From the IMG/VR virus record IMGVR_UViG_3300027833_000012, positions 48,257 through 112,256 of that record: a stretch of 64,000 bases of DNA; one strand, given 5' to 3'. The notes under the pieces are model-generated. The model ran no database searches. It was not told where the DNA came from and saw only the letters and a list, made by a program, of their open reading frames with translations. This DNA comes from a virus (taxonomy: Duplodnaviria > Heunggongvirae > Uroviricota > Caudoviricetes). Below, piece after piece: positions 1 to 64,000 of this stretch; within the stretch, counting starts at the first letter, position 1, and every line of letters starts with the position of its first letter. Both the position numbers and the translations under genes were made by a program.

Positions 1-37
1 TCATAACCAGTTTTTCTAATTTTATTATCCATATTCC

Positions 38-286
38 TTACTTTAAGTTTCTTCTATTTAATTCACGTACATAACTGTAATAATTAAGCTCTCTTCTAGC
101 GTCTTCCCCATAGTATGTATCTTCATCATACCACACACTATCAACATCAAAACCACCGCCACCTCTCATTATAGTTAGCCCTTCATCGGCTTGTCTATCA
201 ATCCATTTAATAATATTCTTAAGGTGACTCAACTCTAAATCTATTAATTTAATTTCATCACCGTTTTTTGTTATATGATATTCCAT
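38..286 (-). CDS. hypothetical protein
   Basis: 82-aa ORF, no recognisable motif. Confidence 0.4.
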   Translation of the reverse strand: MEYHITKNGDEIKLIDLELSHLKNIIKWIDRQADEGLTIMRGGGGFDVDSVWYDEDTYYGEDARRELNYYSYVRELNRRNLK

Positions 287-288
287 AT

Positions 289-1323
289 TTAAAGTGCTTC
301 TTGCTCAAAGAAATATTCTCTAGCATATTGTGACACATATTTATTAATTTCTTTTGGTTCAAGACCAGCATCAGATATTATATCTAAATCTTCATCCATA
401 ATATCTTTAATTACTAACCTTATATAAGTTGAAAGATGTTTTCTATTAATATCTTCACCATTCTTAGTTACTTCATTAAACATTTGGCTTAATCTCCATA
501 CTGGAGTTACCTTACCAGCAACATCAATTATCTTCTGAAGTTTTTCATTATCAACCTTCTTAATCTTTTTTATCTTAGATTTACCAGCATGTCTATCATC
601 CTTAGTCTTAAATCTATGCATCGTACCTTTATACTCAACTGACCAAACTAGTCCTTCACCAATTCCGCTTGAACCAAAATGTTTTGCAACTGGACATTCA
701 TCACCTATTGCTGTGGTTAACTCCACAAACTTATTTTGAGCCATCTGAGGCACGTTAAAATCAACAGACACCTCGTAAGTCGGAAATTCATTTATGTTCC
801 AAATTTTATCGTTATTTTCAAACCTATAGTCCTCGAAAGGTAACCAGTAGTTAACAAAATCTGGATTAGATGGTTCAGAAACCTTAACACCAAACATGTA
901 GAATGCTTTTTCCAAATTAGCAATAGCGACATTTTTTTGAATACTACCACCAGCCCACTCACCATATACTGATATAGTGTATTTATCGGTATCAATATTG
1001 TTGTCATCACTTATTTTATTTATTAAACTTGTAAAATCAACTTTATTAGTTTCTACAAAAAAAGCGAAACCAGCATTGTCTTTCTCAAGTGTTATTACTT
1101 TTTCTCTAGATTGTGCCCATAAACCATCTTTTGAGTTATAACAAACTCCAGCATTAGTACCATGTATTTTAACGGTACCTTTGAAAATTAAGGTTGGTTT
1201 TTTAACTGTAGGGTCATAAATAGCATCACCATTTTCGTCTAAACCAACGAATGATATCATTCTACTTATGTTAGATACAACATTTCTAAATTGTGGTATC
1301 TTAGGGTAACTAATATGTTTCAT
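289..1323 (-). CDS. RNA ligase 2 (Rnl2-like nucleotidyltransferase)
   Basis: Motif I KIHGTN (identical to T4 Rnl2 lysine-adenylate motif); motif IV EGLVWS; motif V FKTK; about 344 aa like T4 Rnl2. Confidence 0.8.
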   Translation of the reverse strand: MKHISYPKIPQFRNVVSNISRMISFVGLDENGDAIYDPTVKKPTLIFKGTVKIHGTNAGVCYNSKDGLWAQSREKVITLEKDNAGFAFFVETNKVDFTSLINKISDDNNIDTDKYTISVYGEWAGGSIQKNVAIANLEKAFYMFGVKVSEPSNPDFVNYWLPFEDYRFENNDKIWNINEFPTYEVSVDFNVPQMAQNKFVELTTAIGDECPVAKHFGSSGIGEGLVWSVEYKGTMHRFKTKDDRHAGKSKIKKIKKVDNEKLQKIIDVAGKVTPVWRLSQMFNEVTKNGEDINRKHLSTYIRLVIKDIMDEDLDIISDAGLEPKEINKYVSQYAREYFFEQEAL

Positions 1324-1357
1324 ATTTTTATTATTTAATTGTTAAAGTACAAAGATA

Positions 1358-1399
1358 TAAAAAAAAAGGTTATAAAACAACTTTATAACCTTTTTTTTT
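1358..1399. terminator. bidirectional hairpin terminator
   Basis: A9-ggttataaaacaactttataacc-T9. Confidence 0.6.
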
Positions 1400-1619
1400 A
1401 AAATTTCCTATTATCTTCTACAAATAAGTTTGGGTTCTCTTTAATCCAACTTATTAAGTATTCTTGCAACATTGGTGGAATTGGAACTCCTTCCATATAT
1501 AACACTCCACCCACAATGTGAAATGTTTGACCATTTATGAAATTAAGTGTCCCATTATATCCAGGGATATTTAATACCATCTTATGTTTTAACCTATAAA
1601 CTCTATCTATCATATTCAT
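1398..1619 (-). CDS. hypothetical protein
   Basis: 73-aa ORF. Confidence 0.35.
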   Translation of the reverse strand: MNMIDRVYRLKHKMVLNIPGYNGTLNFINGQTFHIVGGVLYMEGVPIPPMLQEYLISWIKENPNLFVEDNRKF

Positions 1620-1637
1620 ATCAACTTATATTATTTT

Positions 1638-2957
1638 TTAGTCACCACTTGTTTTTACAGGTATCGAATGTATATTTAACCCCCCATTAGAAGTTTTATT
1701 ACTAACTTGGAATCCAGTAGAAGAAGAACTTCTATCAAATTTTTCTTTTAAGAATGATATTTTTCTAACCTCATCAATAACTTTAATTTCTGATTTTATA
1801 CTATTCACTATCATCTCTACAGTAACATTTTCAGTTTCAAGGGTATTATTTCTAAGTTTAAGCATCTTTATAGCATTAAATATATGTGAACCACTAACAC
1901 CCGACATGTGGAATAAACCTACAATAGCTTTATCTGAATAAATATCAATATCTTCATTAGTAATATCATCAAAATTTAATTTTAAAGATTTTAATATAAT
2001 ATTTTTAATATTATCAAATGTTAAGTCATTATAAAGTAATGTTTTATCGAACCTACCAGGTCTTTGTGCCGCTAAGTCTAATAAATGTGCAGCATTTGTA
2101 GTTGCAATAACACCAACATTATCGGCTAATTTGTCAGTACCATCCATAACGTCTAAAAAGTCACCTAATAATTGCGAATAAGACCCAGAGTTTCTATCAC
2201 CTAATGATAAATCTAAATCATCCAAGATAATAAGAGATGGTGCTAGAACATTTGCTAATTGGACCTTTTCGTGTAAATATTCACATATTGGGGTTTTTAT
2301 TATGGTAACACCTTGCTTGTTAAGTTCATTTGCTATAACTATTGTAGATTCCGTTTTACCAACTCCAGGATTACCTACTTTAAGGTATCTTAATATTTTA
2401 TTTGATTTTTTAAAAATATTAACATATAATTTTAAATTATCCATTATCTCATTAGGTAAAAAGATATCATCAAAACTTCTTTTTTCAATATCTTTACAAT
2501 CCCAAGAGAACTTATTCCTAGGCATCGTAAAGTACGACCCCTTAAGTTCTGAAGTTTCTAAAGCACAATATAATAAATAGTTATAAATAAATTCACCACT
2601 ATACTTAGTTTGCCCATTACTTTTCACTTTAACATTATATTTCATGTTAGCACCATCCCTATATTTTTTAAATTGGATAGTGAATAACACTCCATCAAAT
2701 TTAAATAAAAATGAAATACCTTCACTACTAAATGAATCCTCACTTACATTAAAATCAACACATATTGAGTTAGAATATAGTGGACAGATTAAATCAACAC
2801 TTAAACTCTCAGCTTTTTCTTTATCACCATCTATAATGTGAAAAAATGTGTCAAATATTTTAAATATGGCATCATTAGCACCACCCATATTTGAATTGAC
2901 TCTAATCTCAAATTCATTTATTTTATTATCTAATAATTTGTAAATTCTTTTATTCAT
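1638..2957 (-). CDS. AAA+ ATPase (classic clade)
   Basis: Walker A GNPGVGKTE; Walker B IILDDLD; sensor-1/arginine finger ATTNAAHLLDLAAQRPGRFD typical of FtsH/proteasomal AAA. Confidence 0.75.
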   Translation of the reverse strand: MNKRIYKLLDNKINEFEIRVNSNMGGANDAIFKIFDTFFHIIDGDKEKAESLSVDLICPLYSNSICVDFNVSEDSFSSEGISFLFKFDGVLFTIQFKKYRDGANMKYNVKVKSNGQTKYSGEFIYNYLLYCALETSELKGSYFTMPRNKFSWDCKDIEKRSFDDIFLPNEIMDNLKLYVNIFKKSNKILRYLKVGNPGVGKTESTIVIANELNKQGVTIIKTPICEYLHEKVQLANVLAPSLIILDDLDLSLGDRNSGSYSQLLGDFLDVMDGTDKLADNVGVIATTNAAHLLDLAAQRPGRFDKTLLYNDLTFDNIKNIILKSLKLNFDDITNEDIDIYSDKAIVGLFHMSGVSGSHIFNAIKMLKLRNNTLETENVTVEMIVNSIKSEIKVIDEVRKISFLKEKFDRSSSSTGFQVSNKTSNGGLNIHSIPVKTSGD

Positions 2958-2969
2958 ATCTTATATTTT

Positions 2970-4487
2970 TTATATTAATTTATTAAGTCCTTTAGCTGAT
3001 GAATCAATTTCTAAACATTCTTCGAATGAATTTGCAGTAACTTTATCATCCCTTAAGTTTTTTAAGCAAGGGTATAATACTGAATGACCACCATTTCTAT
3101 TACTAGATAAACCATTACACTTTACCTCGATTATAGTACCTAACAATGTTTCTTGATTATCTGTAATATATTCCATTAAATCTTCTGGTATTCCTTGTGC
3201 TTTTGTACTCAATTTACCACAAGAACTTTCACAAGTAACACTAGATATAACATTCTCATTCTTAGTACCTTCACTACCGTAATTGAATTCTACTATTTTT
3301 AAATCTAAGTCAAATTCAACTTTCATTTTAATCTGATAATTTGGTTTACCATTTTTCCAAACACCATCTAATGATTTTAATACAGTACCTTCTTCACCCT
3401 TACTTAACATATCACTAAAATGGTTTAAAGCTTCAGCATATGTACTTATGAATTTAAATTCAACCATAGAAATCATTTCATAATCATTTAAATCTAAGTT
3501 AAACTTCAACCAGTTTAACCTTTCTAATCTAGGTCTTTTACAAATATTAGTGTAATATTCATCAACTCCTATAATATCCCAAACTATAAATCTAATCCTA
3601 TCTAATAATTCAGAATAAACAAGACCATGTTTTTTAAACATATTGTCAATGGATTTAGTAGCAGCCTTATTATCTTTTTCTAAGTCAGAATTTAACTTTT
3701 TAGTTATATTAATTATACTTGTAATTAAACCGTTAGATGTTTCTCTTTTTATCCCATCAATTACTAGCTCCCCATTTAATACACAATCATTAAATGTTGA
3801 TAATTCGGTTAGTAGTTTACCACCACCTAATAATGTTTCTTCACCTTGTCTTGAAACTAGTTCTAATTCACCACTTCTAATTATAGCATTACAGTATCTA
3901 CCATCGGCCTTAACTTCAGAAATTGCCTTAACATCACCATTATAATTAGGGTCTAACTTATGGATTAAAATTTCATCCATGTCGGTAATATCTTTAACTT
4001 TATCAAATATAGCTTCAACTTTTTTACTGTTGAAAGATATTGCACCCATATAATGAGTTTTTTCAATAAGTTTTGGGAAAACCTTATTAATGTTAGATGT
4101 TCCCATACCTATTTTTAAATCCTTCTTTATTATTCTTTCTAGAACAATAGCATCATCCTTATGTGAATAAGTTAATAACTTTTTAAGATATTCAATTGCA
4201 GAATTACCAGTTAATTCTCTATCGTAAAATGTTGATAATTTAGCCAGTAATTGTGGCATTGTATAAGCATCTACTGGGTTATATATTGTCTCATATTCTG
4301 GGATTTGTTTTATAAAAAACTTAATCCTTTTTGATTTAGCATAGTATAACGCTTCAGTTAAGTAAGGTGTATTTTTATACTTTCTAAGTATGTCCATCTT
4401 TGCGTTAGAACCACTTTCATTTGAAATTTCGTCAAATATTTCTTTTATTCTCATGTAATTAATTTTATTTTTTAGCAAGATACTCAC
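2970..4487 (-). CDS. ATP-dependent DNA ligase (T4 gp30-like)
   Basis: Motif I KADGRY matches T4 ligase KADGAR; 505 aa versus 487 aa in T4. Confidence 0.8.
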   Translation of the reverse strand: MSILLKNKINYMRIKEIFDEISNESGSNAKMDILRKYKNTPYLTEALYYAKSKRIKFFIKQIPEYETIYNPVDAYTMPQLLAKLSTFYDRELTGNSAIEYLKKLLTYSHKDDAIVLERIIKKDLKIGMGTSNINKVFPKLIEKTHYMGAISFNSKKVEAIFDKVKDITDMDEILIHKLDPNYNGDVKAISEVKADGRYCNAIIRSGELELVSRQGEETLLGGGKLLTELSTFNDCVLNGELVIDGIKRETSNGLITSIINITKKLNSDLEKDNKAATKSIDNMFKKHGLVYSELLDRIRFIVWDIIGVDEYYTNICKRPRLERLNWLKFNLDLNDYEMISMVEFKFISTYAEALNHFSDMLSKGEEGTVLKSLDGVWKNGKPNYQIKMKVEFDLDLKIVEFNYGSEGTKNENVISSVTCESSCGKLSTKAQGIPEDLMEYITDNQETLLGTIIEVKCNGLSSNRNGGHSVLYPCLKNLRDDKVTANSFEECLEIDSSAKGLNKLI

Positions 4488-5253
4488 GATTCCTACCCAT
4501 ATGTTCTGGGTATAATAAGTAAAGTGGTTCAGATTGTGTTATTTCTTTAGTGTCAATATTCATTATAGATAACTTACCACTATATGTTGCACCAGTGTCC
4601 ATATTCCACACATTACCAATATTTATTGGTTTGTCATCATTGTAGTTAATTGTTGGGGTGTGACCTATATAAATTTCTTTATATTGTCCCCATATTACAC
4701 CCACCTTTTCAAAGTTACGTTGTTCAATCATATAACCCCAGAATGACCTATCCCAATAGAATGTTGCATTTTCACCTTTTTTAGTTTGACCAACATCCAT
4801 ATGATACTGTTTATCCATAGCAACCCTTGGATTAAAACCAGCATGTACGAACACCCTATTATCTTCATCAATATAATATTCTAATGCATTAGTTAAAAAT
4901 TCTAAATGAACGTTTAACATTTCCTCAGATTTATTAAAATAACTATCATATGTTTCTTTACCACCTTGACTATACCATAAATGGTTTTCTGAAGTTGGAC
5001 CCGTTTTAAGTGCGTCACGTAAAAACCTTTCAGTCCATTCATCATGATTACCCTTTAAATAAACCAATTTCTTGATTTTAATTAACTCTTCTATAACTTC
5101 AGCTGTCTCTGGCCAACCATCTGTAGCATCACCTAGGGCAATTAGCTTATCATTATCGTAATCAAAACTAACCTTTTCTAGTACTTGAATAAATGCCTTA
5201 TAACCACCATGAATATCCCCTATACAAAACGTTCTACTTATATTATTTTTCAT
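4465..5253 (-). CDS. calcineurin-like metallophosphoesterase (lambda-phosphatase/PnkP-phosphatase family)
   Basis: GDIHG, GDATDGW (GDxxDRG) and GNHDE motifs. Confidence 0.8.
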   Translation of the reverse strand: MKNNISRTFCIGDIHGGYKAFIQVLEKVSFDYDNDKLIALGDATDGWPETAEVIEELIKIKKLVYLKGNHDEWTERFLRDALKTGPTSENHLWYSQGGKETYDSYFNKSEEMLNVHLEFLTNALEYYIDEDNRVFVHAGFNPRVAMDKQYHMDVGQTKKGENATFYWDRSFWGYMIEQRNFEKVGVIWGQYKEIYIGHTPTINYNDDKPINIGNVWNMDTGATYSGKLSIMNIDTKEITQSEPLYLLYPEHMGRNREYLAKK

Positions 5254-5254
5254 G

Positions 5255-5740
5255 TTATTGTAATAATGTTGTTAAATGGTCCCACATTGGTTGTGCACTA
5301 GATGGTGAAGCTTCATATAAAGCTTCTCTAAATTCAGCATATTCTGTCTTATACATATCAATTTTACCACCCATCTCTACGTTTGCAATTCTATCTGCTA
5401 ATTTTAATATAATAGCGTCTGGTATACTAGCAGTCTTAGGTAAAGTTTTTAGTTTTTTTTCTCTTCTGGACCTACCTAATTCATCAGTCACACCATAAAC
5501 CATTTCAGCTACATCAAGCCCAAAATATTTATTTATTTTGTTGTAAGATAAGTCTGTATCTTCTAGCGTATCATGTAAATAACCACCAATAATATACTTA
5601 CCATGATGTCCGAATTTTTTTAAAACTTCAACAACATCATCCAAGTGTTTCCAATAAGGGTATATATCCGAATACGTCTTATTACCATGAGCTTTTATGG
5701 CTACTAACCTAGCTTCTTCATAAATTTTTACTGTATACAT
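5255..5740 (-). CDS. HD-domain hydrolase, RelA/SpoT-like (p)ppGpp hydrolase fold
   Basis: GYLHDTLEDTD resembles the RelA/SpoT HD motif LHDVIEDT. Confidence 0.55.
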   Translation of the reverse strand: MYTVKIYEEARLVAIKAHGNKTYSDIYPYWKHLDDVVEVLKKFGHHGKYIIGGYLHDTLEDTDLSYNKINKYFGLDVAEMVYGVTDELGRSRREKKLKTLPKTASIPDAIILKLADRIANVEMGGKIDMYKTEYAEFREALYEASPSSAQPMWDHLTTLLQ

Positions 5741-5797
5741 AGTTACTTTTTATTTAAGTCAAAGATACGTATAAAAAACACAATAAACAAATAAATT

Positions 5798-6205
5798 TTA
5801 ACTTATTTGTTTAGGTGGTTCATAATTAGTTTCAAGCAACGTCATAATTTCATTTAATTTTTTAAAATCACCATTTAATATTTTTAAAACTTCGTATGAA
5901 ATTTCATCCCAAGATGGTTCTGACTCTTCCGCTTTATAACTAGAAACTAAACCTGGTATTAATGTGTCCATATCAAGTATATTTAATCTAGTTGATTCAT
6001 TACTAAAGATTTTTCCACAATCTGAAGTGAATAAAATATTATAATAAAGTCTAGGTGACCTAACACAAGCCCCTACGGGTAAAACAATCCAATCACTCTT
6101 AGCAAGATTTGAAGAGATTAGACGTGTTGTAAATGTTAAGTTATCTCGATTTAATTGATTTAATCTAATGGTACCAGACACACCATCTTTATTTATATAT
6201 TTCAT
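5798..6205 (-). CDS. hypothetical protein
   Basis: 135-aa ORF. Confidence 0.4.
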   Translation of the reverse strand: MKYINKDGVSGTIRLNQLNRDNLTFTTRLISSNLAKSDWIVLPVGACVRSPRLYYNILFTSDCGKIFSNESTRLNILDMDTLIPGLVSSYKAEESEPSWDEISYEVLKILNGDFKKLNEIMTLLETNYEPPKQIS

Positions 6206-6209
6206 AATT

Positions 6210-6662
6210 TTAATTTGTTAAACTTTTATTTTCTTCAATTAACGTAAAAAGACAATGTTCAAATGCTATCTTAAGCATTTTTAACCTACTTGAAGCCCCG
6301 AAATCTTCACCCACACCTGGTTTTTCTTCACCAACCCTATAAATGTATAACCTATAGCAAATAAACTCATCACTAACAAGTGTTTCACTTTCTTTTTCAT
6401 TTAGATACCCATCAACTAATAATTCAATATGAAACCCCTTAGTTATTAACCATTCGATAACCTGGTCATTAGTTGGTACTATTACAGTATCTTTTTGGTT
6501 AATATCAATAACTTCATTGAATGCTAAGAAGTGTTCTAATTCTGAATATAATTTAGGTTCATCTTCATTGTAATGGTTTCTATATGTTGCAACACACTCT
6601 TCATTAAAACCTAATTCTTTAAGTTGTAAAGCTAGTTGGTAATTTAAAAACATTTCTTTCAT
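6210..6662 (-). CDS. hypothetical protein
   Basis: 150-aa ORF. Confidence 0.4.
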   Translation of the reverse strand: MKEMFLNYQLALQLKELGFNEECVATYRNHYNEDEPKLYSELEHFLAFNEVIDINQKDTVIVPTNDQVIEWLITKGFHIELLVDGYLNEKESETLVSDEFICYRLYIYRVGEEKPGVGEDFGASSRLKMLKIAFEHCLFTLIEENKSLTN

Positions 6663-6710
6663 AATTTATAATTTTATACAAAGGTAAGAAATAATTAACG
6701 ATTAACCTAA

Positions 6711-7043
6711 TTATTTCTTACTTTCTTTTTTAATCCCTAAGTAAGTTCCAACAGAACCACCAATAATAAATGCTAATATCGGTAAAGGTTGACCCTCGGT
6801 TATTGAATTCATACCAAAGGTCATTGATACTAGCCATGTTATACCAATACCATTACCAGTTATTATCGTAGCTAACATTCTTCTTTCCGAAGTATATATA
6901 ACATTTAATGTTCTCAAATAAATAAAAATTATCTGAGATGCTAAAATAACCAGTGCTGAATAATATTGATTTTCAAGTATTTCAGTAAAATCTACCATGA
7001 TATTATATTTTTTATAAAATGTTATACAATCTCTTATTATCAA
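6711..7043 (-). CDS. small membrane protein
   Basis: 110 aa with three hydrophobic helices. Confidence 0.4.
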   Translation of the reverse strand: MIIRDCITFYKKYNIMVDFTEILENQYYSALVILASQIIFIYLRTLNVIYTSERRMLATIITGNGIGITWLVSMTFGMNSITEGQPLPILAFIIGGSVGTYLGIKKESKK

Positions 7044-8127
7044 GGTTAATCATGTAATCTTCTACTGTATCAACCTTACCATCTTTAAGGTTAAAGAATA
7101 AAGAAGAAAACTCCTTAACATCTCTTTTTGATGTTATTTCAAAAACTTTCATTGCGAACTTTTTTTGTTCACCCTTAGTTATGTTTTTAGGTTTGAATGT
7201 GGTTAATTCTTCCCAAACACTTATTAAGTCTAATGTCAGTTTATCGTAATTCACCTTAAGTCTAGTTATCTCTTCTTTTCTTTCTGGAAAAGCAACTACG
7301 AATTCATCAATTTCATTAGATTTAACTACCTCCATAATACTATGCTCACTAGTCTTAGATTTTAAGTGATGTACCGCAATATATTCTGGATTCTTTAATT
7401 TAACTCTATTAAAATTTGCATCGACAACAACATAACCTTCGTCATACCATGGCATATCTTTAAATGTATTAACTAAAACTCCAGCATTTTTAGCATTCAT
7501 ACTGTATGATTTAACTAATGGTACATTTAAAACTTTTGCAACATCCTTTAATGAATTATAGTCAATTTCCAACAACCCTGACAATCTTCTAGCTGCTAAT
7601 AGTGTTATAGAAGACTCCTTATGTGGTTTAACTACAATATTATAAGGTGTGGTCAATTCGAACATATATACAACACCCTTTGTTAAGGCATCTAAATTCA
7701 TATTTATTTTGTTAGCTGTTTCCCAAAATAAATCATTAAATGTTGTTCCGAATTTATTGTTAACCTCACCATCACCTTCAGCAGTACCAGTTGTTGCTGC
7801 AAACCAAGTTTCTTTATTCCAATCCCAATATAATTGAATCATAGAACCATCTAACTTCTCCAATACGTGTGCAGTATCCCAATCAACTTTAGAAGCTAAT
7901 GATTCTGCATTATTGAAGAATTTTTTAAAAGAAAGTGACATAACTTTCCAAGTTCCCTTTTCCAATATTAAACCTCTACACTCTTGAACTTCCGTTAAAG
8001 ACATGTCAGATTCAATCTGATTGTATTTAATAAGAACTTTATCACCATAGTCTTTAACTTTAAGTTTAAAAGCCTTTTCTACACTATCTATACCGTTTTT
8101 ATTTATGTATTCTACTATCTTTAACAT
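7012..8127 (-). CDS. RNA ligase 1 (T4 RnlA-like)
   Basis: Motif I EKLDGS at about residue 90 (T4 RnlA K99 KEDGSL); 371 aa versus 374 aa in T4 RnlA. Confidence 0.75.
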   Translation of the reverse strand: MLKIVEYINKNGIDSVEKAFKLKVKDYGDKVLIKYNQIESDMSLTEVQECRGLILEKGTWKVMSLSFKKFFNNAESLASKVDWDTAHVLEKLDGSMIQLYWDWNKETWFAATTGTAEGDGEVNNKFGTTFNDLFWETANKINMNLDALTKGVVYMFELTTPYNIVVKPHKESSITLLAARRLSGLLEIDYNSLKDVAKVLNVPLVKSYSMNAKNAGVLVNTFKDMPWYDEGYVVVDANFNRVKLKNPEYIAVHHLKSKTSEHSIMEVVKSNEIDEFVVAFPERKEEITRLKVNYDKLTLDLISVWEELTTFKPKNITKGEQKKFAMKVFEITSKRDVKEFSSLFFNLKDGKVDTVEDYMINLDNKRLYNIL

Positions 8128-8138
8128 ATTTTCATTTT

Positions 8139-8498
8139 TTATTCATCCTTTGGTTCATCATCAAGATTTTCATTATCAAAATCTTCACTAGCATTACCAA
8201 AATCTATATCAAGGTTATCTTTTATCTCACGTAATACGTCATCTAATTCACTATCCCCCATACCAGCGATATTGCTATTCGACATATATTTATCGATTAT
8301 TTTCTTAGATGAAAACATAGAACACAAGTCTGTAAATGTTTTCATATCATCAACATCAAACAACAATCCACTAGCTAGTATTAAAACATCACCAGTTGCC
8401 GATATTAGATAATCACCATTTTCTTGCCCTTCTTTATTTAAGGCTCTACCTAAATTAAATAACTTATCACTAAGTTCATCATGTCTTTTATTTTCCAT
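8139..8498 (-). CDS. acidic hypothetical protein
   Basis: 119 aa; Asp/Glu-rich C terminus. Confidence 0.4.
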   Translation of the reverse strand: MENKRHDELSDKLFNLGRALNKEGQENGDYLISATGDVLILASGLLFDVDDMKTFTDLCSMFSSKKIIDKYMSNSNIAGMGDSELDDVLREIKDNLDIDFGNASEDFDNENLDDEPKDE

Positions 8499-8516
8499 AT
8501 CTCATATTTTATATTC

Positions 8517-8526
8517 ACAAATATAC
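8517..8526 (-). promoter_or_regulatory. -7 promoter element acaaatatac
   Basis: 18 nt upstream of the ATG at 8498. Confidence 0.4.
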
Positions 8527-8560
8527 ATAAATAATAACACTTATGCAAATTGTATTAACT

Positions 8561-9622
8561 TTATTTAAATGTTATTTCATTAACTATACCACTTAGGTTT
8601 ATATAATTCTCCAAATTAGACCAATTAGTGATGTCATTAGACATTACTGGTTTAGCACCCTCTTTAGAATTAATTGCTAAAGTTATGTGTGGTATTTCAT
8701 TATCACTATGATAACCTTCAACCATAACTGCAACAGCCATATCACTAACCCCCACTTTAGTTACCCTTATTGGTTTTATATCACCTAAATCAGACTTCAA
8801 ATCTTCTGACAATCCCTTACCGAAATTTATAGTCATATGTTTAGCTATCACCTCCCAACCTTCTGGTATGTAATGCTTAGTAGCTTCAATCAGTTTTTTT
8901 CTTGAGTTATCACCTAACTTAAGTGAAGCCCATTTTTTTCGTTTACCGTTCTTACTTTCCATTATCTTCTTAACTGTTAATTCACCAATACTAGCGTGTG
9001 ATGAAATCATTCTTTTAATTGTTTCTAAAGGTACATTATGTGTATTTCTATTAGCTAACTCTTCAGCTGTAAACCCATTTGTCCCAATATCAACTATTTT
9101 AATGTTACCTTCATCAAAACCCATCTTTAAAGCTGTCTCAACGTACATCTTAGAGTCTCTAGGTTTTATTCCAGTATTATCTATAATAACTGGAGAAACA
9201 CCCCTTAGCATGTCTGATTTAGCGTTTCTATAATTTTGTCCATGCATCTTTCCAAGTGCACTAAAGTCATTACTTTCTTTCATTTTCTTAAAGAAGTCGT
9301 TATAATCACCATTAGACTCAATCACTTCATCAGTAGAGTGAATTGTACCCTCATTAACTAAGCTTTTTGCTTTAGTACTCTTACCAGCACCTGGTTACGG
9401 TATCCCTCTCATGATGAATAACTCTTGAGAGGGACGTGTAATTTTTACGTTAATTGAATTGTATTCTACTAGAATATCTTTTATATTTTTCTTACCCATG
9501 TTTATTAATGAATCACAAACCTTTACATTATATGAGGAAAAAGAACCCCTAAAAAGGGTGTTGAATCCGACCCATTTAACTAATCTTCTATTTTTATATT
9601 TCATAATTATTATTTTATACAA
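8561..9622 (-). CDS. polynucleotide kinase - 2H cyclic phosphodiesterase fusion (Trl1-like healing module), interrupted by an in-frame TAA
   Basis: Upstream ORF ends ...LFIMRGIP then TAA (9395-9397), and the same frame continues PGAGKST... (P-loop kinase). The C-terminal half has two H-x-T-x motifs (HMTINF, HITLAI) of the 2H phosphoesterase (LigT/CPD) family. Deleting 6 nt (gtaacc) would restore a canonical Walker A RGIPGAGKST. Confidence 0.6.
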
Positions 9623-9658
9623 AGATACTAATAATAATTGGAAATATTATTATAAAAT

Positions 9659-10165
9659 CTAATTAATTTTTAAAAATCTAATGAAAAAGAAAATACTTAC
9701 ACAAAATAAACCTATAGATTCAGCTAAGAATAAGGTTATAACATTTAAGAATAATAAAGTTAGTGTAGTTAAGACTATGATGAATATACTTATTTTAGTT
9801 TGTTTAGAGAAAACCTTACTAAAATAAATCAATATAAATAAATTCTCCAGGAAAAATAAAATAGCAAACACATCATGAATATACTCACCCTCTTTTACTG
9901 GGAAGATAACAACACCTAACATTGAGATACCTAGGATAATGTTAAACCTTCTATTTTTATCTATTATACCGTCTAATATAAAGAAAATACTTATAAAACT
10001 TAAAGTCACAATATAAAACCAACACGCTTCTGAATAGATATATTTACTAACACTATCTAAAAATTCACCAGTAATTACTGGTAAAAATACAGGTAAAATA
10101 AAAAGCGTTATCGATAGAAATAATTCTACCTTGATAACGCTTTTTATAATGTTAATTTGGTTCAT
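9659..10165 (-). CDS. polytopic membrane protein
   Basis: 168 aa; 5-6 hydrophobic helices. Confidence 0.45.
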   Translation of the reverse strand: MNQINIIKSVIKVELFLSITLFILPVFLPVITGEFLDSVSKYIYSEACWFYIVTLSFISIFFILDGIIDKNRRFNIILGISMLGVVIFPVKEGEYIHDVFAILFFLENLFILIYFSKVFSKQTKISIFIIVLTTLTLLFLNVITLFLAESIGLFCVSIFFFIRFLKIN

Positions 10166-10230
10166 AACGGACTATATGTTTTCTATTAAATAAATATGTA
10201 AAATTTCCACTTTTATTGGGGTTTTTACAC

Positions 10231-10413
10231 TTATTTTCTAAAAAATCCTGTCCAACCCAATGTCTTACCTTTTCTTCCCCTAGATTTAGGTCCTTCTTTT
10301 AAGTACCAACCACCTTTTTTTGATTTACTCTTATAAACATGTGTTTCTCTATCACTAAACATGTCAAGTAAATTTTCCCACATTTCTAACCAATCAAAAT
10401 CATCTTTTGCCAT
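10231..10413 (-). CDS. small basic protein
   Basis: 60-aa Lys/Arg-rich ORF. Confidence 0.3.
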   Translation of the reverse strand: MAKDDFDWLEMWENLLDMFSDRETHVYKSKSKKGGWYLKEGPKSRGRKGKTLGWTGFFRK

Positions 10414-10415
10414 AA

Positions 10416-10814
10416 CTATTCGTTTGTTTTAAATTTATAATACCAGACTTTACCATTAAACTTACTTAAATCTGGTACTAAAGTATCACCAATAGTTTTA
10501 TCTTGAATTTCTGAAACATGTAATTCATCACAAAATTCAATTGTTGACTCATACAATCTCTTACCACCTATAACCCAATCAGGGTTTTTAGCAAGAGCTT
10601 CTTCTAAAGTATGATAACCCTTTCCGACAACAATAACCTCTCTACCACTTAATTTAGGCATAGATTCAAATGTTGTTCTACCTACTAGTAATTTACAACC
10701 CATAGTCATTTTTTTAAAATGCTTTAAATCATCACTACTCTTCCATGGTAATTTATTATCTAAACCTATGTAGTCAAGTTTGTTAATTGCTATAATAGCT
10801 TTTAATTTATTCAT
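10416..10814 (-). CDS. frd: dihydrofolate reductase (short form)
   Basis: LPW motif, MGCKLLVGRTTFESMP (MGRKTxES) and GGKRLYE motifs; ends in TAG. Confidence 0.65.
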   Translation of the reverse strand: MNKLKAIIAINKLDYIGLDNKLPWKSSDDLKHFKKMTMGCKLLVGRTTFESMPKLSGREVIVVGKGYHTLEEALAKNPDWVIGGKRLYESTIEFCDELHVSEIQDKTIGDTLVPDLSKFNGKVWYYKFKTNE

Positions 10815-11832
10815 ATTGGTTTATATAACTTTTATTAATTTCACTAAACTTATCTAAAATTATTTGATGTTCACCATGTTCACCACATTGTGGGGTTAGG
10901 TATAACATATTCTCTTTAAAGTAACCAGACATTGGGTAAAGGTTTCTAGATATAGTATTTAAATCACTAAGTAATTTACCATGAACCCTAAAATCTCTTT
11001 TATATTTACCATTTAAAGTTTTAGGTTCTGGTTCTTTTTCTACTAACTCATCTAATTCTGAAGTAGCTTTACCTTGTTTAATATAAATTTTACGTAAAAT
11101 ATCTAAACTACTATTAAGGTCATACACACTTACACCTATAATTTGTAATAGTAATTCTTTACAAATTGAATCATCTAGGTGTTCCCATAATTGATACATA
11201 TTCTTTGTCCCAACCCATAATTTATCATCAGATAAATCTATATGACTTAATAAAGAGTCTGTACTATCTGAATCATTAAAATAATATATTGATTTACCGT
11301 CCCATGTTTTCAAATCTCTACCATCAGAAATGAATTTTTTACCACTATGTGAGTATAAATGTTCATCCTCCCCTTCACTTTCCCCTTCATACTTAAAATC
11401 TAATAACTTAAGAATACTTGAATCACCTAATCTTAAAGAATCTGTAGATTTAATAAAATTAGTTGACATGAAATCATAAACTTTTTTATTAATAAACATG
11501 AAATTCCAATCTTCAACTTCACTAGGATTTTTAATCTTATTCAACACTTCTTTATATTTATCTCTACCAAAAGTGTGTTTACCATCAACAAAATAAACAA
11601 CAAATTCTTCAATTGTAACACCAAAGTGTTCTTCAATTAATTTTGTGTTTTCATCTTTTTGTATATTTTTTAAACCACCATAATCATCATACGTACCAAA
11701 AATTGGTAACGTTGCTGGTAAATTTGGTTGATAACCAAAACCATTATTTTTCTTTAAGGGTAATAAAACACATTCATTACCAGATGTAATCGCTATATTA
11801 CTTATTCCACAGTGCACTGACCAACTTCCCAT
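10807..11832 (-). CDS. hypothetical protein
   Basis: 341-aa ORF. Confidence 0.45.
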   Translation of the reverse strand: MGSWSVHCGISNIAITSGNECVLLPLKKNNGFGYQPNLPATLPIFGTYDDYGGLKNIQKDENTKLIEEHFGVTIEEFVVYFVDGKHTFGRDKYKEVLNKIKNPSEVEDWNFMFINKKVYDFMSTNFIKSTDSLRLGDSSILKLLDFKYEGESEGEDEHLYSHSGKKFISDGRDLKTWDGKSIYYFNDSDSTDSLLSHIDLSDDKLWVGTKNMYQLWEHLDDSICKELLLQIIGVSVYDLNSSLDILRKIYIKQGKATSELDELVEKEPEPKTLNGKYKRDFRVHGKLLSDLNTISRNLYPMSGYFKENMLYLTPQCGEHGEHQIILDKFSEINKSYINQYE

Positions 11833-11850
11833 ATTTGTTTTTTTGTTTTA

Positions 11851-11860
11851 ACAAATATAC
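11851..11860 (-). promoter_or_regulatory. -7 promoter element acaaatatac
   Basis: 18 nt upstream of the ATG at 11832. Confidence 0.4.
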
Positions 11861-11892
11861 TATTTTTAATCCAATAAAACAAATAATAAAAC

Positions 11893-11921
11893 AAAAAAAA
11901 ACACCTAAATTAGGTGTTTTT
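11893..11921. terminator. hairpin terminator acacctaaattaggtgt plus T-run
   Basis: Flanked by A9 and T5. Confidence 0.55.
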
Positions 11922-12032
11922 AATTAATTGATAATAACCACTCACAAATCCATAAGTATTAGTTTTACATGTACTTTTCCGCATGACCTTACTTCTATTG
12001 GTTAAATAACCTCAGAGGGTGGTTTATTATAT

Positions 12033-12311
12033 TTATTTTCGTGAATACTTATCAACATGTTCTTTGGTCCAACCATAATCGATTAGTTCACCGTAAAAGT
12101 TAATATATTTTTCTTTACTTTCCTCAATTAACCATCTATAATCAAGATATTCCCAATCATTAATAATTTCTTTTGGAAGTTTTAAATAAAAATCTTCATC
12201 ACAATAGTGTTTTTTTAAATGTTGCTTCCAACATCTTCTAATTCGACTCCAATAATCTTGTGTCGTCATCATCTTACTCTTATAGTAAGGTTTTCTTTTA
12301 CTTCTACTCAT
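12033..12311 (-). CDS. hypothetical protein
   Basis: 92 aa, basic. Confidence 0.35.
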   Translation of the reverse strand: MSRSKRKPYYKSKMMTTQDYWSRIRRCWKQHLKKHYCDEDFYLKLPKEIINDWEYLDYRWLIEESKEKYINFYGELIDYGWTKEHVDKYSRK

Positions 12312-12376
12312 ATCTTCTATATAGGACGTTAGTTTCCCTAGAAGACTGAAGCTTTTATATATTTTTCCATAATTTT

Positions 12377-12610
12377 TTAATCATTTACACTAACATGTAT
12401 TACACCGTCAATAATATCAACCTTAGTATTATAAATACCTTCATGAATTATAATCGGTACATTATCTGATACTTTATTAGGTTTTTTATTTTTTATTTCA
12501 CTAATAACTCTCCTAATTTCATCTTCTTTAGCGGATTTACTTAACCTTGTTGAGTAATCGAAGGATTTTTTTAATATCCTATAAAGTCTTAACATCTCTG
12601 ATATCTTCAT
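12377..12610 (-). CDS. hypothetical protein
   Basis: 77 aa. Confidence 0.35.
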   Translation of the reverse strand: MKISEMLRLYRILKKSFDYSTRLSKSAKEDEIRRVISEIKNKKPNKVSDNVPIIIHEGIYNTKVDIIDGVIHVSVND

Positions 12611-12615
12611 AATAA

Positions 12616-12840
12616 TTACTTGATTAAATGTTTAACTTTTTCACAAGGCACACAAGTAACACCTAGACCAGTTGTTTCTAATGATGCTGCTTTTCTAGAA
12701 GCAACAACAGCAAAACATAACCCAGTCCTATCATCCTTATCGTAGACTAAATCCTCAGCTTTAAAATTTACATTACTAGATGTACCAACTGAACAACTAC
12801 ATAAGAATAATGTAACACATAATACCATTAATTTTTTCAT
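12616..12840 (-). CDS. small lipoprotein
   Basis: Signal peptide MKKLMVLCVTLFLCSCS with lipobox. Confidence 0.45.
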   Translation of the reverse strand: MKKLMVLCVTLFLCSCSVGTSSNVNFKAEDLVYDKDDRTGLCFAVVASRKAASLETTGLGVTCVPCEKVKHLIK

Positions 12841-12863
12841 ATACTTTCTTTTTTTTATATTAG

Positions 12864-13022
12864 TAGAGAGTACAGGATTCGAACCTGTATGGACTTTGTT
12901 TCTTTCGAATCTTTTGTTCCTAGCATTGTCATCTTACCACGCCATATAAGCGGTCTTGATAAGAAACTGATTTTAACGACTATCAGTTTGCATAGCTTCT
13001 TTCCCAATTTAGCCAACTCCCT
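12864..13022 (-). ncRNA. 159-nt tRNA-like RNA (acceptor and T arm canonical, interior expanded)
   Basis: 5' AGGGAGU (rc of actccct, 13016-13022) pairs 7/7 with 3' ACUCUCU (12865-12871), next to T arm ACAGG-UUCGAAU-CCUGU. The D arm is GCU/AGC with a GG loop. The interior holds an 8-bp hairpin AAACUGAU/AUCAGUUU whose 10-nt loop contains GUUAAAA. Confidence 0.35.
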
Positions 13023-13473
13023 ATTTAAAGTACAAGTAACTAACATTACAATGATTCAACTCACTAGAACTCAACTGATTGTACTTCTAAGCTTGCCTTA
13101 TTCTTTATTTCAATAACAAATATTCTATATTGCATCTTTATCCCCTTATGACATATCAAGGGGTACACTGGATAAGGTTATGTGTAGCTCGGTTAGATTT
13201 CTCTCCCTCTACCGATATATTTTTACGTCAGAGACACTACACTTTCCCTCAACTCTCTGTTTGAACTTTAAAATATTTTTGTTATTATATACCAAACACC
13301 CTCACACAGTTTTATAATAAACCAAAAAAATGAAGCTATTATAAGTAATCTTGAATGCCAACTTAAATTATATTTTTTACTTTTATGTGGTATGTGTATT
13401 GATATCAAACTACATCCCAGTAACAATAATAGTGTTTCCATTTTATTTAATTTATATTAATACTTTTTATTTC

Positions 13474-13580
13474 TATAAATAACAAGCTGAATAACCACAA
13501 TCATTACATTCCTCACCATAAGTGCAATGATTGTAATTCTCACTTCCACATTGGGGACATATTTCATTGTTTCTTTTCAT
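13474..13580 (-). CDS. 35-aa zinc-ribbon miniprotein (not in ORF track)
   Basis: MKRNNEICPQCGSENYNHCTYGEECNDCGYSACYL; two CxxC pairs. Confidence 0.3.
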
Positions 13581-13828
13581 CTCTTCTAATTTATTTTTTA
13601 AAAGTAACTATTACTACGCAGTTGTTAACAACTCCACAAGCCCTAATTTGTGTCATATATCATCTCAGACATACTTGTAGTAATCGGATATTAAAGAGCA
13701 TTTCTATCTGTCTCTTATTACTTAAAAACTCTTTGACTCCACCTTCAGTCTTGTGGAATGTTTATTAATAATGTGTGCTATTGCAGCTTCAATACAGCTA
13801 AGTCTCATACATTTAAACATCATCCAAC

Positions 13829-13859
13829 AAACAACAACTACTCTGAAATGTAGTTTGTA
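13829..13859. repeat. 31-bp hairpin repeat, copy 1 (aacaacaactactctgaaatgtagtttgta)
   Basis: Identical copy at 14667-14696; forms AACUAC/GUAGUU stem; both copies lie 3' of minus-strand genes. Confidence 0.6.
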
Positions 13860-13979
13860 GGTTTATAAAAGACTCACCCTTTCGGGTTCCACTTACCTCC
13901 AATGATAGCTTCTTTATTTTCCTACTGTTTATATTCAACCAAAGAGTTTTATTTCATTCTTGTATTTCACAAAATACCA

Positions 13980-14192
13980 TTATTTATATTGTGTTTTTCT
14001 ATTATACTTCCAGGTTCTCCATTTTCTCTGTTGTTGTCTCCATATAAGTTTTTTATTATATTTACCTATTGAATCCCAACCTAAATCCCAATCTATATCA
14101 CTCCAATTATACGCTAATCTTTTGTAATCTAAATTATTTAAAGCTTCTTTAGTTTTAGCTCTACTAATCTTTTTATTTTTTCTTCTTGTCAT
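13980..14192 (-). CDS. small basic protein
   Basis: 70 aa; Lys/Arg/Trp-rich. Confidence 0.3.
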   Translation of the reverse strand: MTRRKNKKISRAKTKEALNNLDYKRLAYNWSDIDWDLGWDSIGKYNKKLIWRQQQRKWRTWKYNRKTQYK

Positions 14193-14435
14193 AATTTATA
14201 GTTTTAATAAAACTATAAATTGTCAAACTTCTTTTTCATACAATATTTATTTTTCTAACCAAATTAACATTTTATTAAACCAATCTCTTTTATTCAGTAA
14301 ACCACATAAAATAGCGATTGGGTAACATAAAAATAATTTTAAGACATATATAATATCACTTTTATTATTATAACCCCATTTTTGTCTAAAATTTTTAACT
14401 TTGGACGTTATTTTATTCATGTTACTTACTTTAAG

Positions 14436-14543
14436 TGTTAGGTGTAGGACTCGAACCTACATACCTTTAATTTAGTTAATTACTCTAAACTAATCAGTTG
14501 CCGCAACATTTACGGAGCGTTGAAACCATTCCGCCAACCTAAC
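14436..14543 (-). tRNA. 108-nt tRNA-like gene (type-II-like, expanded; loop GUUUAGAG contains UUA)
   Basis: 5' GUUAGGU pairs with 3' ACCUAAC; T arm GUAGG-UUCGAGU-CCUAC; D arm GCG/CGC with a GG loop; interior has extra hairpins and no canonical 7-nt anticodon loop. Confidence 0.4.
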
Positions 14544-14666
14544 TTAATTAAAAAAAAAACCCTTTACCCCTTATATTCAGATTATGGGGAATACTGGAAA
14601 CAACCTCCTACCGCCCATGATTCAATGGACAGTGCCAGAATCTAACTGACGTATCTGATACTAATA

Positions 14667-14696
14667 AACAACAACTACTCTGAAATGTAGTTTGTA
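14667..14696. repeat. 31-bp hairpin repeat, copy 2
   Basis: Identical to 13829-13859; also followed by the shared caaagagtttta motif. Confidence 0.6.
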
Positions 14697-14785
14697 ATCA
14701 CGCTAATTCTCCTATTTCAAATTAGTCTTACCGCTCTCCCTAGATTACCGTTTATCTTCAAACAAAGAGTTTTATATTTTAATTA

Positions 14786-16102
14786 TTATTCACAAAGACT
14801 ATCCCCAGGTATATAACTTGTATTCCATTGAGTCAATACATCTCCATTTGATGAAGTCCATTGTCCTGTTGGTAATGGTTGGCCTGATACAGCTTTCCAT
14901 AGAATCATATCTCCTGGCTCAATACTAATACTAAGTACTTCTCCATTCCCATAATCAAATGTAATACTTATTGTGTCTGAACTACCATTATACATTTCAA
15001 TAATGTCTGTTCTAACCCCATCAATATAAATACCTCTAGCGTATACTGTATTGTAGTCAGTTAAATACACATAAGGTGTTACATTTACAAAACTACCAGC
15101 TGGGCTATCACACATACCATACACATATTCTGTGTAGTAAGATGTATCTTCTTCTACTTCCCAGTTATCATCAAAATCACATGGGTGACAATCTAATTCT
15201 GTCCAATCAAAGTTAAAGGTAAAATTATTTACATCCTCAACAACCGAATCATGGTTTACAATCAACATACACCCAAGAGATTCTCCAGTTGTAATATCAA
15301 ATGATGTTGTAAATGTGTTTGTAACATTTGGAAAACTATCACAAACTCTAAACTCATACTCTACCGTAGCACCAGTTGAAGTATCGTCAACATGAGACCA
15401 ATAAAATCTTAATACTTCACTGTAGTTAGTAGCATCAAATTGCTTAGTTAATGTTGTTGAATTACCACTACTATCAGTGTATGTGGCAACAACTACAATG
15501 TAATTTGAATTAAATGTGGCAACCATTTCATCATCTAAGGCTATTAAAGTCATTAATCTTCCAGATGATGCACTCATTTCGAAGACAACCACATTATTAC
15601 CTTCTTCAGTAACTAATACATCATTGTCTTCACCGTAAAATGTAGTGTGAGGTGCTTTTGCCCTCATCTCACCCATTAAATCATTCATATCTGAAGATGT
15701 AGACCCTGGTACAAAACCATAACTGAATTCACCCTCTTTTCTGTAGGTATCAGCAGTAGCTATAAAGTTGTTTGTACCAAGAGCAACGTCCTGTAATACA
15801 AATTCATTTTCACCCGACCCATCGTCAGTCATTTCATAAGTTTCTGAAGTGGAATAACTTGTATTACCTATCGCACCAACATGATTGGCTGTGATGTCAA
15901 TTACATCTATAAATGGTAATACCGTTAGAGGTCTATTAATTGCAACCCTAGATTGACTATTACTTGACGGAGCAACAATAATACTAACGTCTTGTGTTTT
16001 TAATGTTGGGTTAATTACTTCTGGACTCTCAGAGTCATCATTACTGCATGATGTTAACCCAATAATCATCATTAATAATACTAATTTAAAATACTTTTTC
16101 AT
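14786..16102 (-). CDS. large secreted lipoprotein, Ser/Thr-rich
   Basis: MKKYFKLVLLMMIIGLTSCSND signal peptide plus lipobox; 438 aa. Confidence 0.6.
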   Translation of the reverse strand: MKKYFKLVLLMMIIGLTSCSNDDSESPEVINPTLKTQDVSIIVAPSSNSQSRVAINRPLTVLPFIDVIDITANHVGAIGNTSYSTSETYEMTDDGSGENEFVLQDVALGTNNFIATADTYRKEGEFSYGFVPGSTSSDMNDLMGEMRAKAPHTTFYGEDNDVLVTEEGNNVVVFEMSASSGRLMTLIALDDEMVATFNSNYIVVVATYTDSSGNSTTLTKQFDATNYSEVLRFYWSHVDDTSTGATVEYEFRVCDSFPNVTNTFTTSFDITTGESLGCMLIVNHDSVVEDVNNFTFNFDWTELDCHPCDFDDNWEVEEDTSYYTEYVYGMCDSPAGSFVNVTPYVYLTDYNTVYARGIYIDGVRTDIIEMYNGSSDTISITFDYGNGEVLSISIEPGDMILWKAVSGQPLPTGQWTSSNGDVLTQWNTSYIPGDSLCE

Positions 16103-16439
16103 ATTGTTAATTTTTTTTTATTTTGCCTACTCTAAATTAAGTTTTCAGCTACCCTTATTTATTTACTAAAACAAATATACAACTTATTATTTAATAAAAC
16201 AAGTTTAAATTAAATATTTAACTTATTTTTTATATGTGTATGTTGTATCACACTCTTTTGAACCATCAACCTCAACACAATTTATCTTAACACTAGGGTT
16301 AATTAATTTTGATGATGTTAATGTATTACTAGGTTTATTAGGTAAAAAAAACATTGCGAATATACCACCCAATACAAAAAAAAATACCATAACATTAATC
16401 TTTTCATTACTTTTATTTTCCTCCATAATATTTTATATT

Positions 16440-16889
16440 TTAAATTAATTTTAATCCTTCTTGTAGCCCTTCCTCCAATGCTTCTTCGTAGGTTTTAAAA
16501 CTACCTAATTCAATAGGAACATAACCATTTTCATTTTTTTCTGTATAATGATATACCTCACACCCATAGGATTTTCTCTTGGAATAAGGACTAGGTATTA
16601 CTTCTATACCATGTACTTCCCTTAACCATTTTTGTAGTAATGATTGTGATGGTCTTTCATAAAGTGTGTAATACTCATTACTTAAGTCACCAAGATTAGG
16701 TTCACCGTTAACCATGTAAAATTTACTATCAGTTGTTAAATCACCTTCTTCATAAGACTCCAAATGATTAGGGTCACCATCATATTCATAAGTTGAATTA
16801 TGTAAGATGAATAGACAATTACTACCACCTTTATAAGATTTTTCTTTAGCTAACTTTGCCGTTTCAAATGTTATTAAATCTTCTTTCAT
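16440..16889 (-). CDS. hypothetical protein
   Basis: 149 aa; preceded by the 62-bp promoter repeat. Confidence 0.45.
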   Translation of the reverse strand: MKEDLITFETAKLAKEKSYKGGSNCLFILHNSTYEYDGDPNHLESYEEGDLTTDSKFYMVNGEPNLGDLSNEYYTLYERPSQSLLQKWLREVHGIEVIPSPYSKRKSYGCEVYHYTEKNENGYVPIELGSFKTYEEALEEGLQEGLKLI

Positions 16890-16899
16890 TATTTATTTT

Positions 16900-16961
16900 T
16901 ATATGTTTTGATTTACACAAATATAAGAAGAATTTATTTACTGTGCAAATTTAATGTGAAG
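16900..16961 (-). promoter_or_regulatory. 62-bp promoter-bearing intergenic repeat, copy 1
   Basis: tatatgttttgatttacacaaatataagaagaatttatttactgtgcaaatttaatgtgaag. On the coding strand this reads TTTG (-33) ... TTATATTTG (-7, TAnnTTTG), immediately 5' of the start of 16440..16889. Confidence 0.55.
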
Positions 16962-16970
16962 TTTTTTATA

Positions 16971-17414
16971 TTAACATATTGGTTGGTTATCACGTATTAA
17001 TGTATCAACATAAAACCTTTCTTTATCTGATAACTTATTATACCACTCATTAGCTTCTTTAATCCCGTTCAGTTCTTTATACCTTTCTATCTTTAACCTC
17101 TCAACCTCATTAAAATCCTCGACACTTATAGCTTTGAAAGATATATTTTTTGACCCAAATACATTATACAATTTAACCACATAACCTAAATTTTCAACAC
17201 CATACCAATCATCATTATTAAATATATTTAAAGCTTCAAATATATCAATACCCAAAGTTTCCTTTAACTTTTTAATAACTTCGATTTTAGTATACGATAG
17301 TCGCTTTACCTTAAATTTAATATATCTATAAATCACATTTTCATCAAAATATTTATAATCCATATCTAATTCTGCTGAGACAATATTATATTTTATGTTA
17401 CACAATTTACTCAT
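16971..17414 (-). CDS. hypothetical protein
   Basis: 147 aa. Confidence 0.4.
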   Translation of the reverse strand: MSKLCNIKYNIVSAELDMDYKYFDENVIYRYIKFKVKRLSYTKIEVIKKLKETLGIDIFEALNIFNNDDWYGVENLGYVVKLYNVFGSKNISFKAISVEDFNEVERLKIERYKELNGIKEANEWYNKLSDKERFYVDTLIRDNQPIC

Positions 17415-17417
17415 GAT

Positions 17418-17702
17418 TTATTTTAAAGTTCCTATTACTAACCCTTCGAATATAATATCAGTACCTATAATATAACCAAGTTTTTTCAAACCCTCAATTT
17501 CACCAGATACTGGTAAGGGTTTATATGGTAAAGGTTTACCACCAAATCTTTGGATAATCTCACGATAAATGTAAGGTGAAATATTAGAATTAAAAACTTT
17601 ACTAAACCAATAAATATTTGATAAATGTTGGTCATCGATTTGGTTTAAACTTAAAACCCTATCATCATATGTTCTCCATTTAAATTCTGTAACAGTACTC
17701 AT
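17418..17702 (-). CDS. hypothetical protein
   Basis: 94 aa. Confidence 0.4.
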   Translation of the reverse strand: MSTVTEFKWRTYDDRVLSLNQIDDQHLSNIYWFSKVFNSNISPYIYREIIQRFGGKPLPYKPLPVSGEIEGLKKLGYIIGTDIIFEGLVIGTLK

Positions 17703-17706
17703 AATT

Positions 17707-18051
17707 TTAATTATTTTTTGTTATAAAAAAATCAAACCCATTAAAAGGTAAATTAACCCTAAATTTAGTTCCTTTAGGTGCTTTCCATTTGTAAATTAAC
17801 CTCTTAGCTGCCTTTAATGACATAGGGTTAGGTAAACCTAAATAATTCATTGAATAATAAGAGCTGTGTAAACCTCCAAGATTTTTAGGGTTTTTTATCC
17901 ACTCTAATTTGTCAGAATCAAACCACATACCCCTTTCTACTGGCTCAACCCATAGAGGTCTTTTTGTTTTTATGTTATTATTGTGCGGGTTTAAATAACT
18001 AACCGATTTAAACATTCTTTGACCCTTTGGTTTTCTTGATTTAGTACGCAT
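17707..18051 (-). CDS. hypothetical basic protein
   Basis: 114 aa. Confidence 0.4.
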   Translation of the reverse strand: MRTKSRKPKGQRMFKSVSYLNPHNNNIKTKRPLWVEPVERGMWFDSDKLEWIKNPKNLGGLHSSYYSMNYLGLPNPMSLKAAKRLIYKWKAPKGTKFRVNLPFNGFDFFITKNN

Positions 18052-18056
18052 ACCTT

Positions 18057-18125
18057 TATATGTTTTGATTTATTGATTTACACAAATATAAGAAGAATTT
18101 ATTTACTGTGCAAATTTAAAGTGAA
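18057..18125 (-). promoter_or_regulatory. promoter-bearing intergenic repeat, copy 2
   Basis: Near-identical to 16900-16961 with a 7-bp internal duplication; 5' of 17707..18051. Confidence 0.55.
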
Positions 18126-18715
18126 AAAGATTTAAAAAAATTAGTTATCTTGTAACAATGGTTACTAGAAAGACCATTACAACTGTCAACATGAAAGAAA
18201 TTATTACGTTGATTATATAACATGTCTGAATCGTCATCAATTATTACATATCTTCTGAAATTCCAAGCTAAACTTACATCTAATTCCAATTTATCACACA
18301 AATAATCCCTAATGAATGATTGAATCTCCATACCCCTACATGATTCGTTTCTATTAAAGTGTGGGGTAAGTCCTATTATATCGAAATCACAACCTAAAGT
18401 TTTAAAAAATAATCTCATATAGTCTAAACCATGACTTCTCCATGTTGAAGAAATAACAACTTTACTATTGGTATCTTTACATAATTCATTAAATAATTTA
18501 ACTGTGTTAAAGTCAACTGATTCGATATTATATTTTAATTTATCTACATGACTATAACTTTCAACTTCACTATATATGTTTTCATTATCCAACGATAGTT
18601 TATCTAGGTTATTTGGTTCTGAGTTTAATTCTCTTTTATACCTTTCAGAATAAAATTTATGATGATTTAAAACTCCATCAATATCTAAGAATATAATGTT
18701 AGGTACTTTACTCAT
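18116..18715 (-). CDS. HAD-superfamily phosphatase (possible polynucleotide 3'-phosphatase)
   Basis: Motif I FLDIDGVL (DxDG[TV]); motif II SST; motif IV IIDDDSD; directly flanks the tRNA island. Confidence 0.5.
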   Translation of the reverse strand: MSKVPNIIFLDIDGVLNHHKFYSERYKRELNSEPNNLDKLSLDNENIYSEVESYSHVDKLKYNIESVDFNTVKLFNELCKDTNSKVVISSTWRSHGLDYMRLFFKTLGCDFDIIGLTPHFNRNESCRGMEIQSFIRDYLCDKLELDVSLAWNFRRYVIIDDDSDMLYNQRNNFFHVDSCNGLSSNHCYKITNFFKSFSL

Positions 18716-18724
18716 GATTTATTT

Positions 18725-18786
18725 ATATGTTTTGATTTACACAAATATAAGAAGAATTTATTTACTGTGCAAATTTAAAGTGAAGT
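18725..18786 (-). promoter_or_regulatory. promoter-bearing intergenic repeat, copy 3
   Basis: Identical core to copies 1 and 2; 5' of 18116..18715. Confidence 0.55.
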
Positions 18787-18793
18787 TTTTTTG

Positions 18794-18866
18794 AGACCCT
18801 ACTCAGATTCGAACTGAGACTGTAGCTTTCGTAGAGCTAAGTGCTTGTCCATTACACCATAGAGCC
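18794..18866 (-). tRNA. tRNA-Arg (anticodon ACG)
   Basis: rc folds GGCUCUA-UG-GUGU/ACAC... anticodon arm UAGCU-CUACGAA-AGCUA, T arm CUCAG-UUCGAAU-CUGAG, acceptor 3' UAGGGUC. Confidence 0.75.
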
Positions 18867-18870
18867 AATT

Positions 18871-18950
18871 TGTAGCGTAAGTCGGAATTGAACCGACCCA
18901 GCAAACCTTATGAGGGTAAGCCCTCCACCTTGGAGCTACGCAATTTTTGA
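18871..18950 (-). tRNA. tRNA-like gene, non-canonical
   Basis: Clear T arm GUCGG-UUCAAUU-CCGAC and a 6/7-bp acceptor (GCGUAGC/CUUACGC). The interior has a GAGGG-CUUA-CCCUC tetraloop hairpin instead of a 7-nt anticodon loop; about 67 nt only. Confidence 0.3.
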
Positions 18951-19020
18951 GACCCTACCCAGATTCGAACTGGGGCTATAACTTTAGAAGAGTTAGGTGC
19001 TTCCGCTACACCATAGAGCC
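18950..19020 (-). tRNA. tRNA-Arg (anticodon UCU)
   Basis: GGCUCUA-UG-GUGU-AGCGGA-AGCAC; anticodon arm UAACU-CUUCUAA-AGUUA; T arm CCCAG-UUCGAAU-CUGGG. Confidence 0.8.
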
Positions 19021-19023
19021 TTA

Positions 19024-19209
19024 TTATTTTTTATTATTTAACTTTTTTAATTGGGTGATTATCTCATTTAACATACCAAGAAGAGACCCGAATAAAAGTG
19101 CTAAAGATAGTTTATTATAAAATACCATTTCTGAAGGTATTAATATCACAAATGTAAGGGCACTGTAAATAAACCATTGAACTAAACCTTTATAATTATA
19201 TGTTTTCAT
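19024..19209 (-). CDS. small membrane protein
   Basis: 61 aa; two hydrophobic helices. Confidence 0.35.
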   Translation of the reverse strand: MKTYNYKGLVQWFIYSALTFVILIPSEMVFYNKLSLALLFGSLLGMLNEIITQLKKLNNKK

Positions 19210-19213
19210 AAGC

Positions 19214-19480
19214 TTAACCTCTAGTTTTTATTAAATCATTTAATTTTATAATATTTTTACTTACCCATTCATCTAACCCATATATTTGATAATCATCAAA
19301 ATTATATTCCATATGGTTATCATTACTTAAACCCTTAGACTCTAGTAACATATATTCTACACTAAATATATCATTAGCCTCAACAACAATATTATACTCG
19401 AAAAAATCTCCTTCACCACCGCCAGATAATATTACAACAAATTTTTTCATGTTATTACATATTAAAATTAGAACCTCCAT
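19214..19480 (-). CDS. hypothetical protein
   Basis: 88 aa. Confidence 0.4.
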   Translation of the reverse strand: MEVLILICNNMKKFVVILSGGGEGDFFEYNIVVEANDIFSVEYMLLESKGLSNDNHMEYNFDDYQIYGLDEWVSKNIIKLNDLIKTRG

Positions 19481-19544
19481 CCAGATTCGAACTGGAACTA
19501 AAACTTTAGAAGAGTTTTGTGCTTATCCATTACACCATGGAGGC
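19472..19544 (-). tRNA. tRNA-Arg (anticodon UCU), second copy
   Basis: GCCUCCA acceptor; anticodon arm AAACU-CUUCUAA-AGUUU; T arm UCCAG-UUCGAAU-CUGGA. Confidence 0.75.
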
Positions 19545-19552
19545 TTATATTG

Positions 19553-19630
19553 TGGTCCAGGTGAGACTCGAACTCACATGTGACCAAATTACGGTTTCAA
19601 CTGCTTATGAGGCAGAGCCGATACTGGACC
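19553..19630 (-). tRNA. tRNA-like gene with CAU (Met/Ile2-type) loop, non-canonical architecture
   Basis: Perfect 7-bp acceptor GGUCCAG/CUGGACC; T arm GUGAG-UUCGAGU-CUCAC. The CUGC-CUCAUAA-GCAG hairpin lies only 8 nt after the acceptor (no normal D arm), and 23 nt separate it from the T arm. Confidence 0.45.
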
Positions 19631-19638
19631 TTATTTTG

Positions 19639-19715
19639 TTGTGCGAAAGGGATTCGAACCCTTATTTCCAACCTTTACCTTAGTCACGCTTATCAGACGT
19701 GCTGGTTACCGCACA
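19639..19715 (-). tRNA. tRNA-like gene with GAU (Ile-type) loop, non-canonical architecture
   Basis: Acceptor UGUGCGG/UCGCACA; T arm AAGGG-UUCGAAU-CCCUU. The anticodon arm CACGU-CUGAUAA-GCGUG is almost identical to E. coli tRNA-Ile(GAU) but displaced toward the 5' end. The D-arm-equivalent sequence lies 3' of it (CCAG...UUGG pairing). Confidence 0.45.
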
Positions 19716-19785
19716 ATATTACACTTTTATATCACAAAGATACAACTAATAATTTAAATACACAAGTAATTTAAATATTATTTTG

Positions 19786-19857
19786 CGGACATGGAGAATT
19801 ACGATATCTCGACCCTTCGGTTAACAACCGAACGCTCTTCCTCTGAGCTACATGTCC
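19786..19857 (-). tRNA. tRNA-Asn (anticodon GUU), copy 1
   Basis: GGACAUG-UA-GCUC-AGAGGAA-GAGC-G-UUCGG-UUGUUAA-CCGAA...; acceptor 3' CAUGUCC; T loop variant AUCGUAA. Confidence 0.7.
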
Positions 19858-19868
19858 TAATTATTTTG

Positions 19869-19940
19869 CGGACATGGAGAATTACGATATCTCGACCCTT
19901 CGGTTAACAACCGAACGCTCTTCCTCTGAGCTACATGTCC
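19869..19940 (-). tRNA. tRNA-Asn (anticodon GUU), copy 2
   Basis: Identical to copy 1. Confidence 0.7.
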
Positions 19941-19948
19941 TAATTTAG

Positions 19949-20034
19949 TAGAAAGACTGGGACTCGAACCCAGGGACCCCTTTTGAGGGCCTACGGTTTA
20001 GCAAACCGCTGCATTACCACTCTGCCACCTTTCC
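19949..20034 (-). tRNA. tRNA-Ser (anticodon GCU), type II
   Basis: GGAAAGG acceptor; D arm GCA/UGC with GG loop; anticodon arm GCGGU-UUGCUAA-ACCGU; long variable arm; T arm CUGGG-UUCGAGU-CCCAG. Confidence 0.8.
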
Positions 20035-20039
20035 AATTG

Positions 20040-20157
20040 TGTAAGAAATAGGATTCGAACCTATGAATGATTACCTTCTCTGATAATCTCAGTATAACTA
20101 ATGTTAACATACCATTTTCAAGTACCCTGGTGCTTTCAACCACTCAGCCATTCTTAC
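20040..20157 (-). tRNA. 118-nt tRNA-like gene (Ser/Leu-type D arm) with about 30 nt of extra internal sequence
   Basis: Perfect acceptor GUAAGAA/UUCUUAC; D arm GCU-GAGUGGUUGAA-AGC; T arm AUAGG-UUCGAAU-CCUAU; no canonical anticodon arm located; contains the palindrome AUGUUAACAU. Confidence 0.4.
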
Positions 20158-20179
20158 ATATCTTTATGAATATAATGTA

Positions 20180-20464
20180 CTAATTATTTTTCTTATATTC
20201 ATCAAAAAACCAACTATAATATTTTTTTGACTCCATAAAACCATAATCAGTTATATTAACATCTTCTTGATATATATTTTCTGTATGATTACAAAATGGA
20301 CAATCTTTAACAATAATCCCATCTAAATGTGCGTCAAACCCAGAATGAAACCCCATATTAACTAAAATTTCTTTATTACACTTATTACATTCACATACAC
20401 CAATTATAGAAGCTAATGGGTCATCTTTTAGCACTTCTTTAACATTTTTAACTAACTTTTCCAT
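20180..20464 (-). CDS. Cys-rich small protein (zinc-binding?) inside the tRNA island
   Basis: 94 aa; CECNKCNK ... CPFCNH. Confidence 0.45.
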   Translation of the reverse strand: MEKLVKNVKEVLKDDPLASIIGVCECNKCNKEILVNMGFHSGFDAHLDGIIVKDCPFCNHTENIYQEDVNITDYGFMESKKYYSWFFDEYKKNN

Positions 20465-20490
20465 ATTACAAAATTTTTACATTACTATGG

Positions 20491-20577
20491 TAGAGAGAAT
20501 GGGACTCGAACCCACACAGCGAATGAACGCTGAACAACTTTCCAAGCTGCTGCAATACCAATTATGCTTACCTCTCT
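20491..20577 (-). tRNA. tRNA-Ser (anticodon GGA), type II
   Basis: Acceptor AGAGAGG/UCUCUCU; anticodon arm GCAGC-UUGGAAA-GUUGU; variable arm CAGCG-UUCAUU-CGCUG; T arm GUGGG-UUCGAGU-CCCAU. Confidence 0.7.
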
Positions 20578-20696
20578 ATTTACGAGTTCTTAGTTAATAC
20601 CGAAGTATATTCTGGTGTTACTCGCCTTATATGTCACCTACTATTATTCGGTCACATACGTCACTAACCCTAAGATTAGTTGTTTATCGTACAAAA

Positions 20697-20774
20697 AGTC
20701 AAGGTAGTAGATAGAGTAATCGAAACCCATGGTGTAACCCATCCCTGGGTTTCAAGCCCAGTTTGTCACCTTGA
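20697..20774 (+). ncRNA. tRNA-like element with aberrant topology
   Basis: 7-bp GUCAAGG...CCUUGAC closing stem and T-arm-like CUGGG-UUUCAAG-CCCAG, with 7 extra nt between T arm and acceptor. Long internal hairpin GAAACCCA...UGGGUUUC. Strand uncertain. Confidence 0.25.
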
Positions 20775-20792
20775 CGGTACCTACTAATTTTG

Positions 20793-20885
20793 CGGAAGAA
20801 GTGGGATTCGAACCCACACGGCTTTTTACACCCCTTCGTTTTCAAGACGAGCACTGTTACCCAGAATCTTTCAGTTTATTCTTCC
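20793..20885 (-). tRNA. tRNA-Ser (anticodon UGA), type II with enlarged D loop
   Basis: Acceptor GGAAGAA/UUCUUCC; anticodon arm UCGU-CUUGAAA-ACGA; long variable arm; T arm GUGGG-UUCGAAU-CCCAC. Confidence 0.6.
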
Positions 20886-20898
20886 TTATTTTATTTCG

Positions 20899-20970
20899 CA
20901 CGTCATCCAAGATTCGAACTCGGAGCCTTCGGGTTGGAGCCGAAAATGTTAGCCGTTACACCAATGACGT
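20899..20970 (-). tRNA. tRNA-Trp (anticodon CCA)
   Basis: ACGUCAU-UG-GUGU-AACGGCUA-ACAU-U-UUCGG-CUCCAAC-CCGAA-GGCU-CCGAG-UUCGAAU-CUUGG-AUGACGU. Confidence 0.8.
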
Positions 20971-21049
20971 GTGTTTTAATTTTAATATGTCAATGAACTT
21001 TCTTTCATAAACCCCGACTGACTGTACAGTCGAGGTAAATATCATTATG

Positions 21050-21123
21050 TCAACCGTATGGGAATCGAACCCATGTTACTCGTTTCACAGACGAGCCACC
21101 TTTCCAATTTGGTGCAACGGAGG
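21050..21123 (-). tRNA. tRNA-His-like (anticodon GUG), imperfect acceptor
   Basis: D arm CACC/GGUG; anticodon arm CUCGU-CUGUGAA-ACGAG; T arm AUGGG-UUCGAUU-CCCAU. The acceptor CCUCCGU/ACGGUUG has two pyrimidine-pyrimidine mismatches. Confidence 0.5.
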
Positions 21124-21168
21124 GATGTTGAGTGAGGTTTTTACATTCACTTTATTTTGGGTGTTACC

Positions 21169-21241
21169 ACGGTATCGAGCCGAGTTCTTCAGATTCACAG
21201 TCTGACGCTTCACCTTAAAGCTTGAAACACCATATTTAATT
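21169..21241 (-). tRNA. second GUG-loop tRNA-like gene with degenerate T arm
   Basis: Anticodon arm UCAGA-CUGUGAA-UCUGA at canonical 27-43; acceptor 6/7; T loop CUCGAUA with a mismatched stem. Confidence 0.4.
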
Positions 21242-21765
21242 TTTTGGGAAAACTACCCATTTACTTTTCTTTTCTTTTTCGTTGATGTCTTTTAAAGTTT
21301 TATCAATTACTTGTTTTAATTTATTTTCCCATTCTTTTTGGGTTGATTTTCCTTTATTATACATCTTTAATTTTCTTCTAATTCAACAAAGATAATCATC
21401 TTACCTTTTTCTTTTTTAAATTTAAGTGGACCATTATAACCAGTTGTATCTGCTATTGTTCTGTACTTATCAACAATTAGGTCAAAATCTTTCATAAAGT
21501 TTTTAACTTTTTCACTCCCTAACTTTCTAACTAAAATTCCCATACTTATTAAAATTAAAAAACCCGAAACTATTTCTAGAATCGGGTTTTGTTTATATTA
21601 TTTATATGAATCTTACTTCATACTGTAAACATTTAGCATACCCGCTTCTCTTGAAGAATTACGTCTCCAATTACTGCTCGAAATCATATGTATGTTAATT
21701 GTTCTCATTTTACTTTTTTTATAAACACTTTTTTAGTGTTGTTATTAATATATATGACAAAGATA

Positions 21766-22197
21766 CTAAAAGTTATCTGATTTGTCAAGTTTTTTTGTAA
21801 AAACTTTTTCGTTTTGTACTAATTTTTTTATAAACGCCTCATTTTCAGCGTTTTTTAAATTACTACCATCATATTCATTTTCTAAATATTCTGTAATAGT
21901 GTTAGTTATTTCTTTTATAAGTTTAAAATTCTTAATTGATTTACTCTTGTACCATTGTGGGAAAAAAGTAGTTTTCATATCGAATAAACTTTCTGTTGAG
22001 TCAGCTTCAACTTCTTCAACTTTCATTCTAAAGTATTTTTCATCAAATCTAATTGATGCTACCATATTTTTATTATTATATTTAAATGGTATAACTTTGA
22101 ATAATTTTTTATTATCATCTAAGAATAAGTGTTTTGATGTTTTATTAACATATTCATTCATTCTTTTTGTCCAGTTTTCTAATTTTATATTTTCCAT
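21766..22197 (-). CDS. hypothetical protein
   Basis: 143 aa; the overlapping plus-strand ORF 21782..22213 is judged spurious. Confidence 0.45.
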   Translation of the reverse strand: MENIKLENWTKRMNEYVNKTSKHLFLDDNKKLFKVIPFKYNNKNMVASIRFDEKYFRMKVEEVEADSTESLFDMKTTFFPQWYKSKSIKNFKLIKEITNTITEYLENEYDGSNLKNAENEAFIKKLVQNEKVFTKKLDKSDNF

Positions 22198-22310
22198 AAT
22201 TTCTTTTTTTTAATTTATTAATTTTAAGTATAAAAGCTCAAGGCTTTAACATTGCTGTTTGGAAAATATACTTTATGGACCTCTGGTGTAAACCTAAGTG
22301 TTTTTCATAG

Positions 22311-22672
22311 TTACTGATTTTTATTAGTTAAATTATTTGTATTACCTAGTAGTGGTAATGAACTTACTAACTTTCTAGTCAATTCTGTAGGTTCAAATGC
22401 TACTGCTGTTATTTGGTCCCCTATATCGGGTTCTCTAAATACTGTATGGTTTATTCCCTTTACGTCAGCTTTTTCTATTAATTTTTCTAAGGATGCTTCA
22501 TCCTTTGCTGTTAGGAATATTAAATAATTCGATGTTGTATTCCAATCTTTAGCGTCTATCGGATTTTCTAATATGTAATCTGCGACTGCATGTCCACTTT
22601 GGACTGCTTGATATCCGATTGGAAGGTCTTTTCTTGTAACTACTGTTAACTTTTTGTTTTTAATCTAAGTCA
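22311..22672 (-). CDS. peptidyl-tRNA hydrolase, PTH2 family (not in ORF track; in-frame TAG at codon 3)
   Basis: ATG(22672-22670) ACT TAG(22666-22664), then an uninterrupted frame IKNKKLTVVTRKDLPIGYQAVQSGHAVADY...TAVAFEP matching the PTH2 core (VVRTDL, GKxAAQxxHA). The frame has no internal Met, so a Met-dependent ORF caller missed it. Confidence 0.6.
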
Positions 22673-22704
22673 TAACTTCTTAATTTATTTATTATTAATT
22701 TATC

Positions 22705-22781
22705 TGGTGCGAATAGTGGGAATCGAACCCACTACATCCGAGTTTAGAAGTCGGTACCCCAACCATTAGGGTCTTACTCGC
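22705..22781 (-). tRNA. candidate amber-suppressor tRNA (anticodon CUA) with encoded CCA
   Basis: GCGAGUA acceptor pairs UAUUCGC, then A and CCA. D arm CCC/GGG with G18G19. Anticodon stem CCGA/UCGG plus C-C closing pair and 7-nt loop UUCUAAA: U33, CUA at 34-36, A37 A38, as in supF-type loops. T arm GUGGG-UUCGAUU-CCCAC. Confidence 0.55.
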
Positions 22782-22813
22782 AGTTTTGATTAATCTTATT
22801 AGATTATCTTAAT

Positions 22814-22823
22814 ACAAAGATAC
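22814..22823 (-). promoter_or_regulatory. -7 promoter element (coding strand GTATCTTTGT, TAnnTTTG) upstream of the suppressor tRNA - Pth2 unit
   Basis: Plus-strand acaaagatac; same motif family as other intergenic promoters. Confidence 0.45.
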
Positions 22824-23007
22824 TACATATTTTTGGATTAATCAAGTTTTTTTTAAAAATAATTAAAAACTTATAATAGATTGTTATTTAACGATTTATA
22901 TTCGATTATATTATTTGTTTTTTTTTAAGTTATCCTAAGATTATCTTAATTCGTTTAAGTTAAACGTTGGGATACCATCAACTCTAATATGACCATAGAA
23001 TCTGTTG

Positions 23008-23499
23008 TTAAAATTTACGTAATTTAGCGGTATATTCTGTCCCACCTATATATTTACCAGTATCATCTTTTTTCATTAATTTATAATTCCCCCAAATATT
23101 TTTTAAATCTTCTTTAGTATATAATTTAACTCCCATTTGCTGTTTAGAATATTGAGCACCAGTTAAATCAATAAATAAATCACCAACCTTTAATATTGTA
23201 TGTACTAAATATTTTTTATCATATTTTTTCCATTCTGGGTGAGCATCATCAGTTTCAAATTTAGGGTTTAATAAATCGATTAATATCAATTGGTTATCAT
23301 CATAACCTATCTCTAGTAAATGTTTATATAACATATTAGATACAGTGTCACATTGACCTTTTGATAAATCACATGAATTAATTAAATCACTTATTTTAAC
23401 ACCAGAATTTAAATTTAACTTTGTGAAATTATTAATGTCATTTATAAGTTTATCTTTATTTAATCCTTCCCTTAATAAATTTTGTATAAATTTTTTCAT
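23008..23499 (-). CDS. leader-family protein A1 (MKKFIQNLLREGLN...), putative capsid-targeted protein
   Basis: N-terminal 14 aa identical to the next gene, also at nucleotide level. Confidence 0.5.
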   Translation of the reverse strand: MKKFIQNLLREGLNKDKLINDINNFTKLNLNSGVKISDLINSCDLSKGQCDTVSNMLYKHLLEIGYDDNQLILIDLLNPKFETDDAHPEWKKYDKKYLVHTILKVGDLFIDLTGAQYSKQQMGVKLYTKEDLKNIWGNYKLMKKDDTGKYIGGTEYTAKLRKF

Positions 23500-23526
23500 A
23501 ATATATTTTTATTAAATATCTTCATC

Positions 23527-24813
23527 TTATTCTATTAAACCTGGGTTATATGAATTTGCTAAACGTTCTAGTTCATTTGCGTATTCTGGTATTATAATTT
23601 TCATAATATTAATATCTCCTTTAGGTATTATATTATTAAGACTAGTAGAAAGTAACTGAATTGCCTTATCCTCATCACCATCCACCATATCCATCCAAAG
23701 ACTTGCATCCTTAGTGTATTTTTTACCTTTAATACTTTTTATACCTCTTAATGCTCTAATTATATGCATATATTTCGATTTATAAGATTTACCTAAAAAA
23801 CCATTTAAATTTTTATCAATTTCTTTATATATTTTAGGTGTATAAATACCCTTAGTTTCGGATACAAACATATCAATACCCATTTTTTCAATAATATATT
23901 TCAAAGTCTCATATCTACCTTCAACTAAAACATGTCTATATATATCATCATTAATATCAGTACTTCTTATTTTTTCAAGTATTTCACTATCTGAGATATC
24001 TGATAAATCTTTTTTACTAATATTATTTACTTCTTCATGATATGTATCACTCCATTGTTCTATAAATTTAGAGAACTCTATATTATATGAACCATACATA
24101 TCAATTGGTGCTTTTATTTTTTTATCAGTACATAACACACCAACTACATACCTAGAAATTGGGTCTTGTATATTCCAATCTCCATCCTCAATTAAGTAAA
24201 ATATTACATCACCATCAAGTATTGAATCTCTAATTTGACCAGCACCACCTTCACCATCGTGCTGCCCTTTACTTGTCCAATTAGAATCATCATCTTTTAA
24301 ATCTTTCATATCTCTAAGGTCTTCACAAGATGTTATCCTAGGTTTTGCTGATTTACTAGCTAAATCATGTGGATGTCTCGATACTACAACATATAAATCA
24401 CTTCCTTCATCATTTGAACGATTTAATCTATCTAAGTATGAATTATAATTTTTAAGTAATTTAAAATCTAATTTATTTAATATTTTACTAATTTTAATAT
24501 TTTGATTACTTTTATTATTTTTAGCAATATTTTTATCCATATCAACAATAGAATAATTATATTTTTTAAGCATACTTGAAATATCATTATTTAGTTTTTC
24601 AATATTTTTAACATCAAATTTAAGTTTTGGTGTCTTCCTTGTTGGAGTGATTTGTTTACCAGTCTCCAAATTATAGTATAATCTATATACATTTTTACCA
24701 AAAATATCATCTAATTTACTTTTATCCCAAGTATTCCTTAATTGTTTACTTAAATTTAATGATATACTCTCATTCAAACCTTCCCTTAATAAATTTTGTA
24801 TAAATTTTTTCAT
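23527..24813 (-). CDS. leader-family protein A2 (MKKFIQNLLREGLN...)
   Basis: 428 aa; same leader; body unrelated to A1. Confidence 0.5.
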   Translation of the reverse strand: MKKFIQNLLREGLNESISLNLSKQLRNTWDKSKLDDIFGKNVYRLYYNLETGKQITPTRKTPKLKFDVKNIEKLNNDISSMLKKYNYSIVDMDKNIAKNNKSNQNIKISKILNKLDFKLLKNYNSYLDRLNRSNDEGSDLYVVVSRHPHDLASKSAKPRITSCEDLRDMKDLKDDDSNWTSKGQHDGEGGAGQIRDSILDGDVIFYLIEDGDWNIQDPISRYVVGVLCTDKKIKAPIDMYGSYNIEFSKFIEQWSDTYHEEVNNISKKDLSDISDSEILEKIRSTDINDDIYRHVLVEGRYETLKYIIEKMGIDMFVSETKGIYTPKIYKEIDKNLNGFLGKSYKSKYMHIIRALRGIKSIKGKKYTKDASLWMDMVDGDEDKAIQLLSTSLNNIIPKGDINIMKIIIPEYANELERLANSYNPGLIE

Positions 24814-25928
24814 ATTTCCATAAATTCTGGTACATTTTCACCAGGTGGGTTGTTTTCACTAACATATTTTATTAATTCTTTAAAATAATCTTCTAATTCT
24901 CTTTGATTATCTTCTTCACCATTTATGTCTTTTATTAATTTACTTGTTAAAACACTAACTGTTTCATTGTTTAAATTATTAGTAAGTTTTAATAAATCAC
25001 TAACATCAACTCTAAAATGATAATCACGTCTACTTTCGTATTCATTCATTAAGAAAATAACATAAACATCATCTAAAGTTAATTCATTAACATTAACATC
25101 TTCCTTGACCTCATAACCACTTACGTATAAAAGTTTTAATGAATCAATAAAATCTTCATTAATTTTTTCTTTTTTTACATCATTATATAAGTAATTTTGT
25201 AAATTACTTATATTATCAACGCTAATTATTTCATCAAAACCTTCACTTTTAGAAGGTTGTTCGTATGATTTAAACATTCTATCAAAAGCTTGTGGTGGTA
25301 TTGTTTTTGATTTACCCATTCGTTTAGCTGATTCTGCTCTATTATTTGCCACTTGTTTAATTAATTCTTCAGAACCTTTAAATTTAAAATCAACAGCAAT
25401 TTTAATATAATCACCTTCATTACCTTCGATTGCTTTTAATGCTCCTTTTCTTGAACCAGAATTCATATTAGTCATATCCACTACTATCACTTTACCACTA
25501 GGGTGTGCGTCTTTAACCCTTGAATTGAATAAATTTTGAACTTTATTATTTGCATTAATTACTTTATCAAAAACAGTGTCGGCCCATGTCATCCAGCTTG
25601 GTGATTCTATAACAGTACCATATTTTTCGTCAACATCACCTATTTTAGCATCTTCTGGTGGTGTTGAAAATAAATCATCATATGTCCAATTGTAAGTTGA
25701 AGCAACTTCTTCAACAATATCATCTCTACTAATTACATATGAATTAGGGAAATTACTTTTAATCCATGTTGATTTACCTACTGATGGTGGGCCTACTAAA
25801 ACTATTATTTTTCTCTTTTTTAACCCCCCATCTACCTCTTCACGTAAAAGACTATTTTGTTTAATATATCTTTGTTCTGAAAGTATATTAGCTTTCATCA
25901 TATTTTTAAATTTATCTAATTTTCTCAT
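24810..25928 (-). CDS. polynucleotide 5'-kinase (T4 Pnk kinase-domain-like) behind a 30-aa shared leader B
   Basis: VLVGPPSVGKSTW and FPNSYVISRDDIVEE parallel T4 Pnk GCPGSGKSTW and NPGFYNINRDDYRQ; DMTNMN ~ DTNLN; no DxDGT phosphatase domain; leader MRKLDKFKNMMKANILSEQRYIKQNSLLRE. Confidence 0.7.
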   Translation of the reverse strand: MRKLDKFKNMMKANILSEQRYIKQNSLLREEVDGGLKKRKIIVLVGPPSVGKSTWIKSNFPNSYVISRDDIVEEVASTYNWTYDDLFSTPPEDAKIGDVDEKYGTVIESPSWMTWADTVFDKVINANNKVQNLFNSRVKDAHPSGKVIVVDMTNMNSGSRKGALKAIEGNEGDYIKIAVDFKFKGSEELIKQVANNRAESAKRMGKSKTIPPQAFDRMFKSYEQPSKSEGFDEIISVDNISNLQNYLYNDVKKEKINEDFIDSLKLLYVSGYEVKEDVNVNELTLDDVYVIFLMNEYESRRDYHFRVDVSDLLKLTNNLNNETVSVLTSKLIKDINGEEDNQRELEDYFKELIKYVSENNPPGENVPEFMEI

Positions 25929-26002
25929 AACTTTTTTTATCTTTTTTTCTCATTAGTATTTTTTAATATTAACATATCCATGTTATAAATAAATATCATT
26001 AA

Positions 26003-26045
26003 AAACAAAAAAAAACCATACTTAAAATATGGTTTTTTTGTTTTT
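26003..26045. terminator. hairpin plus T-run terminator
   Basis: aaccatacttaaaatatggtt flanked by A-run and T-run. Confidence 0.55.
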
Positions 26046-26052
26046 AATGATA

Positions 26053-26679
26053 TTAATCTCTTTCTGGTGGGTCCATATCTGGACCTTCTGGTAGATAATA
26101 TTCTGAGTGTTCCTCTATATGATTTTCAATAGCATTACGTATTTTACTAAGTGTTTCAGAACTAACCTTAACTTCATGAATTATTTCTTGATTATCGTCA
26201 ATTTTATAGATTTCATGTATATAAAAATACACCTCAAACTCTGGATATTCCTCTGGCTCTTCAAGGGTTGATGCTCTATGACTACCAGACCAAGAACTTT
26301 CGTCATCGATTTTAACCAAATATCTACCACCATCATAAATCCATGGGTATTTATCTTTAGATGTTACATTACCAAAAGCAAAATAATATTCACCATCTTC
26401 TTTAATATAATCTTCTAAATAAACTTTATCGTTATGTATTACATTACCTAATTCATTTTCATTAATCCTTTTTATTTTATTAAAGGTCTTATTAAATGAT
26501 TCGATAAGATTACTTCTATTAACATTTAAATCTGTAACTAATTTTTTTGATGGATTTTCATCAACATCTTTATATTCAATTTCATTATTTTCCCTTAAAA
26601 GACTATTTTGTTTAATATGTCTTTGTTCTGAAAGCATATTAGCTTTCGTAATATTTTTAAATTTATCTAATTTTCTCAT
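26053..26679 (-). CDS. leader-B family protein (MRKLDKFKNITKANMLSEQRHIKQNSLLRE...)
   Basis: First about 30 aa and about 80 nt nearly identical to 24810..25928; body unrelated. Confidence 0.5.
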   Translation of the reverse strand: MRKLDKFKNITKANMLSEQRHIKQNSLLRENNEIEYKDVDENPSKKLVTDLNVNRSNLIESFNKTFNKIKRINENELGNVIHNDKVYLEDYIKEDGEYYFAFGNVTSKDKYPWIYDGGRYLVKIDDESSWSGSHRASTLEEPEEYPEFEVYFYIHEIYKIDDNQEIIHEVKVSSETLSKIRNAIENHIEEHSEYYLPEGPDMDPPERD

Positions 26680-26730
26680 AACTTAATTTTATTATAAATA
26701 TTATTAAAATATTAAAAAAATTATAAATTT

Positions 26731-28227
26731 TTATTTTAAGTGCGGTTTAATTGCGAATGATATATAACATCCTACCATAAATCCAAGTGTTGATGGAATT
26801 GGGAAAACAACATCCTTACCGAACTTTGTCTTATATTTTTCTCTATTAAGTATTAAGCTATCAAATCTTTTAAAGATGTAATATGATAACCCTATTAAAA
26901 TATAGTTACCAGAAGCTACCATTGCAATTGCTAACCCACTTAATAGTCCATGAGTAAAGTTTATAATAGAGTGTTTTGAAACTGTCTTAATAGTTTCGTT
27001 AGCATCCATCATTTTTCTTTCTTTTTCTATAATTTTTTTAATTTTCATTTCTCTTTTTTTTAATTTAGGGTAAATATATGACCTTTTTTTAGTTCTACCA
27101 AATATTTTATCAATAAATTTATCTTTCTCTAACGTTTTGATAACATTACCTAATTCTGGCCCTGGTTTCAAGTCGTATTTCTCTAATACTTCACCCCCAG
27201 TTACTGTTAATTCAAAAACAATGAATGCATTAACAAAATTCTCATCAAGATTAATAAGTTTAGAAAACTTAACAATTTGTTTAGGTGTTAAACCAGACCT
27301 TTTTTGTTCTTTTTTCATAGAAGAAACTTCAAAAATAGATTTATCATTAACAAAGTTAGTAAATAGAATTAAGAATTTAATACCTCTTATTTCCTCACTA
27401 CTATATTTTAATTTATTTAACGTTTTAACAATATTTAAAATATTATTATCACGTAAAAGAACAGTTAACAATAATATTGGGTCACGTTCTTCAATTAAGA
27501 AATTATTGACCATTAACCCTTTAAAGATATCCTTGAATAAGCCAAATTTATTAGTTAAAGTTAAAAAGTGAGTTACTGATTTAGAAGTCTTAAGACCCTT
27601 AAGGAATTCATCTCTAATTCGCTCACCAGAAACACCTTCTAATGAAGAATCTTTAATTAAAGCTTGTTCGGTATCAGTATGAAGGTTTGAACCGAATCTA
27701 CCAGCAAATCTGATTGCCCTTAGTATTCTAAGTCTATCCTCATTAAATCTTTCTTCAGCTTTACCTACTGTTCTTACCACACCGTTTTTAATATCTTCAA
27801 CACCACCCACTAAATCAACGATTTCATTAGTATCTATGTCAAAAAATAGTGCATTAATTGTTAAGTCACGTCTTAATACATCCTTATCAATGGTTGTAAA
27901 TTCTACTGAATCTGGTCTTCTACCAGATGATAGGTCACTTCTGAATGTAGCAATTTCGAATTCATTTGAGTCAGTGAATACGTTAATTACACCGAATGAC
28001 TTACCCGTTGGTAGAGTTCTGATACCAGCTACCTCCATCATTTCTTCTACTTTATCTGGTGTTGCGTCTGTTGCTAAATCCCAATCTTTAATTGGTTTGT
28101 TTAAAATAGAATCACGAACAGCACCACCAACAATGTAAAGTTTAAAACCATTACTTAAGAAAATATCCTTAATGGTTAAAATATCCTTTGGGATTGGTAG
28201 GTTAAATTTAATTCTTTTTGTGTTCAT
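26731..28227 (-). CDS. cca: CCA-adding enzyme / tRNA nucleotidyltransferase (class II) with C-terminal membrane-helix extension
   Basis: YIVGGAVRD (GGxVRD) and DWDLATD motifs; C-terminal about 90 aa hydrophobic. Confidence 0.7.
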   Translation of the reverse strand: MNTKRIKFNLPIPKDILTIKDIFLSNGFKLYIVGGAVRDSILNKPIKDWDLATDATPDKVEEMMEVAGIRTLPTGKSFGVINVFTDSNEFEIATFRSDLSSGRRPDSVEFTTIDKDVLRRDLTINALFFDIDTNEIVDLVGGVEDIKNGVVRTVGKAEERFNEDRLRILRAIRFAGRFGSNLHTDTEQALIKDSSLEGVSGERIRDEFLKGLKTSKSVTHFLTLTNKFGLFKDIFKGLMVNNFLIEERDPILLLTVLLRDNNILNIVKTLNKLKYSSEEIRGIKFLILFTNFVNDKSIFEVSSMKKEQKRSGLTPKQIVKFSKLINLDENFVNAFIVFELTVTGGEVLEKYDLKPGPELGNVIKTLEKDKFIDKIFGRTKKRSYIYPKLKKREMKIKKIIEKERKMMDANETIKTVSKHSIINFTHGLLSGLAIAMVASGNYILIGLSYYIFKRFDSLILNREKYKTKFGKDVVFPIPSTLGFMVGCYISFAIKPHLK

Positions 28228-28250
28228 AACTACTTTATTTAATTGTTAGA

Positions 28251-28262
28251 GTGCAAATATAG
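28251..28262 (-). promoter_or_regulatory. -7 promoter element (rc TACTATATTTGC)
   Basis: gcaaatatagta, 25-36 nt upstream of the cca start. Confidence 0.4.
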
Positions 28263-28387
28263 TAAATTATATTTAATAAAACAAAATTATTTAGCTAAAT
28301 TTCTTTTAATTAGTGTTTGTAGGTCATTAATATCCTTAGCTATGAAGTCAAATGTAAGTAAAATTTATATAATTAACAAATAAATTG

Positions 28388-28795
28388 TTAAATTTTTATA
28401 ACATAGGCAATAATAAAGGTATCACCTGATAAGATTCTAGATGTTATCCTATGGTGACCATCAATAGCATAATAAGTATCACCAATTAATATTAATGTTG
28501 CATTTGTGTCTTTACCAACACCCTTAACTTTATCTAAATTATTTAATGATATAAATCTTTGTGTAGGTGCAATATCTTTAAGATTAACTTGTTGTTTATC
28601 AGCATTTGATAAGTTATTTATTTTATCTTCAACTGAATTTACCTTGGCGTTAAAATCTGAATTATATGATGTCCCATGTGGGTTAGGTTTAGCAAATATT
28701 ACTCTAGTCCTAACTTTAGATTGACCATTAAATAATTTATCAACATTACTATCATATAAACCCTCTTTAAGTAATTTTTTAATTAAACTTTTCAT
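28388..28795 (-). CDS. leader-A family protein with ParB/Srx-like nuclease domain
   Basis: MKSLIKKLLKEGL leader; IDGHHR motif. Confidence 0.5.
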   Translation of the reverse strand: MKSLIKKLLKEGLYDSNVDKLFNGQSKVRTRVIFAKPNPHGTSYNSDFNAKVNSVEDKINNLSNADKQQVNLKDIAPTQRFISLNNLDKVKGVGKDTNATLILIGDTYYAIDGHHRITSRILSGDTFIIAYVIKI

Positions 28796-28796
28796 A

Positions 28797-29981
28797 TTAT
28801 TTTATATTAAACATGTTAGATTCATCTTCTCTCCTAGATTTATGACCTTCATAACTAACATTAGTTGTTTTTATTTTTTCCTTAGCTTCTTTATACTTAC
28901 CATTCTTTACTAATTGTATAAATTCTGTATTTCTAAAACCTTGTCTACCCATATTAAAGGCCATGGATGTCATAGCATCATACATACCTTGTGTTATATC
29001 AAATTCAATACCCTTATTTTTCCAATCTTCCAATATATCATCAATAGTAGCTTTAGCCTTACTTAAATCTTGTTTAAATAATTCATTAGCGGTTTTAATA
29101 TCTATTTTTTGATTTTTCTTAAAGCTTGAAGATTTAATTGGTTCAGCATGTCCCCAACCAACGGTAACTTTACCATCACCCAATTCATATGCTCTTAAAA
29201 CTGGTTCACCCTTTCTCTTAGCCGAACCTTCATGATTTTTAAGCATATTTATTAAATTCGAAGATACTTTATTTGGAGTATTAAATTTTGTGTCAACAAC
29301 ATCCTTAATATTTGTTTTTAAAGAATTTGTATCAACTTTTTTGCTAGGTACCTTTATTTCTTTAGAATCTAAAGCATTACCCATATCACCTATTAAATTA
29401 TTAAAGGAAGTTAAGCCTATAACACCAATTAAGGTTGTTATAGCATACTTCTTCAACTTCTTTTTTATATTTTTGGGTAATCTATCACTTTTATTATTTA
29501 ATGCGTTTAAATAGCTCTTAGCATCTTCTTCACTACTTATATCATTAACTGATTTATCGATATTATCCTTAGCAACCTCCCAGGATATTGTTGGAGATGA
29601 ATCGTCTGAATCGTAATCAAATTGACTTACAGCTTCGTTTAAAAATTTATTCTCATATAATGGTAAATCTTTATGTTTAAACTTTGCACCTAGGTCGGTT
29701 TTCATTGATGGTACATATTGATATTCAGGGAATTCATTCTTTATGTATTTAACCATCCTTGAACCTAAACCTTGTCTCCTTAATTCTGGTCTAACTCCAA
29801 TATCACTTATTGTTATTTCACCATCATAAAGTACATATTCAGTAACACCAACTAGTTCACCATTTAATGATAATTCTAGTTGGTAGTTATGTTGGTCAGA
29901 ATATGAATCCATATGTCTGTTATAATATGTTATTTTACCTTCAAGTTCTTCTCTAAGTAATTTTTTTATAAAACCTCTCAT
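28797..29981 (-). CDS. leader-A family protein: GNAT acetyltransferase plus C-terminal lysozyme (GH24-like) fusion
   Basis: MRGFIKKLLREELE leader; GNAT motif RRQGLGSRM; C terminus DAMTSMAFNMGRQGF...KEAKEKI resembles the T4 lysozyme NMVFQMGETG region. Confidence 0.6.
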   Translation of the reverse strand: MRGFIKKLLREELEGKITYYNRHMDSYSDQHNYQLELSLNGELVGVTEYVLYDGEITISDIGVRPELRRQGLGSRMVKYIKNEFPEYQYVPSMKTDLGAKFKHKDLPLYENKFLNEAVSQFDYDSDDSSPTISWEVAKDNIDKSVNDISSEEDAKSYLNALNNKSDRLPKNIKKKLKKYAITTLIGVIGLTSFNNLIGDMGNALDSKEIKVPSKKVDTNSLKTNIKDVVDTKFNTPNKVSSNLINMLKNHEGSAKRKGEPVLRAYELGDGKVTVGWGHAEPIKSSSFKKNQKIDIKTANELFKQDLSKAKATIDDILEDWKNKGIEFDITQGMYDAMTSMAFNMGRQGFRNTEFIQLVKNGKYKEAKEKIKTTNVSYEGHKSRREDESNMFNIK

Positions 29982-29982
29982 T

Positions 29983-31128
29983 TTAATGTACTGCTAAAAA
30001 TGTCTTGTGTACATCCTTACGTTGTGCACTTATATCTGTATCACCAGTAGGTAACACTATCACATCATATTGTAAAGGTTTACCTTCATTAGGTGGTAAT
30101 TCATCATGATATTTTATTCTATTTATATCGATATTATAAGAGTCAGATACTCTTTTTCTAAGTTCTTCTTTTCCCCCATCAACAAATATAGGTAACCCTT
30201 TTTCATCCTTAACATAGTGAGGACCTTTTTTCTCAAAAATGTCGTTAAATAACTTCTTTGGAATTATGTCGGAATATTTGTTTTTATCTAAATCAACTAA
30301 TTTTAATTCTTTTGGTGCTGAACCCTTAGAGAAGTTCATAATGAAATCATCACTAGCTAGGTTAACAAATTTAGCTTGTTTAGTGTAAGCATATGATTTA
30401 ACATCAAAACCAGCATTAACCAAATCTTCAGTAACTTTCTTTGCTATATCAAAATACTTTTGACTAAAGAAATCACCAGCATCATTCCACCTCATAACTA
30501 ATTTAGGTACTGAACCACTTCTTCTACCTTGTCTTTTTAATTTGAAGGCTAGAGGTTCTAATTCATCCATAATCATATTGTAGTATTCTTCTGGGTCATT
30601 CATTAATAAGTTAAGTCTTCTAATCAATTTAAGAACTTTACCATCATTCATACCATAGAAACCTTTTCTAGCATAACAAACTAGTTGACAAGAACCAGCA
30701 CCTGGACAAGTATTTATGTGGTAAAATTTATCACCAGCTTCATCATATATGATACCCTTTATGGCTGGTAAACCAGTATTAACTGTCATTTGTTCACCAC
30801 CATCATCACTCTTCTCCATCTTAGGGTTTTGGTCGAATATTCGTTTAGGTGGTGTAGTTATTAATTCTTTAAATTTAGCCACATCTAATTCACCATCACC
30901 AGTTAAATTCTTTTCAATTTGTTTTCTAGTTAAAATAGCATCCTTAGTACCACGCTTATCTCTATCTTTAGAAGATTGATTAAGCCTGTCTAATTCCTTA
31001 TTCATATCATTAGCTAATTGTTGTGGTGAAACACAACTTGCCTTAGTATCTGAAAAATCACCTTCCCAATCAACCTCATTAATTAAGTTTAAACTTTCTC
31101 TAAGTAACCCCTTTATAAATTTTTTCAT
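29983..31128 (-). CDS. leader-A family protein (MKKFIKGLLRESLN...), function unknown
   Basis: ORF track starts 17 codons upstream at 31179; the internal Met gives the conserved leader; Cys cluster CPGAGSCQLVC. Confidence 0.5.
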   Translation of the reverse strand: MKKFIKGLLRESLNLINEVDWEGDFSDTKASCVSPQQLANDMNKELDRLNQSSKDRDKRGTKDAILTRKQIEKNLTGDGELDVAKFKELITTPPKRIFDQNPKMEKSDDGGEQMTVNTGLPAIKGIIYDEAGDKFYHINTCPGAGSCQLVCYARKGFYGMNDGKVLKLIRRLNLLMNDPEEYYNMIMDELEPLAFKLKRQGRRSGSVPKLVMRWNDAGDFFSQKYFDIAKKVTEDLVNAGFDVKSYAYTKQAKFVNLASDDFIMNFSKGSAPKELKLVDLDKNKYSDIIPKKLFNDIFEKKGPHYVKDEKGLPIFVDGGKEELRKRVSDSYNIDINRIKYHDELPPNEGKPLQYDVIVLPTGDTDISAQRKDVHKTFLAVH

Positions 31129-31165
31129 ATTAATAACTTTATTTACATATAAATATCTATTAAAC

Positions 31166-31200
31166 ACAAAAAAACCCAATAGTTTTACCTATTGGGTTTA
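31166..31200. terminator. hairpin terminator
   Basis: aaacccaatagttttacctattgggttt. Confidence 0.5.
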
Positions 31201-31283
31201 TAGTTCGTGTACCTATCCATTACGTTCAGTGACTACACTTTACCATTACTAAATTGTTTACTGAAACAACAACCGTTCACACA

Positions 31284-32690
31284 CTATTTATCTTTGTTAG
31301 TTAATTGCATTAACATAAGAGTTTCATTTGAAATACTTGAACTTCCTTTACCATCACCACCAACAATCATAGTATTAGGTACAGCTCTTTTAGCTCTAGC
31401 TTCTTCTTTAGCAACCTCAGCATTTAATTCCATTTCTAATCTCTTTTCTGGCGTAATACCCGCTTGAACTTTCTTTTTAATTTCATAAGACTCAGCATCT
31501 GCCATAACTCTAACTCTTTGTGCTTGTTTTTTAGCAGCCGCAAGTAAATTAGTTTCTTCCTGTTCTTTATAAGACGCTTCTTTAGCTTTAGTGTCAGCCG
31601 AAATAGTTTTTTCTAATTGGATTTTTTCTAATTTAACCCTAGTTTCAGCTTTTTCACGCTCACCCTTAGCAATTGCCTTTTGTGTTGCATAATATTCTTT
31701 CTCAGCTTCTTGTTTTTCAAGTTGAGTCTGGGCTACTTGTTCTTTTTGGTCAGTTAACCTCTCATCAAAGCTTTTTTCCCAATCAATATTAGTTACAGCC
31801 GCTTGTTGAACTGTTAAACCATACCTCTTTAATGAATTAGAACTATCTCTAATTGGGTCACCATTACTATCTCTTCTAATTCTATATTTCTTTTCACGTT
31901 TATTACCATTACTAACTTTACCCTTGGCAACTGTTTTTGTTGTATCATTCGCAACTATTGAAACTTCTTCAATGTCTGAATAAACTTCTTCGGTTAAATA
32001 CATACCGTTTTCCATTTGGTCTTTTAAGTAATAATCGAATTGAGAAGATGCTCCAGAAATATAATCTTGTGCATCCATTAATTTACATGTATTCTTTAAC
32101 GCTTGTTCATAAACTGGGTATATCCTAGCCTTAACTAATTTGAGTTCACTTCTATTTTTATCCACCATAGTTAAAAAACCTTCTTCATCTGAATAATTAA
32201 TAGAAACAATTAAAGATGCGGCAACATCAGCCTTAATTGCATCAGCAAACTCCCTTTGCTGGGCTTTTCGAAAGTAAATCCCCTCACTTTCTGGTAATGG
32301 CATAAATTTACCATCTTCATCTTTTTCTAGGATTACATCTTGCATTGCAATTTCAAAAGATACTGGTATTGTATTCCCCCAGAATTTTAATTTTAACCCT
32401 TGTGTTGTTACGGCTTTATCACCACCCCATAAATACTGAATTGATGTTGCTGTTCCAGACTTATTGATGAAGAACATACCACTAATACACATTAAAAATA
32501 CACCTAAACCAACAAACATAAGTGTTTTTTTACCAGTGTAATTTAATAAAAAAGGTGGGCTCGCCCTTAAGGTTATTTTTTCACCAAAACGATTAGTGGA
32601 AACCACATCTTCTTCCCTTAAGTTGATAAATTTTGTTACTACATATAAAGCAACCGATAATAGAATAATTAATACTCCTAATACTGTCAT
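31284..32690 (-). CDS. SPFH/band-7 (flotillin-like) membrane protein
   Basis: N-terminal TM helices; long EA/KE-rich coiled coil typical of flotillin/HflK. Confidence 0.5.
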   Translation of the reverse strand: MTVLGVLIILLSVALYVVTKFINLREEDVVSTNRFGEKITLRASPPFLLNYTGKKTLMFVGLGVFLMCISGMFFINKSGTATSIQYLWGGDKAVTTQGLKLKFWGNTIPVSFEIAMQDVILEKDEDGKFMPLPESEGIYFRKAQQREFADAIKADVAASLIVSINYSDEEGFLTMVDKNRSELKLVKARIYPVYEQALKNTCKLMDAQDYISGASSQFDYYLKDQMENGMYLTEEVYSDIEEVSIVANDTTKTVAKGKVSNGNKREKKYRIRRDSNGDPIRDSSNSLKRYGLTVQQAAVTNIDWEKSFDERLTDQKEQVAQTQLEKQEAEKEYYATQKAIAKGEREKAETRVKLEKIQLEKTISADTKAKEASYKEQEETNLLAAAKKQAQRVRVMADAESYEIKKKVQAGITPEKRLEMELNAEVAKEEARAKRAVPNTMIVGGDGKGSSSISNETLMLMQLTNKDK

Positions 32691-32728
32691 AATTTTTTTT
32701 TTATTTATTAATATTTAATTTATTGATT

Positions 32729-32738
32729 ACAAATATAC
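32729..32738 (-). promoter_or_regulatory. -7 promoter element acaaatatac (rc GTATATTTGT)
   Basis: Conserved intergenic motif 38 nt upstream of the 32690 start. Confidence 0.4.
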
Positions 32739-32772
32739 AACCTTTTTTCAATACTCACAAGTATTTTTTAAT

Positions 32773-33063
32773 TTATTTTACTTCATTAGGGAAATCTGGT
32801 AATTTTCTCCAATGCGTATATGGTAAATGTGCTTCTTCTGTACCAGTAGGGCCAGCCATCCAACATTGTTTTTCCTTATTCCACCAAGCGGTATCCATAG
32901 TCCAACCACAATCATAAGTATCACAAGCCGCTAATACAACTTCATGAGGTGGTTTTTGTTTTGAAAATTCTACCCAAGGTGATGGTGTGGGTACTATTGG
33001 TATTTCTTTAATAACTTCTACTATAACTTCCTTTTCTCTAAATAACCTACTTAACCAACTCAT
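32773..33063 (-). CDS. hypothetical protein
   Basis: 96 aa; Trp/Cys-rich. Confidence 0.4.
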   Translation of the reverse strand: MSWLSRLFREKEVIVEVIKEIPIVPTPSPWVEFSKQKPPHEVVLAACDTYDCGWTMDTAWWNKEKQCWMAGPTGTEEAHLPYTHWRKLPDFPNEVK

Positions 33064-33350
33064 ATTTTACTTTCTTTAATTTCAATTAATTCATATTCAA
33101 CAACAACCCAATCTTCTTTACTTGTAATCAAATAATTTCCAAATTGATTAGTTTCAATCTTTTTTAAATTAAATTTTTTAATTAAAGTTTCAGAAATATT
33201 TACACCTTCTGTATGTAAATATTTTGGGTATTGATGTGTTTCATATAATTTACCTCTAGTGCCAAGATTTGACTTATCTTTAGACCATCTACCCTTAACG
33301 GGTTGGTAAAATAACCCCGTAGGTTTATGTCTTAGTTTGTATACTATCAT
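33060..33350 (-). CDS. hypothetical protein
   Basis: 96 aa. Confidence 0.4.
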   Translation of the reverse strand: MIVYKLRHKPTGLFYQPVKGRWSKDKSNLGTRGKLYETHQYPKYLHTEGVNISETLIKKFNLKKIETNQFGNYLITSKEDWVVVEYELIEIKESKI

Positions 33351-33619
33351 AATAAAGCTTCTAAATAAATTGACTTATGTGGTTTACTTAAACCTTTTAC
33401 AATATCGACAATATCAGTAAATGATTTTGTGATATCATTAGTTTCTGAACATTCATTATGAATTTCTATATTACCACCATCCATGATTCGACAAAAATTG
33501 TATTCACATTTCTTATCAATTTCTTTCTCTAATAAAGTGAAATAGTCTTCTTTATTTGTCTCAGGTAATAAGACAACTATAACACTAAACGCTTGTACTC
33601 CTTCTTGTATTTTTAACAT
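33347..33619 (-). CDS. hypothetical protein
   Basis: 90 aa. Confidence 0.4.
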   Translation of the reverse strand: MLKIQEGVQAFSVIVVLLPETNKEDYFTLLEKEIDKKCEYNFCRIMDGGNIEIHNECSETNDITKSFTDIVDIVKGLSKPHKSIYLEALL

Positions 33620-34497
33620 ATTAAACTTAAATTTCTAAATTCTTTAATTAACTCATTTAAATCACCATTATTATTTATAACATAGTCAAACTCATAATCA
33701 TCTAATGCTATTTCTGAAGGGTGATTCAATTTTTCACTCATTTCTTTATCATGACCCAATAACCAAGCTAGAATCCCACCAGAATAACTTAAATATTTAT
33801 TAGAAGAAGCATAAAGTTTCCATAACTTAGGAAATCTTAAATCAATAGGTCTTTCAACCCTAATTAAAATGCCACCCCTATCTTTAATAGCTTGAGCTTC
33901 GTTAGGAAATCTAACATCTGTTATTATCCATTTAGGTTTAATCAAATCAAAACCTTGTTGAGGAGGGTTACTTAATAATAAAGTATTATTATTAATTTTT
34001 ACAGCTTTATAATCAGCAAATAAAGCCTTTACCCAAATATCTGGGTGTATAATTTGTCTACCACATTCAGTACCTATAAGTTGCATGATTTTTCTAGGTG
34101 TTAGTTTAACTAATGTTACTTCTTCCTCGTTTTTAGGGAATCCATCGTTATAATTAAATTTAAAACCATTACCTTCTTCATAATACCACCACTCTTCACC
34201 AAGTTCTTTTTCCTTGAAAACTCTATCTTCTAATTGTTCTCTAGTGCAACCAATAAGTATACAAACAATATCTTTAAGTTTATCACCATATTTCTTGTTT
34301 AAGAAACCATCAGACCTTGTATAACTAATATTGGGGTTGAATTCCCCTCTTAGTTGGTCTGTAAAATGAGAATCATCATCCTTATAATTAAGAAGTAGTA
34401 ATTCCCTAGCGATTATTTGACCTAGAGTATCTTTACCAGAACCTATCTTCCCACTAATACCTATTAAATTTGGTATTGTTTTTGTTTTTTTATCCAT
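33613..34497 (-). CDS. deoxynucleoside monophosphate kinase (T4 gene 1-like)
   Basis: LIGISGKIGSGKDT ~ T4 FLSGVKRSGKDT; WIITDVRFPNEAQAIKDRGGILIRVERP ~ T4 YIVPDTRQDHEMDAARAMGATVIHVVRP. Confidence 0.75.
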   Translation of the reverse strand: MDKKTKTIPNLIGISGKIGSGKDTLGQIIARELLLLNYKDDDSHFTDQLRGEFNPNISYTRSDGFLNKKYGDKLKDIVCILIGCTREQLEDRVFKEKELGEEWWYYEEGNGFKFNYNDGFPKNEEEVTLVKLTPRKIMQLIGTECGRQIIHPDIWVKALFADYKAVKINNNTLLLSNPPQQGFDLIKPKWIITDVRFPNEAQAIKDRGGILIRVERPIDLRFPKLWKLYASSNKYLSYSGGILAWLLGHDKEMSEKLNHPSEIALDDYEFDYVINNNGDLNELIKEFRNLSLIC

Positions 34498-34511
34498 AAA
34501 CTTTTATTTAT

Positions 34512-34521
34512 ACAAATATAC
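34512..34521 (-). promoter_or_regulatory. -7 promoter element acaaatatac
   Basis: 14 nt upstream of the ATG at 34497. Confidence 0.4.
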
Positions 34522-34780
34522 TACTTTCATTTTAAAATAACAACAATAAAAAAACCTAACACAATGTGCTAGGTTTTAATTATTTTCAGAAAGATGTTTT
34601 TAGTTTTCCATACTGTTAAAATTGCTGAATTCTTTCTTTATTAATCATTTTCAGGTTAGTGTTTGTTAAAATGTATAAAATTTTCCTAGTGTAAATTGCT
34701 GAAACTAACCTTTATTTTTTTGTGACAAAATACCAAAGTCTCACATGACAAAGATACTAATAATTTACATTAATGTCAAG

Positions 34781-35017
34781 TTATTTTTTAACTTTATTTG
34801 TTAATGCAAAATCATCTGTATATTCTTCTATTATAATATAAATGTCAATCGAATCACTAACATTGTGTATGACATTTACAACTCTATAATATACCCCTTC
34901 ACTCTTTAAATAAATTAATTCATGTGTTCTAGGAATAAATTTTAATTTAACATTTTCCAACTTAACTTCCCATTTTTCATTTAAAAATGAAATTCTACTT
35001 TTATTAAATAACCCCAT
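34781..35017 (-). CDS. hypothetical protein
   Basis: 78 aa. Confidence 0.35.
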   Translation of the reverse strand: MGLFNKSRISFLNEKWEVKLENVKLKFIPRTHELIYLKSEGVYYRVVNVIHNVSDSIDIYIIIEEYTDDFALTNKVKK

Positions 35018-35139
35018 ATCTATGTTTTACCTTAAAATAACATAAATTTATTAAAAAATAAAGTTATAATATTTATAATTTAATATAATATCATTATATT
35101 TATTAATAAATAACAAAGTTAAATAAAAAACAGATATAT

Positions 35140-35262
35140 TATGGGATGTTCGTGTAAAAACAAAAAAAACAAAAAAACTAACACAAATACTAACAGTGTT
35201 AATTCTAAAAGTAAAACTACAATAAAGGTAGATACTTCAAAGAAACCAGGAAATAAAAAGTA
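35140..35262 (+). CDS. 40-aa basic miniprotein MGCSCKNKKNKK... (not in ORF track)
   Basis: Plus-strand ATG with a hairpin terminator immediately downstream (35263-35293). Confidence 0.25.
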
Positions 35263-35293
35263 ATAAAAAACCCACTTAATAGTGGGTTTTTTC
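35263..35293. terminator. hairpin terminator aacccacttaatagtgggtt plus T-run
   Basis: Near-identical hairpin recurs at 36435-36456. Confidence 0.55.
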
Positions 35294-35301
35294 AGTTTTA
35301 A

Positions 35302-35532
35302 TTAGTTTTCACTCTTTCTCCTAAATGTTTTGAACACAGATGCCCCTAACATTGAACCAGCAAATATCAACATAGAATCAAACATGTCGTTATTTATGTC
35401 GTAAAAATCAAAACCATCAACTACAAAGGCTATAAATGTTAATAGCCCAGCTAAGATACCCATAGTTTTTTTTGATGAAAATTTTTCATCAGATTTGTCT
35501 TCCGTAAAAATGTCTTTAATAAATTGTTTCAT
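35302..35532 (-). CDS. small membrane protein
   Basis: 76 aa; two TM helices. Confidence 0.4.
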   Translation of the reverse strand: MKQFIKDIFTEDKSDEKFSSKKTMGILAGLLTFIAFVVDGFDFYDINNDMFDSMLIFAGSMLGASVFKTFRRKSEN

Positions 35533-35561
35533 AATGTTTGTTTAATGATAAATACCCTTAA

Positions 35562-35596
35562 AACAAATAAAGCTCCCAATTTGGGAGCTTTATTTT
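35562..35596. terminator. hairpin terminator aaagctcccaatttgggagcttt
   Basis: Perfect 10-bp stem, flanking T-run. Confidence 0.55.
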
Positions 35597-35612
35597 AACA
35601 ATATAAAATAAA

Positions 35613-36359
35613 TTATACGAATGAAACTATTTCTAAATCGAAAGTTAAATCCTTACCAGCTAATGGGTTGTTCCCGTTGATTACAACTGTCTCGTCTTTT
35701 ACCTCAGATACAACAACATTCATAGGTCCATGTTCTGTTTGAGTTGTTAGTAACGCACCCACTTGAATGTTTTCTGGGACAAATTTCTTTTCAATTTCCT
35801 GGAAACGTTCAGGTAATACATCACCATATGCTTGAGATGATTCAATTGTGACTGTTTTCTTTTCACCTTGCTTCATCCCCTTTAAAGCATCTTCGAATCC
35901 AGGTATAACCATACCTTTACCTAATTCTACTGTTATAGCTTCTTTATCGGTAAATTGTGTTCCTTCAACAGCAACAGATGAGTCAAAGACTTCACCGTTA
36001 TCATACTTACCCGTATAGTGCACTTTTACAATGCTATTCTCATTAATTTCTGACATAATTTTCTCTTTTTTATTTACTTTATTATTTAATTTCAACCTTA
36101 AAACTGGTATTATTTTACTAGAAGTTTGGTAGTCAACATCGAGTTCAAAATTAATTAAATGCTTTTTTAAACAATGGTGTAATCTATAATTTAACCCACC
36201 ACCCTCTTCTATATCCTCTAACATGAAAAATTTAAAAGGTTTATCACCTTCTTCATAAGCTTCACCAGTAGTGTACATAGTAGGTGTTACTTTATTTTTA
36301 AAATCATCATCATTAATTTTATCCATTTGTTTATCGTAAAACTCACTTATATTAACCAT
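35613..36359 (-). CDS. FKBP-type peptidyl-prolyl cis-trans isomerase with N-terminal extension
   Basis: HYTGKYDNGEVFDSS...ELGKGMVIPGFEDALKGMKQGEKK FKBP signature. Confidence 0.75.
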   Translation of the reverse strand: MVNISEFYDKQMDKINDDDFKNKVTPTMYTTGEAYEEGDKPFKFFMLEDIEEGGGLNYRLHHCLKKHLINFELDVDYQTSSKIIPVLRLKLNNKVNKKEKIMSEINENSIVKVHYTGKYDNGEVFDSSVAVEGTQFTDKEAITVELGKGMVIPGFEDALKGMKQGEKKTVTIESSQAYGDVLPERFQEIEKKFVPENIQVGALLTTQTEHGPMNVVVSEVKDETVVINGNNPLAGKDLTFDLEIVSFV

Positions 36360-36390
36360 ATTTATTTTTTTATTAATTATTTAATTGATT

Positions 36391-36423
36391 ACAAATATAC
36401 TACAATTTTTCTTAATTGTCAAG
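36391..36423 (-). promoter_or_regulatory. promoter: TTGACA - 17 nt - TATATTTG on coding strand
   Basis: rc of acaaatatactacaatttttcttaattgtcaag; 31 nt upstream of the FKBP start. Confidence 0.5.
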
Positions 36424-36429
36424 TTAAAA

Positions 36430-36458
36430 TAAAAAAACCCACTTAGTAGTGGGTTTTA
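36430..36458 (-). terminator. hairpin plus U7 terminator ending the tmRNA-like unit
   Basis: On minus strand AAACCCACUACUAAGUGGGUUUUUUU. Confidence 0.55.
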
Positions 36459-36500
36459 GTTGTTTAAACGTTTCTGTAAAAGGTACAAAAACGTGTCAAA

Positions 36501-36868
36501 TGTGGAGATGGAGGGGCTCGAACCCTCGTATCAACCTAAGCTTAAAAAGCTTTCTACATGTTTAGGTTAACATTTTTCTTATGTTCCAAAAATAGTTAAT
36601 TTTTTTATGGATACAAAAAACAAAATCCACTAACCATTTTTTTTAACATCACAAGGTTTAGTTTCGTGATGGTGGGCGAACCCACTACAATCATTTAGGC
36701 GAATGCTACCTCTCCTGATTCAACTTCTACAGAAGCGTTTTCAAGGAAATTTACGTCAATGTCAAACGAGTTGTCATCTAAAAAAATCGATAGGTTATTT
36801 AAGTGTTTCCATCTAACACTACATGCTTACAAGAAAAGTCATTAAGTGAGCAATTCCAAGTCATCCCC
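36501..36868 (-). ncRNA. ssrA: tmRNA-like (ssrA-like) RNA, about 368 nt
   Basis: 5' GGGGAUG pairs with 3' CAUCUCC (G3:U70 wobble, A73). T arm GAGGG-UUCGAGC-CCCUC. 5' segment ACUUGGAAUUGC resembles the tmRNA D-loop analogue. Internal tag-like frame ...ASVEVESGEVAFA-UAA (36736->36695). No ORF longer than 30 aa. Own promoter and terminator. Embedded UUCG tetraloop hairpin GUGGG-UUCG-CCCAC. Confidence 0.6.
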
Positions 36869-36902
36869 AATATGTTTAAGAACATTTATAATTAAATATA
36901 CA

Positions 36903-36912
36903 CAAATATACT
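36903..36912 (-). promoter_or_regulatory. -7 promoter element for the tmRNA-like transcript
   Basis: acaaatatac, about 35 nt upstream of the proposed mature 5' end, with no coding gene downstream. Confidence 0.45.
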
Positions 36913-36961
36913 AATAAACTTTTAATTATGCAAGTTTATTTAAAAATATTTTTCATATTCT

Positions 36962-37297
36962 TTAAAAATATAAAATATAAATATCTTTACCGAGCTTGTG
37001 AGCCTTACCTATACTGTCCCTAGTACCTCTTGATTTTTTATCCCAACAAGCTAATACCATATCACAATCATTTATTATATCTGAATTTCTAATGAATCCA
37101 GCAGCCTTACCATGCTTATCCCAATCTGGTTTATGTATTATGGTTTTTAAACTGTTTTCAGATGCATACCTTTCACTTAATTTATCTGCACCATGTGCAC
37201 CTCCAGAAATAATAGTAGATGGCTTAAGACGGTCTAAAACCACCTTAAGCCTATTATAATCATCAAATGACCTACTACCTACTACTGCAATTTTCAT
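36962..37297 (-). CDS. SLOG/DprA-LOG-like Rossmann protein (DUF2493-like)
   Basis: VVGSR...ISGGAHGADKLSERYA motif. Confidence 0.5.
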   Translation of the reverse strand: MKIAVVGSRSFDDYNRLKVVLDRLKPSTIISGGAHGADKLSERYASENSLKTIIHKPDWDKHGKAAGFIRNSDIINDCDMVLACWDKKSRGTRDSIGKAHKLGKDIYILYF

Positions 37298-38034
37298 TAA
37301 GGGTTCTTTTTCAATATAATACCATCGATTATACCGTATTCTTTAGCTTCTTCAGCTGTTAACCAGAAATCTCTATTGGCATCTAACTGAACTTGTTCTG
37401 ATGTTTTACCAGTAAATTCACCAAGCATTTCAAATAAAATATCATTATATTTATCACCCTCAGCTACACTAATCCTTACATCGGCCATAGTTCCTTGTGC
37501 TCCAGTACTAACTTGGTGTAACATAACCTTACTATGTTTAAGACTATAACGCTTACCCTTAGTTCCGTTACCTAATAATATTGACCCCATCGATGCCGCC
37601 ATACCTGTGTTGATTGTCATTACATCAGATGTTATATAGTTCATAACATCAACCATACCTAACCCAGATTTAACTGAACCACCTGGTGAGTCAACGTGCA
37701 TAGTTATATCAAGATTACTATCAATACTATCTAAGAACATTAATTGTGCCTGTACAACTGTACTCATCATATCGTTTACTGGACCATTAACCCATAAAAT
37801 TCTATCAGCCATCATTCTAGAGAATATGTCCATTTGAGTAACCCTCATAGGTCTTTCCTCTAAGATATATGGTGTTAAACTATTCTTTGGTGTTGAAGCA
37901 CCTACACTCACATTAGAGTATAACTGGCTTTGAATTTTATCCCATGCGTGAAATTGCATTGAACTAACACCCATATGTTGTATAGCGTATTTCTTAAACT
38001 CGCTATAAAAATCTAAATTACCGTATCCTTCCAT
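37297..38034 (-). CDS. clpP: ClpP-family serine protease
   Basis: DSPGGSV, MAASMGS (Ser nucleophile), HQ and D catalytic triad context; 245 aa. Confidence 0.85.
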   Translation of the reverse strand: MEGYGNLDFYSEFKKYAIQHMGVSSMQFHAWDKIQSQLYSNVSVGASTPKNSLTPYILEERPMRVTQMDIFSRMMADRILWVNGPVNDMMSTVVQAQLMFLDSIDSNLDITMHVDSPGGSVKSGLGMVDVMNYITSDVMTINTGMAASMGSILLGNGTKGKRYSLKHSKVMLHQVSTGAQGTMADVRISVAEGDKYNDILFEMLGEFTGKTSEQVQLDANRDFWLTAEEAKEYGIIDGIILKKNP

Positions 38035-38049
38035 ATTATTTTATATTTT

Positions 38050-38301
38050 TTAAATTTCTGTGTTTATAAAAACTGGTGTATATTCCCCTAACCATCCACC
38101 AACTATGTTATATGAATAAAATTCATAAGCTTCTGTATAATCCATACCATCTCTTTCCATCATAATGTTTATGATTTTATCAACATCGTATGCAACTACT
38201 GGACCTAGATTTATTCTTTCAGCCATACCGATTATAGCTTTATCAAACCCATCCACCATTAATGCTTCAGGGTTTATTTCACTTACATCTTCTCTAGTCA
38301 T
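38050..38301 (-). CDS. hypothetical protein
   Basis: 83 aa. Confidence 0.4.
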   Translation of the reverse strand: MTREDVSEINPEALMVDGFDKAIIGMAERINLGPVVAYDVDKIINIMMERDGMDYTEAYEFYSYNIVGGWLGEYTPVFINTEI

Positions 38302-38708
38302 TATTTTTTATTTTTTTCCATTTCATAAAGCGTCCTAATGCTTTCTTGTAACGATTCATAATGGTCTTTATACTTTGCAAGTATCCCAGAGAATGTCTTA
38401 ACATCTGGAGTTTTAACTTCTAATTTATCTTTTTCAGTATTAAAGTATAAAGCAGCAATAGCTTCTTCAGCGACAATTGTTCTATGTAAGTCATTTAATT
38501 GTTCGAAGATTAATTCATTTAAGAAGATAGTTGCATCTACACCGACTTTAAACTTAGTATATTCATTTGTTTTAGAAACACTATATATTTTTTTCATATT
38601 GTTATCCGAAACAATATCTATGTTAATATATCTATCTAATTCAGCTACCGATATTAGATTCTTAAACGTTTCTAACGTGTCCTCGAAAGGAGTTTCAAAC
38701 TTTCCCAT
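38301..38708 (-). CDS. hypothetical protein
   Basis: 135 aa. Confidence 0.4.
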   Translation of the reverse strand: MGKFETPFEDTLETFKNLISVAELDRYINIDIVSDNNMKKIYSVSKTNEYTKFKVGVDATIFLNELIFEQLNDLHRTIVAEEAIAALYFNTEKDKLEVKTPDVKTFSGILAKYKDHYESLQESIRTLYEMEKNKK

Positions 38709-38820
38709 ATTTTTTTTTATTTATTTATATAATTACTTTAGACAAATATACTAATACTTTTACTTAATTGCCATATTTGAACTATTTATTTTTAAATAAA
38801 GTTATTTATATTTAACTTAT

Positions 38821-39480
38821 ATGTATAGAGTCATTTTAACGAAAAATGGTGAGTATAAAAAAACACTTCACCGCTGTAAAACTAGGGAAACATCATTTAT
38901 TAATTATAGACAATTAATAGAGGAAAATAAATCTATAATTTATCCAAAACAACATATAAATTATAATGGTATTAAGAGAGTTACTTATAAGATTTATATA
39001 GTAAAGGATATTGAAGATGGTGATGAATATAGGTTACTTAGAGATTCTTTAGGTAGGTCATATGTTGAAAAACCTATTTTTGACCTATGGACTGTCTTGG
39101 ATGATAATGAGTATAATATTGAAGAGACTTTTTGGATGTTTGGTAGAGATTCTAAGGTTGATAGAATCACAATACATGATTTTTTAAAACCATTAATGAA
39201 GAATGCTTATAGAAAAATGTTAACTAAACAATTAATCGTTGTTCACAATAAATTAGTCTTATATAATGAAGAGCAATTTGAGATGGTTGTCTGTAAGAAT
39301 AAATTAGACGCACAACGTTTACATCATGCATTAAATAAAGCTTGTAAAAAGAATAAAATTAAGAGTATTATATTTATGGGTACTGCTTCTGAAGCAACTA
39401 TCCCACAGATGTATAAAATAATACATGAGCATACTGGTTGGCCAATGACTAAGATTCGTAGGACATCTACTCGTCCTTAA
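38821..39480 (+). CDS. hypothetical protein (one of few plus-strand genes)
   Basis: 219 aa; AT-rich upstream region. Confidence 0.45.
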
Positions 39481-39718
39481 TTAATTTCAATTTATCAGCT
39501 CGTTTTAATTTTTTTATTTTATACTCTAACTTACTAGCTTCTGACCTATTAATACTTTCCCAGGATTTCTTAAGTATTACTGGTCTCCTATGTTTTGTAT
39601 ACTTTGCCCCTTTACCCTTGTTATGAGTTTCAATTCGTTTAGTTAGATTATTCGTGATACCAGTATAGAGTGAACCATCGGAACACTCTACAATGTATAC
39701 GTACCACTTATCTTTCAT
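39467..39718 (-). CDS. GIY-YIG nuclease-domain protein (short)
   Basis: [30 protein letters not shown]; start taken at the internal Met just after the stop of the upstream gene. Confidence 0.55.
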
Positions 39719-40238
39719 ACATGACATCTGTTCTAATTGCATATTTAACACCGTGTTTAACAGCAAGTCCAGCATGCATGACATTTTGTTGGAAGACAAG
39801 ACATTTACCAGTTTCAGGTGTAACCGCACCATTTAGGAAAAATGTTTCACCACCTCTATAATCTTCATTTAAATAAATTAACATAGTTAATAAACTTCTT
39901 TCATTTTCATCACTAACAAAAGAAACATCTTTGTGCATTTTAAATCGTTGGCCAACTTCATACTTATACACCTTCATTTGCCCATTTAAACCCTTTAATT
40001 TCCAACCATCAATATTAGCTGGTAACTTATCTTTAAATTTATCAAATAGTTCATTACATAAGTTAACATCGTCTAATAACGCACTACCATTATTTCTAAT
40101 ATGCTCTTGAATCATTTCACCTCTAGGTGTCTTTACTTTAGGTTTACTAAACCCAATACTTTCACCTAATGATATGAATTTAGAACATTCACTTTCTGAT
40201 AATAAATTTTCAATTTCTATTTTAACCATAATTTTCAA
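39708..40238 (-). CDS. 2OG-Fe(II) oxygenase (prolyl-hydroxylase-like)
   Basis: HKD ... H facial triad in a jelly-roll context; RxS near C terminus. Confidence 0.6.
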
Positions 40239-40824
40239 CTTTTATTACACCACAACCTTTTGTGTATTGTTCTTCTATTTGTTCAAGTGATAAATCATCA
40301 AATAACATTAATTTAAGTTTATATGAACCTTCAATTGAGTTACCATCCTTATCTATAGGATTTTCATCAGTAAATTCAAGATAATAAGGTTTTTTAATAA
40401 CATTTGAGTTATAAACAATTACTAAATTATCATCTAAATTATCACTAAAATTGATTTTATATCTATTAAGGTAATAATTTGAACCAAAGGTATAATCAAT
40501 AAATTTTCTTAAATTACTACTAATCATTAAGTTATTACCAGGACCAATCATCGTAGCTTGATGAATTTGTGTTGAAATTTGATTAATCTTAGTAACTAAA
40601 GTTACGTTCCAATCCTCTTTAGTGTATGGAGAACGTAACCCGTAATAATCCCATCTAAGTTTCCATTTATGTTTTTCAACATGAAATATACTGAAATTTA
40701 AATCATTTAACTTATCAGATAAATTAGGGTGATTTGTAAAATAAAAATCACCCGAATTATTTGGTATATTATAATTTAATTGTTTAATCATTTTTACCTT
40801 CATCAGCCCCTTGGCCAATATCAA
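40222..40824 (-). CDS. hypothetical protein
   Basis: 200 aa. Confidence 0.4.
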   Translation of the reverse strand: MILAKGLMKVKMIKQLNYNIPNNSGDFYFTNHPNLSDKLNDLNFSIFHVEKHKWKLRWDYYGLRSPYTKEDWNVTLVTKINQISTQIHQATMIGPGNNLMISSNLRKFIDYTFGSNYYLNRYKINFSDNLDDNLVIVYNSNVIKKPYYLEFTDENPIDKDGNSIEGSYKLKLMLFDDLSLEQIEEQYTKGCGVIKVENYG

Positions 40825-41080
40825 AATTTTTAACTAGAGATTCTACAATAGAATTAACCCTACTCATATCAACCTCAGCTAATTGAATAGGGTTAATACA
40901 TTCTAATCTTTCCTCACCATCAGTTGGTAAGAAGAAAGCCATTGCATTAGCTCCAGTGTTTTTAATCATGAAATTAACTTGCTCCGTAAATGGAACAATT
41001 ATCTCATTAGTACTCATCATTTCCCTATCTAGATAAAAAACTAGAATTAATGGGTAGTTGTTAACACTGTTTTCTTCCAT
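40784..41080 (-). CDS. hypothetical protein
   Basis: 98 aa. Confidence 0.35.
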   Translation of the reverse strand: MEENSVNNYPLILVFYLDREMMSTNEIIVPFTEQVNFMIKNTGANAMAFFLPTDGEERLECINPIQLAEVDMSRVNSIVESLVKNFDIGQGADEGKND

Positions 41081-41082
41081 AA

Positions 41083-41457
41083 TTAAAACGGTAAATCGTC
41101 ATTATCTATCCCATCACTTTTATTAGCGTAACTTTGAAAAGCTTCAGCATGAGAAGGTTCACTAGCACTAGTAGTACCTTCACCTAATTTTAAAATTTTC
41201 CAACCTTGTACTGAGTTGAAATACTTAACCTCTCCTTGAGGATTAGTCCATTCTCTACCCCTTAAATTTAAAGATACTCTAACGGCTTCACCAACAGCAT
41301 AACTATTTAACATATCACACTTGTCTTGTACAAATTCAATTAAAATATGTTGTGGGTATTGCTCTTCAACAGTCACAACTAATTCTCTTTTTCTAAAACC
41401 ATTCGCACCGAATGTTTTTGTTTCACCAATTAATTTGATTTTTCCTTCTAATTCCAT
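41083..41457 (-). CDS. SSB-like OB-fold protein with acidic C-terminal tail
   Basis: C terminus DGIDNDDLPF resembles the bacterial SSB DDDIPF tip. Confidence 0.45.
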   Translation of the reverse strand: MELEGKIKLIGETKTFGANGFRKRELVVTVEEQYPQHILIEFVQDKCDMLNSYAVGEAVRVSLNLRGREWTNPQGEVKYFNSVQGWKILKLGEGTTSASEPSHAEAFQSYANKSDGIDNDDLPF

Positions 41458-41493
41458 ATTTATTTATTTTTATATTTATAAACTTTTATTATG

Positions 41494-41503
41494 ACAAATA
41501 TAC
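41494..41503 (-). promoter_or_regulatory. -7 promoter element acaaatatac
   Basis: 37 nt upstream of the 41457 start. Confidence 0.4.
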
Positions 41504-41525
41504 TACTAATTTATTAAAACCACAA

Positions 41526-41723
41526 CTATTTTTGGTTAATATATTCAGTATAAGCCATTAATCTAACATTATATGTTAACCCAATAATATTTAAAGAGTG
41601 TAAAACCTCATTTTTAGTTTCTATAGACATGATTCTAGCACTTTCCACTATACCATCACTAGTCTTATAATAGACTAATAATTTAGAACCATTAGCATCC
41701 ATTTCTTTTATTAATATATTCAT
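41526..41723 (-). CDS. hypothetical protein
   Basis: 65 aa. Confidence 0.3.
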   Translation of the reverse strand: MNILIKEMDANGSKLLVYYKTSDGIVESARIMSIETKNEVLHSLNIIGLTYNVRLMAYTEYINQK

Positions 41724-41774
41724 ATTACTTTATTTTAATTAAAGCTAATTAAAATATTTCATATTGTAAACAAT

Positions 41775-41808
41775 AAAAAAGGTTTATGCGAACATAAACC
41801 TTTTTTTT
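41775..41808. terminator. hairpin plus T8 terminator
   Basis: ggtttatgcgaacataaacc then tttttttt. Confidence 0.55.
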
Positions 41809-41969
41809 CAGAATGTTGTGGTAATTTACTTCTATTACCAAATAAGAAGTTAGTTATTTTAAAAAACTTTTTTTTAAAATTAATAGAGTGGATAACCAAT
41901 TAAAACCACTCAGTGATTACAGTTTATATATATATGTGTTATTTGCTGTATACATTCTTTATATTTTTA

Positions 41970-43433
41970 TTAAATAACAATCTGACTATATCTATCAGAA
42001 TTTATTGTTTTATACATAATATTAATTGGTGACATATCTTCACCACTTAAGATACTTGTTAATATACTAGGACTAAACCCAGATACTAATGCGGCATTCA
42101 TCTTGTTAAATTGAACTGGATTATTATCACTAGAAGCGTTAATATTCCAATAAACAATCTTAGGTGTGTCATAACCAGACTCAGTATATAACCTTTCAAT
42201 CATTTTTTGAGCTGTAGGGTTATCACCACCCCTAATACCTCTATTAAATTCCATGTCACTAAGAATTAAAATAGTTGTTGGCATTTCTTCTTTAGGTACA
42301 TTCATTTTAGTAGCTTTATCTAATAAAACTTGGAAAGTTATTTCTAAATTTGTTGAACCACCCCAGTTAGCATTTTTCATTTGTTTATAACGTTCACTAA
42401 GTGAACCACTCACATATTCAAGTCTTGGGTTATTATCGAATGTTATGAATCCATTTTTAAATGGTCCTTCATTTCTTTCAGAAATATATAAACCTAACGA
42501 TATTGCTACATCCATACAATTAAGTGTTGGTGAACCACCAGCTGAACATGTCATTGAGTACGACACATCAACTACAGGAAGAACCATTTCTTCATTACCT
42601 TCTAAATAGTTAGGTAATGAAGACCATTGTGTATTTGCACCAAGTACATTACCAGACTTTAAACTTTTTAAAACATCATATGGGTATATAGCACCAGCAT
42701 TTATTTTGACATCACCAGAATTAACTTGCTCAAGATAATCAGTAAATCTAACAGTATCGTGTTTAGTAAACGCTCTCATGTAGTCAGACATAGCCTTAGA
42801 TGGTACATGAGAATAGTTAATTTTATCAAACTCCTTAGCACACATTTGTTGCTCAATAGTATTAGATAAACCTACAATTAAATTTCTATATTTTTTTTGA
42901 GATAAGTTTAAGTGTTCTCTTAATTTTTTAGCTAAGAAGTTCTTCTTACTATTTTTAGAGTTACCTCTTGGCATCCATTTAGCACATAAATTATTAGACT
43001 CTTTTAAACCTTTAGAAATAACATCTAAAGCTTCTTTTTCTAAAGGCGTACCTAATAAAGTAAATAAATCATCCCATCTACCATAAACTGGTATTAAGTG
43101 TAGATTTTTACTTAAAGTTTTAGTTTGGTGTGTTGCCAGGTATGTGATTATTTCTTTAAATGTAGACCTTTCACCAGCACCACCTCTAATATCCCTAACC
43201 CAGAATAATATTTTCATAGCCGTTAACGCATCTTCAGCAAATGCTTTAGTAAATGAATTAATCTTAATAGATTCATCTTTACCTCTAACAGCACCTATCT
43301 TAAAAAATAGGTCAACACATGAGTTTAGTGTTGTAGAATTTGTTGTCATACCATTTTGGGTATAACCATCTTCAGTTCTTAATGCGTCTATTAATCTCAT
43401 AATATTTTTTTTAGTGTGATACAAATATATCAC
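41970..43433 (-). CDS. vWA-domain protein (MIDAS DVSYS), possible TROVE/Ro-like
   Basis: VVDVSYSM (DxSxS) ... TILILSDMEF; 487 aa. Confidence 0.45.
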   Translation of the reverse strand: MIYLYHTKKNIMRLIDALRTEDGYTQNGMTTNSTTLNSCVDLFFKIGAVRGKDESIKINSFTKAFAEDALTAMKILFWVRDIRGGAGERSTFKEIITYLATHQTKTLSKNLHLIPVYGRWDDLFTLLGTPLEKEALDVISKGLKESNNLCAKWMPRGNSKNSKKNFLAKKLREHLNLSQKKYRNLIVGLSNTIEQQMCAKEFDKINYSHVPSKAMSDYMRAFTKHDTVRFTDYLEQVNSGDVKINAGAIYPYDVLKSLKSGNVLGANTQWSSLPNYLEGNEEMVLPVVDVSYSMTCSAGGSPTLNCMDVAISLGLYISERNEGPFKNGFITFDNNPRLEYVSGSLSERYKQMKNANWGGSTNLEITFQVLLDKATKMNVPKEEMPTTILILSDMEFNRGIRGGDNPTAQKMIERLYTESGYDTPKIVYWNINASSDNNPVQFNKMNAALVSGFSPSILTSILSGEDMSPINIMYKTINSDRYSQIVI

Positions 43434-43458
43434 TTTATTTCCATTAATTCAAGTTAAT

Positions 43459-43689
43459 TTACTTTTTTTTTATTAATTTAACTAAAATACCACTTATTTC
43501 TATTTCTATAACATCATTATGTATGAATTCACCTGTTAAACTATCCTTAGATGATTTATAAAAAAGGTGTTCATCCATCTTCATATGGTTAATTTCATCT
43601 AACTCGTAAACTAAAATTAAACCACCCTTAAATATGTTTTCATTCTCGACAATCTCTGAGACTGTCTTTATTAAATTATCATAATCCAT
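43459..43689 (-). CDS. hypothetical protein
   Basis: 76 aa. Confidence 0.35.
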   Translation of the reverse strand: MDYDNLIKTVSEIVENENIFKGGLILVYELDEINHMKMDEHLFYKSSKDSLTGEFIHNDVIEIEISGILVKLIKKK

Positions 43690-43690
43690 A

Positions 43691-43999
43691 TTAAAACTTT
43701 TTAAATATTTTTCTTAAAGTTATTTTAACCCTTTCTAACAAACTTTTCTTGATTATTTTAACTTCATTTGGGTTTGTTTTTATTTTTGCACCTAAACCAC
43801 CATTAATTTCGTTAATAAAATTTTGTTTTTTTAATTCGGTACTATTTTTAGAGGTTATAATACTATTCTTAATTGATTCAATAGATTCAATTGGTTGTAT
43901 TGATTCTTCTTTTTCCAAATCATTAATAAATTTTTTGTTATGTGTATTAAATTTATTAACTAAATCATCTAAGGAAGTTAACTTATTTTTATCATTCAT
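43691..43999 (-). CDS. hypothetical protein
   Basis: 102 aa. Confidence 0.4.
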   Translation of the reverse strand: MNDKNKLTSLDDLVNKFNTHNKKFINDLEKEESIQPIESIESIKNSIITSKNSTELKKQNFINEINGGLGAKIKTNPNEVKIIKKSLLERVKITLRKIFKKF

Positions 44000-44020
44000 A
44001 ATTTATTTATATTTAAAATC

Positions 44021-44383
44021 TTGACTTATTGTACAAATATACGTATTTTTAAATTAAAATTAAACGTTATGATTAAATTAATTATTTTTATATTAGTAAG
44101 TTATGGAATAACCAATATCTTAATATATGGGTCTATTTTCTCTAGGTGGAGGGATTTTATTGGTGCATCGGTTGAAGAACCTAAGAATCTTGGTAAGTTA
44201 TTTAGTTGTTTTATGTGTCTATCCTTTTGGGTTGGTGTACTGGTTTCTTTGGTTATGTTTTCACCAACATTAACTTATGGTATGTTTGATAATGTAAACT
44301 TTTTAAATGTATTCTTTGATGCTTGTTTAGCTTCTGGAGGTGTTTGGTTAGTTCATACTTTACAAGAGTATTTAGAACAATAA
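44021..44383 (+). CDS. membrane protein, 3-4 TM (holin-like candidate)
   Basis: Plus-strand ORF ending at a bidirectional terminator; hydrophobic. Confidence 0.45.
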   Translation: MTYCTNIRIFKLKLNVMIKLIIFILVSYGITNILIYGSIFSRWRDFIGASVEEPKNLGKLFSCFMCLSFWVGVLVSLVMFSPTLTYGMFDNVNFLNVFFDACLASGGVWLVHTLQEYLEQ

Positions 44384-44412
44384 AAAAAGACCCATTATGG
44401 GTCTTTTTTTAT
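44383..44412. terminator. bidirectional hairpin terminator agacccattatgggtct
   Basis: Flanked by A7 and T7. Confidence 0.6.
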
Positions 44413-44416
44413 TATT

Positions 44417-45115
44417 TTAAAATCCTTTTTCATTCATACATTTCCCACAAGCTTCTTCTGGACCACATTCACATGGACCAGTTGTCATTTCATGTGGTAA
44501 GTCATATGTTTCTACTTCTATGTTACCCTTTGGAGGTAATTCAATCGTCTGATTTTTATAAGTGGCTGTCCTAACATTACTAGAGTTTAAAACACCTACA
44601 CCACCATTAGTAAAACCATCAAACTTATCATCTTCTGAAATTAAACTTTCTTGTTCTGAAACGTCTTCTTGTTCTACAATTTCAACGCTTTGTTCAACAA
44701 CATCTGATTCATTTAAATTAATATCTAATTCACTAATTTTTGGGTTAATAGAATCACCATCACTGAAAGTGAATCTTAAGGTTTCTAATTTATTTAATTC
44801 GTTAGTTTTAAATAATTCTTTTAATTCATCAACCTTAACTTTTAATAATTGAAACTTATTTTCTCTTTCAATATTAATGTTAATTATAGCCTCAACATAA
44901 TCTAACAATGTATCGACTGTAACATTATCATTATCTTGACTGTAGAACATGTAGTAGTTCTTAGGTTCATCAACTAATTCTTTCTTAATGATATCAGAAT
45001 CTGGTACAGTCCAACCTTCTTTAAACATCGCATCAACTATCTGAATACCTTCCAGGTATCTTATACCCACTATATAAGGTTTTAATATATTTAACCTATC
45101 TTGTATCTTTGCCAT
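44417..45115 (-). CDS. hypothetical protein, acidic middle, Cys-rich C terminus
   Basis: 232 aa; ...CECGPEEACGKCMNEKGF. Confidence 0.4.
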   Translation of the reverse strand: MAKIQDRLNILKPYIVGIRYLEGIQIVDAMFKEGWTVPDSDIIKKELVDEPKNYYMFYSQDNDNVTVDTLLDYVEAIININIERENKFQLLKVKVDELKELFKTNELNKLETLRFTFSDGDSINPKISELDINLNESDVVEQSVEIVEQEDVSEQESLISEDDKFDGFTNGGVGVLNSSNVRTATYKNQTIELPPKGNIEVETYDLPHEMTTGPCECGPEEACGKCMNEKGF

Positions 45116-45123
45116 AAAACTTT

Positions 45124-45339
45124 TTATTTAATATATAAACCATTAAAAATGGTCATTAATATGTATGCTATTGACATAGCAAAAACCCACAAACTACTCT
45201 TACTTAACAAATATCTTGATGGGTTAGATGAGTTTGATTTAACCCATACTTGTATAAAATAAAATATATGTCTAAGTGTGTTTAAAATAGACATATATAA
45301 TAGAAATACTAATACTTTATTTATTATTGCTATAAGCAT
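45124..45339 (-). CDS. small membrane protein
   Basis: 71 aa; two TM helices. Confidence 0.35.
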   Translation of the reverse strand: MLIAIINKVLVFLLYMSILNTLRHIFYFIQVWVKSNSSNPSRYLLSKSSLWVFAMSIAYILMTIFNGLYIK

Positions 45340-45796
45340 TGTTTATTTTTTCTTTAGTTCAGAAACTTCAACCCTTACGTCTTGTGCAATTTTTTTCAAT
45401 TGTTGCATACCCTGTCTTAATCTAGTTCCAGCAGCATTATTTTTTTTGTCATAGAACTTCTCAGCGTCCTCAGTTAAATTACTTAACAATTCTTTTAATT
45501 TTTCAAAATTTTCCATCTATATATTTTTTTTTAATTTTCACTATTATTATCTACACTAGCATTCGTGACTCCACCAGTATAATCATTCCACTTTTTAATC
45601 ATGGAATCTATCATAACTAATTCCTTTAAACATTCTTTAATCTTTAAAGTAGTTGGATTAGTATCATCTTTACTATTTACTAACCTTTGTAAATTCTCTT
45701 CCTGGATTAATTTATCAATTCCAAGTTGCATTAAAACTATTTGTACTATTCTCATATCCAAATATAGTTTTTATATTTGGATAAATAAACCCTTAT

Positions 45797-46222
45797 TTAA
45801 TTAATTTTTAAACTTTTTTCAAGCATTAGGTAAGATTCTATTAGAAGCTCTATATCACCACCAATTTTATTTTTATCATAATTTAATATATTTAACCAAT
45901 CTAATTTTAATTCGTTATTAAGTTCTTCAGTCTTTTCAAAATCCCAATAACTACTATAAAGATATAAATAATAATGTTCAAACGCATTATCATTATGTTC
46001 AAATATAATACCCTCTGATTTAAAATTTTCAATGTTTTTTTCCCAACACCATTTAAAATGTGCGTACTTATCATCGTCATTCATCACATCATCACCTAGA
46101 TAAGTTTGAAATACAATCGATAAAAGAGATTGTGAAAAATCGCTGAATAATTCACATAACTCATACTTAATATTATTTGCACTATAAATCATTTTAACAC
46201 TATGTATACTCATTTTTCTCAT
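45797..46222 (-). CDS. hypothetical protein
   Basis: 141 aa. Confidence 0.4.
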   Translation of the reverse strand: MRKMSIHSVKMIYSANNIKYELCELFSDFSQSLLSIVFQTYLGDDVMNDDDKYAHFKWCWEKNIENFKSEGIIFEHNDNAFEHYYLYLYSSYWDFEKTEELNNELKLDWLNILNYDKNKIGGDIELLIESYLMLEKSLKIN

Positions 46223-46227
46223 AATAC

Positions 46228-47097
46228 TTATATACTTAATAACATATCTATAAGTTCTTGCTGTGGGAACATATCAAATTTATCTTTTCTTGTGTTAGTG
46301 TGTGTCCACATACCTTTAACTCTACCATAATATGCATCCTCGTTGAATTCAAATGCTTTTACACCATTCTTTTTTATTTCTGATATAAGACCATCCCTTA
46401 CTTGTATATTGTCCCTCTCAGCTAAGTATTTAATTAATTTTTCTGCGGACTTTATTTGTTCATCTGAATATTTATGCCATTCACTATATCCTCTAAAAGG
46501 TTTACTTAATTTTACTATTTGTTCTTCTACAACATTAGTTCCAGCATATGTTTTACCATCAGTTAATTGACCAAAATTACATACTTCTATACCTATTGAA
46601 TGTGTATGCATGTATTGTGACCCATTTTTACCTAAATGCCAACCATAACCACCATTTGGTATAGCTTGTAGAATGTTACCATCATAAGTATTTTCATTAC
46701 CCTTAACACTTTGACCACCTATCACAAATTCAGTACATATAGTTCCTCTAGTATCTCTACCCCATTGGTCAATTTGATTATAAGGATTGTGCCAACCAGC
46801 TGTGTGGTGTAAAAATAAATAATCCTTAGATGTTGGACCTGGTTTATATTCTCCGTTAGGTAAGAAGTGTTTAATTATACCTATTTTATTTATATTTTCT
46901 GACATATCTGTAGAAGCCAACATCATAGAGTCCCAAGTTTTTGGGCCTACAATACCGTCAGCAACTAAATTGTTTTTACTTTGCCAAAGTTTAACATGTT
47001 TTTCCGTATTAACACCAAAAATACCATCAGCATTAAGGTTTAAAAACTCTTGTAATAATTTTACATCATCACCAGTACTACCTTTTTTTAATATCAT
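46228..47097 (-). CDS. endolysin: PG-binding domain plus N-acetylmuramoyl-L-alanine amidase (Amidase_2/PGRP)
   Basis: Two PG_binding_1-like repeats (DGIFG..T, DGIVGPKT); FLHHTAG ... HSIGIEVCN zinc-amidase motifs. Confidence 0.75.
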   Translation of the reverse strand: MILKKGSTGDDVKLLQEFLNLNADGIFGVNTEKHVKLWQSKNNLVADGIVGPKTWDSMMLASTDMSENINKIGIIKHFLPNGEYKPGPTSKDYLFLHHTAGWHNPYNQIDQWGRDTRGTICTEFVIGGQSVKGNENTYDGNILQAIPNGGYGWHLGKNGSQYMHTHSIGIEVCNFGQLTDGKTYAGTNVVEEQIVKLSKPFRGYSEWHKYSDEQIKSAEKLIKYLAERDNIQVRDGLISEIKKNGVKAFEFNEDAYYGRVKGMWTHTNTRKDKFDMFPQQELIDMLLSI

Positions 47098-47123
47098 AAC
47101 TTTTTATTAATAAATACCCTTAA

Positions 47124-47157
47124 ACAAAAAAAACTCCCCTTGTGGGAGTTTTTTTAT
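47124..47157. terminator. hairpin terminator aactccccttgtgggagtt
   Basis: Flanked by A-run and T-run. Confidence 0.55.
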
Positions 47158-47217
47158 TATTTAATTTTATTTTTTTATTAACATCCATTTCTACTATATT
47201 CAATTAATTAAAAAATA

Positions 47218-49284
47218 TTAAACATTACTTAACATAGAAAGGATAACTCCAGACATTATATGTGGTTGATAATATTCACCAGGTCTTCTGTCTTGTAATT
47301 TTTTAATGACTTGTGTTAACACTTCTTTTTTTGTGTTAAAATGACTATAAAACATACCTGGGTCATCACCAACAAATGAATTATAATAATCTTCCCCAGC
47401 ATCTTCATCATCATCAAAATTTTCATTTACACTGTTATCTGCTGATTTATTTCTAAGATTTTTTAAATCTTCACCATCAATATCACCATCTTTATCAGTA
47501 TCCATATTATCTGACTGCTTATCACTTAATTCCTCATCAATTGATTCAAGGCCTTCGAATATCTCATCAAATCTATCATTATCTTCACAATCCCCTTCTT
47601 CTTTAATTGGTAAATTAGGACTCTTAGGACCAGCATGTGTGTCATCACCTTTTTTACCCTTTACTGGTAAACCTTTAATAGTTTTACTATGGTTTTCTTC
47701 ATTATCACCATTTACTGGTAAACCTTTAATAGATGGTCCAGAGAATTCTTTAGTAGATTCAGTTAACATATTTGATGTTTTATTCACATTTTCCAATAGA
47801 ACTTTTGTCTTATTCAAAACATCTTTAAATGATGCATTTTCTGTTAATCTTTCACTACCCTTAAGTGTTCCAAGAGTCTCTTGTGATTTATAACCCATAA
47901 GGTGTTTCATATGATTCATGTTTTCACTAATCATATTTTTATCTTCAGCCTTTAAAATTACAGCTCTACCTTCATTTAATGAACCTTCCCATCTGATTTC
48001 ATAATTTTCATTACCGTCTGTCATTTGGAAAGTCTTATCATTTACTTTATAATTTTCTGGTATTAATTGTAAAGCTTTACCTACACCATTAAATGGTTTT
48101 TTAAATCTAAGTCTTTTCATTTTCGTTTCTTTTTTATAATTTTCTTGTATTTTATCTTGTTTAATTTCATCACTAAGTTTAATTAATTCTTTTTTTAACG
48201 TATTAAACTTAGTATATACTGGCCCAACTGCTTGATTACCGTCTTGTGAAAAAAACTTAGTTATTAAGTCTATAGCAGTATTTAAAGTGTTTCGTTCTTT
48301 TGGGTTTAATCCCATTTTAGCTAAATCTTTGCCAGTTTGTTTTGTATTTTTAACTAAATCAGTAGTTGATGTTGAATTATTAATTCCATCAACATCACCT
48401 TCGATAATTAACCTATAAGCTAATTCTTTTATTTGTTTTTTATTCATTGTTATATTTTTTTTACCTTTTGTCTCTAATAATTCATCTTGTAATTTACTAC
48501 TTAGTTTTTTTTTATTTAAATTAAATTTACCACTAAAATTTAATTTATATTGTTTAACTTTATCACCAACCTCATTCAAACTTTTTATTGTTGTATCCCA
48601 TAACCAACTATATTTATTTTTAAAAAAACCTAATAATTTATAAACTTCATCGAAACTATTACCACTCAATTTATTTAAATTAGTAAATACATCAGTAACA
48701 CCACTTAAGAAATCACCTTCAAACTCATTTAATATATTTTTTATCTTACTACCATCTAAGTTCTGTATAGAATCTTTAATCTTACTTACAACACCATTAA
48801 TAATTAAATTAACACTAGAGATTTTCTTGTTAATATATGATAACAATGTGTCTGTTATAATTGATATTAAAAATGTTAACCAACCATTATTAATTTTATC
48901 ATTTAAAAAACTTAATATCTTTTTTAAGTACTTACTTAAACCTTCTTTAAATTTAAGTAAAAATTTAAAACCACCTTCTATTTTATTATTTTTTAATTTA
49001 TTTATAATAATTTCTAAATTATTATCAAAAATATCAAACTCTTTAATTATAAGTTCTGATGACTTTTTTAATTTACTTGTAAAAAAGGTATTAACATCGT
49101 TAAGTAAATTAGGGTTATCTATTAAATTTTTAATTAATAACGCTATTTGACCTGGGGTTTTAACTACATCAACTACATTTTTTTTTGTTTTATCTGCCCA
49201 TTTTTTTAAGTCTTGATAGAATGCTTCTTTAATTAATTCCTCATTAATTAAAACCCTTAATTCTATATCACTATTAATAGACAT
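47218..49284 (-). CDS. large hypothetical protein (virion/internal protein candidate)
   Basis: 688 aa; acidic; C-terminal domain paralogous to that of 49292..50353. Confidence 0.45.
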   Translation of the reverse strand: MSINSDIELRVLINEELIKEAFYQDLKKWADKTKKNVVDVVKTPGQIALLIKNLIDNPNLLNDVNTFFTSKLKKSSELIIKEFDIFDNNLEIIINKLKNNKIEGGFKFLLKFKEGLSKYLKKILSFLNDKINNGWLTFLISIITDTLLSYINKKISSVNLIINGVVSKIKDSIQNLDGSKIKNILNEFEGDFLSGVTDVFTNLNKLSGNSFDEVYKLLGFFKNKYSWLWDTTIKSLNEVGDKVKQYKLNFSGKFNLNKKKLSSKLQDELLETKGKKNITMNKKQIKELAYRLIIEGDVDGINNSTSTTDLVKNTKQTGKDLAKMGLNPKERNTLNTAIDLITKFFSQDGNQAVGPVYTKFNTLKKELIKLSDEIKQDKIQENYKKETKMKRLRFKKPFNGVGKALQLIPENYKVNDKTFQMTDGNENYEIRWEGSLNEGRAVILKAEDKNMISENMNHMKHLMGYKSQETLGTLKGSERLTENASFKDVLNKTKVLLENVNKTSNMLTESTKEFSGPSIKGLPVNGDNEENHSKTIKGLPVKGKKGDDTHAGPKSPNLPIKEEGDCEDNDRFDEIFEGLESIDEELSDKQSDNMDTDKDGDIDGEDLKNLRNKSADNSVNENFDDDEDAGEDYYNSFVGDDPGMFYSHFNTKKEVLTQVIKKLQDRRPGEYYQPHIMSGVILSMLSNV

Positions 49285-49291
49285 TACTTTA

Positions 49292-50353
49292 TTATTTATT
49301 TAATTTATTATCATTTTCACTTAATAGTGATTTTATTTTATCTATCCCATCTCTAAATGAAATATTTTCATTAACACTACCAGTGTCTTCTGATTTATAA
49401 CCCATAAGGTGTTTCATGTGTAACATGTCCTCATTAAGTGTAACTTTATTAGAAGCTTTTGTTACCACTGCTTTACCTTCTGACAATGTTCCTTTCCATA
49501 CCATTTGATATTTCTCATCCCCATCTGTCATTTGGAATACTTTATTATCTATCTTATAAGATTCAGGTATTAAATCTAAAGCGTTTGATAACCCATTAAA
49601 TGGTTTTTTGAATGTTAACCTTTTAATTTTATTTTCACTTATAGCAACCTGTTTTTGTTTTTTATTTTTACCTCTTGGAATAGCAACATCACCCATACCA
49701 TCGTAATTTTGAGCATCAGATTCTTTATCTACCCTAGACTTTATACGCTTACTTAAATTCTTACCGAATTCTGGACCCGTGAACCCAGCTTGGTCAGCCG
49801 TAATAACATTACCCCATTCTGGGTTATTACCCATCCTAGACGAACCCTCTAAAGCTTCTTTAGCTCTTTCACTATAAGTTTCATCTGGTTTGTTATCAAA
49901 TTTAGTCATCTCCAAACCGTTTAAAGTTTCTAATTCATCATGAATTTCTTTTTGTTCTTTAGAATTTTCATATTTCTTAGTAACTTCATCATTCTCCTTT
50001 TCATCCTTTGGAGCTTTATCATACTCAGACATTTTAGAACCAACTTCTTTTTGGTATTCTTTGTTGAATTTTTCACTATCTTTTTGAACCTTTTCAGTAT
50101 CAGATAAACCTTTAGGTTTTTTATCCTCATTAATTTGAGAAATTTTCCAATTACTACCAGTATCACCAATAGTGAAGAAATGTCCATCATCACTTTTAAA
50201 CCTACCACCTTCTAAATTATCAATATAAGTGTAGTTATCACCCTTATCGTTAGGACCATTATTAGCGTTTCTGATATTGTACTTAACACCCTTAACGAAC
50301 TTTTCAGTTATGAAAGTTTCATTTAAATATTTTTTTATTTTATTTTTATTCAT
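49292..50353 (-). CDS. hypothetical protein sharing a C-terminal domain with the preceding gene
   Basis: KRLTFKKPFNGLSNALDLIPESYK...HMKHLMGYKS aligns with KRLRFKKPFNGVGKALQLIPENYK...HMKHLMGYKS. Confidence 0.45.
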   Translation of the reverse strand: MNKNKIKKYLNETFITEKFVKGVKYNIRNANNGPNDKGDNYTYIDNLEGGRFKSDDGHFFTIGDTGSNWKISQINEDKKPKGLSDTEKVQKDSEKFNKEYQKEVGSKMSEYDKAPKDEKENDEVTKKYENSKEQKEIHDELETLNGLEMTKFDNKPDETYSERAKEALEGSSRMGNNPEWGNVITADQAGFTGPEFGKNLSKRIKSRVDKESDAQNYDGMGDVAIPRGKNKKQKQVAISENKIKRLTFKKPFNGLSNALDLIPESYKIDNKVFQMTDGDEKYQMVWKGTLSEGKAVVTKASNKVTLNEDMLHMKHLMGYKSEDTGSVNENISFRDGIDKIKSLLSENDNKLNK

Positions 50354-50393
50354 CTTATGTATTTTTATATAAATATTATAATAAATCTTAAAC

Positions 50394-51734
50394 TTATTTA
50401 TTTCTCTTTATAATAGCTTTAACTTCCTTTATACTTCTACCAGTCTTTCTTGCTATTTCAGCAAAAATGTTTTTACTAATAACTGAGTTTTTACTACCCT
50501 TTGTTTTAACAACACCACTATCACCCTGGTTACAACCTCCGTTTTGAGCCACTTTATTATTATTTAGTTTAGTACAATCGTCTAAATCAACAAACCCACC
50601 ACCTGGATACTGAGTATCTGTCTTTGCGTTTTCATTAACTTTTTTCTTGTTTTGTTTATTTCCAGCATTCCAAAAATCACTACCATCACCAGCTGGTGCA
50701 TCGTAAGCGAAAGTTCCGCTATCACCACCTACTGAAGTTGTTGTTGTGGTTTCTTGTAATTCATCGTCTAAGTTTGATTCGAATTTTTTACTAGTTGATA
50801 AAGGAGCTACAAAAGAACCTGAAGAACTAGCTGTTGTTGTTTCTGACATAGGTACTAATGATTTCATAAGGGCCTCGTCATTACCATAATATTTTTTAAT
50901 ATCTCTAAGGTTTCTAGGTGTAACTATAGCTAAGATATGTTTAAATGGGTCTTTACCCACCTTTAATTTACCACTAACAAATTTATCATTAATAAAATTA
51001 TTAGAACGTTCAGCATCAAAATCACCAACTTGTGATTGACCACAATAATCGTTTACCTCTTCACCACTATTATATGAGTCAAAATGTACAAATGCTTTAC
51101 CTTCCATATGGAAAACTACAACACCGTCTTCTTCTTCATTAGAATAAACCATTTTAAGTGGGTATTGAGAAGCTTCTATACAATCTTCCTCTTCTTCTTC
51201 TGGTGCGTCTGGTTGATTCCATGGTGCGTCTGATGTGTCCATATAATCATCATACTCATTAACCATAGTTTCCATGTTTTCCATAGCTCTATATTCGTTA
51301 CAACCATTTTCAATTTCACTTAAAACTTTAGACATAATTTCCTTAAGTCTATTTTTGTCGTTTTTAAATTTTTCTTTTTTTAATCTACCATTCTCTATAA
51401 GACCAGCAACCTCCATAAGTGAAATCAATTTACCGTACTTTGAATCAGAACTTTCATTAAGACCGTAAACCTCATTTATGAAATCTTCATATAATTTTCC
51501 CATTTCTTTTTTAACACCACTATCTAATGACTTTGAGAAATTTTTTGTAACTTTATTACTAGGCATGCTATTTTTTGGGACTGATTTACCAGCAATAACA
51601 TCTTCGGTTGAAAGTTCCCTCATTTCCATTTCTTGTAACATTTTATATTGTTTTTCAGAAACCTTAAGGGTTTTGTTATTGGTTCTATTAGAAATCATCT
51701 TAGCTTGCGATTCTGTGATTTTTAATCTTTTCAT
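50394..51734 (-). CDS. hypothetical acidic protein
   Basis: 446 aa. Confidence 0.45.
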   Translation of the reverse strand: MKRLKITESQAKMISNRTNNKTLKVSEKQYKMLQEMEMRELSTEDVIAGKSVPKNSMPSNKVTKNFSKSLDSGVKKEMGKLYEDFINEVYGLNESSDSKYGKLISLMEVAGLIENGRLKKEKFKNDKNRLKEIMSKVLSEIENGCNEYRAMENMETMVNEYDDYMDTSDAPWNQPDAPEEEEEDCIEASQYPLKMVYSNEEEDGVVVFHMEGKAFVHFDSYNSGEEVNDYCGQSQVGDFDAERSNNFINDKFVSGKLKVGKDPFKHILAIVTPRNLRDIKKYYGNDEALMKSLVPMSETTTASSSGSFVAPLSTSKKFESNLDDELQETTTTTSVGGDSGTFAYDAPAGDGSDFWNAGNKQNKKKVNENAKTDTQYPGGGFVDLDDCTKLNNNKVAQNGGCNQGDSGVVKTKGSKNSVISKNIFAEIARKTGRSIKEVKAIIKRNK

Positions 51735-51735
51735 A

Positions 51736-51990
51736 TTATACTGATTTATTTTTTAATGTTGTAGTCCAAAACCCACGCTTAACCCAAAGAGTCTTGTAAA
51801 GTTGTGTAATTACATTCTTAGTTATTTCAACAACCTTATCTTCTAAGGCTTTTTCATTTTTAATTCTATCTTTAACTATTTTTTCAATTTTACTTTTAAA
51901 ATCATTAGTATCTAAATAACTTTTAACCTCTTTTTTAACATCAGATTTAGATATCTCTTCCTTTAGTATTTTTCTTATTGAATTTTTCAT
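51736..51990 (-). CDS. hypothetical protein
   Basis: 84 aa; Lys-rich. Confidence 0.35.
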   Translation of the reverse strand: MKNSIRKILKEEISKSDVKKEVKSYLDTNDFKSKIEKIVKDRIKNEKALEDKVVEITKNVITQLYKTLWVKRGFWTTTLKNKSV

Positions 51991-52024
51991 AATTAACTTT
52001 TATTATAAATATTAGTAATAACAA

Positions 52025-52050
52025 TAAAAGCCCTATTCGGGCCTTTTTTT
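52025..52050. terminator. hairpin plus T-run terminator
   Basis: aagccctattcgggcc then ttttttt. Confidence 0.5.
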
Positions 52051-52480
52051 AGAGTACTAATTTAGCACTATTAGGTTTTATACTTAATTCATATTCTATC
52101 AACCCATCATCCCTATAATCAAGTTTACCGAAATCAACCTCAACAATTTCACACTTATTTATTTCCCATATCTCAAGTACAACCCCAGTTGGGTCTAACA
52201 AAGATAATTGAATGTCAAAATTTGAACCTTCAGTTAAGGTTTTATATACTTCTTTTATTGTTGAATTCGTAACGGTATCTCTTAGTCTTATTTTCATTAA
52301 ACTAATTTCATACTTTTTCCAGAAATTCCACCATTTAGTTTTTTTAAATTTAGGTCTTTCAAACGAGCTAACCAATTGTTCATTCAAACCATCATCACCC
52401 ATTATTTTTAGTACCCAAAGATTTGATTTCTTAGGTTCATAATGAACCACCTTTGTATTATAAGTTTCCCCTATTTTCAT
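52049..52480 (-). CDS. hypothetical protein
   Basis: 143 aa. Confidence 0.4.
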   Translation of the reverse strand: MKIGETYNTKVVHYEPKKSNLWVLKIMGDDGLNEQLVSSFERPKFKKTKWWNFWKKYEISLMKIRLRDTVTNSTIKEVYKTLTEGSNFDIQLSLLDPTGVVLEIWEINKCEIVEVDFGKLDYRDDGLIEYELSIKPNSAKLVL

Positions 52481-52514
52481 AACATTAATGTTTTAATAAT
52501 AAATATACGTTATA

Positions 52515-52994
52515 TTATTTTATCAATAATATAGTTGCTATTGGTAGAATACCCGCTGATATAAATCCGAAAACCTTAAGCCTTTTTTGTCTCCTAGTTT
52601 CCTTTATTTGTAATCTAAGGTTTTCATTAATAATTTCAATCTCTTTATTTTTATTTTTAACAACCACATTCAAATTATCAACCTTACTCACATAATTAGA
52701 ATTCTTATTGATTAATTTTCTAATCATGTCTTCTTGTAGTGTGATTGTTTTAGTATTTAAAGTATCTTTTCTCTTATAAACAATTAACAAACTATCAGCA
52801 TACTTTTTTTCTAGAACATCCCTAAGTAGGATTTTAGCATCCTTATATGATAATACTATGTTAGACCCACCAAATGAATCTTTAACGACTGATACCCTCT
52901 CTTTTTTATTTACTTTCGAGATATTCTGAGAGTGACCTTGCAACCCCATCAGCATCAAGCCCATCAACAAAATGACGTAATTTACTTTTTTCAT
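52515..52994 (-). CDS. secreted/membrane-anchored protein
   Basis: N-terminal signal peptide; C-terminal TM. Confidence 0.4.
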   Translation of the reverse strand: MKKVNYVILLMGLMLMGLQGHSQNISKVNKKERVSVVKDSFGGSNIVLSYKDAKILLRDVLEKKYADSLLIVYKRKDTLNTKTITLQEDMIRKLINKNSNYVSKVDNLNVVVKNKNKEIEIINENLRLQIKETRRQKRLKVFGFISAGILPIATILLIK

Positions 52995-53257
52995 CTTCTA
53001 ATTCTTTAATTTTTATTTCACTTAATTCTAATTTATCCTTAATTGTATCCAACTTTTTATCTATGATTGATATCTCTTTATCTAATTTTAAATTTACTAG
53101 AATTAAACTATCATTTTTCTTTAATAAATTTTTATTATCAACCTTTAACTTATTTAATATTTTTTCATTATTATCTGTAACAAGTGAAGGTCCAAATACA
53201 ACCATCCCTATCAATATGATAGTTAAGGATATAATTAATATTGTTTTTAAATCAATT

Positions 53258-53728
53258 TTATAATTCATCGTTTGTTTTATTTGAATATTCTTTTCTCATT
53301 CTTTCTTCCCACTCGATTTTAAAGTTTTCACCAAATGCATTTAGTTTTTTAATTTGATTAGCTAACTTATCATCTAATTCTACATTATCCATGTTGATAT
53401 ACATACCATCATTTACTGATACTTGCCATTCTAAACCACTCTTAAGTTTACCGTTAAAAATAGCATTACCATTTTCTGGGTATAATTTAAAAAAACCAAA
53501 ATCTGAGGGACCAACTTGTTCCACAAAAGAATCTTGTTGTTCAAGAGCTTCTTGGTTACCTAAATCTTCACCATCAGAGACTTCAGTTTCCTCAGTATCG
53601 ACAATATCATCATTAGCCTCACCACCTAAATTATCTTCTAAATTTTCAATTAATTTTTTTCTACTATTACTCTCAGCTTTCCTTATTGTTTCAAGCATCG
53701 ATTTAGTTATATCGTGTTCTTTACTCAT
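53258..53728 (-). CDS. hypothetical acidic protein
   Basis: 156 aa. Confidence 0.4.
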   Translation of the reverse strand: MSKEHDITKSMLETIRKAESNSRKKLIENLEDNLGGEANDDIVDTEETEVSDGEDLGNQEALEQQDSFVEQVGPSDFGFFKLYPENGNAIFNGKLKSGLEWQVSVNDGMYINMDNVELDDKLANQIKKLNAFGENFKIEWEERMRKEYSNKTNDEL

Positions 53729-53734
53729 AATCTT

Positions 53735-54349
53735 TTATATTTCTTCTACTTTATTTTTAAATAATTTAAAATCCCAGGCTGGACTTAAATCCGTATAACC
53801 CTTATTAAAATTACTCTTATAAAAAACTCCATTATCATTTGATTCGTTTTTTATAATTGTATTATTGTCAATCACATTCAACGGTATGTCAAATGTTTTA
53901 GATAATTCTTTAACTAAGTTAATTGCAGAATTAAATTGTTCCTCACTGTAAGGTGCCCAATATCTAAAATTTCTCCATTTTTTATTGAATATTGAGTCAT
54001 CTCTTTTATAAATAGTCCCAACATAATTAACATACTCTTTTTCGTTTAACAAATTTTTATTCAACCAACCCTCATTCTCTATTAATATGGATATAATTGA
54101 TTCGTCAAGTTTAATATCGTTAGTGAAGTTTGAGAAATATTTAGGTGGGAAGTGTTGGTGAATTTCACCATTTAAAGATACTGTAAACATAGCAGTTTTT
54201 TTATATTCACCACCATTTCTTTTTGACCAACCTATTGTATGTTGCATATCACTAGAAAAGGTATTACCAAGAACAATTCTGGTCTTGATAGTACCTTCAC
54301 TTATATAATTCTTACCACTTAATGTGTAGTCATTTTTATTTATTTTCAT
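53735..54349 (-). CDS. possible Amidase_2/PGRP-like cell-wall hydrolase
   Basis: ISILIENEGW and YWAPYSEEQFNSAINLVKEL resemble amidase_2 conserved blocks; weak. Confidence 0.35.
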   Translation of the reverse strand: MKINKNDYTLSGKNYISEGTIKTRIVLGNTFSSDMQHTIGWSKRNGGEYKKTAMFTVSLNGEIHQHFPPKYFSNFTNDIKLDESIISILIENEGWLNKNLLNEKEYVNYVGTIYKRDDSIFNKKWRNFRYWAPYSEEQFNSAINLVKELSKTFDIPLNVIDNNTIIKNESNDNGVFYKSNFNKGYTDLSPAWDFKLFKNKVEEI

Positions 54350-55598
54350 TACTACCCTTTTTAAAGATTAAATTATTAGGGTCGTCACCCTTAGTAATCT
54401 TATTGGTACCCACTCTATTTACATTACCAGAATTTTCATCTCTATTAGGTATTTTAACTGAAAAACCTCTTTCCCTTTCTTTTATCTCCCTTATATCACC
54501 TCTAACTATTTTCTTAACTTTATTTGACTTATCCTTAAATTTTACCGCATCATTTGCCGCATCAGAATCAGTTATAGTAGGTTTTACTGGTTCACTTTCA
54601 ATAACTTTAGGTGTTTCAATAATCACTGGGTTCTTTAATTTTATTTTATCATCAGTAACTTCTAATTCTGGTGTAGGTGCGTTATCTACACTATAATGAA
54701 GTTTTGGCTCATTTGCATACACACCAGGACTTACAAATACTTTATCAGTATTAGGTGGTGTTGGATTGTTTGGCTCATCACCATTTGATTCGTCGTCAAT
54801 ATCACCCTTATTAACTATTTTATTAAATACAATTACCATTAATACTGCCATAGGGTCACCAATCACAATTAATAATAATATAAACCACTTCATAACTTCA
54901 TCCATAGATTTACCAGTTACTGTTGATAAGTATTTCAATGAATTCAATTCACTAGCACCTTCATTGTTTTGATTTAATTCAATAACCTTTAGAGAATTAG
55001 AGTTGATACTATCGTTAATCACACCTAACTTATTACTTAATCCGTTAATTTCATTCTCAATAATCTTGATATCATTGTTAGCATCTGATATTATTTTCTC
55101 AGTCTTTTTAGCTGAACTATACCATCTTTTATTATATAGTGAATCTAACCTAACCTCTTGTTGTGACCTAACCTCTAGAATTTTATTTATCCTACTTCTT
55201 TTAAGTTTTATATCCTCATTTAAATTTACCTTATTCTCGATTAGTAACTTACTCTTACCTTCAATTAATTCTATTTTATTTTCAGTAACTATCATTGAAT
55301 TAAAAGATTCTTGATATGAAGTACTTAAAAAACCATATATACCAACGGAAGTGATTATCATTGAAATAAGAATACCTAAAGAAAGACATATTGAATAGAA
55401 TAAACCTATTTTTTTATTGTAAGTGTGTATTGCTGATGTTGCAACAATTTTAGCAATCTCTATTGAAGAGAATAATAACAACCCTAGAGTACCAGCACCC
55501 GAAAATACTTTAAGTAAACCGTTGACTGATACATAAGCAACTATAGCAGCCATAGTAACTGCCATAAGTAAAACTAAATATAATAATATCTTTTTCAT
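54336..55598 (-). CDS. membrane protein with coiled-coil and Pro-rich C-terminal region
   Basis: 420 aa; 4 N-terminal TM helices. Confidence 0.45.
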   Translation of the reverse strand: MKKILLYLVLLMAVTMAAIVAYVSVNGLLKVFSGAGTLGLLLFSSIEIAKIVATSAIHTYNKKIGLFYSICLSLGILISMIITSVGIYGFLSTSYQESFNSMIVTENKIELIEGKSKLLIENKVNLNEDIKLKRSRINKILEVRSQQEVRLDSLYNKRWYSSAKKTEKIISDANNDIKIIENEINGLSNKLGVINDSINSNSLKVIELNQNNEGASELNSLKYLSTVTGKSMDEVMKWFILLLIVIGDPMAVLMVIVFNKIVNKGDIDDESNGDEPNNPTPPNTDKVFVSPGVYANEPKLHYSVDNAPTPELEVTDDKIKLKNPVIIETPKVIESEPVKPTITDSDAANDAVKFKDKSNKVKKIVRGDIREIKERERGFSVKIPNRDENSGNVNRVGTNKITKGDDPNNLIFKKGSNENK

Positions 55599-55618
55599 TT
55601 CTTTTTTATTTATAAATA

Positions 55619-56461
55619 TTAATCATTTATTATATCAAATAAATTATGAGCATTATGTCTAAGTTTTCTTAACGCTTTTTCTTTTATTTGTCTTATCCTT
55701 TCCTTTGTTAAACCATATCTACCCCCAATATCTTCAAGGGTCATATGTTCAAAACTTTTATTAACACCATAATAACATTCAACTATTTCTCTTTCTCTTT
55801 CTGAAAGTAACCCTAACATAATGTCAAGTTCTTCTTTAACCATATTTTCATTATCTAAAAACATATCGTCTGTATAACTAGATTTATCCTCAATTAATTG
55901 TTGTAATTCACTACCATCTTCATTGATAGATTCATTTAAAGAAGAACACTTTGGTAATGAGCTTATATCTAAAACATCATCATTACCTATAAAGTCATCA
56001 TACGTTGCTTCTCGTTCATTATTAAACTCAAACCTTTCAAAGTGTTTCTTTGAACTTGATAATTTATTAATAATATTAGAAGGTAATCTAATAGTTCTTG
56101 AGTTATCGTTTAAACTTTGTTTTATACTCTGTCTAACCCACCATACAGCATATGATATAAAACGAAAACCCCTGGTATGGTCAAAACGTGAAGCCGCTTT
56201 TACCATACCAAGGTTTCCTTCATTTATTAAATCCCCAAGTGTTAAACCTTGACCTTGATATTCTTTAGCAACTGAAATTACAAACTTTAAATTTGATTCA
56301 ACTAATTTATTAAGTGCCTTTTGGTCACCATCCTTAATTCTTATTGCTAATTCAACTTCTTCTTCTGGGGTTATTAACGATGTTTTTCTAATTTCATTAA
56401 AGTAATTAGAAATAGTTTCATCATTAACTGTATTTACGTATGTTTTACTCATCTTTTTCAT
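55619..56461 (-). CDS. sigma-70 family RNA polymerase sigma factor
   Basis: Region 2 FISYAVWWVRQSI; region 4.2 LTLEDIGGRYGLTKERIRQIKEKALRKLR. Confidence 0.8.
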   Translation of the reverse strand: MKKMSKTYVNTVNDETISNYFNEIRKTSLITPEEEVELAIRIKDGDQKALNKLVESNLKFVISVAKEYQGQGLTLGDLINEGNLGMVKAASRFDHTRGFRFISYAVWWVRQSIKQSLNDNSRTIRLPSNIINKLSSSKKHFERFEFNNEREATYDDFIGNDDVLDISSLPKCSSLNESINEDGSELQQLIEDKSSYTDDMFLDNENMVKEELDIMLGLLSEREREIVECYYGVNKSFEHMTLEDIGGRYGLTKERIRQIKEKALRKLRHNAHNLFDIIND

Positions 56462-56547
56462 TTTTTAATCTATATTATTTACGTCACTCGGAACATATTA
56501 ATATACGTAAAAAACTGAAAAAGTAAACTATTTTTGACTACTTTTTT

Positions 56548-57141
56548 TTATATTTTTTCAGATAATTTAGATAGAATTCCCTTTTCATATTCTGTTATTG
56601 AATCACCCTTATCTAATATTTCATCTATTATTCTCTCTATTTCTGATGTCCCCATATCTTCCCTTATATGATACCAAACTTTAGCTTTAACTCTTTTCGT
56701 TTCTACTTTCATATCTATTTCTGGGGTTTCAAAACCATTATCAGTTAATGATGATTTTATCTGGTCTTGTAGGGATGTGAATTTATTTACGGTTTCTTCA
56801 AATTCTTCTTTATTAAGTAATGAATCAAATAATGAGTCTGTCTTAGATTCCGAACCATTTTTCTTATCTAACATTTCATCAAAAATCAACTTCTGAATAT
56901 TTTTATCAGTTAAATTAAAACCAGAATTATCTAGGTTGAGTTCGAATACAACAAAATTTCTTTTAAATGATTTAAAATATGAAGTTAATTCTTTAACTAA
57001 TAAGACACTACTGAATGTCGAAATAACTAATCCAGTAGCCTCCATATATCTGGGTTTTTCAATGTCGGAAACTTTTTCTATTTGAGTTTTACAACCACTA
57101 ACATCCCCTAACATTATTACACAATATTTTTTAAATTCCAT
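56548..57141 (-). CDS. hypothetical protein
   Basis: 197 aa. Confidence 0.4.
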   Translation of the reverse strand: MEFKKYCVIMLGDVSGCKTQIEKVSDIEKPRYMEATGLVISTFSSVLLVKELTSYFKSFKRNFVVFELNLDNSGFNLTDKNIQKLIFDEMLDKKNGSESKTDSLFDSLLNKEEFEETVNKFTSLQDQIKSSLTDNGFETPEIDMKVETKRVKAKVWYHIREDMGTSEIERIIDEILDKGDSITEYEKGILSKLSEKI

Positions 57142-57221
57142 ATATTTTTTTTATTATTATTTATCTATATTACAAATATACATTTTTTTTAACTTAAATA
57201 ACTAATATTCGTTAAAAAAAA

Positions 57222-59600
57222 TTAACTTATTTTAACTTTAGATATGTTACCTTCCTTAACAACAGTAACAACATTATCACTCCACTCTTTAACTAAATCA
57301 CTTTGAGTTATGAAGAATACTTTATCGAACATATCTGATACTCTATCAAATAGAGGTTTTAATTTAGGTACGTTATTTCTAGCTACCCTTCCACCTAAAA
57401 CCTCATCAAAAGCTATAAAATTAGGTGTTGGTAAGGAAGAAACTTTACCTAAGACACATCTAAGTGCTATACTAGATATGGTTAATTCAAATCCACTACC
57501 AGATTTTAATGGTGCTTCTACCTCATCTTTAATTAATAAATATCTGACTTCGTTTTTATCGTCAATAAAAATTTCAACATCGAAATCAGTTATATCTTCT
57601 AATAGTCTTTGTAATTCCCCGTTTATTATTGGTAAGACTGACCTAAGTACTAACTTACTAATACCTTTTTTACCAATCATTTCAATATAAACTTTAAAAA
57701 CTTTATTTATTTCATCTTCTTGTTCTATTGATTTAATAATTTTACCCTTACTAATGATATCCTTATTATTAGAGTTTAAATCTATAGCTACCATTTGTAA
57801 CTCTTTATTTAATAAACCACTCTCATGTTCATTAACCCTTATTTTAGTATCAACTATACTTATTTGACTATCTATATCTCTATTTTTCTCAATACCGTCG
57901 ATATTCTCTTGGTATTTAGTTAAGTCTAACCTCTTCAATCTTAAGTCGGTCCTAAGTGATTCTAATTCAACTGATATTCTATCTTTTTTTAACTCTAATT
58001 GATTCTTAAGGTTAACTTTATCTTTAGAATCCTTTAATTTGTCAATCTCAGATTGAATTTTGGTTAATTCTAAATTATGACCTTCTAACTCTTTAATTAA
58101 AAGTTCTATTTCTTTTTCATGACTTTCAATATGTTTTGAATTATCTACATCATCTAACTTTCTATTACAAGCATGACAAATACCACTAGAAATTAAATTC
58201 TTTATAACAGATTTTAATCTACCTATTTCAGATTCTTTAACACCAATTTTTGTGGTTAATAAACCCTTACTTTTATTTAATTCAAAATCCCTATCTTCAT
58301 CGAAATTAATAGTACCAATATCTAATATTTCTTTACTAATTTTATCCTGATTAGATTTAAAATTCTTACCTTTAGTAGTAATAGCTTCAATCTCATCATT
58401 AATTTTTGATGGGTTTAATGATAGTATTTCTGAATCTATTTTTTCTTTAGATTCGATTAACTTAACCTTTTGGTCGTGCAATTCTACTTTTTCATTAGTC
58501 TTAACTTTAATTTGATTTTCTAAGGTTTCATTCTGGAAATTCAAATCAACAATATTTTTCTCATGTTCTTCAATTTCTTCAACCAATGTTGGGCTATCAT
58601 ATATGTTAGACTTCATTGTTTTTGTGAAATTAGAATACATTTTCCTAACTACAACTTCCTTTAATGTAATAACTTCAAGACCAATTAACCTTGTGATTAA
58701 TTTACCACTTTCACCACTTGTTGAGTCAACCAGTGTGTCTAAATTCCTTGATGTAACTAAAACAACTAAGTCAAAATCTTTTTCTGTACCAACCGTTTCA
58801 CTAATTAGTTTTGTAGTCTTAATAGCATCCTCATCATTTAATTCCTCTTCGTCACCATCTGGTAGTATTCTATAATAGTTAACTTTATTTGTAATATTAA
58901 AACCACCCTTCCTTTTTGGAGTTCTTTTTAACTTTCTTTCGATTATAATTTCATCTTCACCGTCAATTTCAATCATCCCTCTAACGGTTAACTCATCCTT
59001 ATCACTAAACTTATTAAATACTTGACTATTGGTATCCGTCTTGGTTGTTTTACCAAAAAGTAAATATTTCATAGCATCAATAACTAATGTAGTCTTACCA
59101 CCTTGATTTTCTGGTATTGAATTTACAACTGTAAAACCTTTGAATCTATCCACTGGGAAAAAGTTACCTTCACCAAAAGAAAGGAAGTTATTAAGCATTA
59201 TCCAACTTACTTTATATTTTTTATTCTGCTTTTCATCTAAATCAATATCCAATTCGCTATTAACTTTATCATCTAATTTAAATAACCTATTGATATCGAT
59301 ATTTTTATTCTCCCTAACTAACCATTCTTTAAATAGTTCACGTTGGTAAGGGGTATTCATTATATTATCTATTGTGGCACCATCTATAGATATTGTTTCA
59401 CCAGCACTATTAACCCTAACTGGTCTATAGATTACATTTATTTGTTGTGATGATACCCCATATTTCTTTGCGAAATACTTCTTAACTTTGCTTCTATTGT
59501 CTTTAGAATAGTTTTCTGGCATATCATCCCAGTGCACCTTTATTTTAGCGTAAGGTGGTATATTTACTATATCATTATTTTTATTATTTAACATCTCCAT
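57222..59600 (-). CDS. Rad50/SbcC-like recombination ATPase (T4 gp46-like)
   Basis: Walker A NQGGKTT; long coiled coil; zinc hook CHACNR; signature/Walker B near C terminus (IAFDEVLG). Confidence 0.8.
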   Translation of the reverse strand: MEMLNNKNNDIVNIPPYAKIKVHWDDMPENYSKDNRSKVKKYFAKKYGVSSQQINVIYRPVRVNSAGETISIDGATIDNIMNTPYQRELFKEWLVRENKNIDINRLFKLDDKVNSELDIDLDEKQNKKYKVSWIMLNNFLSFGEGNFFPVDRFKGFTVVNSIPENQGGKTTLVIDAMKYLLFGKTTKTDTNSQVFNKFSDKDELTVRGMIEIDGEDEIIIERKLKRTPKRKGGFNITNKVNYYRILPDGDEEELNDEDAIKTTKLISETVGTEKDFDLVVLVTSRNLDTLVDSTSGESGKLITRLIGLEVITLKEVVVRKMYSNFTKTMKSNIYDSPTLVEEIEEHEKNIVDLNFQNETLENQIKVKTNEKVELHDQKVKLIESKEKIDSEILSLNPSKINDEIEAITTKGKNFKSNQDKISKEILDIGTINFDEDRDFELNKSKGLLTTKIGVKESEIGRLKSVIKNLISSGICHACNRKLDDVDNSKHIESHEKEIELLIKELEGHNLELTKIQSEIDKLKDSKDKVNLKNQLELKKDRISVELESLRTDLRLKRLDLTKYQENIDGIEKNRDIDSQISIVDTKIRVNEHESGLLNKELQMVAIDLNSNNKDIISKGKIIKSIEQEDEINKVFKVYIEMIGKKGISKLVLRSVLPIINGELQRLLEDITDFDVEIFIDDKNEVRYLLIKDEVEAPLKSGSGFELTISSIALRCVLGKVSSLPTPNFIAFDEVLGGRVARNNVPKLKPLFDRVSDMFDKVFFITQSDLVKEWSDNVVTVVKEGNISKVKIS

Positions 59601-59913
59601 AAATATCTAATCTATTATTATCTTTCTCTATTTTCAATTCTTCTTTAACTTTAATTAATTCCGCATCTAAGGATTTAATTTTATCTGTTAGTTTTTTTAC
59701 TTCCACATCGTTGGTAACAAATACTTCTTTTTCAACTATTTTTTCTACCACCTTTTCTTTAATTTGAACTTTACCAGACCCAGGTTGTGAACCATACTTT
59801 TCAGATGTGAAGCCCGATTTAAAAATCTTAATCATGAATTCATTTATGTTGGTGATATCGTTTACTCTACAATAATCCCAAACCTCATCTTTTAATTTTT
59901 TACCTAATTCCAT
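59584..59913 (-). CDS. hypothetical protein between the SbcC and SbcD homologues
   Basis: 109 aa. Confidence 0.4.
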   Translation of the reverse strand: MELGKKLKDEVWDYCRVNDITNINEFMIKIFKSGFTSEKYGSQPGSGKVQIKEKVVEKIVEKEVFVTNDVEVKKLTDKIKSLDAELIKVKEELKIEKDNNRLDIYGDVK

Positions 59914-59915
59914 AC

Positions 59916-60728
59916 CTACTTGTTTGTTAATATTTCATTATTATTTTCTATATCATTTATTGAATTTATTTTAAATTGGTAAAAACCAAAATTTGTTTCA
60001 ATATCACATTCTTCAAATGTCCTTTGTTCAATATCCCAAAATAAAAACCCATGTTTGTTAATACTTTCCCCAAAGTTTTGTTGTATTAATGATGATGGGT
60101 AAACTATAGGTGCACCCTTATATTTGAAAGATTGCCTCTTATGTATATCACCTAACATTACGATGTCACAACCTTCAAAATGTGATAACCCTTGTGCTTC
60201 ATCAAATTCATAACCAATATCTGTACTAGAACCTACTATTGGTGCATGGTATAATCCTATGTACGTTTTGTCATCACCATACTCAAGTCTAGCTAATTCA
60301 ATATCTGGTCTATCATTATCTTCGAATATCGAATATACGCACCAAACAATATTGTCATCTAACATACATTCACTCTTTTTGTAATAACTAATACTCTGAC
60401 TATCAATTAAATTAACCATAGGTGATAGACTATCTAACCTATCTTTATTTCCCTCAATTAAATCATGATTACCAGCTATAAGCACTACTGGGGCTATTTT
60501 ATCTAATTGTTTTAAAAACCAAGTTCCTAACATTAATAATTCGTTAGATATTGTGATTTTTTGATGAACGTAATCCCCAACAATGACAATTCTAACCTCA
60601 TCTCTTTCATAACCCTTAACTAATCTATTAATCTCATCAATTGTTGAGTTAAAGGCTTCAGCGTATTCCTCATGCATCTTATATGTTCTGATATGTAAAT
60701 CAGCCATATGTATTACTTTTTTTATCAT
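59916..60728 (-). CDS. Mre11/SbcD-like nuclease (T4 gp47-like)
   Basis: HMADLHI (motif I), GDYVH (II), AGNHD (III). Confidence 0.8.
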   Translation of the reverse strand: MIKKVIHMADLHIRTYKMHEEYAEAFNSTIDEINRLVKGYERDEVRIVIVGDYVHQKITISNELLMLGTWFLKQLDKIAPVVLIAGNHDLIEGNKDRLDSLSPMVNLIDSQSISYYKKSECMLDDNIVWCVYSIFEDNDRPDIELARLEYGDDKTYIGLYHAPIVGSSTDIGYEFDEAQGLSHFEGCDIVMLGDIHKRQSFKYKGAPIVYPSSLIQQNFGESINKHGFLFWDIEQRTFEECDIETNFGFYQFKINSINDIENNNEILTNK

Positions 60729-60734
60729 ACTATT

Positions 60735-61676
60735 TTATAATTTATCTAATGATTCTTTTAATAATTTTAACCTATCTTCTTCAGCTATAATATCAAATTT
60801 CTTTTTCTTCATTACTGAATCTATTCTAGGTAATGGGTCCATAGTTAATACTGTATTTATAAAATCTTTTGGTACTCTGAATTCTGTAAATACTGTATGT
60901 TCTGTTAAATGTACTATAATACAACCTAATAATTTAATATCACCATATTTTGTACCTTTTAACATGTCTAATAACAATCTACCGTATAGTGGTAGTTGGA
61001 TTTTATAATGACCTAGTGCGGTATCCATTTCATCCTGGAATGGTTCTAACATTGGTTCTGTGTAAGAATGTACTTGGAAGTTTTTAGGTTTATTTGTTTT
61101 CCAATCTGTGATTATTAACCCTAAATTACCATCTTTATCTAACATAATCCACACTTTATCTGGTTGACCAGTATACTTTAAAGTGTTACTACCTAACACC
61201 ATTTCGGTATCTAACAATACCGCACCTCTCCTATGCATTAAACGTATAAAATCATGTCCAGCATCAATCATAGCATTACCATCAGCTGTTTGTTTTTCAT
61301 CACATTCAAAAATAGGTTTTCTAACACCTTTATAAGAACCATATTGTTTCAATAAATCAGTTTCTAATAAGTAATGTACCCTAGAACCCTTACTGTTTGC
61401 GTAGTCAGCTGTACCTTTCCATTGTCTAAGTAAATCATCCTGTTTAAATATATTACCATCACACATGTCCAAAGATTTCTCAAGTGCTGGGAAATCATTG
61501 TAAAATTGCTTTATAACGGTAGATACTGAAGGGAACTCTGTAGTTATTTCACCCTCTAACGTTCTTATATAGTATGTGTGTGTATCTTCAACGAATGATA
61601 AGTCTAATTCTTTTTGTTTTTCTTCTATAATAGCTCTAATTTCTTTAGCTATTTCTAATAATTTACTGTTATCCAT
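60735..61676 (-). CDS. PD-(D/E)XK (RecB/Cas4-like) nuclease
   Basis: GQPD ... ITDWKTNK (D..DxK) and QLPLY (QxxxY) motifs. Confidence 0.5.
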   Translation of the reverse strand: MDNSKLLEIAKEIRAIIEEKQKELDLSFVEDTHTYYIRTLEGEITTEFPSVSTVIKQFYNDFPALEKSLDMCDGNIFKQDDLLRQWKGTADYANSKGSRVHYLLETDLLKQYGSYKGVRKPIFECDEKQTADGNAMIDAGHDFIRLMHRRGAVLLDTEMVLGSNTLKYTGQPDKVWIMLDKDGNLGLIITDWKTNKPKNFQVHSYTEPMLEPFQDEMDTALGHYKIQLPLYGRLLLDMLKGTKYGDIKLLGCIIVHLTEHTVFTEFRVPKDFINTVLTMDPLPRIDSVMKKKKFDIIAEEDRLKLLKESLDKL

Positions 61677-61747
61677 ATAATTTTAATATATTAGCAAATA
61701 TACGTTAAATTTGTAGGATTTTCAACTATTTATAATAAAAGTTAATT

Positions 61748-62488
61748 ATGAAGGATTTCATTAAACAAAAATTAAGAGAAGATTTAGAGTATCATCACGC
61801 TTCGGATGCTACTAAAGATGAATATGTGATAAGTGAAAATAATAATAGTTTTACCTTATATCATGGTAGTCAACATAAGATAAATTCAAAAGAGGGTTTT
61901 TTAACAAAATACGTTTTAAGTGGTGAAGGGTTAAATGCATTTGGTTGGGGTTTATATTTTACTGATGTAATTGAAATTGCTAAATTTTATTCTAGAAATA
62001 ATAGGGCTAATGAGCTTAATAAATTTTTAACATTAGCTAATGACTTTGGTATTGATTCTGTTGTTGATTTTATAGAATTTATTGATATGCAAGATGGTTG
62101 GGGGGAAATTTCTAAAGAAACTGAAGTTTTTCTTAAGAAGAATAAAAATAAGAGTATAAGTAAATTATTTAAAGGTGGTATACTTTATACTGTTCAAATA
62201 ACCCCGTCTAAAAATAAGACTCTTGATTGGTTTGAATCTATTGAGTCTAGTGAATTAGAATTACTTAACATTAATAATGATAACATGACTGGGAAGGATG
62301 TTTATAATTATTTAATAAATGAGTTGGGGAGTGATAAATTAGCTTCAAAATACCTATATAATAATGATTATTTTGCTATTAAATACCCAACTGAATCTTA
62401 CGTTAAAGTTAAAACTGACACAAAGGGTTATAATTATGTAATTTTTAATGAAAAAGATATCAAAATAACTAATATAGAAAATCAATAA
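61748..62488 (+). CDS. leader-A-like protein (MKDFIKQKLREDLE...), plus strand
   Basis: N terminus follows the leader-A pattern. Confidence 0.45.
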   Translation: MKDFIKQKLREDLEYHHASDATKDEYVISENNNSFTLYHGSQHKINSKEGFLTKYVLSGEGLNAFGWGLYFTDVIEIAKFYSRNNRANELNKFLTLANDFGIDSVVDFIEFIDMQDGWGEISKETEVFLKKNKNKSISKLFKGGILYTVQITPSKNKTLDWFESIESSELELLNINNDNMTGKDVYNYLINELGSDKLASKYLYNNDYFAIKYPTESYVKVKTDTKGYNYVIFNEKDIKITNIENQ

Positions 62489-63432
62489 ATTTTACTTTCT
62501 AATAACCTCCTACTAGTCTTTAGAAGTCTAACAATACCATCACTACCCCATTTCTCAAATATAGAGGATGGGTCGTGGTTAGGTGGTGGTGTACACATTT
62601 TAACTCTATTATATAAGTCACCTATATTTAAACTTTTATAAAGTCTAATAGCATCTTCTTGAGCATCATCATCTAATAGAATTACTATATCAGCCTTTGT
62701 ATTTTTATATAATAATCCTCTTAATTTTTCTGAAATAGTCTTACCTAATAATGGTATTGAGTTTGGGATTACAATATGGTCAAAAACACCTTCAACTAAA
62801 TATAAAGTAGCATCCCAATTAATTTTATCTTCATTGAATATTATCAATTGTTTTTCAGCATCTGGGTTTAGGTATTTATATCTAACCCAATTATCCCAAG
62901 CTCTACCTACAAAGAAATTTAATTCACCAACCTCATCATATGATGGTATTATAACCCTAAATTTATACTTATCAAGAACTGTATAACCGATATTATAATA
63001 TTCAATCATATCATCTGTGAAACCTCTATTAACTAAATAATTGTAAGCATCTTTGTATTTGTAATCTGAAATGGAAGATTCACTTAGTTTTTTAAAACCT
63101 TTTGGTAAGGTTACTTTTGTTGGAACTAATTTACTCTTGTCGTAATCATCTTCTGGTTTTAAAAGAAGGTATTCTCTAAGTAATTTTTTATTACCAAACC
63201 TAACAATTAATCTTGATAATTTACCATACATATTATTTTCATATGCACATACCCAACACTTAAAAATACCCTTTTTATAATTTACAGCAAGTTTGTATTT
63301 ACCATCACCATCTGACATACCCTTTTCTTCAGCACAAGCTGGACAATTAAATGACATTTGACCACTACTTTCGTTGTGGTCTTTATAATCACCTAAAAAA
63401 CTCTTTAATATGTTTGGGATAATGTTTAGCAT
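62482..63432 (-). CDS. DNA primase (T4 gp61-like; zinc ribbon plus TOPRIM)
   Basis: CPACAEEKG...CWVCAY zinc ribbon; TOPRIM LVEGVFD and LLDDDAQ. Confidence 0.75.
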   Translation of the reverse strand: MLNIIPNILKSFLGDYKDHNESSGQMSFNCPACAEEKGMSDGDGKYKLAVNYKKGIFKCWVCAYENNMYGKLSRLIVRFGNKKLLREYLLLKPEDDYDKSKLVPTKVTLPKGFKKLSESSISDYKYKDAYNYLVNRGFTDDMIEYYNIGYTVLDKYKFRVIIPSYDEVGELNFFVGRAWDNWVRYKYLNPDAEKQLIIFNEDKINWDATLYLVEGVFDHIVIPNSIPLLGKTISEKLRGLLYKNTKADIVILLDDDAQEDAIRLYKSLNIGDLYNRVKMCTPPPNHDPSSIFEKWGSDGIVRLLKTSRRLLESKIY

Positions 63433-63461
63433 AATGCAAATATACTAAAAAGATAATAAAC

Positions 63462-63773
63462 TTACAAATTAAATTTATTATCTTTTGAAAAATTTATTAA
63501 ATATTCTTTTAATAGTTCAACTCTAAATTTAAAATCAACTCTATTTGTTTCTTTAAATCTAATTGCATTTTCATCTTCTTTTAGTACTGAGTTAATACTA
63601 TGATATATTTCTTTTACTAATTCAGTTAATTTATCTTCAAAACTAAATTTATTAACTTGTTTTGTTTCTATAACTTCATTTTCTAATTCTTGACAATATT
63701 GTATTAATTCTTTAACAGATTCTTCTTCCATTAAATATTCATTATCTTTAAATATCTGTCTTATTGATTTCAT
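63462..63773 (-). CDS. hypothetical protein
   Basis: 103 aa. Confidence 0.4.
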   Translation of the reverse strand: MKSIRQIFKDNEYLMEEESVKELIQYCQELENEVIETKQVNKFSFEDKLTELVKEIYHSINSVLKEDENAIRFKETNRVDFKFRVELLKEYLINFSKDNKFNL

Positions 63774-64000
63774 AATGTAAAAATACTGAAATTATTTTAC
63801 AAATGCAAGTTAGTCTAAATTTTCTGGTGACCATTTACCTATTTTATGCATGAATCCAAGGGTACATGCAACAGCATCTGTCATATCAAACACTTCCTTT
63901 CTAAGTGTATTATTTCTAGTGTATAACCAATTTATCTGAGGTTCTAAATCTGAAACTAATTCCCATATTATCATTTTCTTATCAACATCCCATGGGTGAG

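What the first reader, a model, noticed from the sequence alone, without database searches (positions are those of the whole stretch)
289..28227. Unusually complete phage-encoded RNA end-healing/sealing and tRNA maintenance toolkit around the tRNA island
The following are all encoded within 28 kb:
- Rnl2-like ligase (289-1323)
- Rnl1-like ligase (7012-8127)
- kinase-CPD fusion (8561-9622)
- Pnk-type 5'-kinase (24810-25928)
- HAD DxDGV phosphatase abutting the tRNA island (18116-18715)
- calcineurin-type phosphatase of the kind used by PnkP (4465-5253)
- CCA-adding enzyme (26731-28227)
- Pth2 (22311-22672)
- about 20 tRNA or tRNA-like genes and a tmRNA-like RNA

How this compares with known systems:
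- T4 carries Pnk+Rnl1+Rnl2 to undo anticodon-nuclease damage.
- Here both a 3'-OH/2'-OH (Pnk+HAD) route and a Trl1-type 2'-phosphate route (kinase-CPD) appear to be present, plus CCA repair and peptidyl-tRNA recycling.
- This suggests a broad counter-defence against host tRNA-targeting nucleases or translation-arrest systems.
- No Tpt1/KptA-like 2'-phosphotransferase was seen.
Basis: partly seen in the sequence, partly recalled or inferred. Interest (0 to 1): 0.6.

Follow-up and report, generated by a model that had tools for sequence, protein, structure and literature searches.

The report
Phage RNA-repair genes with recoded decoding
An uncultured marine phage carries the already-described phage kit for mending cut tRNAs, but one kit gene is broken by a stop codon plus three bases that ribosomes probably hop over, and another opens with a stop codon that a neighbouring suppressor tRNA probably reads.

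Summary
No Tpt1 was found. This combination is already described for large phages, so the kit is a new member of a known kind.

The surprise is in how two genes are decoded.

1. The kinase-CPD gene is interrupted inside its Walker A motif: CCG TAA CCA GGT. About 36 distinct relatives carry a stop-led gap of 5, 6 or 9 nt at the same site. All have a strong hairpin ending just before a rare CCG codon. Intact relatives lack both. Eight interrupted relatives carry a homing-endonuclease gene directly upstream (fragments remain in two more). This resembles the T4 gene 60 bypass cassette, so short ribosome hopping is the best explanation (not proven).

2. The Pth2 gene begins ATG ACT TAG, 31 nt after a tRNA(CUA). 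In relatives the leader stop matches the nearby suppressor anticodon (TAG with CUA, TAA with UUA).

Both inferences are computational only.

The parts
289..1323 (-). Rnl2-like RNA ligase (344 aa), motif I KIHGTN, motif IV EGLVW, motif V FKTK
   Evidence: PF09414 7e-11; phrog_548 1e-52 over the full length; T4 Rnl2 structure 2hvq E=7e-4; motifs
4465..5253 (-). Calcineurin-type metallophosphoesterase (262 aa), lambda-phosphatase/NinI-like; candidate 3'/2'-phosphate remover
   Evidence: PF00149 8e-12; phrog_246 5e-48 and partial match to the phosphatase part of a 737-aa kinase-phosphatase-ligase PHROG (phrog_8238, 1.6e-7); GDIHG, GDATDG, GNHD motifs. An RNA substrate is inferred, not shown.
5255..5740 (-). 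HD_4 phosphohydrolase (161 aa); lies near kinase-CPD homologues in 22 of 87 related loci
   Evidence: PF13328 2e-11; phrog_990 4e-26; neighbourhood count
7012..8127 (-). Rnl1-like RNA ligase (371 aa), motif I KLDGS, motif IV EGYVV
   Evidence: PF09511 9e-14; phrog_562 2e-44; T4 Rnl1 structures 2c5u/5tt6 about 3e-9; within 10 kb of kinase-CPD in 53 of 87 related loci
8139..8498 (-). Conserved 119-aa helical protein with an acidic tail, between kinase-CPD and Rnl1; function unknown
   Evidence: No Pfam hit; homologues next to kinase-CPD in 40 of 87 related loci; only 2 close relatives in the word-index protein search
8561..9499 (-). Kinase-CPD gene (Pnk-like P-loop kinase plus 2H cyclic phosphodiesterase with HMTI and HITL motifs), in two pieces separated by a 6-nt stop-led gap inside Walker A
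   Evidence: Translation; tRNA_lig_CPD PF08302 6.5e-5, exactly at the cutoff; family profile hits the T4 Pnk kinase domain at 3e-5; AF2 model of the joined product has pLDDT 88 and its best PDB fold match is the fungal Trl1 RNA kinase entry 6u05, then the CNPase 2H domain and T4/Cth Pnk kinases; intact homologues of about 315 aa read MRGIPGSGKST
9402..9435 (-). mRNA hairpin GUCCCUCUCA(N14)UGAGAGGGAU, ending 1 nt before the take-off codon; proposed bypass stimulator
   Evidence: Fold. The 45 nt upstream fold at a mean of -21.7 kcal/mol in 28 interrupted genes against -5.0 in 36 intact ones. 96.7% of cells are paired, with two compensatory pairs and sense-strand G.U pairs; slid controls give 38-65%.
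9392..9400 (-). Recoding site CCG TAA CCA: take-off Pro codon CCG (9398-9400), stop TAA (9395-9397), landing-like CCA (9392-9394); decoding would resume at GGT (9389-9391)
   Evidence: Sequence. Identical in 4 independent assemblies. The same site is interrupted by a 5-, 6- or 9-nt stop-led gap in about 36 distinct relatives. CCG is the take-off codon in 25/28 interrupted against 1/43 intact genes, and accounts for only 6 of 402 Pro codons in the window.
18116..18715 (-). HAD_SAK_2 ('Swiss army knife' RNA-repair) phosphatase, DIDGV motif, next to the tRNA island
   Evidence: PF18143 2e-22; phrog_1818 5e-31; motif
18793..21230 (-). tRNA island: Arg(ACG), Arg(UCU) x2, Ile(GAU), Asn(GUU) x2, Ser(GCU), Ser(GGA), Trp, His, plus tRNA-like genes (one 119-nt with a long insertion; three weak); interspersed small ORFs
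   Evidence: ARAGORN; Rfam tRNA at gathering score for 14 genes in the island plus the suppressor tRNA at 22705-22781 (15 in all), with weaker hits at 20705-20786 and 20794-20885. Only 3 of 17 encode CCA.
22705..22781 (-). Amber suppressor tRNA, anticodon CUA, encoded CCA end, own promoter-like TTG-N19-TAnnTTTG upstream (22815-22845)
   Evidence: ARAGORN; Rfam tRNA 46.6 bits; promoter motif
22309..22673 (-). Pth2-like peptidyl-tRNA hydrolase gene beginning ATG ACT TAG (TAG at 22665-22667), 31 nt downstream of the suppressor tRNA
   Evidence: Translation; PF01981 4e-8. A leader stop 2-5 codons after the ATG occurs in about 25 of about 50 relatives, and the stop type matches the nearby suppressor anticodon.
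24810..25928 (-). Second P-loop kinase (372 aa, AAA_33/Pnk-like N-terminal half, GPPSVGKST); overlaps by 4 nt the start of an unknown 428-aa ORF (23527-24813)
   Evidence: PF13671 1e-8; phrog_505 polynucleotide kinase 2e-10 over the P-loop region only; no PDB sequence hit. The substrate is not established.
26731..28227 (-). CCA-adding-type nucleotidyltransferase (498 aa) with a hydrophobic C-terminal tail
   Evidence: PF01743 9e-37, PF12627 5e-6; GGAVRD; near kinase-CPD in 43 of 87 related loci
   Evidence: ARAGORN; Rfam RF00023 64.5 bits against a gathering score of 47; CLP_protease 1e-57

Best explanation
The window comes from an uncultured marine phage that probably infects Bacteroidota. 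It carries the known large-phage module for tRNA supply and RNA end-healing and sealing.

The module
- The core is a 'split Trl1': an Rnl1-type ligase next to a kinase-CPD healing enzyme.
- Other parts are an Rnl2-type ligase, HAD_SAK_2, metallophosphoesterase and HD phosphoesterases, a second kinase, and a CCA-adding enzyme.
- There are 15-18 tRNA(-like) genes, most without an encoded CCA.
- Inferred chemistry, from family knowledge: the kinase makes the 5'-phosphate, CPD or a phosphatase opens or removes the 2',3'-cyclic phosphate, a ligase seals the break, and the CCA enzyme matures or repairs 3' ends.

Non-standard decoding of kinase-CPD
- The gene was invaded at its Walker A codons by a homing-endonuclease cassette.
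- The cassette brings a replacement first exon that ends in a strong hairpin, a rare CCG Pro codon, a stop codon and 2-3 more bases (TAACCA here).
- The endonuclease gene itself is gone from this strain.
- Proposed mechanism: the ribosome pauses with peptidyl-tRNA(Pro) on CCG and the stop in the A site.
- The hairpin refolds behind the ribosome and the mRNA slides 6 nt.
- tRNA(Pro) re-pairs on CCA and decoding resumes at GGT. The product has a normal GIPGAGKST loop.

Non-standard decoding of Pth2
- Pth2 is made only when the adjacent tRNA(CUA) reads the TAG at codon 3.

Sub-confidences: kit identity about 0.9; cassette origin about 0.85; bypass about 0.6; suppressor gating about 0.6.
For: Kit
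- Family, motif and fold evidence.
- Conserved neighbourhood.
- Literature description of the same combination.
- Host type: 1 of 59 ORFs has a Shine-Dalgarno core, and there are many TTG-N19-TAnnTTTG sites.

The interruption is real
- It is identical in 4 assemblies from different projects.

The interruption is recurrent
- About 36 distinct genes have a gap at the same site. The gaps are 5 nt (TGACA, TGACG, TAACA), 6 nt (TAACCA, TAACTA, TAGCTA, TAGCTT, TAACCT, TGACCA) or 9 nt (TAAATATCA).
- Every gap starts with a stop in the upstream frame. This held in a search that left the gap sequence free.
- The 5-nt form changes frame, so readthrough cannot be the general solution.

The hairpin goes with the interruption
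- Mean folding energy is -21.7 against -5.0 kcal/mol.
- It has compensatory and G.U changes.

Take-off and landing
- The take-off codon is CCG in 25/28 interrupted against 1/43 intact genes, and CCG is 1.5% of Pro codons here.
- Landing triplets (CCA, CUA, CCU, CUU, ACA, ACG, UCA) always allow at least 2 pairs with an NGG anticodon.

Mobile cassette
- Interrupted and intact alleles are interspersed in the tree, with near-identical pairs.
- L061 has a 1-kb insert exactly at the P-loop: old exon remnant, then a NUMOD3 + TnsA-like nuclease ORF, then the new exon.
- That ORF lies upstream in 8 interrupted loci and in 0 of 43 intact loci.
- Old-exon remnants end inside the GxG codons in 7 loci.
- A 99.96%-identical strain variant has the endonuclease C-terminal coding end directly upstream of the exon.

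Precedent
- The T4 gene 60/MobA cassette has the same logic.

Joined product
- It models as a normal kinase-CPD.

Pth2
- 20 TAG leaders with tRNA(CUA) within 4 kb, 2 TAA leaders with tRNA(UUA), and no mismatches.
Against: - There is no protein or RNA data, so the bypass is inferred from sequence alone.
- The 3' arm of the hairpin (ATGAGAGGG) was part of my search patterns. Interrupted genes with other arms would have been missed, and the invariance of those columns is by construction.
- Landing pairing is weak for the 5-nt gaps (ACA/ACG).
- Much of the divergence among interrupted genes probably predates invasion by the mobile cassette. Open downstream ORFs and dN/dS of 0.12-0.34 therefore do not prove selection after the interruption.
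- The TGA forms create a GTGA stop/start overlap that could allow reinitiation.
- The hairpin could serve the endonuclease transcript instead.
- For Pth2, TAG is a normal stop for at least 7 genes in this window, so an efficient suppressor would be costly.
- An ATT follows the TAG in most cases, so a mini-ORF plus reinitiation is possible.
- RNA substrates of the phosphatases and of the second kinase are untested.
Confidence: 0.6

Rival explanations
1. The kinase-CPD gene is simply inactivated. A selfish homing-endonuclease cassette broke the Walker A motif, no full-length protein is made, and the second kinase (24810-25928) covers the 5'-kinase function. The hairpin and stop are features of the mobile element (for example a 3'-end stabiliser of the endonuclease mRNA), not recoding signals.
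For: - The cassette is mobile and many invasions look recent.
- Gene callers predict only a 254-aa product lacking the P-loop.
- A second P-loop kinase exists.
- One relative (L215/L091) seems to have lost the gap and is losing the hairpin, which suggests the gap is costly.
Against: - The element carries a translatable replacement exon with its own ATG. It has the same length and conserved residues as the native N-terminus, and it ends exactly at the Pro codon. A purely destructive insert has no need for this.
- The stop is always in frame with that exon and is kept as a stop through TAA/TAG/TGA changes.
- The rare CCG is kept.
- GxGKST is intact straight after every gap, and no downstream ORF is degraded, even where the endonuclease gene is lost.
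- The allele is fixed in all sampled assemblies of an abundant phage.
Confidence: 0.2
2. The two pieces are expressed without hopping. One route is termination at the stop and reinitiation, giving a split kinase whose 35-40-aa N-terminal fragment complements in trans. The other is stop-codon readthrough (6- and 9-nt gaps) or a -1 frameshift (5-nt gaps), giving a P-loop with extra residues.
For: - The TGA forms have an overlapping GTG (CCGTGACA), and gene callers start there.
- Homing endonucleases are known to split phage genes into two interacting products: MobA with gene 39/60 and MobE with nrdA.
- A 5-nt gap with a -1 shift and a 6-nt gap with readthrough would both add two residues.
Against: - No ATG, GTG or TTG follows the gap in the TAA and TAG forms, including this window. 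The first is 22 codons after the gap (23 after the TAA), past the P-loop.
- No single mechanism of this kind covers 5-, 6- and 9-nt gaps with all three stop codons.
- No sense-codon version of the insertion was found when the gap sequence was left free, so extra residues in Walker A seem not to be tolerated.
- The window has no tRNA with a UUA anticodon to read TAA.
Confidence: 0.1
3. The kit mainly serves the phage's own translation programme, not counter-defence. The CCA enzyme matures CCA-less phage tRNAs. The ligases and healing enzymes process odd or insert-bearing phage tRNAs. Pth2, tmRNA and ClpP clear stalled or read-through ribosomes created by the phage's own stop-codon suppression.
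For: - 14 of 17 tRNA(-like) genes lack an encoded CCA.
- One tRNA-like gene has a long insertion.
- Pth2 is linked to suppressor tRNAs across about 29 of about 50 relatives, with stop and anticodon matching.
- tmRNA and ClpP are adjacent.
- At least some relatives use TAG as Gln inside Pth2 itself (L159 HALR*F against HALRQF).
Against: - It is not exclusive with counter-defence.
- Kinase-CPD with Rnl1 is the classic chemistry for repairing 2',3'-cyclic-phosphate/5'-OH breaks made by anticodon nucleases (family knowledge).
- No global TAG recoding is seen in these 64 kb.
- ClpP could equally be a prohead protease.
Confidence: 0.3

Closest known systems
Jumbo-phage RNA repair and tRNA provisioning systems (Iyer et al. 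2021, PMC7824862; Burroughs & Aravind 2016, cited there as ref. 178)
   Same: Same parts list: tRNA array, Rnl1 and Rnl2 ligases, polynucleotide kinase, 2H phosphoesterase, Swiss-army-knife HAD, CCA-adding enzyme and PTH2. A possible Ro/TROVE-like protein (DUF2828) is a lead from memory only.
   Different: No RtcB, RlaP, Thg1 or KptA/Tpt1 is detected here. The phage has no near relative among sequenced isolates. Two of the genes need non-standard decoding.
T4 Pnkp + Rnl1 (+ Rnl2) anticodon-nuclease repair
   Same: Rnl1- and Rnl2-family ligases have the catalytic lysine motifs. The kinase domain is related to T4 Pnk.
   Different: The healing enzyme is a kinase fused to a 2H cyclic phosphodiesterase, not the kinase-HAD phosphatase of T4 Pnkp. 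The HAD is a separate SAK-type protein.
Fungal/plant tRNA ligase Trl1 (ligase-kinase-CPD) and vertebrate CNPase
   Same: A P-loop kinase followed by a 2H domain with two HxT motifs. The best PDB fold match is Candida Trl1 entry 6u05, then the CNPase catalytic domain. The adjacent ligase is Rnl1-type, as is the Trl1 ligase domain.
   Different: The ligase is a separate gene, with a 119-aa ORF in between. There is no Tpt1 to remove a 2'-phosphate. Kinase nucleotide specificity and end chemistry are untested.
T4 gene 60 / MobA translational bypass cassette (bioRxiv 10.1101/2022.08.31.505936; Atkins et al. 2016, PMC5009743)
   Same: - A homing endonuclease inserts in a conserved coding site.
- The element carries a homologous replacement segment followed by a non-coding gap that starts with a stop right after the take-off codon.
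- There is mRNA structure 5' of the site.
- The endonuclease is often lost while the gap is kept.
- Near-identical genomes exist with and without the element.
   Different: - The target gene is different: the Walker A of an RNA-repair kinase, not topoisomerase.
- The endonuclease family is different: NUMOD3 + TnsA/PD-(D/E)xK-like, not HNH MobA.
- The gap is 5-9 nt, not 50 nt.
- The take-off codon is Pro CCG, not Gly GGA.
- The landing codon is only partly matched.
- The hosts are probably Bacteroidota, which rarely use Shine-Dalgarno pairing.
- The bypass is not shown experimentally.
Synthetic 'stop-hops' in E. coli (Weiss et al. 1987, as summarised in PMC5009743)
   Same: Matched or near-matched codons flank a stop (CCA TAA CCA in L020, CCG TAA CCA here), so that 9 nt would encode one amino acid.
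   Different: Those were engineered, low-efficiency events. The review states that no natural in-frame stop-hop is known.
Stop-codon-recoded phages with suppressor tRNAs (bioRxiv 10.1101/2021.08.26.457843 and related)
   Same: A phage-encoded tRNA(CUA), and an in-frame TAG in a phage gene.
   Different: Here TAG is still used as a stop in at least 7 genes of the window. The only internal TAG found is at codon 3 of Pth2, a position conserved in relatives.

Membership tests
Rnl2-type RNA ligase (T4 Rnl2 family) | Nucleotidyltransferase domain with motif I lysine (KxHGxN), motifs IV and V; family HMM above threshold | tested here: met
   PF09414 42.9 bits against a cutoff of 27; phrog_548 over the full length; KIHGTN, EGLVW, FKTK
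Rnl1-type RNA ligase (T4 Rnl1 family) | Motif I KxDG lysine and the Rnl1-specific domain; family HMM above threshold | tested here: met
   PF09511 52.3 bits against a cutoff of 28.3; T4 Rnl1 structures about 3e-9; KLDGS, EGYVV
Trl1-type healing module (kinase-CPD) | P-loop polynucleotide kinase and 2H phosphoesterase (two HxT/S motifs) in one polypeptide | tested here: inconclusive
   Both domains and both HxT motifs are present, and the fold matches 6u05, CNPase and T4 Pnk. The ORF is broken by TAA inside Walker A, so a single polypeptide requires bypass.
Trl1-type healing module (kinase-CPD) | CPD yields 2'-phosphate/3'-OH, and a Tpt1 partner removes the 2'-phosphate | tested here: not met
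   No PTS_2-RNA (Tpt1/KptA) hit in any window ORF of 55 aa or more. There is only a sub-threshold ART-fold ORF on the + strand at 61748-62488. End chemistry is not testable here.
Programmed translational bypass (gene 60 type) | [quoted passage not shown] | tested here: met
   TAA follows CCG here. A stop follows in all of about 36 interrupted relatives, including a search with the gap sequence left free.
Programmed translational bypass (gene 60 type) | [quoted passage not shown] | tested here: inconclusive
   CCG/CCA here and CCA/CCA in L020. Other forms land on CUA, CUU, CCU, UCA or ACA/ACG, giving only 2 of 3 pairs with an NGG anticodon.
Programmed translational bypass (gene 60 type) | [quoted passage not shown] | tested here: met
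   -21.7 against -5.0 kcal/mol; 96.7% paired with compensatory changes. The 3' arm was part of the search pattern; the 5' arm was not.
Programmed translational bypass (gene 60 type) | Carried by a homing-endonuclease element that also supplies a homologous replacement segment | tested here: met
   A NUMOD3 + TnsA-like ORF lies upstream in 8 interrupted and 0 of 43 intact loci. Old-exon remnants are present, and a strain variant of this phage keeps the ORF's 3' end. The endonuclease gene is absent from the window itself.
Programmed translational bypass (gene 60 type) | A single protein product spanning the gap | not testable with these tools
   Needs mass spectrometry or reporter assays.
HAD_SAK_2 RNA-repair phosphatase | HAD motif I DxDGV and family HMM above threshold | tested here: met
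   PF18143 80.5 bits against a cutoff of 27.5; DIDGV
CCA-adding enzyme (class II nucleotidyltransferase) | PolyA_pol head domain with GGxVRD and the catalytic carboxylates, plus the RNA-binding neck | tested here: met
   PF01743 126.7 bits, PF12627 26.5 bits, GGAVRD. CCA against poly(A) specificity was not tested.
PTH2 peptidyl-tRNA hydrolase | Family HMM above the gathering score over most of the domain | tested here: met
   PF01981 33.9 bits against a cutoff of 23, profile positions 2-104 of 115. Catalytic residues and activity were not tested.
tmRNA | Covariance-model match above the gathering score, with a tag reading frame | tested here: met
   RF00023 64.5 bits against 47, full model length; ARAGORN predicts a tag peptide
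Genome-wide TAG-recoded phage (code 15-like) | Many long ORFs interrupted by in-frame TAG, and TAG not used as a stop | tested here: not met
   Treating TAG as sense barely lengthens ORFs (16822 to 17476 codons). At least 7 genes end in TAG, and the only internal TAG is in Pth2. Only 64 kb of the genome was seen.

The most novel reading that the evidence does not exclude
The Walker A interruption (hairpin, rare CCG, stop, 2-6 more bases) would be a natural, widespread, homing-endonuclease-borne cassette that makes ribosomes hop 5, 6 or 9 nt over a stop codon. That would make it the first natural 'stop-hop', and a second, independently evolved phage bypass system after T4 gene 60. It occurs in Bacteroidota-type phages that lack Shine-Dalgarno signalling. 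In the same phage, a second device gates Pth2 on a suppressor tRNA through a stop codon placed 2-5 codons after the start.
Probability: 0.55. Interest if true: 0.85.

Novelty: new variant of a known kind. Interest (0 to 1): 0.75.

Why it matters
The repair kit itself adds one more uncultured marine example to a described class.

The interruption matters more.
- Efficient translational bypassing has rested on a single family, T4 gene 60. The 2016 review states that natural in-frame stop-hopping is not known.
- This study found about 36 natural variants. They have three gap lengths, three stop codons, a simple hairpin and matched intact controls. That amounts to a mutational series for testing how mRNA refolding, a Pro-stop pause and minimal re-pairing set hop length.
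- It also shows a second case where a homing endonuclease protects itself by splitting its target with untranslatable bases. This suggests a general strategy, and a source of gene-calling errors. All interrupted genes are currently annotated as truncated proteins lacking the P-loop.

The Pth2 and suppressor-tRNA link suggests a testable switch connecting stop-codon suppression to peptidyl-tRNA recycling.

Tried and rejected
- Near relatives among sequenced phages: none. Only short tRNA matches and no cultured phage with this kinase-CPD family.
- Assembly or sequencing error for the TAA: rejected. It is identical in 4 assemblies from different projects.
- Genome-wide TAG, TGA or TAA reassignment: rejected for this window.
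- An ochre suppressor tRNA to read the TAA: none in the window, even at relaxed ARAGORN thresholds.
- A homing endonuclease next to the gene in the window: absent. The upstream gene is a multi-pass membrane DUF7103 protein, and tblastn with the endonuclease gives only noise.
- Readthrough as the general mechanism: rejected, because the 5-nt gaps change frame.
- Reinitiation as the general mechanism: rejected for the TAA and TAG forms, which lack a start codon.
- Tpt1/KptA, RtcB and RlaP: not found.
- Function of the conserved 119-aa neighbour: unresolved. No Pfam hit, only 2 close homologues in the word-index search, and it looks like a small helical protein with an acidic tail.
- dN/dS between interrupted alleles: low (0.12-0.34) but uninformative about selection after invasion, because the cassette is mobile and dS is saturated.
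- An extra 10 kb beyond the window start: no structural genes, so late-gene TAG use could not be checked.
- Literature searches for this recoding site or for the Pth2-suppressor link: nothing found.

Full report
WHAT THE WINDOW IS
- All long ORFs lie on the minus strand and G+C is about 28%.
- No sequenced phage is similar beyond short tRNA matches.
- The same DNA, at least 99.8% identical, recurs in many marine metagenome assemblies: Tara Oceans, JGI, ENA and Logan. It is therefore an abundant uncultured marine phage.
- Only 1 of 59 ORFs of 100 aa or more has a Shine-Dalgarno core. Leaders are A-rich, and about 25 intergenic sites match TTG-N19-TAnnTTTG. From established knowledge of Bacteroidota promoters and initiation, this points to a Bacteroidota host. 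That host assignment is an inference.

CHECK OF THE LISTED PARTS
Confirmed at the stated coordinates:
- Rnl2-like ligase, 289-1323: PF09414; phrog_548 over the full length; KIHGTN.
- Rnl1-like ligase, 7012-8127: PF09511; T4 Rnl1 structures; KLDGS.
- P-loop kinase, 24810-25928: AAA_33, with a polynucleotide-kinase PHROG over the P-loop only.
- HAD_SAK_2, 18116-18715: DIDGV.
- Metallophosphoesterase, 4465-5253: lambda-phosphatase-like, with a partial match to the phosphatase part of a kinase-phosphatase-ligase PHROG.
- CCA-type nucleotidyltransferase, 26731-28227.
These rest.

Corrections:
- The stated Pth2 coordinates give 20 stops. Shifted by one base, 22309-22673 is a PTH2 domain, but its third codon is TAG.
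- The tmRNA is real but lies at 36500-36868, outside the stated span.
- tRNA genes: 12 by ARAGORN, 15 at the Rfam gathering score, plus 3 weak tRNA-like elements.
- No Tpt1, RtcB or RlaP was found in any ORF of 55 aa or more.

Other genes in the window, of possible relevance to translation or RNA quality control: HD_4 phosphohydrolase (5255-5740), ClpP (37297-38034), FKBP (35613-36359) and a DUF2828/DUF7788 protein (41970-43433).

IS THE KIT SPECIAL?
- The genes are a conserved neighbourhood. Around 87 kinase-CPD homologues from IMG/VR contigs, these lie within 10 kb: Rnl1 in 53, CCA enzyme in 43, a 119-aa ORF (window 8139-8498) in 40, DNA ligase in 34, Rnl2 in 31, HD in 22.
- The combination has already been described for jumbo phages by Iyer et al. 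2021.
- The kit is therefore a new member of a known kind.
- The kinase-CPD family profile hits the T4 Pnk kinase domain. An AlphaFold model of the joined protein (pLDDT 88) best matches the fungal Trl1 entry 6u05, then the CNPase 2H domain and the T4 and Clostridium Pnk kinases. With the adjacent Rnl1-type ligase, this looks like a Trl1 split into two genes.
- The repair chemistry is inferred from family knowledge. Nothing here tests it.
- 14 of 17 tRNA(-like) genes lack an encoded CCA, so tRNA maturation is a sufficient role for the CCA enzyme.

THE KINASE-CPD GENE IS INTERRUPTED
- The reading frame runs ...ATG AGA GGG ATA CCG TAA CCA GGT GCT GGT AAG AGT..., that is MRGIP*PGAGKST.
- Intact homologues of about 315 aa, 55-62% identical, read MRGIPGSGKST. 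The window therefore has six extra bases inside Walker A, the first three being a stop.
- After the TAA the first ATG/GTG/TTG is 23 codons downstream, past the P-loop.
- The interruption is identical in four independent assemblies.

THE SAME SITE IS INTERRUPTED IN MANY RELATIVES
- L020 (68% identical) has CCA TAA CCA. L018 and L019 (about 60%) have CCG TGA CA, a 5-nt gap that changes frame.
- Pattern scans of IMG/VR and JGI metagenomes gave about 36 distinct sequences. Gaps were TGACA, TGACG, TAACA, TAACCA, TAACTA, TAGCTA, TAGCTT, TAACCT and TGACCA.
- A scan that left the gap free (0-12 nt, any sequence) found a 9-nt form (TAAATATCA). No gap failed to begin with a stop.
- Removing the gap always restores G[IV]PGxGKST. 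The downstream ORF is open for about 276 codons, or about 156 in kinase-only forms.

A HAIRPIN GOES WITH THE INTERRUPTION
- A hairpin, G[C/U]CCCUCUCA-loop-UGAGAGGG[G/A]U with a 4-bp extension, ends 1-3 nt before the take-off codon.
- The 45 nt upstream fold at a mean of -21.7 kcal/mol in 28 distinct interrupted genes and -5.0 in 36 intact ones.
- Across the 28 sequences, 96.7% of cells pair, against 38-65% in slid controls. Two pairs show compensatory changes (CG/UA and GC/AU), and there are sense-strand G.U pairs.
- Caveat: the 3' arm, ATGAGAGGG, was part of my search patterns. The 5' arm was not.
- The take-off codon is CCG in 25/28 interrupted genes against 1/43 intact ones. CCG accounts for 6 of 402 Pro codons in this window.

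THE INTERRUPTION IS PART OF A MOBILE CASSETTE
- In a tree of the first 100 residues after the P-loop, interrupted and intact alleles are interspersed. Several pairs are nearly identical.
- Comparing L061 (gap) with L093 (intact) shows a 1-kb insertion exactly at the P-loop. It holds the old first exon cut off after MRGIPGA, a 285-aa ORF, then a new first exon ending ...RPSQMLIIMRGVP TAG CTA, followed by GGT GCT GGA AAG.
- The ORF has NUMOD3 motifs and a TnsA-like PD-(D/E)xK nuclease domain, so it is a homing endonuclease.
- It lies upstream in 8 interrupted loci. Scraps remain in 2 more, and it is in none of 43 intact loci.
- Old-exon remnants end 2-9 nt after the Pro codon, inside GGN NNN GG, in 7 loci.
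- In this window the endonuclease gene is absent. A 99.96%-identical strain variant (L011) has the endonuclease's C-terminal coding end (...KIKFTDRYEEKYKQW...) directly upstream of the exon, just before its contig ends.
- One relative (L215/L091) has no gap and a decaying hairpin. It is probably a revertant.

HOW IT MOST LIKELY WORKS
- The architecture parallels the T4 MobA/gene 60 element. There, a homing endonuclease inserts in a conserved site, brings a homologous replacement segment, and follows it with untranslated bases. Those bases stop the enzyme from cutting its own genome, and ribosomes bypass them.
- By analogy, the 5-9 nt here split the endonuclease's target, the Walker A codons. 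This step is inferred.
- The element carries a translatable copy of the N-terminus that ends exactly at the Pro codon. This argues that the copy is meant to be joined to the rest of the protein.
- Only a hop explains gaps of 5, 6 and 9 nt with all three stop codons.
- Proposed steps:
  1. Peptidyl-tRNA(Pro) sits on the rare CCG with a stop in the A site. From my own knowledge, Pro-stop is a slow termination context.
  2. The 3' arm of the hairpin lies inside the ribosome. Its refolding with the exposed 5' arm drives forward sliding, as proposed for gene 60 (preprint 10.1101/2024.12.09.627546, listed; not read in detail).
  3. tRNA(Pro) re-pairs with the last three gap bases: C[C/U]N, UCA or AC[A/G]. 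At least 2 pairs are always possible.
  4. Decoding resumes at GGN.
- None of these steps is shown experimentally.
- Atkins et al. 2016 state that in-frame stop-hopping is known only from synthetic constructs. My literature searches found no report of this site.

PTH2 AND THE SUPPRESSOR tRNA
- The gene starts ATG ACT TAG ATT..., 31 nt after tRNA(CUA). The tRNA has its own promoter-like site.
- Among about 50 distinct Pth2-like genes in IMG/VR contigs, 25 have an ATG, 1-4 sense codons, then a stop, then the domain.
- Of the 23 with TAG, 20 have a tRNA(CUA) within 4 kb. Both genes with TAA have a tRNA(UUA).
- Of 25 genes without a leader stop, only 7 have a suppressor nearby.
- The match between stop type and anticodon suggests that Pth2 synthesis is gated by the suppressor.
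- In this window TAG ends at least 7 genes, and no other internal TAG was found. What else the suppressor decodes is unknown.
- A rival is a two-codon mini-ORF followed by reinitiation at ATT.

LIMITS
- Everything about decoding is inferred from sequence.
- Interrupted genes with a different hairpin arm would have escaped my patterns.
- dN/dS between interrupted alleles (0.12-0.34) is uninformative because the cassette moves horizontally and dS is saturated.
- No cultured phage carries this family.
- The substrates of the second kinase, the phosphatases and the 119-aa partner are unknown.

VERDICT
- The kit is not unusual.
- The value of the locus lies in two candidate recoding devices found while checking it. 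I rate the bypass at about 0.6 and the suppressor gate at about 0.6.

Noticed in passing
window 22309-22781: The Pth2-like gene opens ATG ACT TAG directly downstream of tRNA(CUA). In about 50 relatives the leader stop (TAG or TAA) covaries with a nearby suppressor anticodon (CUA or UUA), which suggests suppressor-gated Pth2 expression. No report was found in the literature search.
   Followed up: partly
window 23008-31128 (ORFs starting at 23499, 24813, 25928, 26679, 28795, 29981, 31128): Seven neighbouring proteins share an N-terminal leader: MKKFIxxLLRE(G/S/E)L, or MRKLDKFKN...SLLRE. They include the second kinase and a GNAT-lysozyme fusion. Kinase-CPD homologues have a similar ILRE leader. 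The L-x-E motif resembles T4-type prohead-protease/capsid-targeting signals (from memory), so these proteins might be packaged and injected.
   Followed up: no
window 20039-20157: A 119-nt tRNA-like gene (Rfam tRNA 42.7 bits) with a long internal insertion. ARAGORN calls it tRNA-Thr(AGU) with a 23-nt intron, but by eye it looks like a type II tRNA with a very long variable region. Two further Ser(UGA)/Sec-like weak tRNA-like elements lie at 20703-20885.
   Followed up: partly
window 26731-28227: The CCA-adding enzyme has about 60 C-terminal residues with two hydrophobic segments, as if membrane-anchored.
   Followed up: no
window 36500-38034: The tmRNA gene has an unusually long predicted tag (26 aa ending VAFA). 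A SLOG/YAcAr-like ORF and a ClpP-family protease follow it. ClpP could degrade tagged proteins or be a prohead protease.
   Followed up: no
window 41970-43433: A 487-aa protein with DUF2828 and DUF7788 domains. From memory this is related to Ro60/TROVE-vWA RNA quality-control proteins; Iyer et al. mention ROT/TROVE in some jumbo phages. No Y-RNA family reached the Rfam gathering score in the whole-window scan; the lenient E-value scan covered only 18600-23000.
   Followed up: no
window 16918-16948, 18083-18113, 18742-18772: An identical 31-nt promoter-like sequence, TTGCACAGTAAATAAATTCTTCTTATATTTG, occurs three times upstream of genes flanking the tRNA island. About 25 TTG-N19-TAnnTTTG sites occur overall.
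   Followed up: no
L011:1-80 and window 9500-9660: Assemblies of this phage break exactly at the start of the recoded exon (L011, L012). One carries the endonuclease 3' end there, which indicates a presence/absence polymorphism of the homing endonuclease in natural populations.
   Followed up: partly
window 61748-62488 (+ strand) and L219:16092-17381: The only sizeable plus-strand ORF has sub-threshold ADP-ribosyltransferase-fold hits (ART-PolyVal, DUF3990). A 429-aa PARP-domain protein lies about 6 kb beyond the window start on the source contig. Neither is a Tpt1 match.
   Followed up: no
window 1638-2957 vs L011: In one strain variant the AAA ATPase gene is split into 216-aa and 89-aa ORFs by a deletion of about 250 nt, so this population carries other structural variants.
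   Followed up: no

What the first reader, a model, noticed from the sequence alone, without database searches (positions are those of the whole stretch)
8561..9622. Kinase-CPD (Trl1-like healing) gene split by a single in-frame TAA inside its Walker A motif
Architecture:
- The ORF 9398-9622 ends ...ELFIMRGIP-TAA, and the same frame continues PGAGKSTKAKSL.
- The C-terminal half carries the two H-x-T-x motifs (HMTINF, HITLAI) of the 2H cyclic phosphodiesterase family.
- A P-loop polynucleotide kinase fused to a 2H CPD is the healing half of fungal/plant tRNA ligase Trl1.
- The sealing half is present nearby as a separate Rnl1-like ligase gene (7012..8127).

The interruption:
- The interruption is exactly 6 nt (gtaacc).
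- Removing it gives a perfect Walker A, RGIPGAGKST.
- So it is in-frame, contains a stop, and lies at the catalytic P-loop.

Possible explanations:
- Ochre readthrough or suppression.
- A recent inactivating insertion.
- Expression of a CPD-only product from the downstream GTG.
- An assembly artefact.
Basis: seen in the sequence. Interest (0 to 1): 0.75.

Follow-up and report, generated by a model that had tools for sequence, protein, structure and literature searches.

The report
Mobile stop-containing gap in kinase P-loop
The six extra bases with a stop codon in this phage RNA-repair kinase gene are real and belong to a small mobile cassette, spread by a homing endonuclease, that resembles phage T4's gene 60 "ribosome bypass" element and may be the first natural short "stop-hop".

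Summary
On the minus strand a kinase-CPD gene (ATG 9499 to stop 8561) reads ...ATG AGA GGG ATA CCG TAA CCA GGT GCT GGT AAG AGT ACT. Removing 6 nt gives GIPGAGKST, as in hundreds of uninterrupted homologues. It is not an assembly artefact, because at least five independent assemblies carry it.

It is also not a private mutation. Thirty-four distinct, diverged alleles carry a 5-, 6- or 9-nt insert at exactly this position, and all 34 start with a stop codon. These alleles are scattered across the gene tree next to intact alleles.

At least 14 alleles have a NUMOD3 + PD-(D/E)xK homing endonuclease gene directly upstream, and 4 keep remnants of one. Often a truncated native 5' stub ending inside the P-loop lies further upstream. 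The element brings its own start codon and replacement 5' coding region. It also brings a GC-rich, covarying RNA hairpin that ends 1 nt before the CCG and is absent from intact alleles.

This is the architecture of the T4 endonuclease/gene 60 bypass cassette, in a different gene, with a different endonuclease and a minimal gap. The window holds an endonuclease-less copy.

My best reading is that the gap protects the DNA from the endonuclease and ribosomes hop from CCG over TAA to CCA. The hop is inferred, not shown. The main rival is a selfish scar that killed the kinase.

The parts
8561..9499 (-). Whole kinase-CPD ('healing') gene including the 6-nt gap: ATG 9499-9497, stop 8563-8561
   Evidence: Searches give the sequence and frame. 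Homologues of 312-315 aa align from MGKKN... to the end. Domain support comes from Pfam AAA_33 + tRNA_lig_CPD, T4 Pnk 1LY1, and Foldseek hits to 6U05 and CNPase.
9398..9499 (-). Cassette-type 5' coding segment ('homR'): own ATG plus 34 codons, MGKKNIKDILVEYNSINVKITRPSQELFIMRGIP, ending at the take-off codon
   Evidence: The signature ...RPSQxLxIMRG(V/I)P with its near-invariant nucleotide sequence is shared by all interrupted alleles and not by intact ones. In L005 versus the intact L016, only this segment differs.
9402..9435 (-). RNA hairpin: 5' arm GUCCCUCUCA (9435-9426) and 3' arm UGAGAGGGAU (9411-9402), ending 1 nt before the CCG
   Evidence: The fold gives -23.9 kcal/mol with z = -4.1. 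Across 33 alleles, 97% of cells are paired, against 38-66% when the partner is slid. Two pairs covary, and the window itself carries the U-A version of a pair that is C-G elsewhere. MFE is -21.8 +/- 2.0 in interrupted alleles versus -3.3 +/- 2.2 in intact ones.
9398..9400 (-). Proposed take-off codon CCG (Pro), a rare codon
   Evidence: CCG makes up 2% of Pro codons in the window. Among alleles found by protein similarity rather than by a CCG-containing DNA pattern, 10 of 11 use CCG and L178 uses CCA. None of the 50 intact alleles uses CCG.
9395..9397 (-). In-frame stop TAA, followed by C
   Evidence: A stop (TAA, TAG or TGA) directly follows the take-off codon in 34 of 34 distinct interrupted alleles, and C follows the stop in 33 of 34.
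9392..9394 (-). Proposed landing codon CCA (Pro). With the stop it forms the 6-nt gap 9392-9397
   Evidence: Sequence. Gap variants in relatives are listed. Removing the gap restores GIPGAGKST.
9374..9391 (-). Remainder of Walker A: GGT GCT GGT AAG AGT ACT = GAGKST (the resume codon is GGT 9391-9389)
   Evidence: G, GK, S and T are invariant in homologues.
8681..8839 (-). 2H phosphoesterase core with the two H-x-T motifs (HMT 8839-8831, HIT 8689-8681)
   Evidence: These columns are invariant in alignments A1 and A3. The model matches the CNPase fold.
7012..8127 (-). Rnl1-type RNA ligase gene (the sealing partner). It is context only, not part of the cassette
   Evidence: Pfam RNA_lig_T4_1 at 9.2e-14 and PHROG 562 at 2e-44.

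Best explanation
**What it is**
The 6 nt are the 'coding gap' of a small mobile cassette that targets the P-loop-coding DNA of phage kinase-CPD genes.

**The complete element, as seen in relatives**
- It consists of a free-standing homing endonuclease gene (NUMOD3 DNA-binding repeats plus a TnsA/PD-(D/E)xK nuclease domain).
- This is followed by an element-borne start codon and a replacement copy of the first 23-45 codons of the kinase gene.
- That replacement segment contains a GC-rich hairpin built from rare codons.
- It ends in CCG, a stop codon and 2-6 further bases.

**How it spreads and what the window holds**
- The element inserts into intact genes at the P-loop and leaves a truncated native 5' stub behind.
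- The endonuclease gene is later lost. The window carries such an endonuclease-less, stub-less copy.

**Inferred function, step 1 (by analogy with T4 gene 60)**
The gap splits the endonuclease's recognition site, so carriers are immune to cutting.

**Inferred function, step 2**
- Two extra residues in a Walker A loop would probably ruin the kinase, so the gap is not translated.
- With peptidyl-tRNA(Pro) on the rare CCG in the P site and a poorly terminating stop (TAA-C) in the A site, the tRNA unpairs.
- Re-folding of the 5' hairpin behind the ribosome helps pull the mRNA forward.
- The tRNA re-pairs with CCA 6 nt downstream and decoding resumes at GGT. This yields the normal GIPGAGKST protein.

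**Status of each claim**
- Shown: the anatomy, the mobility, the endonuclease linkage and the hairpin conservation.
- Inferred: the immunity function and the ribosomal hop.

**How the confidence splits**
- That this is an endonuclease-linked mobile cassette with a conserved hairpin, stop and gap: above 0.9.
- That the gap is skipped by the ribosome: about 0.6. The overall figure reflects this weaker step.
For: **Same site in many alleles**
- 34 distinct alleles carry a 5-, 6- or 9-nt insert at the identical position. The variants are TAACCA, TAACCT, TAACTA, TAGCTA, TAGCTT, TGACCA, TGACA, TAACA, TGACG and TAAATATCA.
- Removing the insert always restores G(V/I)PGxGKST.

**Mobility**
- Interrupted alleles are scattered over the tree of the C-terminal 275 residues, each beside intact alleles.
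- L005 is 100% identical to intact L016 on both sides of a replaced 5' patch. That patch still contains the last ~28 codons of the endonuclease gene.

**Endonuclease linkage**
- A full-length endonuclease gene ends 65-115 nt before the CCG in 14 alleles. It is cut by the contig end in 2 more, and remnants survive in 4. Its domains were identified.
- Native stubs ending ...MRGIPGA|...GIPGSG| or ...GIP| lie upstream of it in 9 loci, and also in L131.

**Hairpin**
- It is specific to gap-bearing alleles (-21.8 versus -3.3 kcal/mol).
- It covaries, with C-G<->U-A through a U.G intermediate and A-U<->G-C at 12 versus 11 alleles.
- It is kept in endonuclease-less alleles (-20.9).
- A scan for the hairpin alone recovers exactly the gap-bearing loci (19 of 19).
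- It is built from codons that are very rare here (CGC 0%, CCC 2%, CCG 2%) while preserving the native residues R-P-x-Q...M-R-G-V/I-P.

**Stop codon**
- A stop is kept in all alleles, and all three stop codons are used. C follows the stop in 33 of 34.

**Coding integrity**
- The element-borne 5' ORF keeps an ATG and stays open in all alleles, although the endonucleases have diverged to 54-73% identity.
- Downstream ORFs are full length in 20 of 23 complete cases.

**Matched codons**
- The window (CCG/CCA) and its closest relative L178 (CCA/CCA) have matched Pro codons flanking the stop.

**Precedent**
- The T4 endonuclease + homR + bypass cassette has the same plan: repeated insertion at one site, recent insertions, and endonuclease loss with the gap retained (PMC5009743).
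- Short 'stop-hops' work in synthetic constructs.
Against: **No direct evidence**
- There is no protein or RNA evidence. The hop is inferred.

**Landing codons often do not match**
- Landing triplets are not cognate in many alleles: CUA/CUU in 15, ACA/ACG in 11 and UCA in 1.
- The 5-nt class needs a +5 move with only 2 of 3 possible pairs. Yet that class has spread widely, as expected if frame did not matter.

**Signs of decay in some lineages**
- Three interrupted lineages have damaged or rearranged downstream parts: the L097 group lacks the CPD, L139 is split between kinase and CPD, and L142 is rearranged.

**Recency could explain intact ORFs**
- Most acquisitions look recent, so intact downstream ORFs could reflect lack of time to decay.
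- Asymmetric nucleotide conservation next to the site is partly what homing co-conversion predicts.

**The hairpin may not act as proposed**
- It lies 5' of the site, not 3' as classic stimulators do, and could serve the endonuclease transcript or act at the DNA level.

**Other limits**
- The genome uses no Shine-Dalgarno sequences (1 of 53 genes), so an RF2-like role for GAGGGG is doubtful.
- Within-lineage polymorphism is too sparse to test selection (L004: 2 synonymous, 1 non-synonymous).
- 22 of the 33 pattern-derived alleles were found with a pattern that fixed ATGAGAGGGRTRCCG. Invariance of those 15 nt is therefore unbiased only for the 11 alleles found by protein similarity.
Confidence: 0.6

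Rival explanations
1. **Selfish scar, dead kinase.** The cassette and gap are the cleavage-resistant allele that travels with the homing endonuclease, but nothing repairs it at the translation level. Ribosomes terminate at TAA. The kinase is lost, and at most a P-loop-less or CPD-only product is made from the GTG at 9325 or a later ATG. Drive by the endonuclease, together with the dispensability of RNA repair, lets the broken allele persist.
For: - Most acquisitions look recent (L005 versus L016 are 100% identical in the flanks), so intact ORFs need not mean selection.
- Gap length varies, and 11 alleles are out of frame.
- Three lineages show further loss or rearrangement downstream.
- Landing triplets are often non-cognate.
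- Gene callers annotate only the 254-aa downstream ORF.
- No closer intact allele of the window lineage exists in the protein collection searched.
Against: - The element-borne 5' ORF keeps its start codon, an open frame and native-like residues in all 34 alleles, although the linked endonucleases are only 54-73% identical. At 28.5% GC a neutral 15-codon stretch stays open with a probability of about 0.27 (my estimate from base composition).
- The hairpin is overlaid on conserved codons, covaries and persists in endonuclease-less alleles.
- The stop is never lost, although 7 of 9 single changes of TAA give sense codons.
- The window allele has lost both stub and endonuclease and is fixed across several ocean samples without any further lesion.
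Confidence: 0.22
2. **Another translational rescue.** Options are stop-codon readthrough by a suppressor or near-cognate tRNA in the 6- and 9-nt alleles (giving GIPxPGAGKST), a -1/+2 frameshift, or termination-reinitiation at the overlapping GUG in the CCG-UGA-CA alleles.
For: - The window encodes a tRNA with anticodon CUA, which could read the UAG variants.
- C after the stop is a weak termination context (established knowledge, from memory: Poole, Brown and Tate 1995).
- In the TGACA alleles a GTG overlaps the stop (CC GTG A), and gene callers start the downstream protein there (P0115, VTGSGKST).
Against: - No single such mechanism serves all classes. Readthrough fails for the 5-nt gaps, and reinitiation has no start codon in the 6-nt gaps.
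- A CUA anticodon does not read the window's UAA.
- TAA ends 46 of 53 genes, and no other ORF in the window is split by an in-frame stop.
- Readthrough would put two extra residues inside the Walker A loop. Reinitiation would remove strand beta-1.
Confidence: 0.1
3. **Removal at the nucleic-acid level.** Either the gap marks the edge of a group I intron or other spliced or edited RNA segment, or it is deleted in a fraction of genomes by slippage between the ACC...ACC repeats.
For: - In endonuclease-bearing loci, a native 5' stub ending in GIPGA lies about 1 kb upstream. This is formally the layout of exon 1 - intron with ORF - exon 2.
- The 6 nt are flanked by ACC repeats.
Against: - Rfam finds no intron at gathering thresholds or at E <= 1 in L047, L077 and L087.
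- The window, L005 and others have no stub to splice to.
- The supposed intron 3' part is a well-kept coding copy of the gene's N-terminus with its own ATG.
- No gap-free copy of the window lineage is seen in any assembly.
Confidence: 0.04
4. **Sequencing or assembly artefact.**
For: None beyond prior plausibility for a single 6-nt anomaly.
Against: - The identical sequence is present in L001-L004 (100%, 100%, 99.87% and 99.82% identity to the window) from different samples and assemblers.
- It is also present on a Tara scaffold seen in 5 samples and on a 187-kb JGI contig.
- Homologous gaps occur in 33 other alleles.
Confidence: 0.005

Closest known systems
Phage T4 gene 60 bypass cassette with its homing endonuclease (called MobA in Manning & Atkins, bioRxiv 10.1101/2022.08.31.505936; reviewed in Atkins et al. 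2016, PMC5009743, whose reference B158 I take from memory to be Bonocora et al. 2011)
   Same: - An endonuclease gene is followed by an element-encoded N-terminal segment, which includes a region homologous to the replaced host sequence, and then by an untranslated gap.
- The gap begins with a stop codon right after the take-off codon.
- The element ends at or just after the landing codon.
- It inserts repeatedly and recently at one highly conserved site of one gene, in diverged phages that have near-identical uninterrupted relatives.
- The endonuclease is progressively lost while the gap is kept.
- The gap is thought to block self-cleavage without altering a conserved protein motif.
[quoted passage not shown]
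   Different: - The target gene differs: an RNA-repair kinase-CPD, not topoisomerase.
- The endonuclease family differs: NUMOD3 + PD-(D/E)xK, not HNH.
- The gap is 5-9 nt, not 50 nt, so there is no take-off stem-loop or mini-SD inside it.
- The take-off codon is Pro CCG, not Gly GGA.
- The hairpin abuts the take-off codon (1 nt away, against 9 nt in T4) and is strongly conserved, whereas the T4 5' stem-loop is not conserved between clades.
- The element replaces the gene's 5' end and start codon; it does not split the gene into two functional polypeptides.
- The host apparently does not use Shine-Dalgarno sequences.
- Bypassing is proven for T4 and only inferred here.
Synthetic 'stop-hops' in E. 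coli (Weiss, Dunn, Atkins & Gesteland 1987, as cited in PMC5009743 and 10.1101/2024.12.09.627546)
   Same: Matched codons flank a stop, so that 9 nt specify one amino acid. The window has CCG UAA CCA and L178 has CCA UAA CCA. +5 and +6 forward moves were described there.
   Different: Those were engineered, unstimulated, low-efficiency events. The 2016 review states that no natural in-frame stop-hop is known. Here the site is natural, conserved across many alleles, and accompanied by a dedicated hairpin.
prfB (RF2) programmed +1 frameshift site AGG GGG UAU CUU UGA C (from memory)
   Same: A G-rich element a few nt 5' of the P-site codon, a stop in the A site, and C after the stop: AGA GGG GUA CCG UGA/UAA C.
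   Different: A +1 shift would not restore the frame here. The G-run is the 3' arm of a hairpin with a conserved complementary 5' arm. The genome shows no Shine-Dalgarno usage.
Trl1 / CNPase-type kinase-CPD healing enzymes and T4 Pnkp
   Same: A P-loop polynucleotide kinase domain followed by a 2H phosphoesterase with two H-x-T motifs. The best structural match is PDB 6U05, deposited as 'Crystal Structure of Fungal RNA Kinase'. The gene sits next to an Rnl1-type ligase.
   Different: The ligase is a separate gene and not an N-terminal domain as in Trl1. The 3' healing domain is a CPD, not the T4 Pnkp phosphatase. Activities were not tested.
Intron- or intein-borne and free-standing PD-(D/E)xK / Vsr-like homing endonucleases of phages
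   Same: NUMOD-type DNA-binding repeats plus a PD-(D/E)xK-type nuclease. The target is the most conserved motif of a phage enzyme gene. Flanks are co-converted.
   Different: No intron or intein accompanies it. Host-gene integrity would be restored, if at all, by a translational gap.

Membership tests
Endonuclease-linked translational bypass cassette (T4 gene 60 type) | A short non-coding insert interrupts an ORF at a conserved site, and deleting it restores the conserved protein | tested here: met
   Removing 5, 6 or 9 nt restores G(V/I)PGxGKST in all 34 alleles.
Endonuclease-linked translational bypass cassette (T4 gene 60 type) | A homing endonuclease gene lies immediately 5' of the gap-bearing segment | tested here: met
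   Met in relatives: 14 full-length, 2 cut by the contig end and 4 remnants. It is absent from the window. The T4-type family also has members that lost the endonuclease but kept the gap.
Endonuclease-linked translational bypass cassette (T4 gene 60 type) | An element-encoded replacement of the displaced host coding region (homR), with repeated independent insertion at one site | tested here: met
   Patch replacement in L005 versus L016. Native stubs upstream of the endonuclease. Interrupted alleles are non-monophyletic.
Endonuclease-linked translational bypass cassette (T4 gene 60 type) | A stop or hungry codon lies directly 3' of the take-off codon | tested here: met
   34 of 34 alleles, using TAA, TAG or TGA.
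Endonuclease-linked translational bypass cassette (T4 gene 60 type) | [quoted passage not shown] | tested here: inconclusive
   Met in the window (CCG/CCA), L178 (CCA/CCA), and the TAACCT and TGACCA alleles. In the rest the landing triplet is only near-cognate: CUA, CUU, UCA, ACA or ACG.
Endonuclease-linked translational bypass cassette (T4 gene 60 type) | A take-off stem-loop and mini-SD lie inside the gap; sequence homology to the T4 cassette or its HNH endonuclease | tested here: not met
   The gap is only 5-9 nt. The endonuclease is NUMOD3 + TnsA-like, not HNH. The target gene is different. So this is an analogue, not a member of the T4 element family.
Endonuclease-linked translational bypass cassette (T4 gene 60 type) | One polypeptide is made from the two ORFs, and the gap confers resistance to the endonuclease | not testable with these tools
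   Needs protein mass spectrometry or reporters, and in vitro cleavage assays.
Kinase-CPD RNA healing enzyme (Trl1 / CNPase type) | Walker A GxxxxGK(S/T) in a polynucleotide-kinase fold | tested here: met
   Met only after conceptual removal of the gap. Pfam AAA_33 at 1.2e-8. T4 Pnk 1LY1 at 2e-4. Foldseek 6U05 at 3e-6.
Kinase-CPD RNA healing enzyme (Trl1 / CNPase type) | A 2H phosphoesterase fold with two H-x-T/S motifs | tested here: met
   HMT and HIT are invariant in the alignments. Foldseek hits to the CNPase catalytic domain at about 1e-4. Pfam tRNA_lig_CPD scores 22.5 bits against a cut-off of 23.
Kinase-CPD RNA healing enzyme (Trl1 / CNPase type) | A covalently fused ligase domain (Trl1 proper) | tested here: not met
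   The ligase is a separate gene at 7012-8127, with a 119-aa ORF in between.
Stop-codon reassignment or programmed readthrough | The same stop codon occurs in-frame in other genes, or a cognate suppressor tRNA is present, and the frame is preserved in all relatives | tested here: not met
   TAA terminates 46 of 53 genes. No other stop-split ORF occurs in the window. The only suppressor-like tRNA has anticodon CUA. Eleven alleles have frame-changing 5-nt gaps.
Group I intron or intein carrying a homing endonuclease | A self-splicing RNA fold or Hint domains flank the endonuclease | tested here: not met
   No Rfam intron hit at gathering thresholds or at E <= 1. Pfam finds only NUMOD3 and TnsA-like domains. 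The window has no upstream exon.
Ordinary pseudogene | Further disabling lesions, and loss of constraint on both halves | tested here: inconclusive
   The window has no further lesion, and both parts are open in 34 of 34 (5') and 20 of 23 (3') alleles. However, acquisitions may be recent, and polymorphism is too sparse for dN/dS.

The most novel reading that the evidence does not exclude
This is a natural, programmed short-range translational bypass: a 5-9 nt 'stop-hop' by peptidyl-tRNA(Pro). It is stimulated by a hairpin that re-forms behind the ribosome. It is packaged with a homing endonuclease as a portable self-immunity module that can sit inside the Walker A motif of an enzyme without changing the protein. 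That would make it a second, independently evolved family of endonuclease-plus-coding-gap elements after T4 gene 60, operating in a host that does not use Shine-Dalgarno pairing.
Probability: 0.55. Interest if true: 0.9.

Novelty: new variant of a known kind. Interest (0 to 1): 0.8.

Why it matters
**Why recoding specialists would care**
- Programmed bypassing has essentially one well-studied bacterial or phage example, T4 gene 60 and its homologues. The 2016 review of recoding states that natural in-frame stop-hops are not known.
- A second, unrelated endonuclease-linked gap cassette would show that 'insert a gap, let the ribosome skip it' is a general solution for selfish elements that must break their own target site inside an indispensable motif.
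- This cassette is minimal: a hairpin, a rare Pro codon, a stop and 2-6 nt.
- It offers a very small, naturally varied test bed of 10 gap variants with hairpin covariation. This allows study of take-off, landing and the proposed forward drive from mRNA pairing at the ribosome exit, possibly without Shine-Dalgarno help.

**Practical consequence for annotation**
- Gene callers split or truncate these genes (254- or 278-aa 'hypothetical proteins'). RNA-repair capacity of large aquatic phages is therefore under-annotated.

**If the rival is right**
- The locus would still document an endonuclease that drives a broken allele of an RNA-repair gene through phage populations.

Tried and rejected
- **Nucleotide search in cultured phages.** Megablast of the locus against 50,697 phage records gave no match.
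- **Protein searches in cultured phages.** Protein-level searches gave only distant kinase or ligase hits, so no cultured relative or host was found.
- **Shine-Dalgarno-like stimulator (RF2 analogy).** I considered it because of AGAGGGG. I set it aside because the genome shows no SD usage (1 of 53 genes) and the G-run is the hairpin's 3' arm.
- **Monophyly of interrupted alleles (one old event, vertical descent).** Rejected by the tree and by the L005/L016 comparison.
- **dN/dS after interruption.** Within-lineage variants are too few. L003's three differences sit at a low-coverage contig end, and L004 has 2 synonymous and 1 non-synonymous change. Window versus L178 (69% aa) cannot be shown to descend from an interrupted ancestor, because L178 is almost as close to intact P0006.
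- **L157 versus intact L179 as a second before/after pair.** Their flanks are not syntenic, so the element boundaries could not be read.
- **Group I intron.** No Rfam hit.
- **Endonuclease structure.** No sequence match in the PDB.
- **Take-off codons other than CCG in IMG/VR.** None found. One CCA case (L178) came from a protein hit.
- **Hairpin pattern in reference genomes.** This gave only a chance match to a terminator in Rummeliibacillus.
- **Second copy of the gene's 5' end, or an endonuclease homologue, in the window.** None found. The weak NUMOD-like hits at 52.7 and 63.1 kb lie in unrelated ORFs.
- **Landing-site hairpin.** The small 5-bp hairpin at the landing site (9383-9395) follows from Pro-Gly-x-Gly codons and is also possible in intact alleles, so I do not count it as a signal.
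Full report
**1. The observation**

On the minus strand the window reads ...GAG TTA TTC ATC ATG AGA GGG ATA CCG TAA CCA GGT GCT GGT AAG AGT ACT..., i.e. ELFIMRGIP*PGAGKST. The TAA is at 9397-9395.

The frame is open from an ATG at 9499 to the stop at 8563-8561. It contains HMTINF and HITLAI.

A search of 5.8 billion proteins finds about 800 relatives. The 120 best listed are mostly 300-320 aa and 52-63% identical, from aquatic metagenomes and on contigs of up to 350 kb. Those examined read ...ELI(V/I)MRGIPGAGKST without interruption.

Deleting 6 nt therefore restores exactly the family's Walker A. The homologues' N-termini align with MGKKNIKDIL..., so the real start is 9499 and not 9622.

**2. 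What the gene is**

- Pfam gives AAA_33 and, just under threshold, the fungal tRNA-ligase CPD domain.
- A family profile hits T4 polynucleotide kinase in the PDB.
- An AlphaFold model (pLDDT 88.9) matches PDB 6U05 ('Crystal Structure of Fungal RNA Kinase') best, then CNPase 2H domains.
- The gene at 7012-8127 is an Rnl1-type ligase.

**3. Not an artefact, not private**

- The same interrupted sequence is in four other assemblies that could be read (L001-L004, 99.8-100% identical).
- It is also in a fifth assembly known from its gene geometry and on a 187-kb JGI contig.
- No uninterrupted allele closer than 63% appears among the 120 best hits listed from the protein collection.

When I read the DNA of 80 homologous loci from IMG/VR, ten further distinct alleles turned out to be interrupted at the very same position. 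Pattern scans of IMG/VR and of JGI metagenomes left the codon after CCG free and allowed 0-12 inserted bases. One protein-derived contig (L178) was added. Together these raise the count to 34 distinct alleles.

The gap variants are:

| Gap length | Variant (number of alleles) |
|---|---|
| 6 nt | TAACCA (5, including the window and L178), TAACCT (1), TAACTA (8), TAGCTA (5), TAGCTT (2), TGACCA (1) |
| 5 nt | TGACA (9), TAACA (1), TGACG (1) |
| 9 nt | TAAATATCA (1) |

Every one begins with a stop codon. C follows the stop in 33 of 34. Removing the insert always restores G(V/I)PGxGKST. No allele in this sequence context has a sense codon there, or no insert.

**4. It is a mobile cassette**

A tree of the 275 residues downstream of the site does not group the interrupted alleles. 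Each sits next to intact alleles.

L005 (interrupted) and L016 (intact) are 100% identical upstream and downstream. They differ only in a patch running from about codon 5 to the P-loop.

In 14 alleles a 281-285-aa ORF ends 65-115 nt before the CCG. It carries NUMOD3 motifs and a TnsA-like PD-(D/E)xK nuclease domain, so it is a homing-endonuclease-type protein. In 2 more alleles it runs off the contig. In 4, L005 among them, only its last 16-73 codons remain.

Upstream of the endonuclease gene, nine loci (and L131) still carry the native 5' end of the kinase gene. It is cut off inside the P-loop (...MRGIPGA|...GIPGSG|...GIP|).

The element therefore inserts into the gene at the P-loop. It brings its own ATG and a replacement N-terminal coding segment. 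It rejoins the host gene within about 9 nt after the gap.

The window has neither endonuclease nor stub. It carries a late, endonuclease-less form, as do about ten other alleles.

**5. A dedicated RNA hairpin**

All interrupted alleles share CGC CCC TCT CAG nnn TTR nnn ATC ATG AGA GGG GTR CCG. The two halves are complementary. A stem of 10-14 bp ends 1 nt before the CCG.

- In the window the arms are 9435-9426 and 9411-9402, giving -23.9 kcal/mol for the 71-nt stretch folded, with z = -4.1.
- Across 33 alleles 97% of cells pair, against 38-66% when the partner is slid.
- Two pairs covary. One is C-G<->U-A with a U.G intermediate, and the window has the U-A form. The other is A-U<->G-C, split 12 to 11.
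- RNAalifold finds the stem on its own.
- The equivalent 38 nt of 50 intact alleles fold at -3.3 +/- 2.2 kcal/mol, against -21.8 +/- 2.0 for the interrupted ones.
- Endonuclease-less alleles keep the hairpin (-20.9).
- A scan for the hairpin alone returns exactly the 19 gap-bearing IMG/VR loci.
- The stem is made of codons that are almost unused in this 28.5% GC genome (CGC 0%, CCC 2%, CCG 2%). It still encodes the residues conserved in the family (R-P-x-Q...M-R-G-V/I-P).

Caveat: 22 of the 33 pattern-derived alleles were found with a pattern that fixes the 3' arm and the CCG. The 5' arm, the loop, the stop and the gap were never part of a pattern. The 11 alleles found by protein similarity show the same features.

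**6. Comparison with what is known**

This is the ground plan of the T4 gene 60 element as described by Manning and Atkins (bioRxiv 10.1101/2022.08.31.505936) and in the review PMC5009743.

Shared features:
- An endonuclease gene.
- An element-encoded N-terminal segment with a region homologous to the displaced host sequence.
- A gap that starts with a stop after the take-off codon.
- An element end at or just past the landing codon.
- Repeated recent insertion at one invariant motif.
- Loss of the endonuclease with retention of the gap.

In T4 the gap blocks self-cleavage and is skipped by the ribosome.

Differences here:
- The target gene and the endonuclease family.
- The gap length (5-9 nt against 50 nt).
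- No structure inside the gap.
- Replacement of the gene's start.
- A genome without Shine-Dalgarno usage (1 of 53 genes).

Short stop-hops with matched codons flanking a stop are known only from synthetic constructs. The review states that no natural case is known. The window's CCG UAA CCA, and CCA UAA CCA in its closest relative L178, are exactly of that form.

**7. Most likely mechanism**

Shown:
- The anatomy, the mobility and the endonuclease linkage.
- The hairpin conservation and the stop conservation.

Inferred:
- (a) The gap makes the carrier's P-loop DNA uncuttable.
- (b) Peptidyl-tRNA(Pro) leaves the rare, wobble-read CCG while a weak stop (TAA-C) idles in the A site. Re-pairing of the hairpin arms as the 3' arm leaves the ribosome biases movement forward. 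The tRNA re-pairs at CCA and GGT is decoded next, giving the wild-type Walker A.

My strongest argument that something restores the protein concerns the element-borne 5' segment. In all 34 alleles it has kept a start codon, an open frame and the family's conserved residues, while also carrying the hairpin. Meanwhile the linked endonucleases have diverged to 54-73% identity. Homing does not refresh that segment, and a free 23-45-residue peptide has no evident use.

**8. What speaks against it**

- Many alleles have landing triplets that pair with a Pro anticodon only through G.U or with a mismatch (CUA, CUU, UCA, ACA).
- The 5-nt class needs a +5 move and has nevertheless spread to 11 alleles.
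- Three lineages show further damage or rearrangement downstream.
- Most insertions look recent, so intact 3' parts prove little.
- The few polymorphisms in the window lineage do not allow a selection test.

The main rival is therefore a selfish scar that has inactivated the kinase, possibly leaving a CPD-only product. I give it about 0.2. Readthrough, frameshift or reinitiation cannot each serve all gap classes (about 0.1 together). An intron is not supported. An artefact is excluded.

**9. Verdict**

The finding is real and much more interesting than a broken gene. It is an endonuclease-less copy of a previously undescribed homing-endonuclease-linked 'mini coding gap' cassette in the Walker A motif of a phage RNA-repair enzyme. 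I found no description of it in the literature searched.

I classify it as a new variant of a known kind (the T4 gene 60 paradigm). The bypass itself awaits experiment.

Noticed in passing
window 22705-22781 (-), within the tRNA cluster 18793-22781: ARAGORN reports a tRNA with anticodon CUA (labelled tRNA-Pyl), i.e. an amber-suppressor-like tRNA, among 11 tRNA genes. TAG ends 5 of 53 long ORFs, and no ORF pair in the window is split by an in-frame TAG. It cannot read the TAA studied here, but it could matter for the TAG-gap alleles of related phages.
   Followed up: partly
window 36502-36868 (-): ARAGORN predicts a tmRNA gene with tag peptide DNSFDIDVNFLENASVEVESGEVAFA* in what looks like a large phage genome. 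A phage-borne tmRNA next to a candidate ribosome-stalling/bypass site is curious. I did not verify it with Rfam.
   Followed up: no
whole window: GC content is 28.5% and 51 of 53 long ORFs are on the minus strand. There is essentially no Shine-Dalgarno motif upstream of starts (1 of 53); leaders are A/T-rich. TAA is the stop in 46 of 53. This suggests a host with SD-independent initiation, for example Bacteroidota (inference only). No cultured phage relative was found; the best ligase hit is an uncultured 484-kb phage.
   Followed up: partly
L178:85-100 (contig of P0095): The window's closest relative (69% aa downstream) has ATA CCA TAA CCA GGT. [quoted passage not shown] My CCG-based scans would miss such alleles, so the family is probably larger than 34.
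   Followed up: partly
L139 (about 480 nt downstream of its P-loop), the L097/L116 group, and L142: Among interrupted relatives, L139 has kinase and CPD as two ORFs, with a stop plus a new ATG in the linker. The L097 group (9 contigs, one of 315 kb) has a kinase-only ORF with no CPD after it. L142 carries a second partial gene copy and what looks like a second endonuclease remnant.
   Followed up: partly
L005:984-1370 and L087:61-450: A 128-129-aa ORF with weak GIY-YIG similarity (E about 1e-3) lies a few genes upstream of the kinase gene in two interrupted loci. It may be a second, different homing endonuclease in the neighbourhood.
   Followed up: no
window 9383-9395 (-): A small 5-bp hairpin, ACCAG-GUG-CUGGU, covers the landing codon and the first Walker A codons. 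The complementarity follows from the CCA GGT NCT GGT codons and is also possible in intact alleles. The near-palindrome CCAGGTNCTGG may be part of the endonuclease's target.
   Followed up: no
window 9659-10165 (-) and 9500-9658: The upstream neighbour is a DUF7103 membrane protein. The same neighbour precedes the interrupted gene in L157, whose 3' part is 92% identical to a different, intact allele (P0016). The 160-nt spacer contains a terminator-like hairpin (ACCCTTTTTAGGGGT followed by Ts). The in-frame 'extension' of the 75-aa ORF up to 9622 is probably non-coding.
   Followed up: partly
L006-L008 (P0063): These intact alleles have the cassette-like peptide ...QPSQILYIMRGVP, but AT-rich synonymous codons and no hairpin (AGC CAA CCA TCA CAA ... 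AGA GGT GTA CCA GGT). They may be former carriers that lost the gap, after which the hairpin decayed. I did not test this.
   Followed up: no
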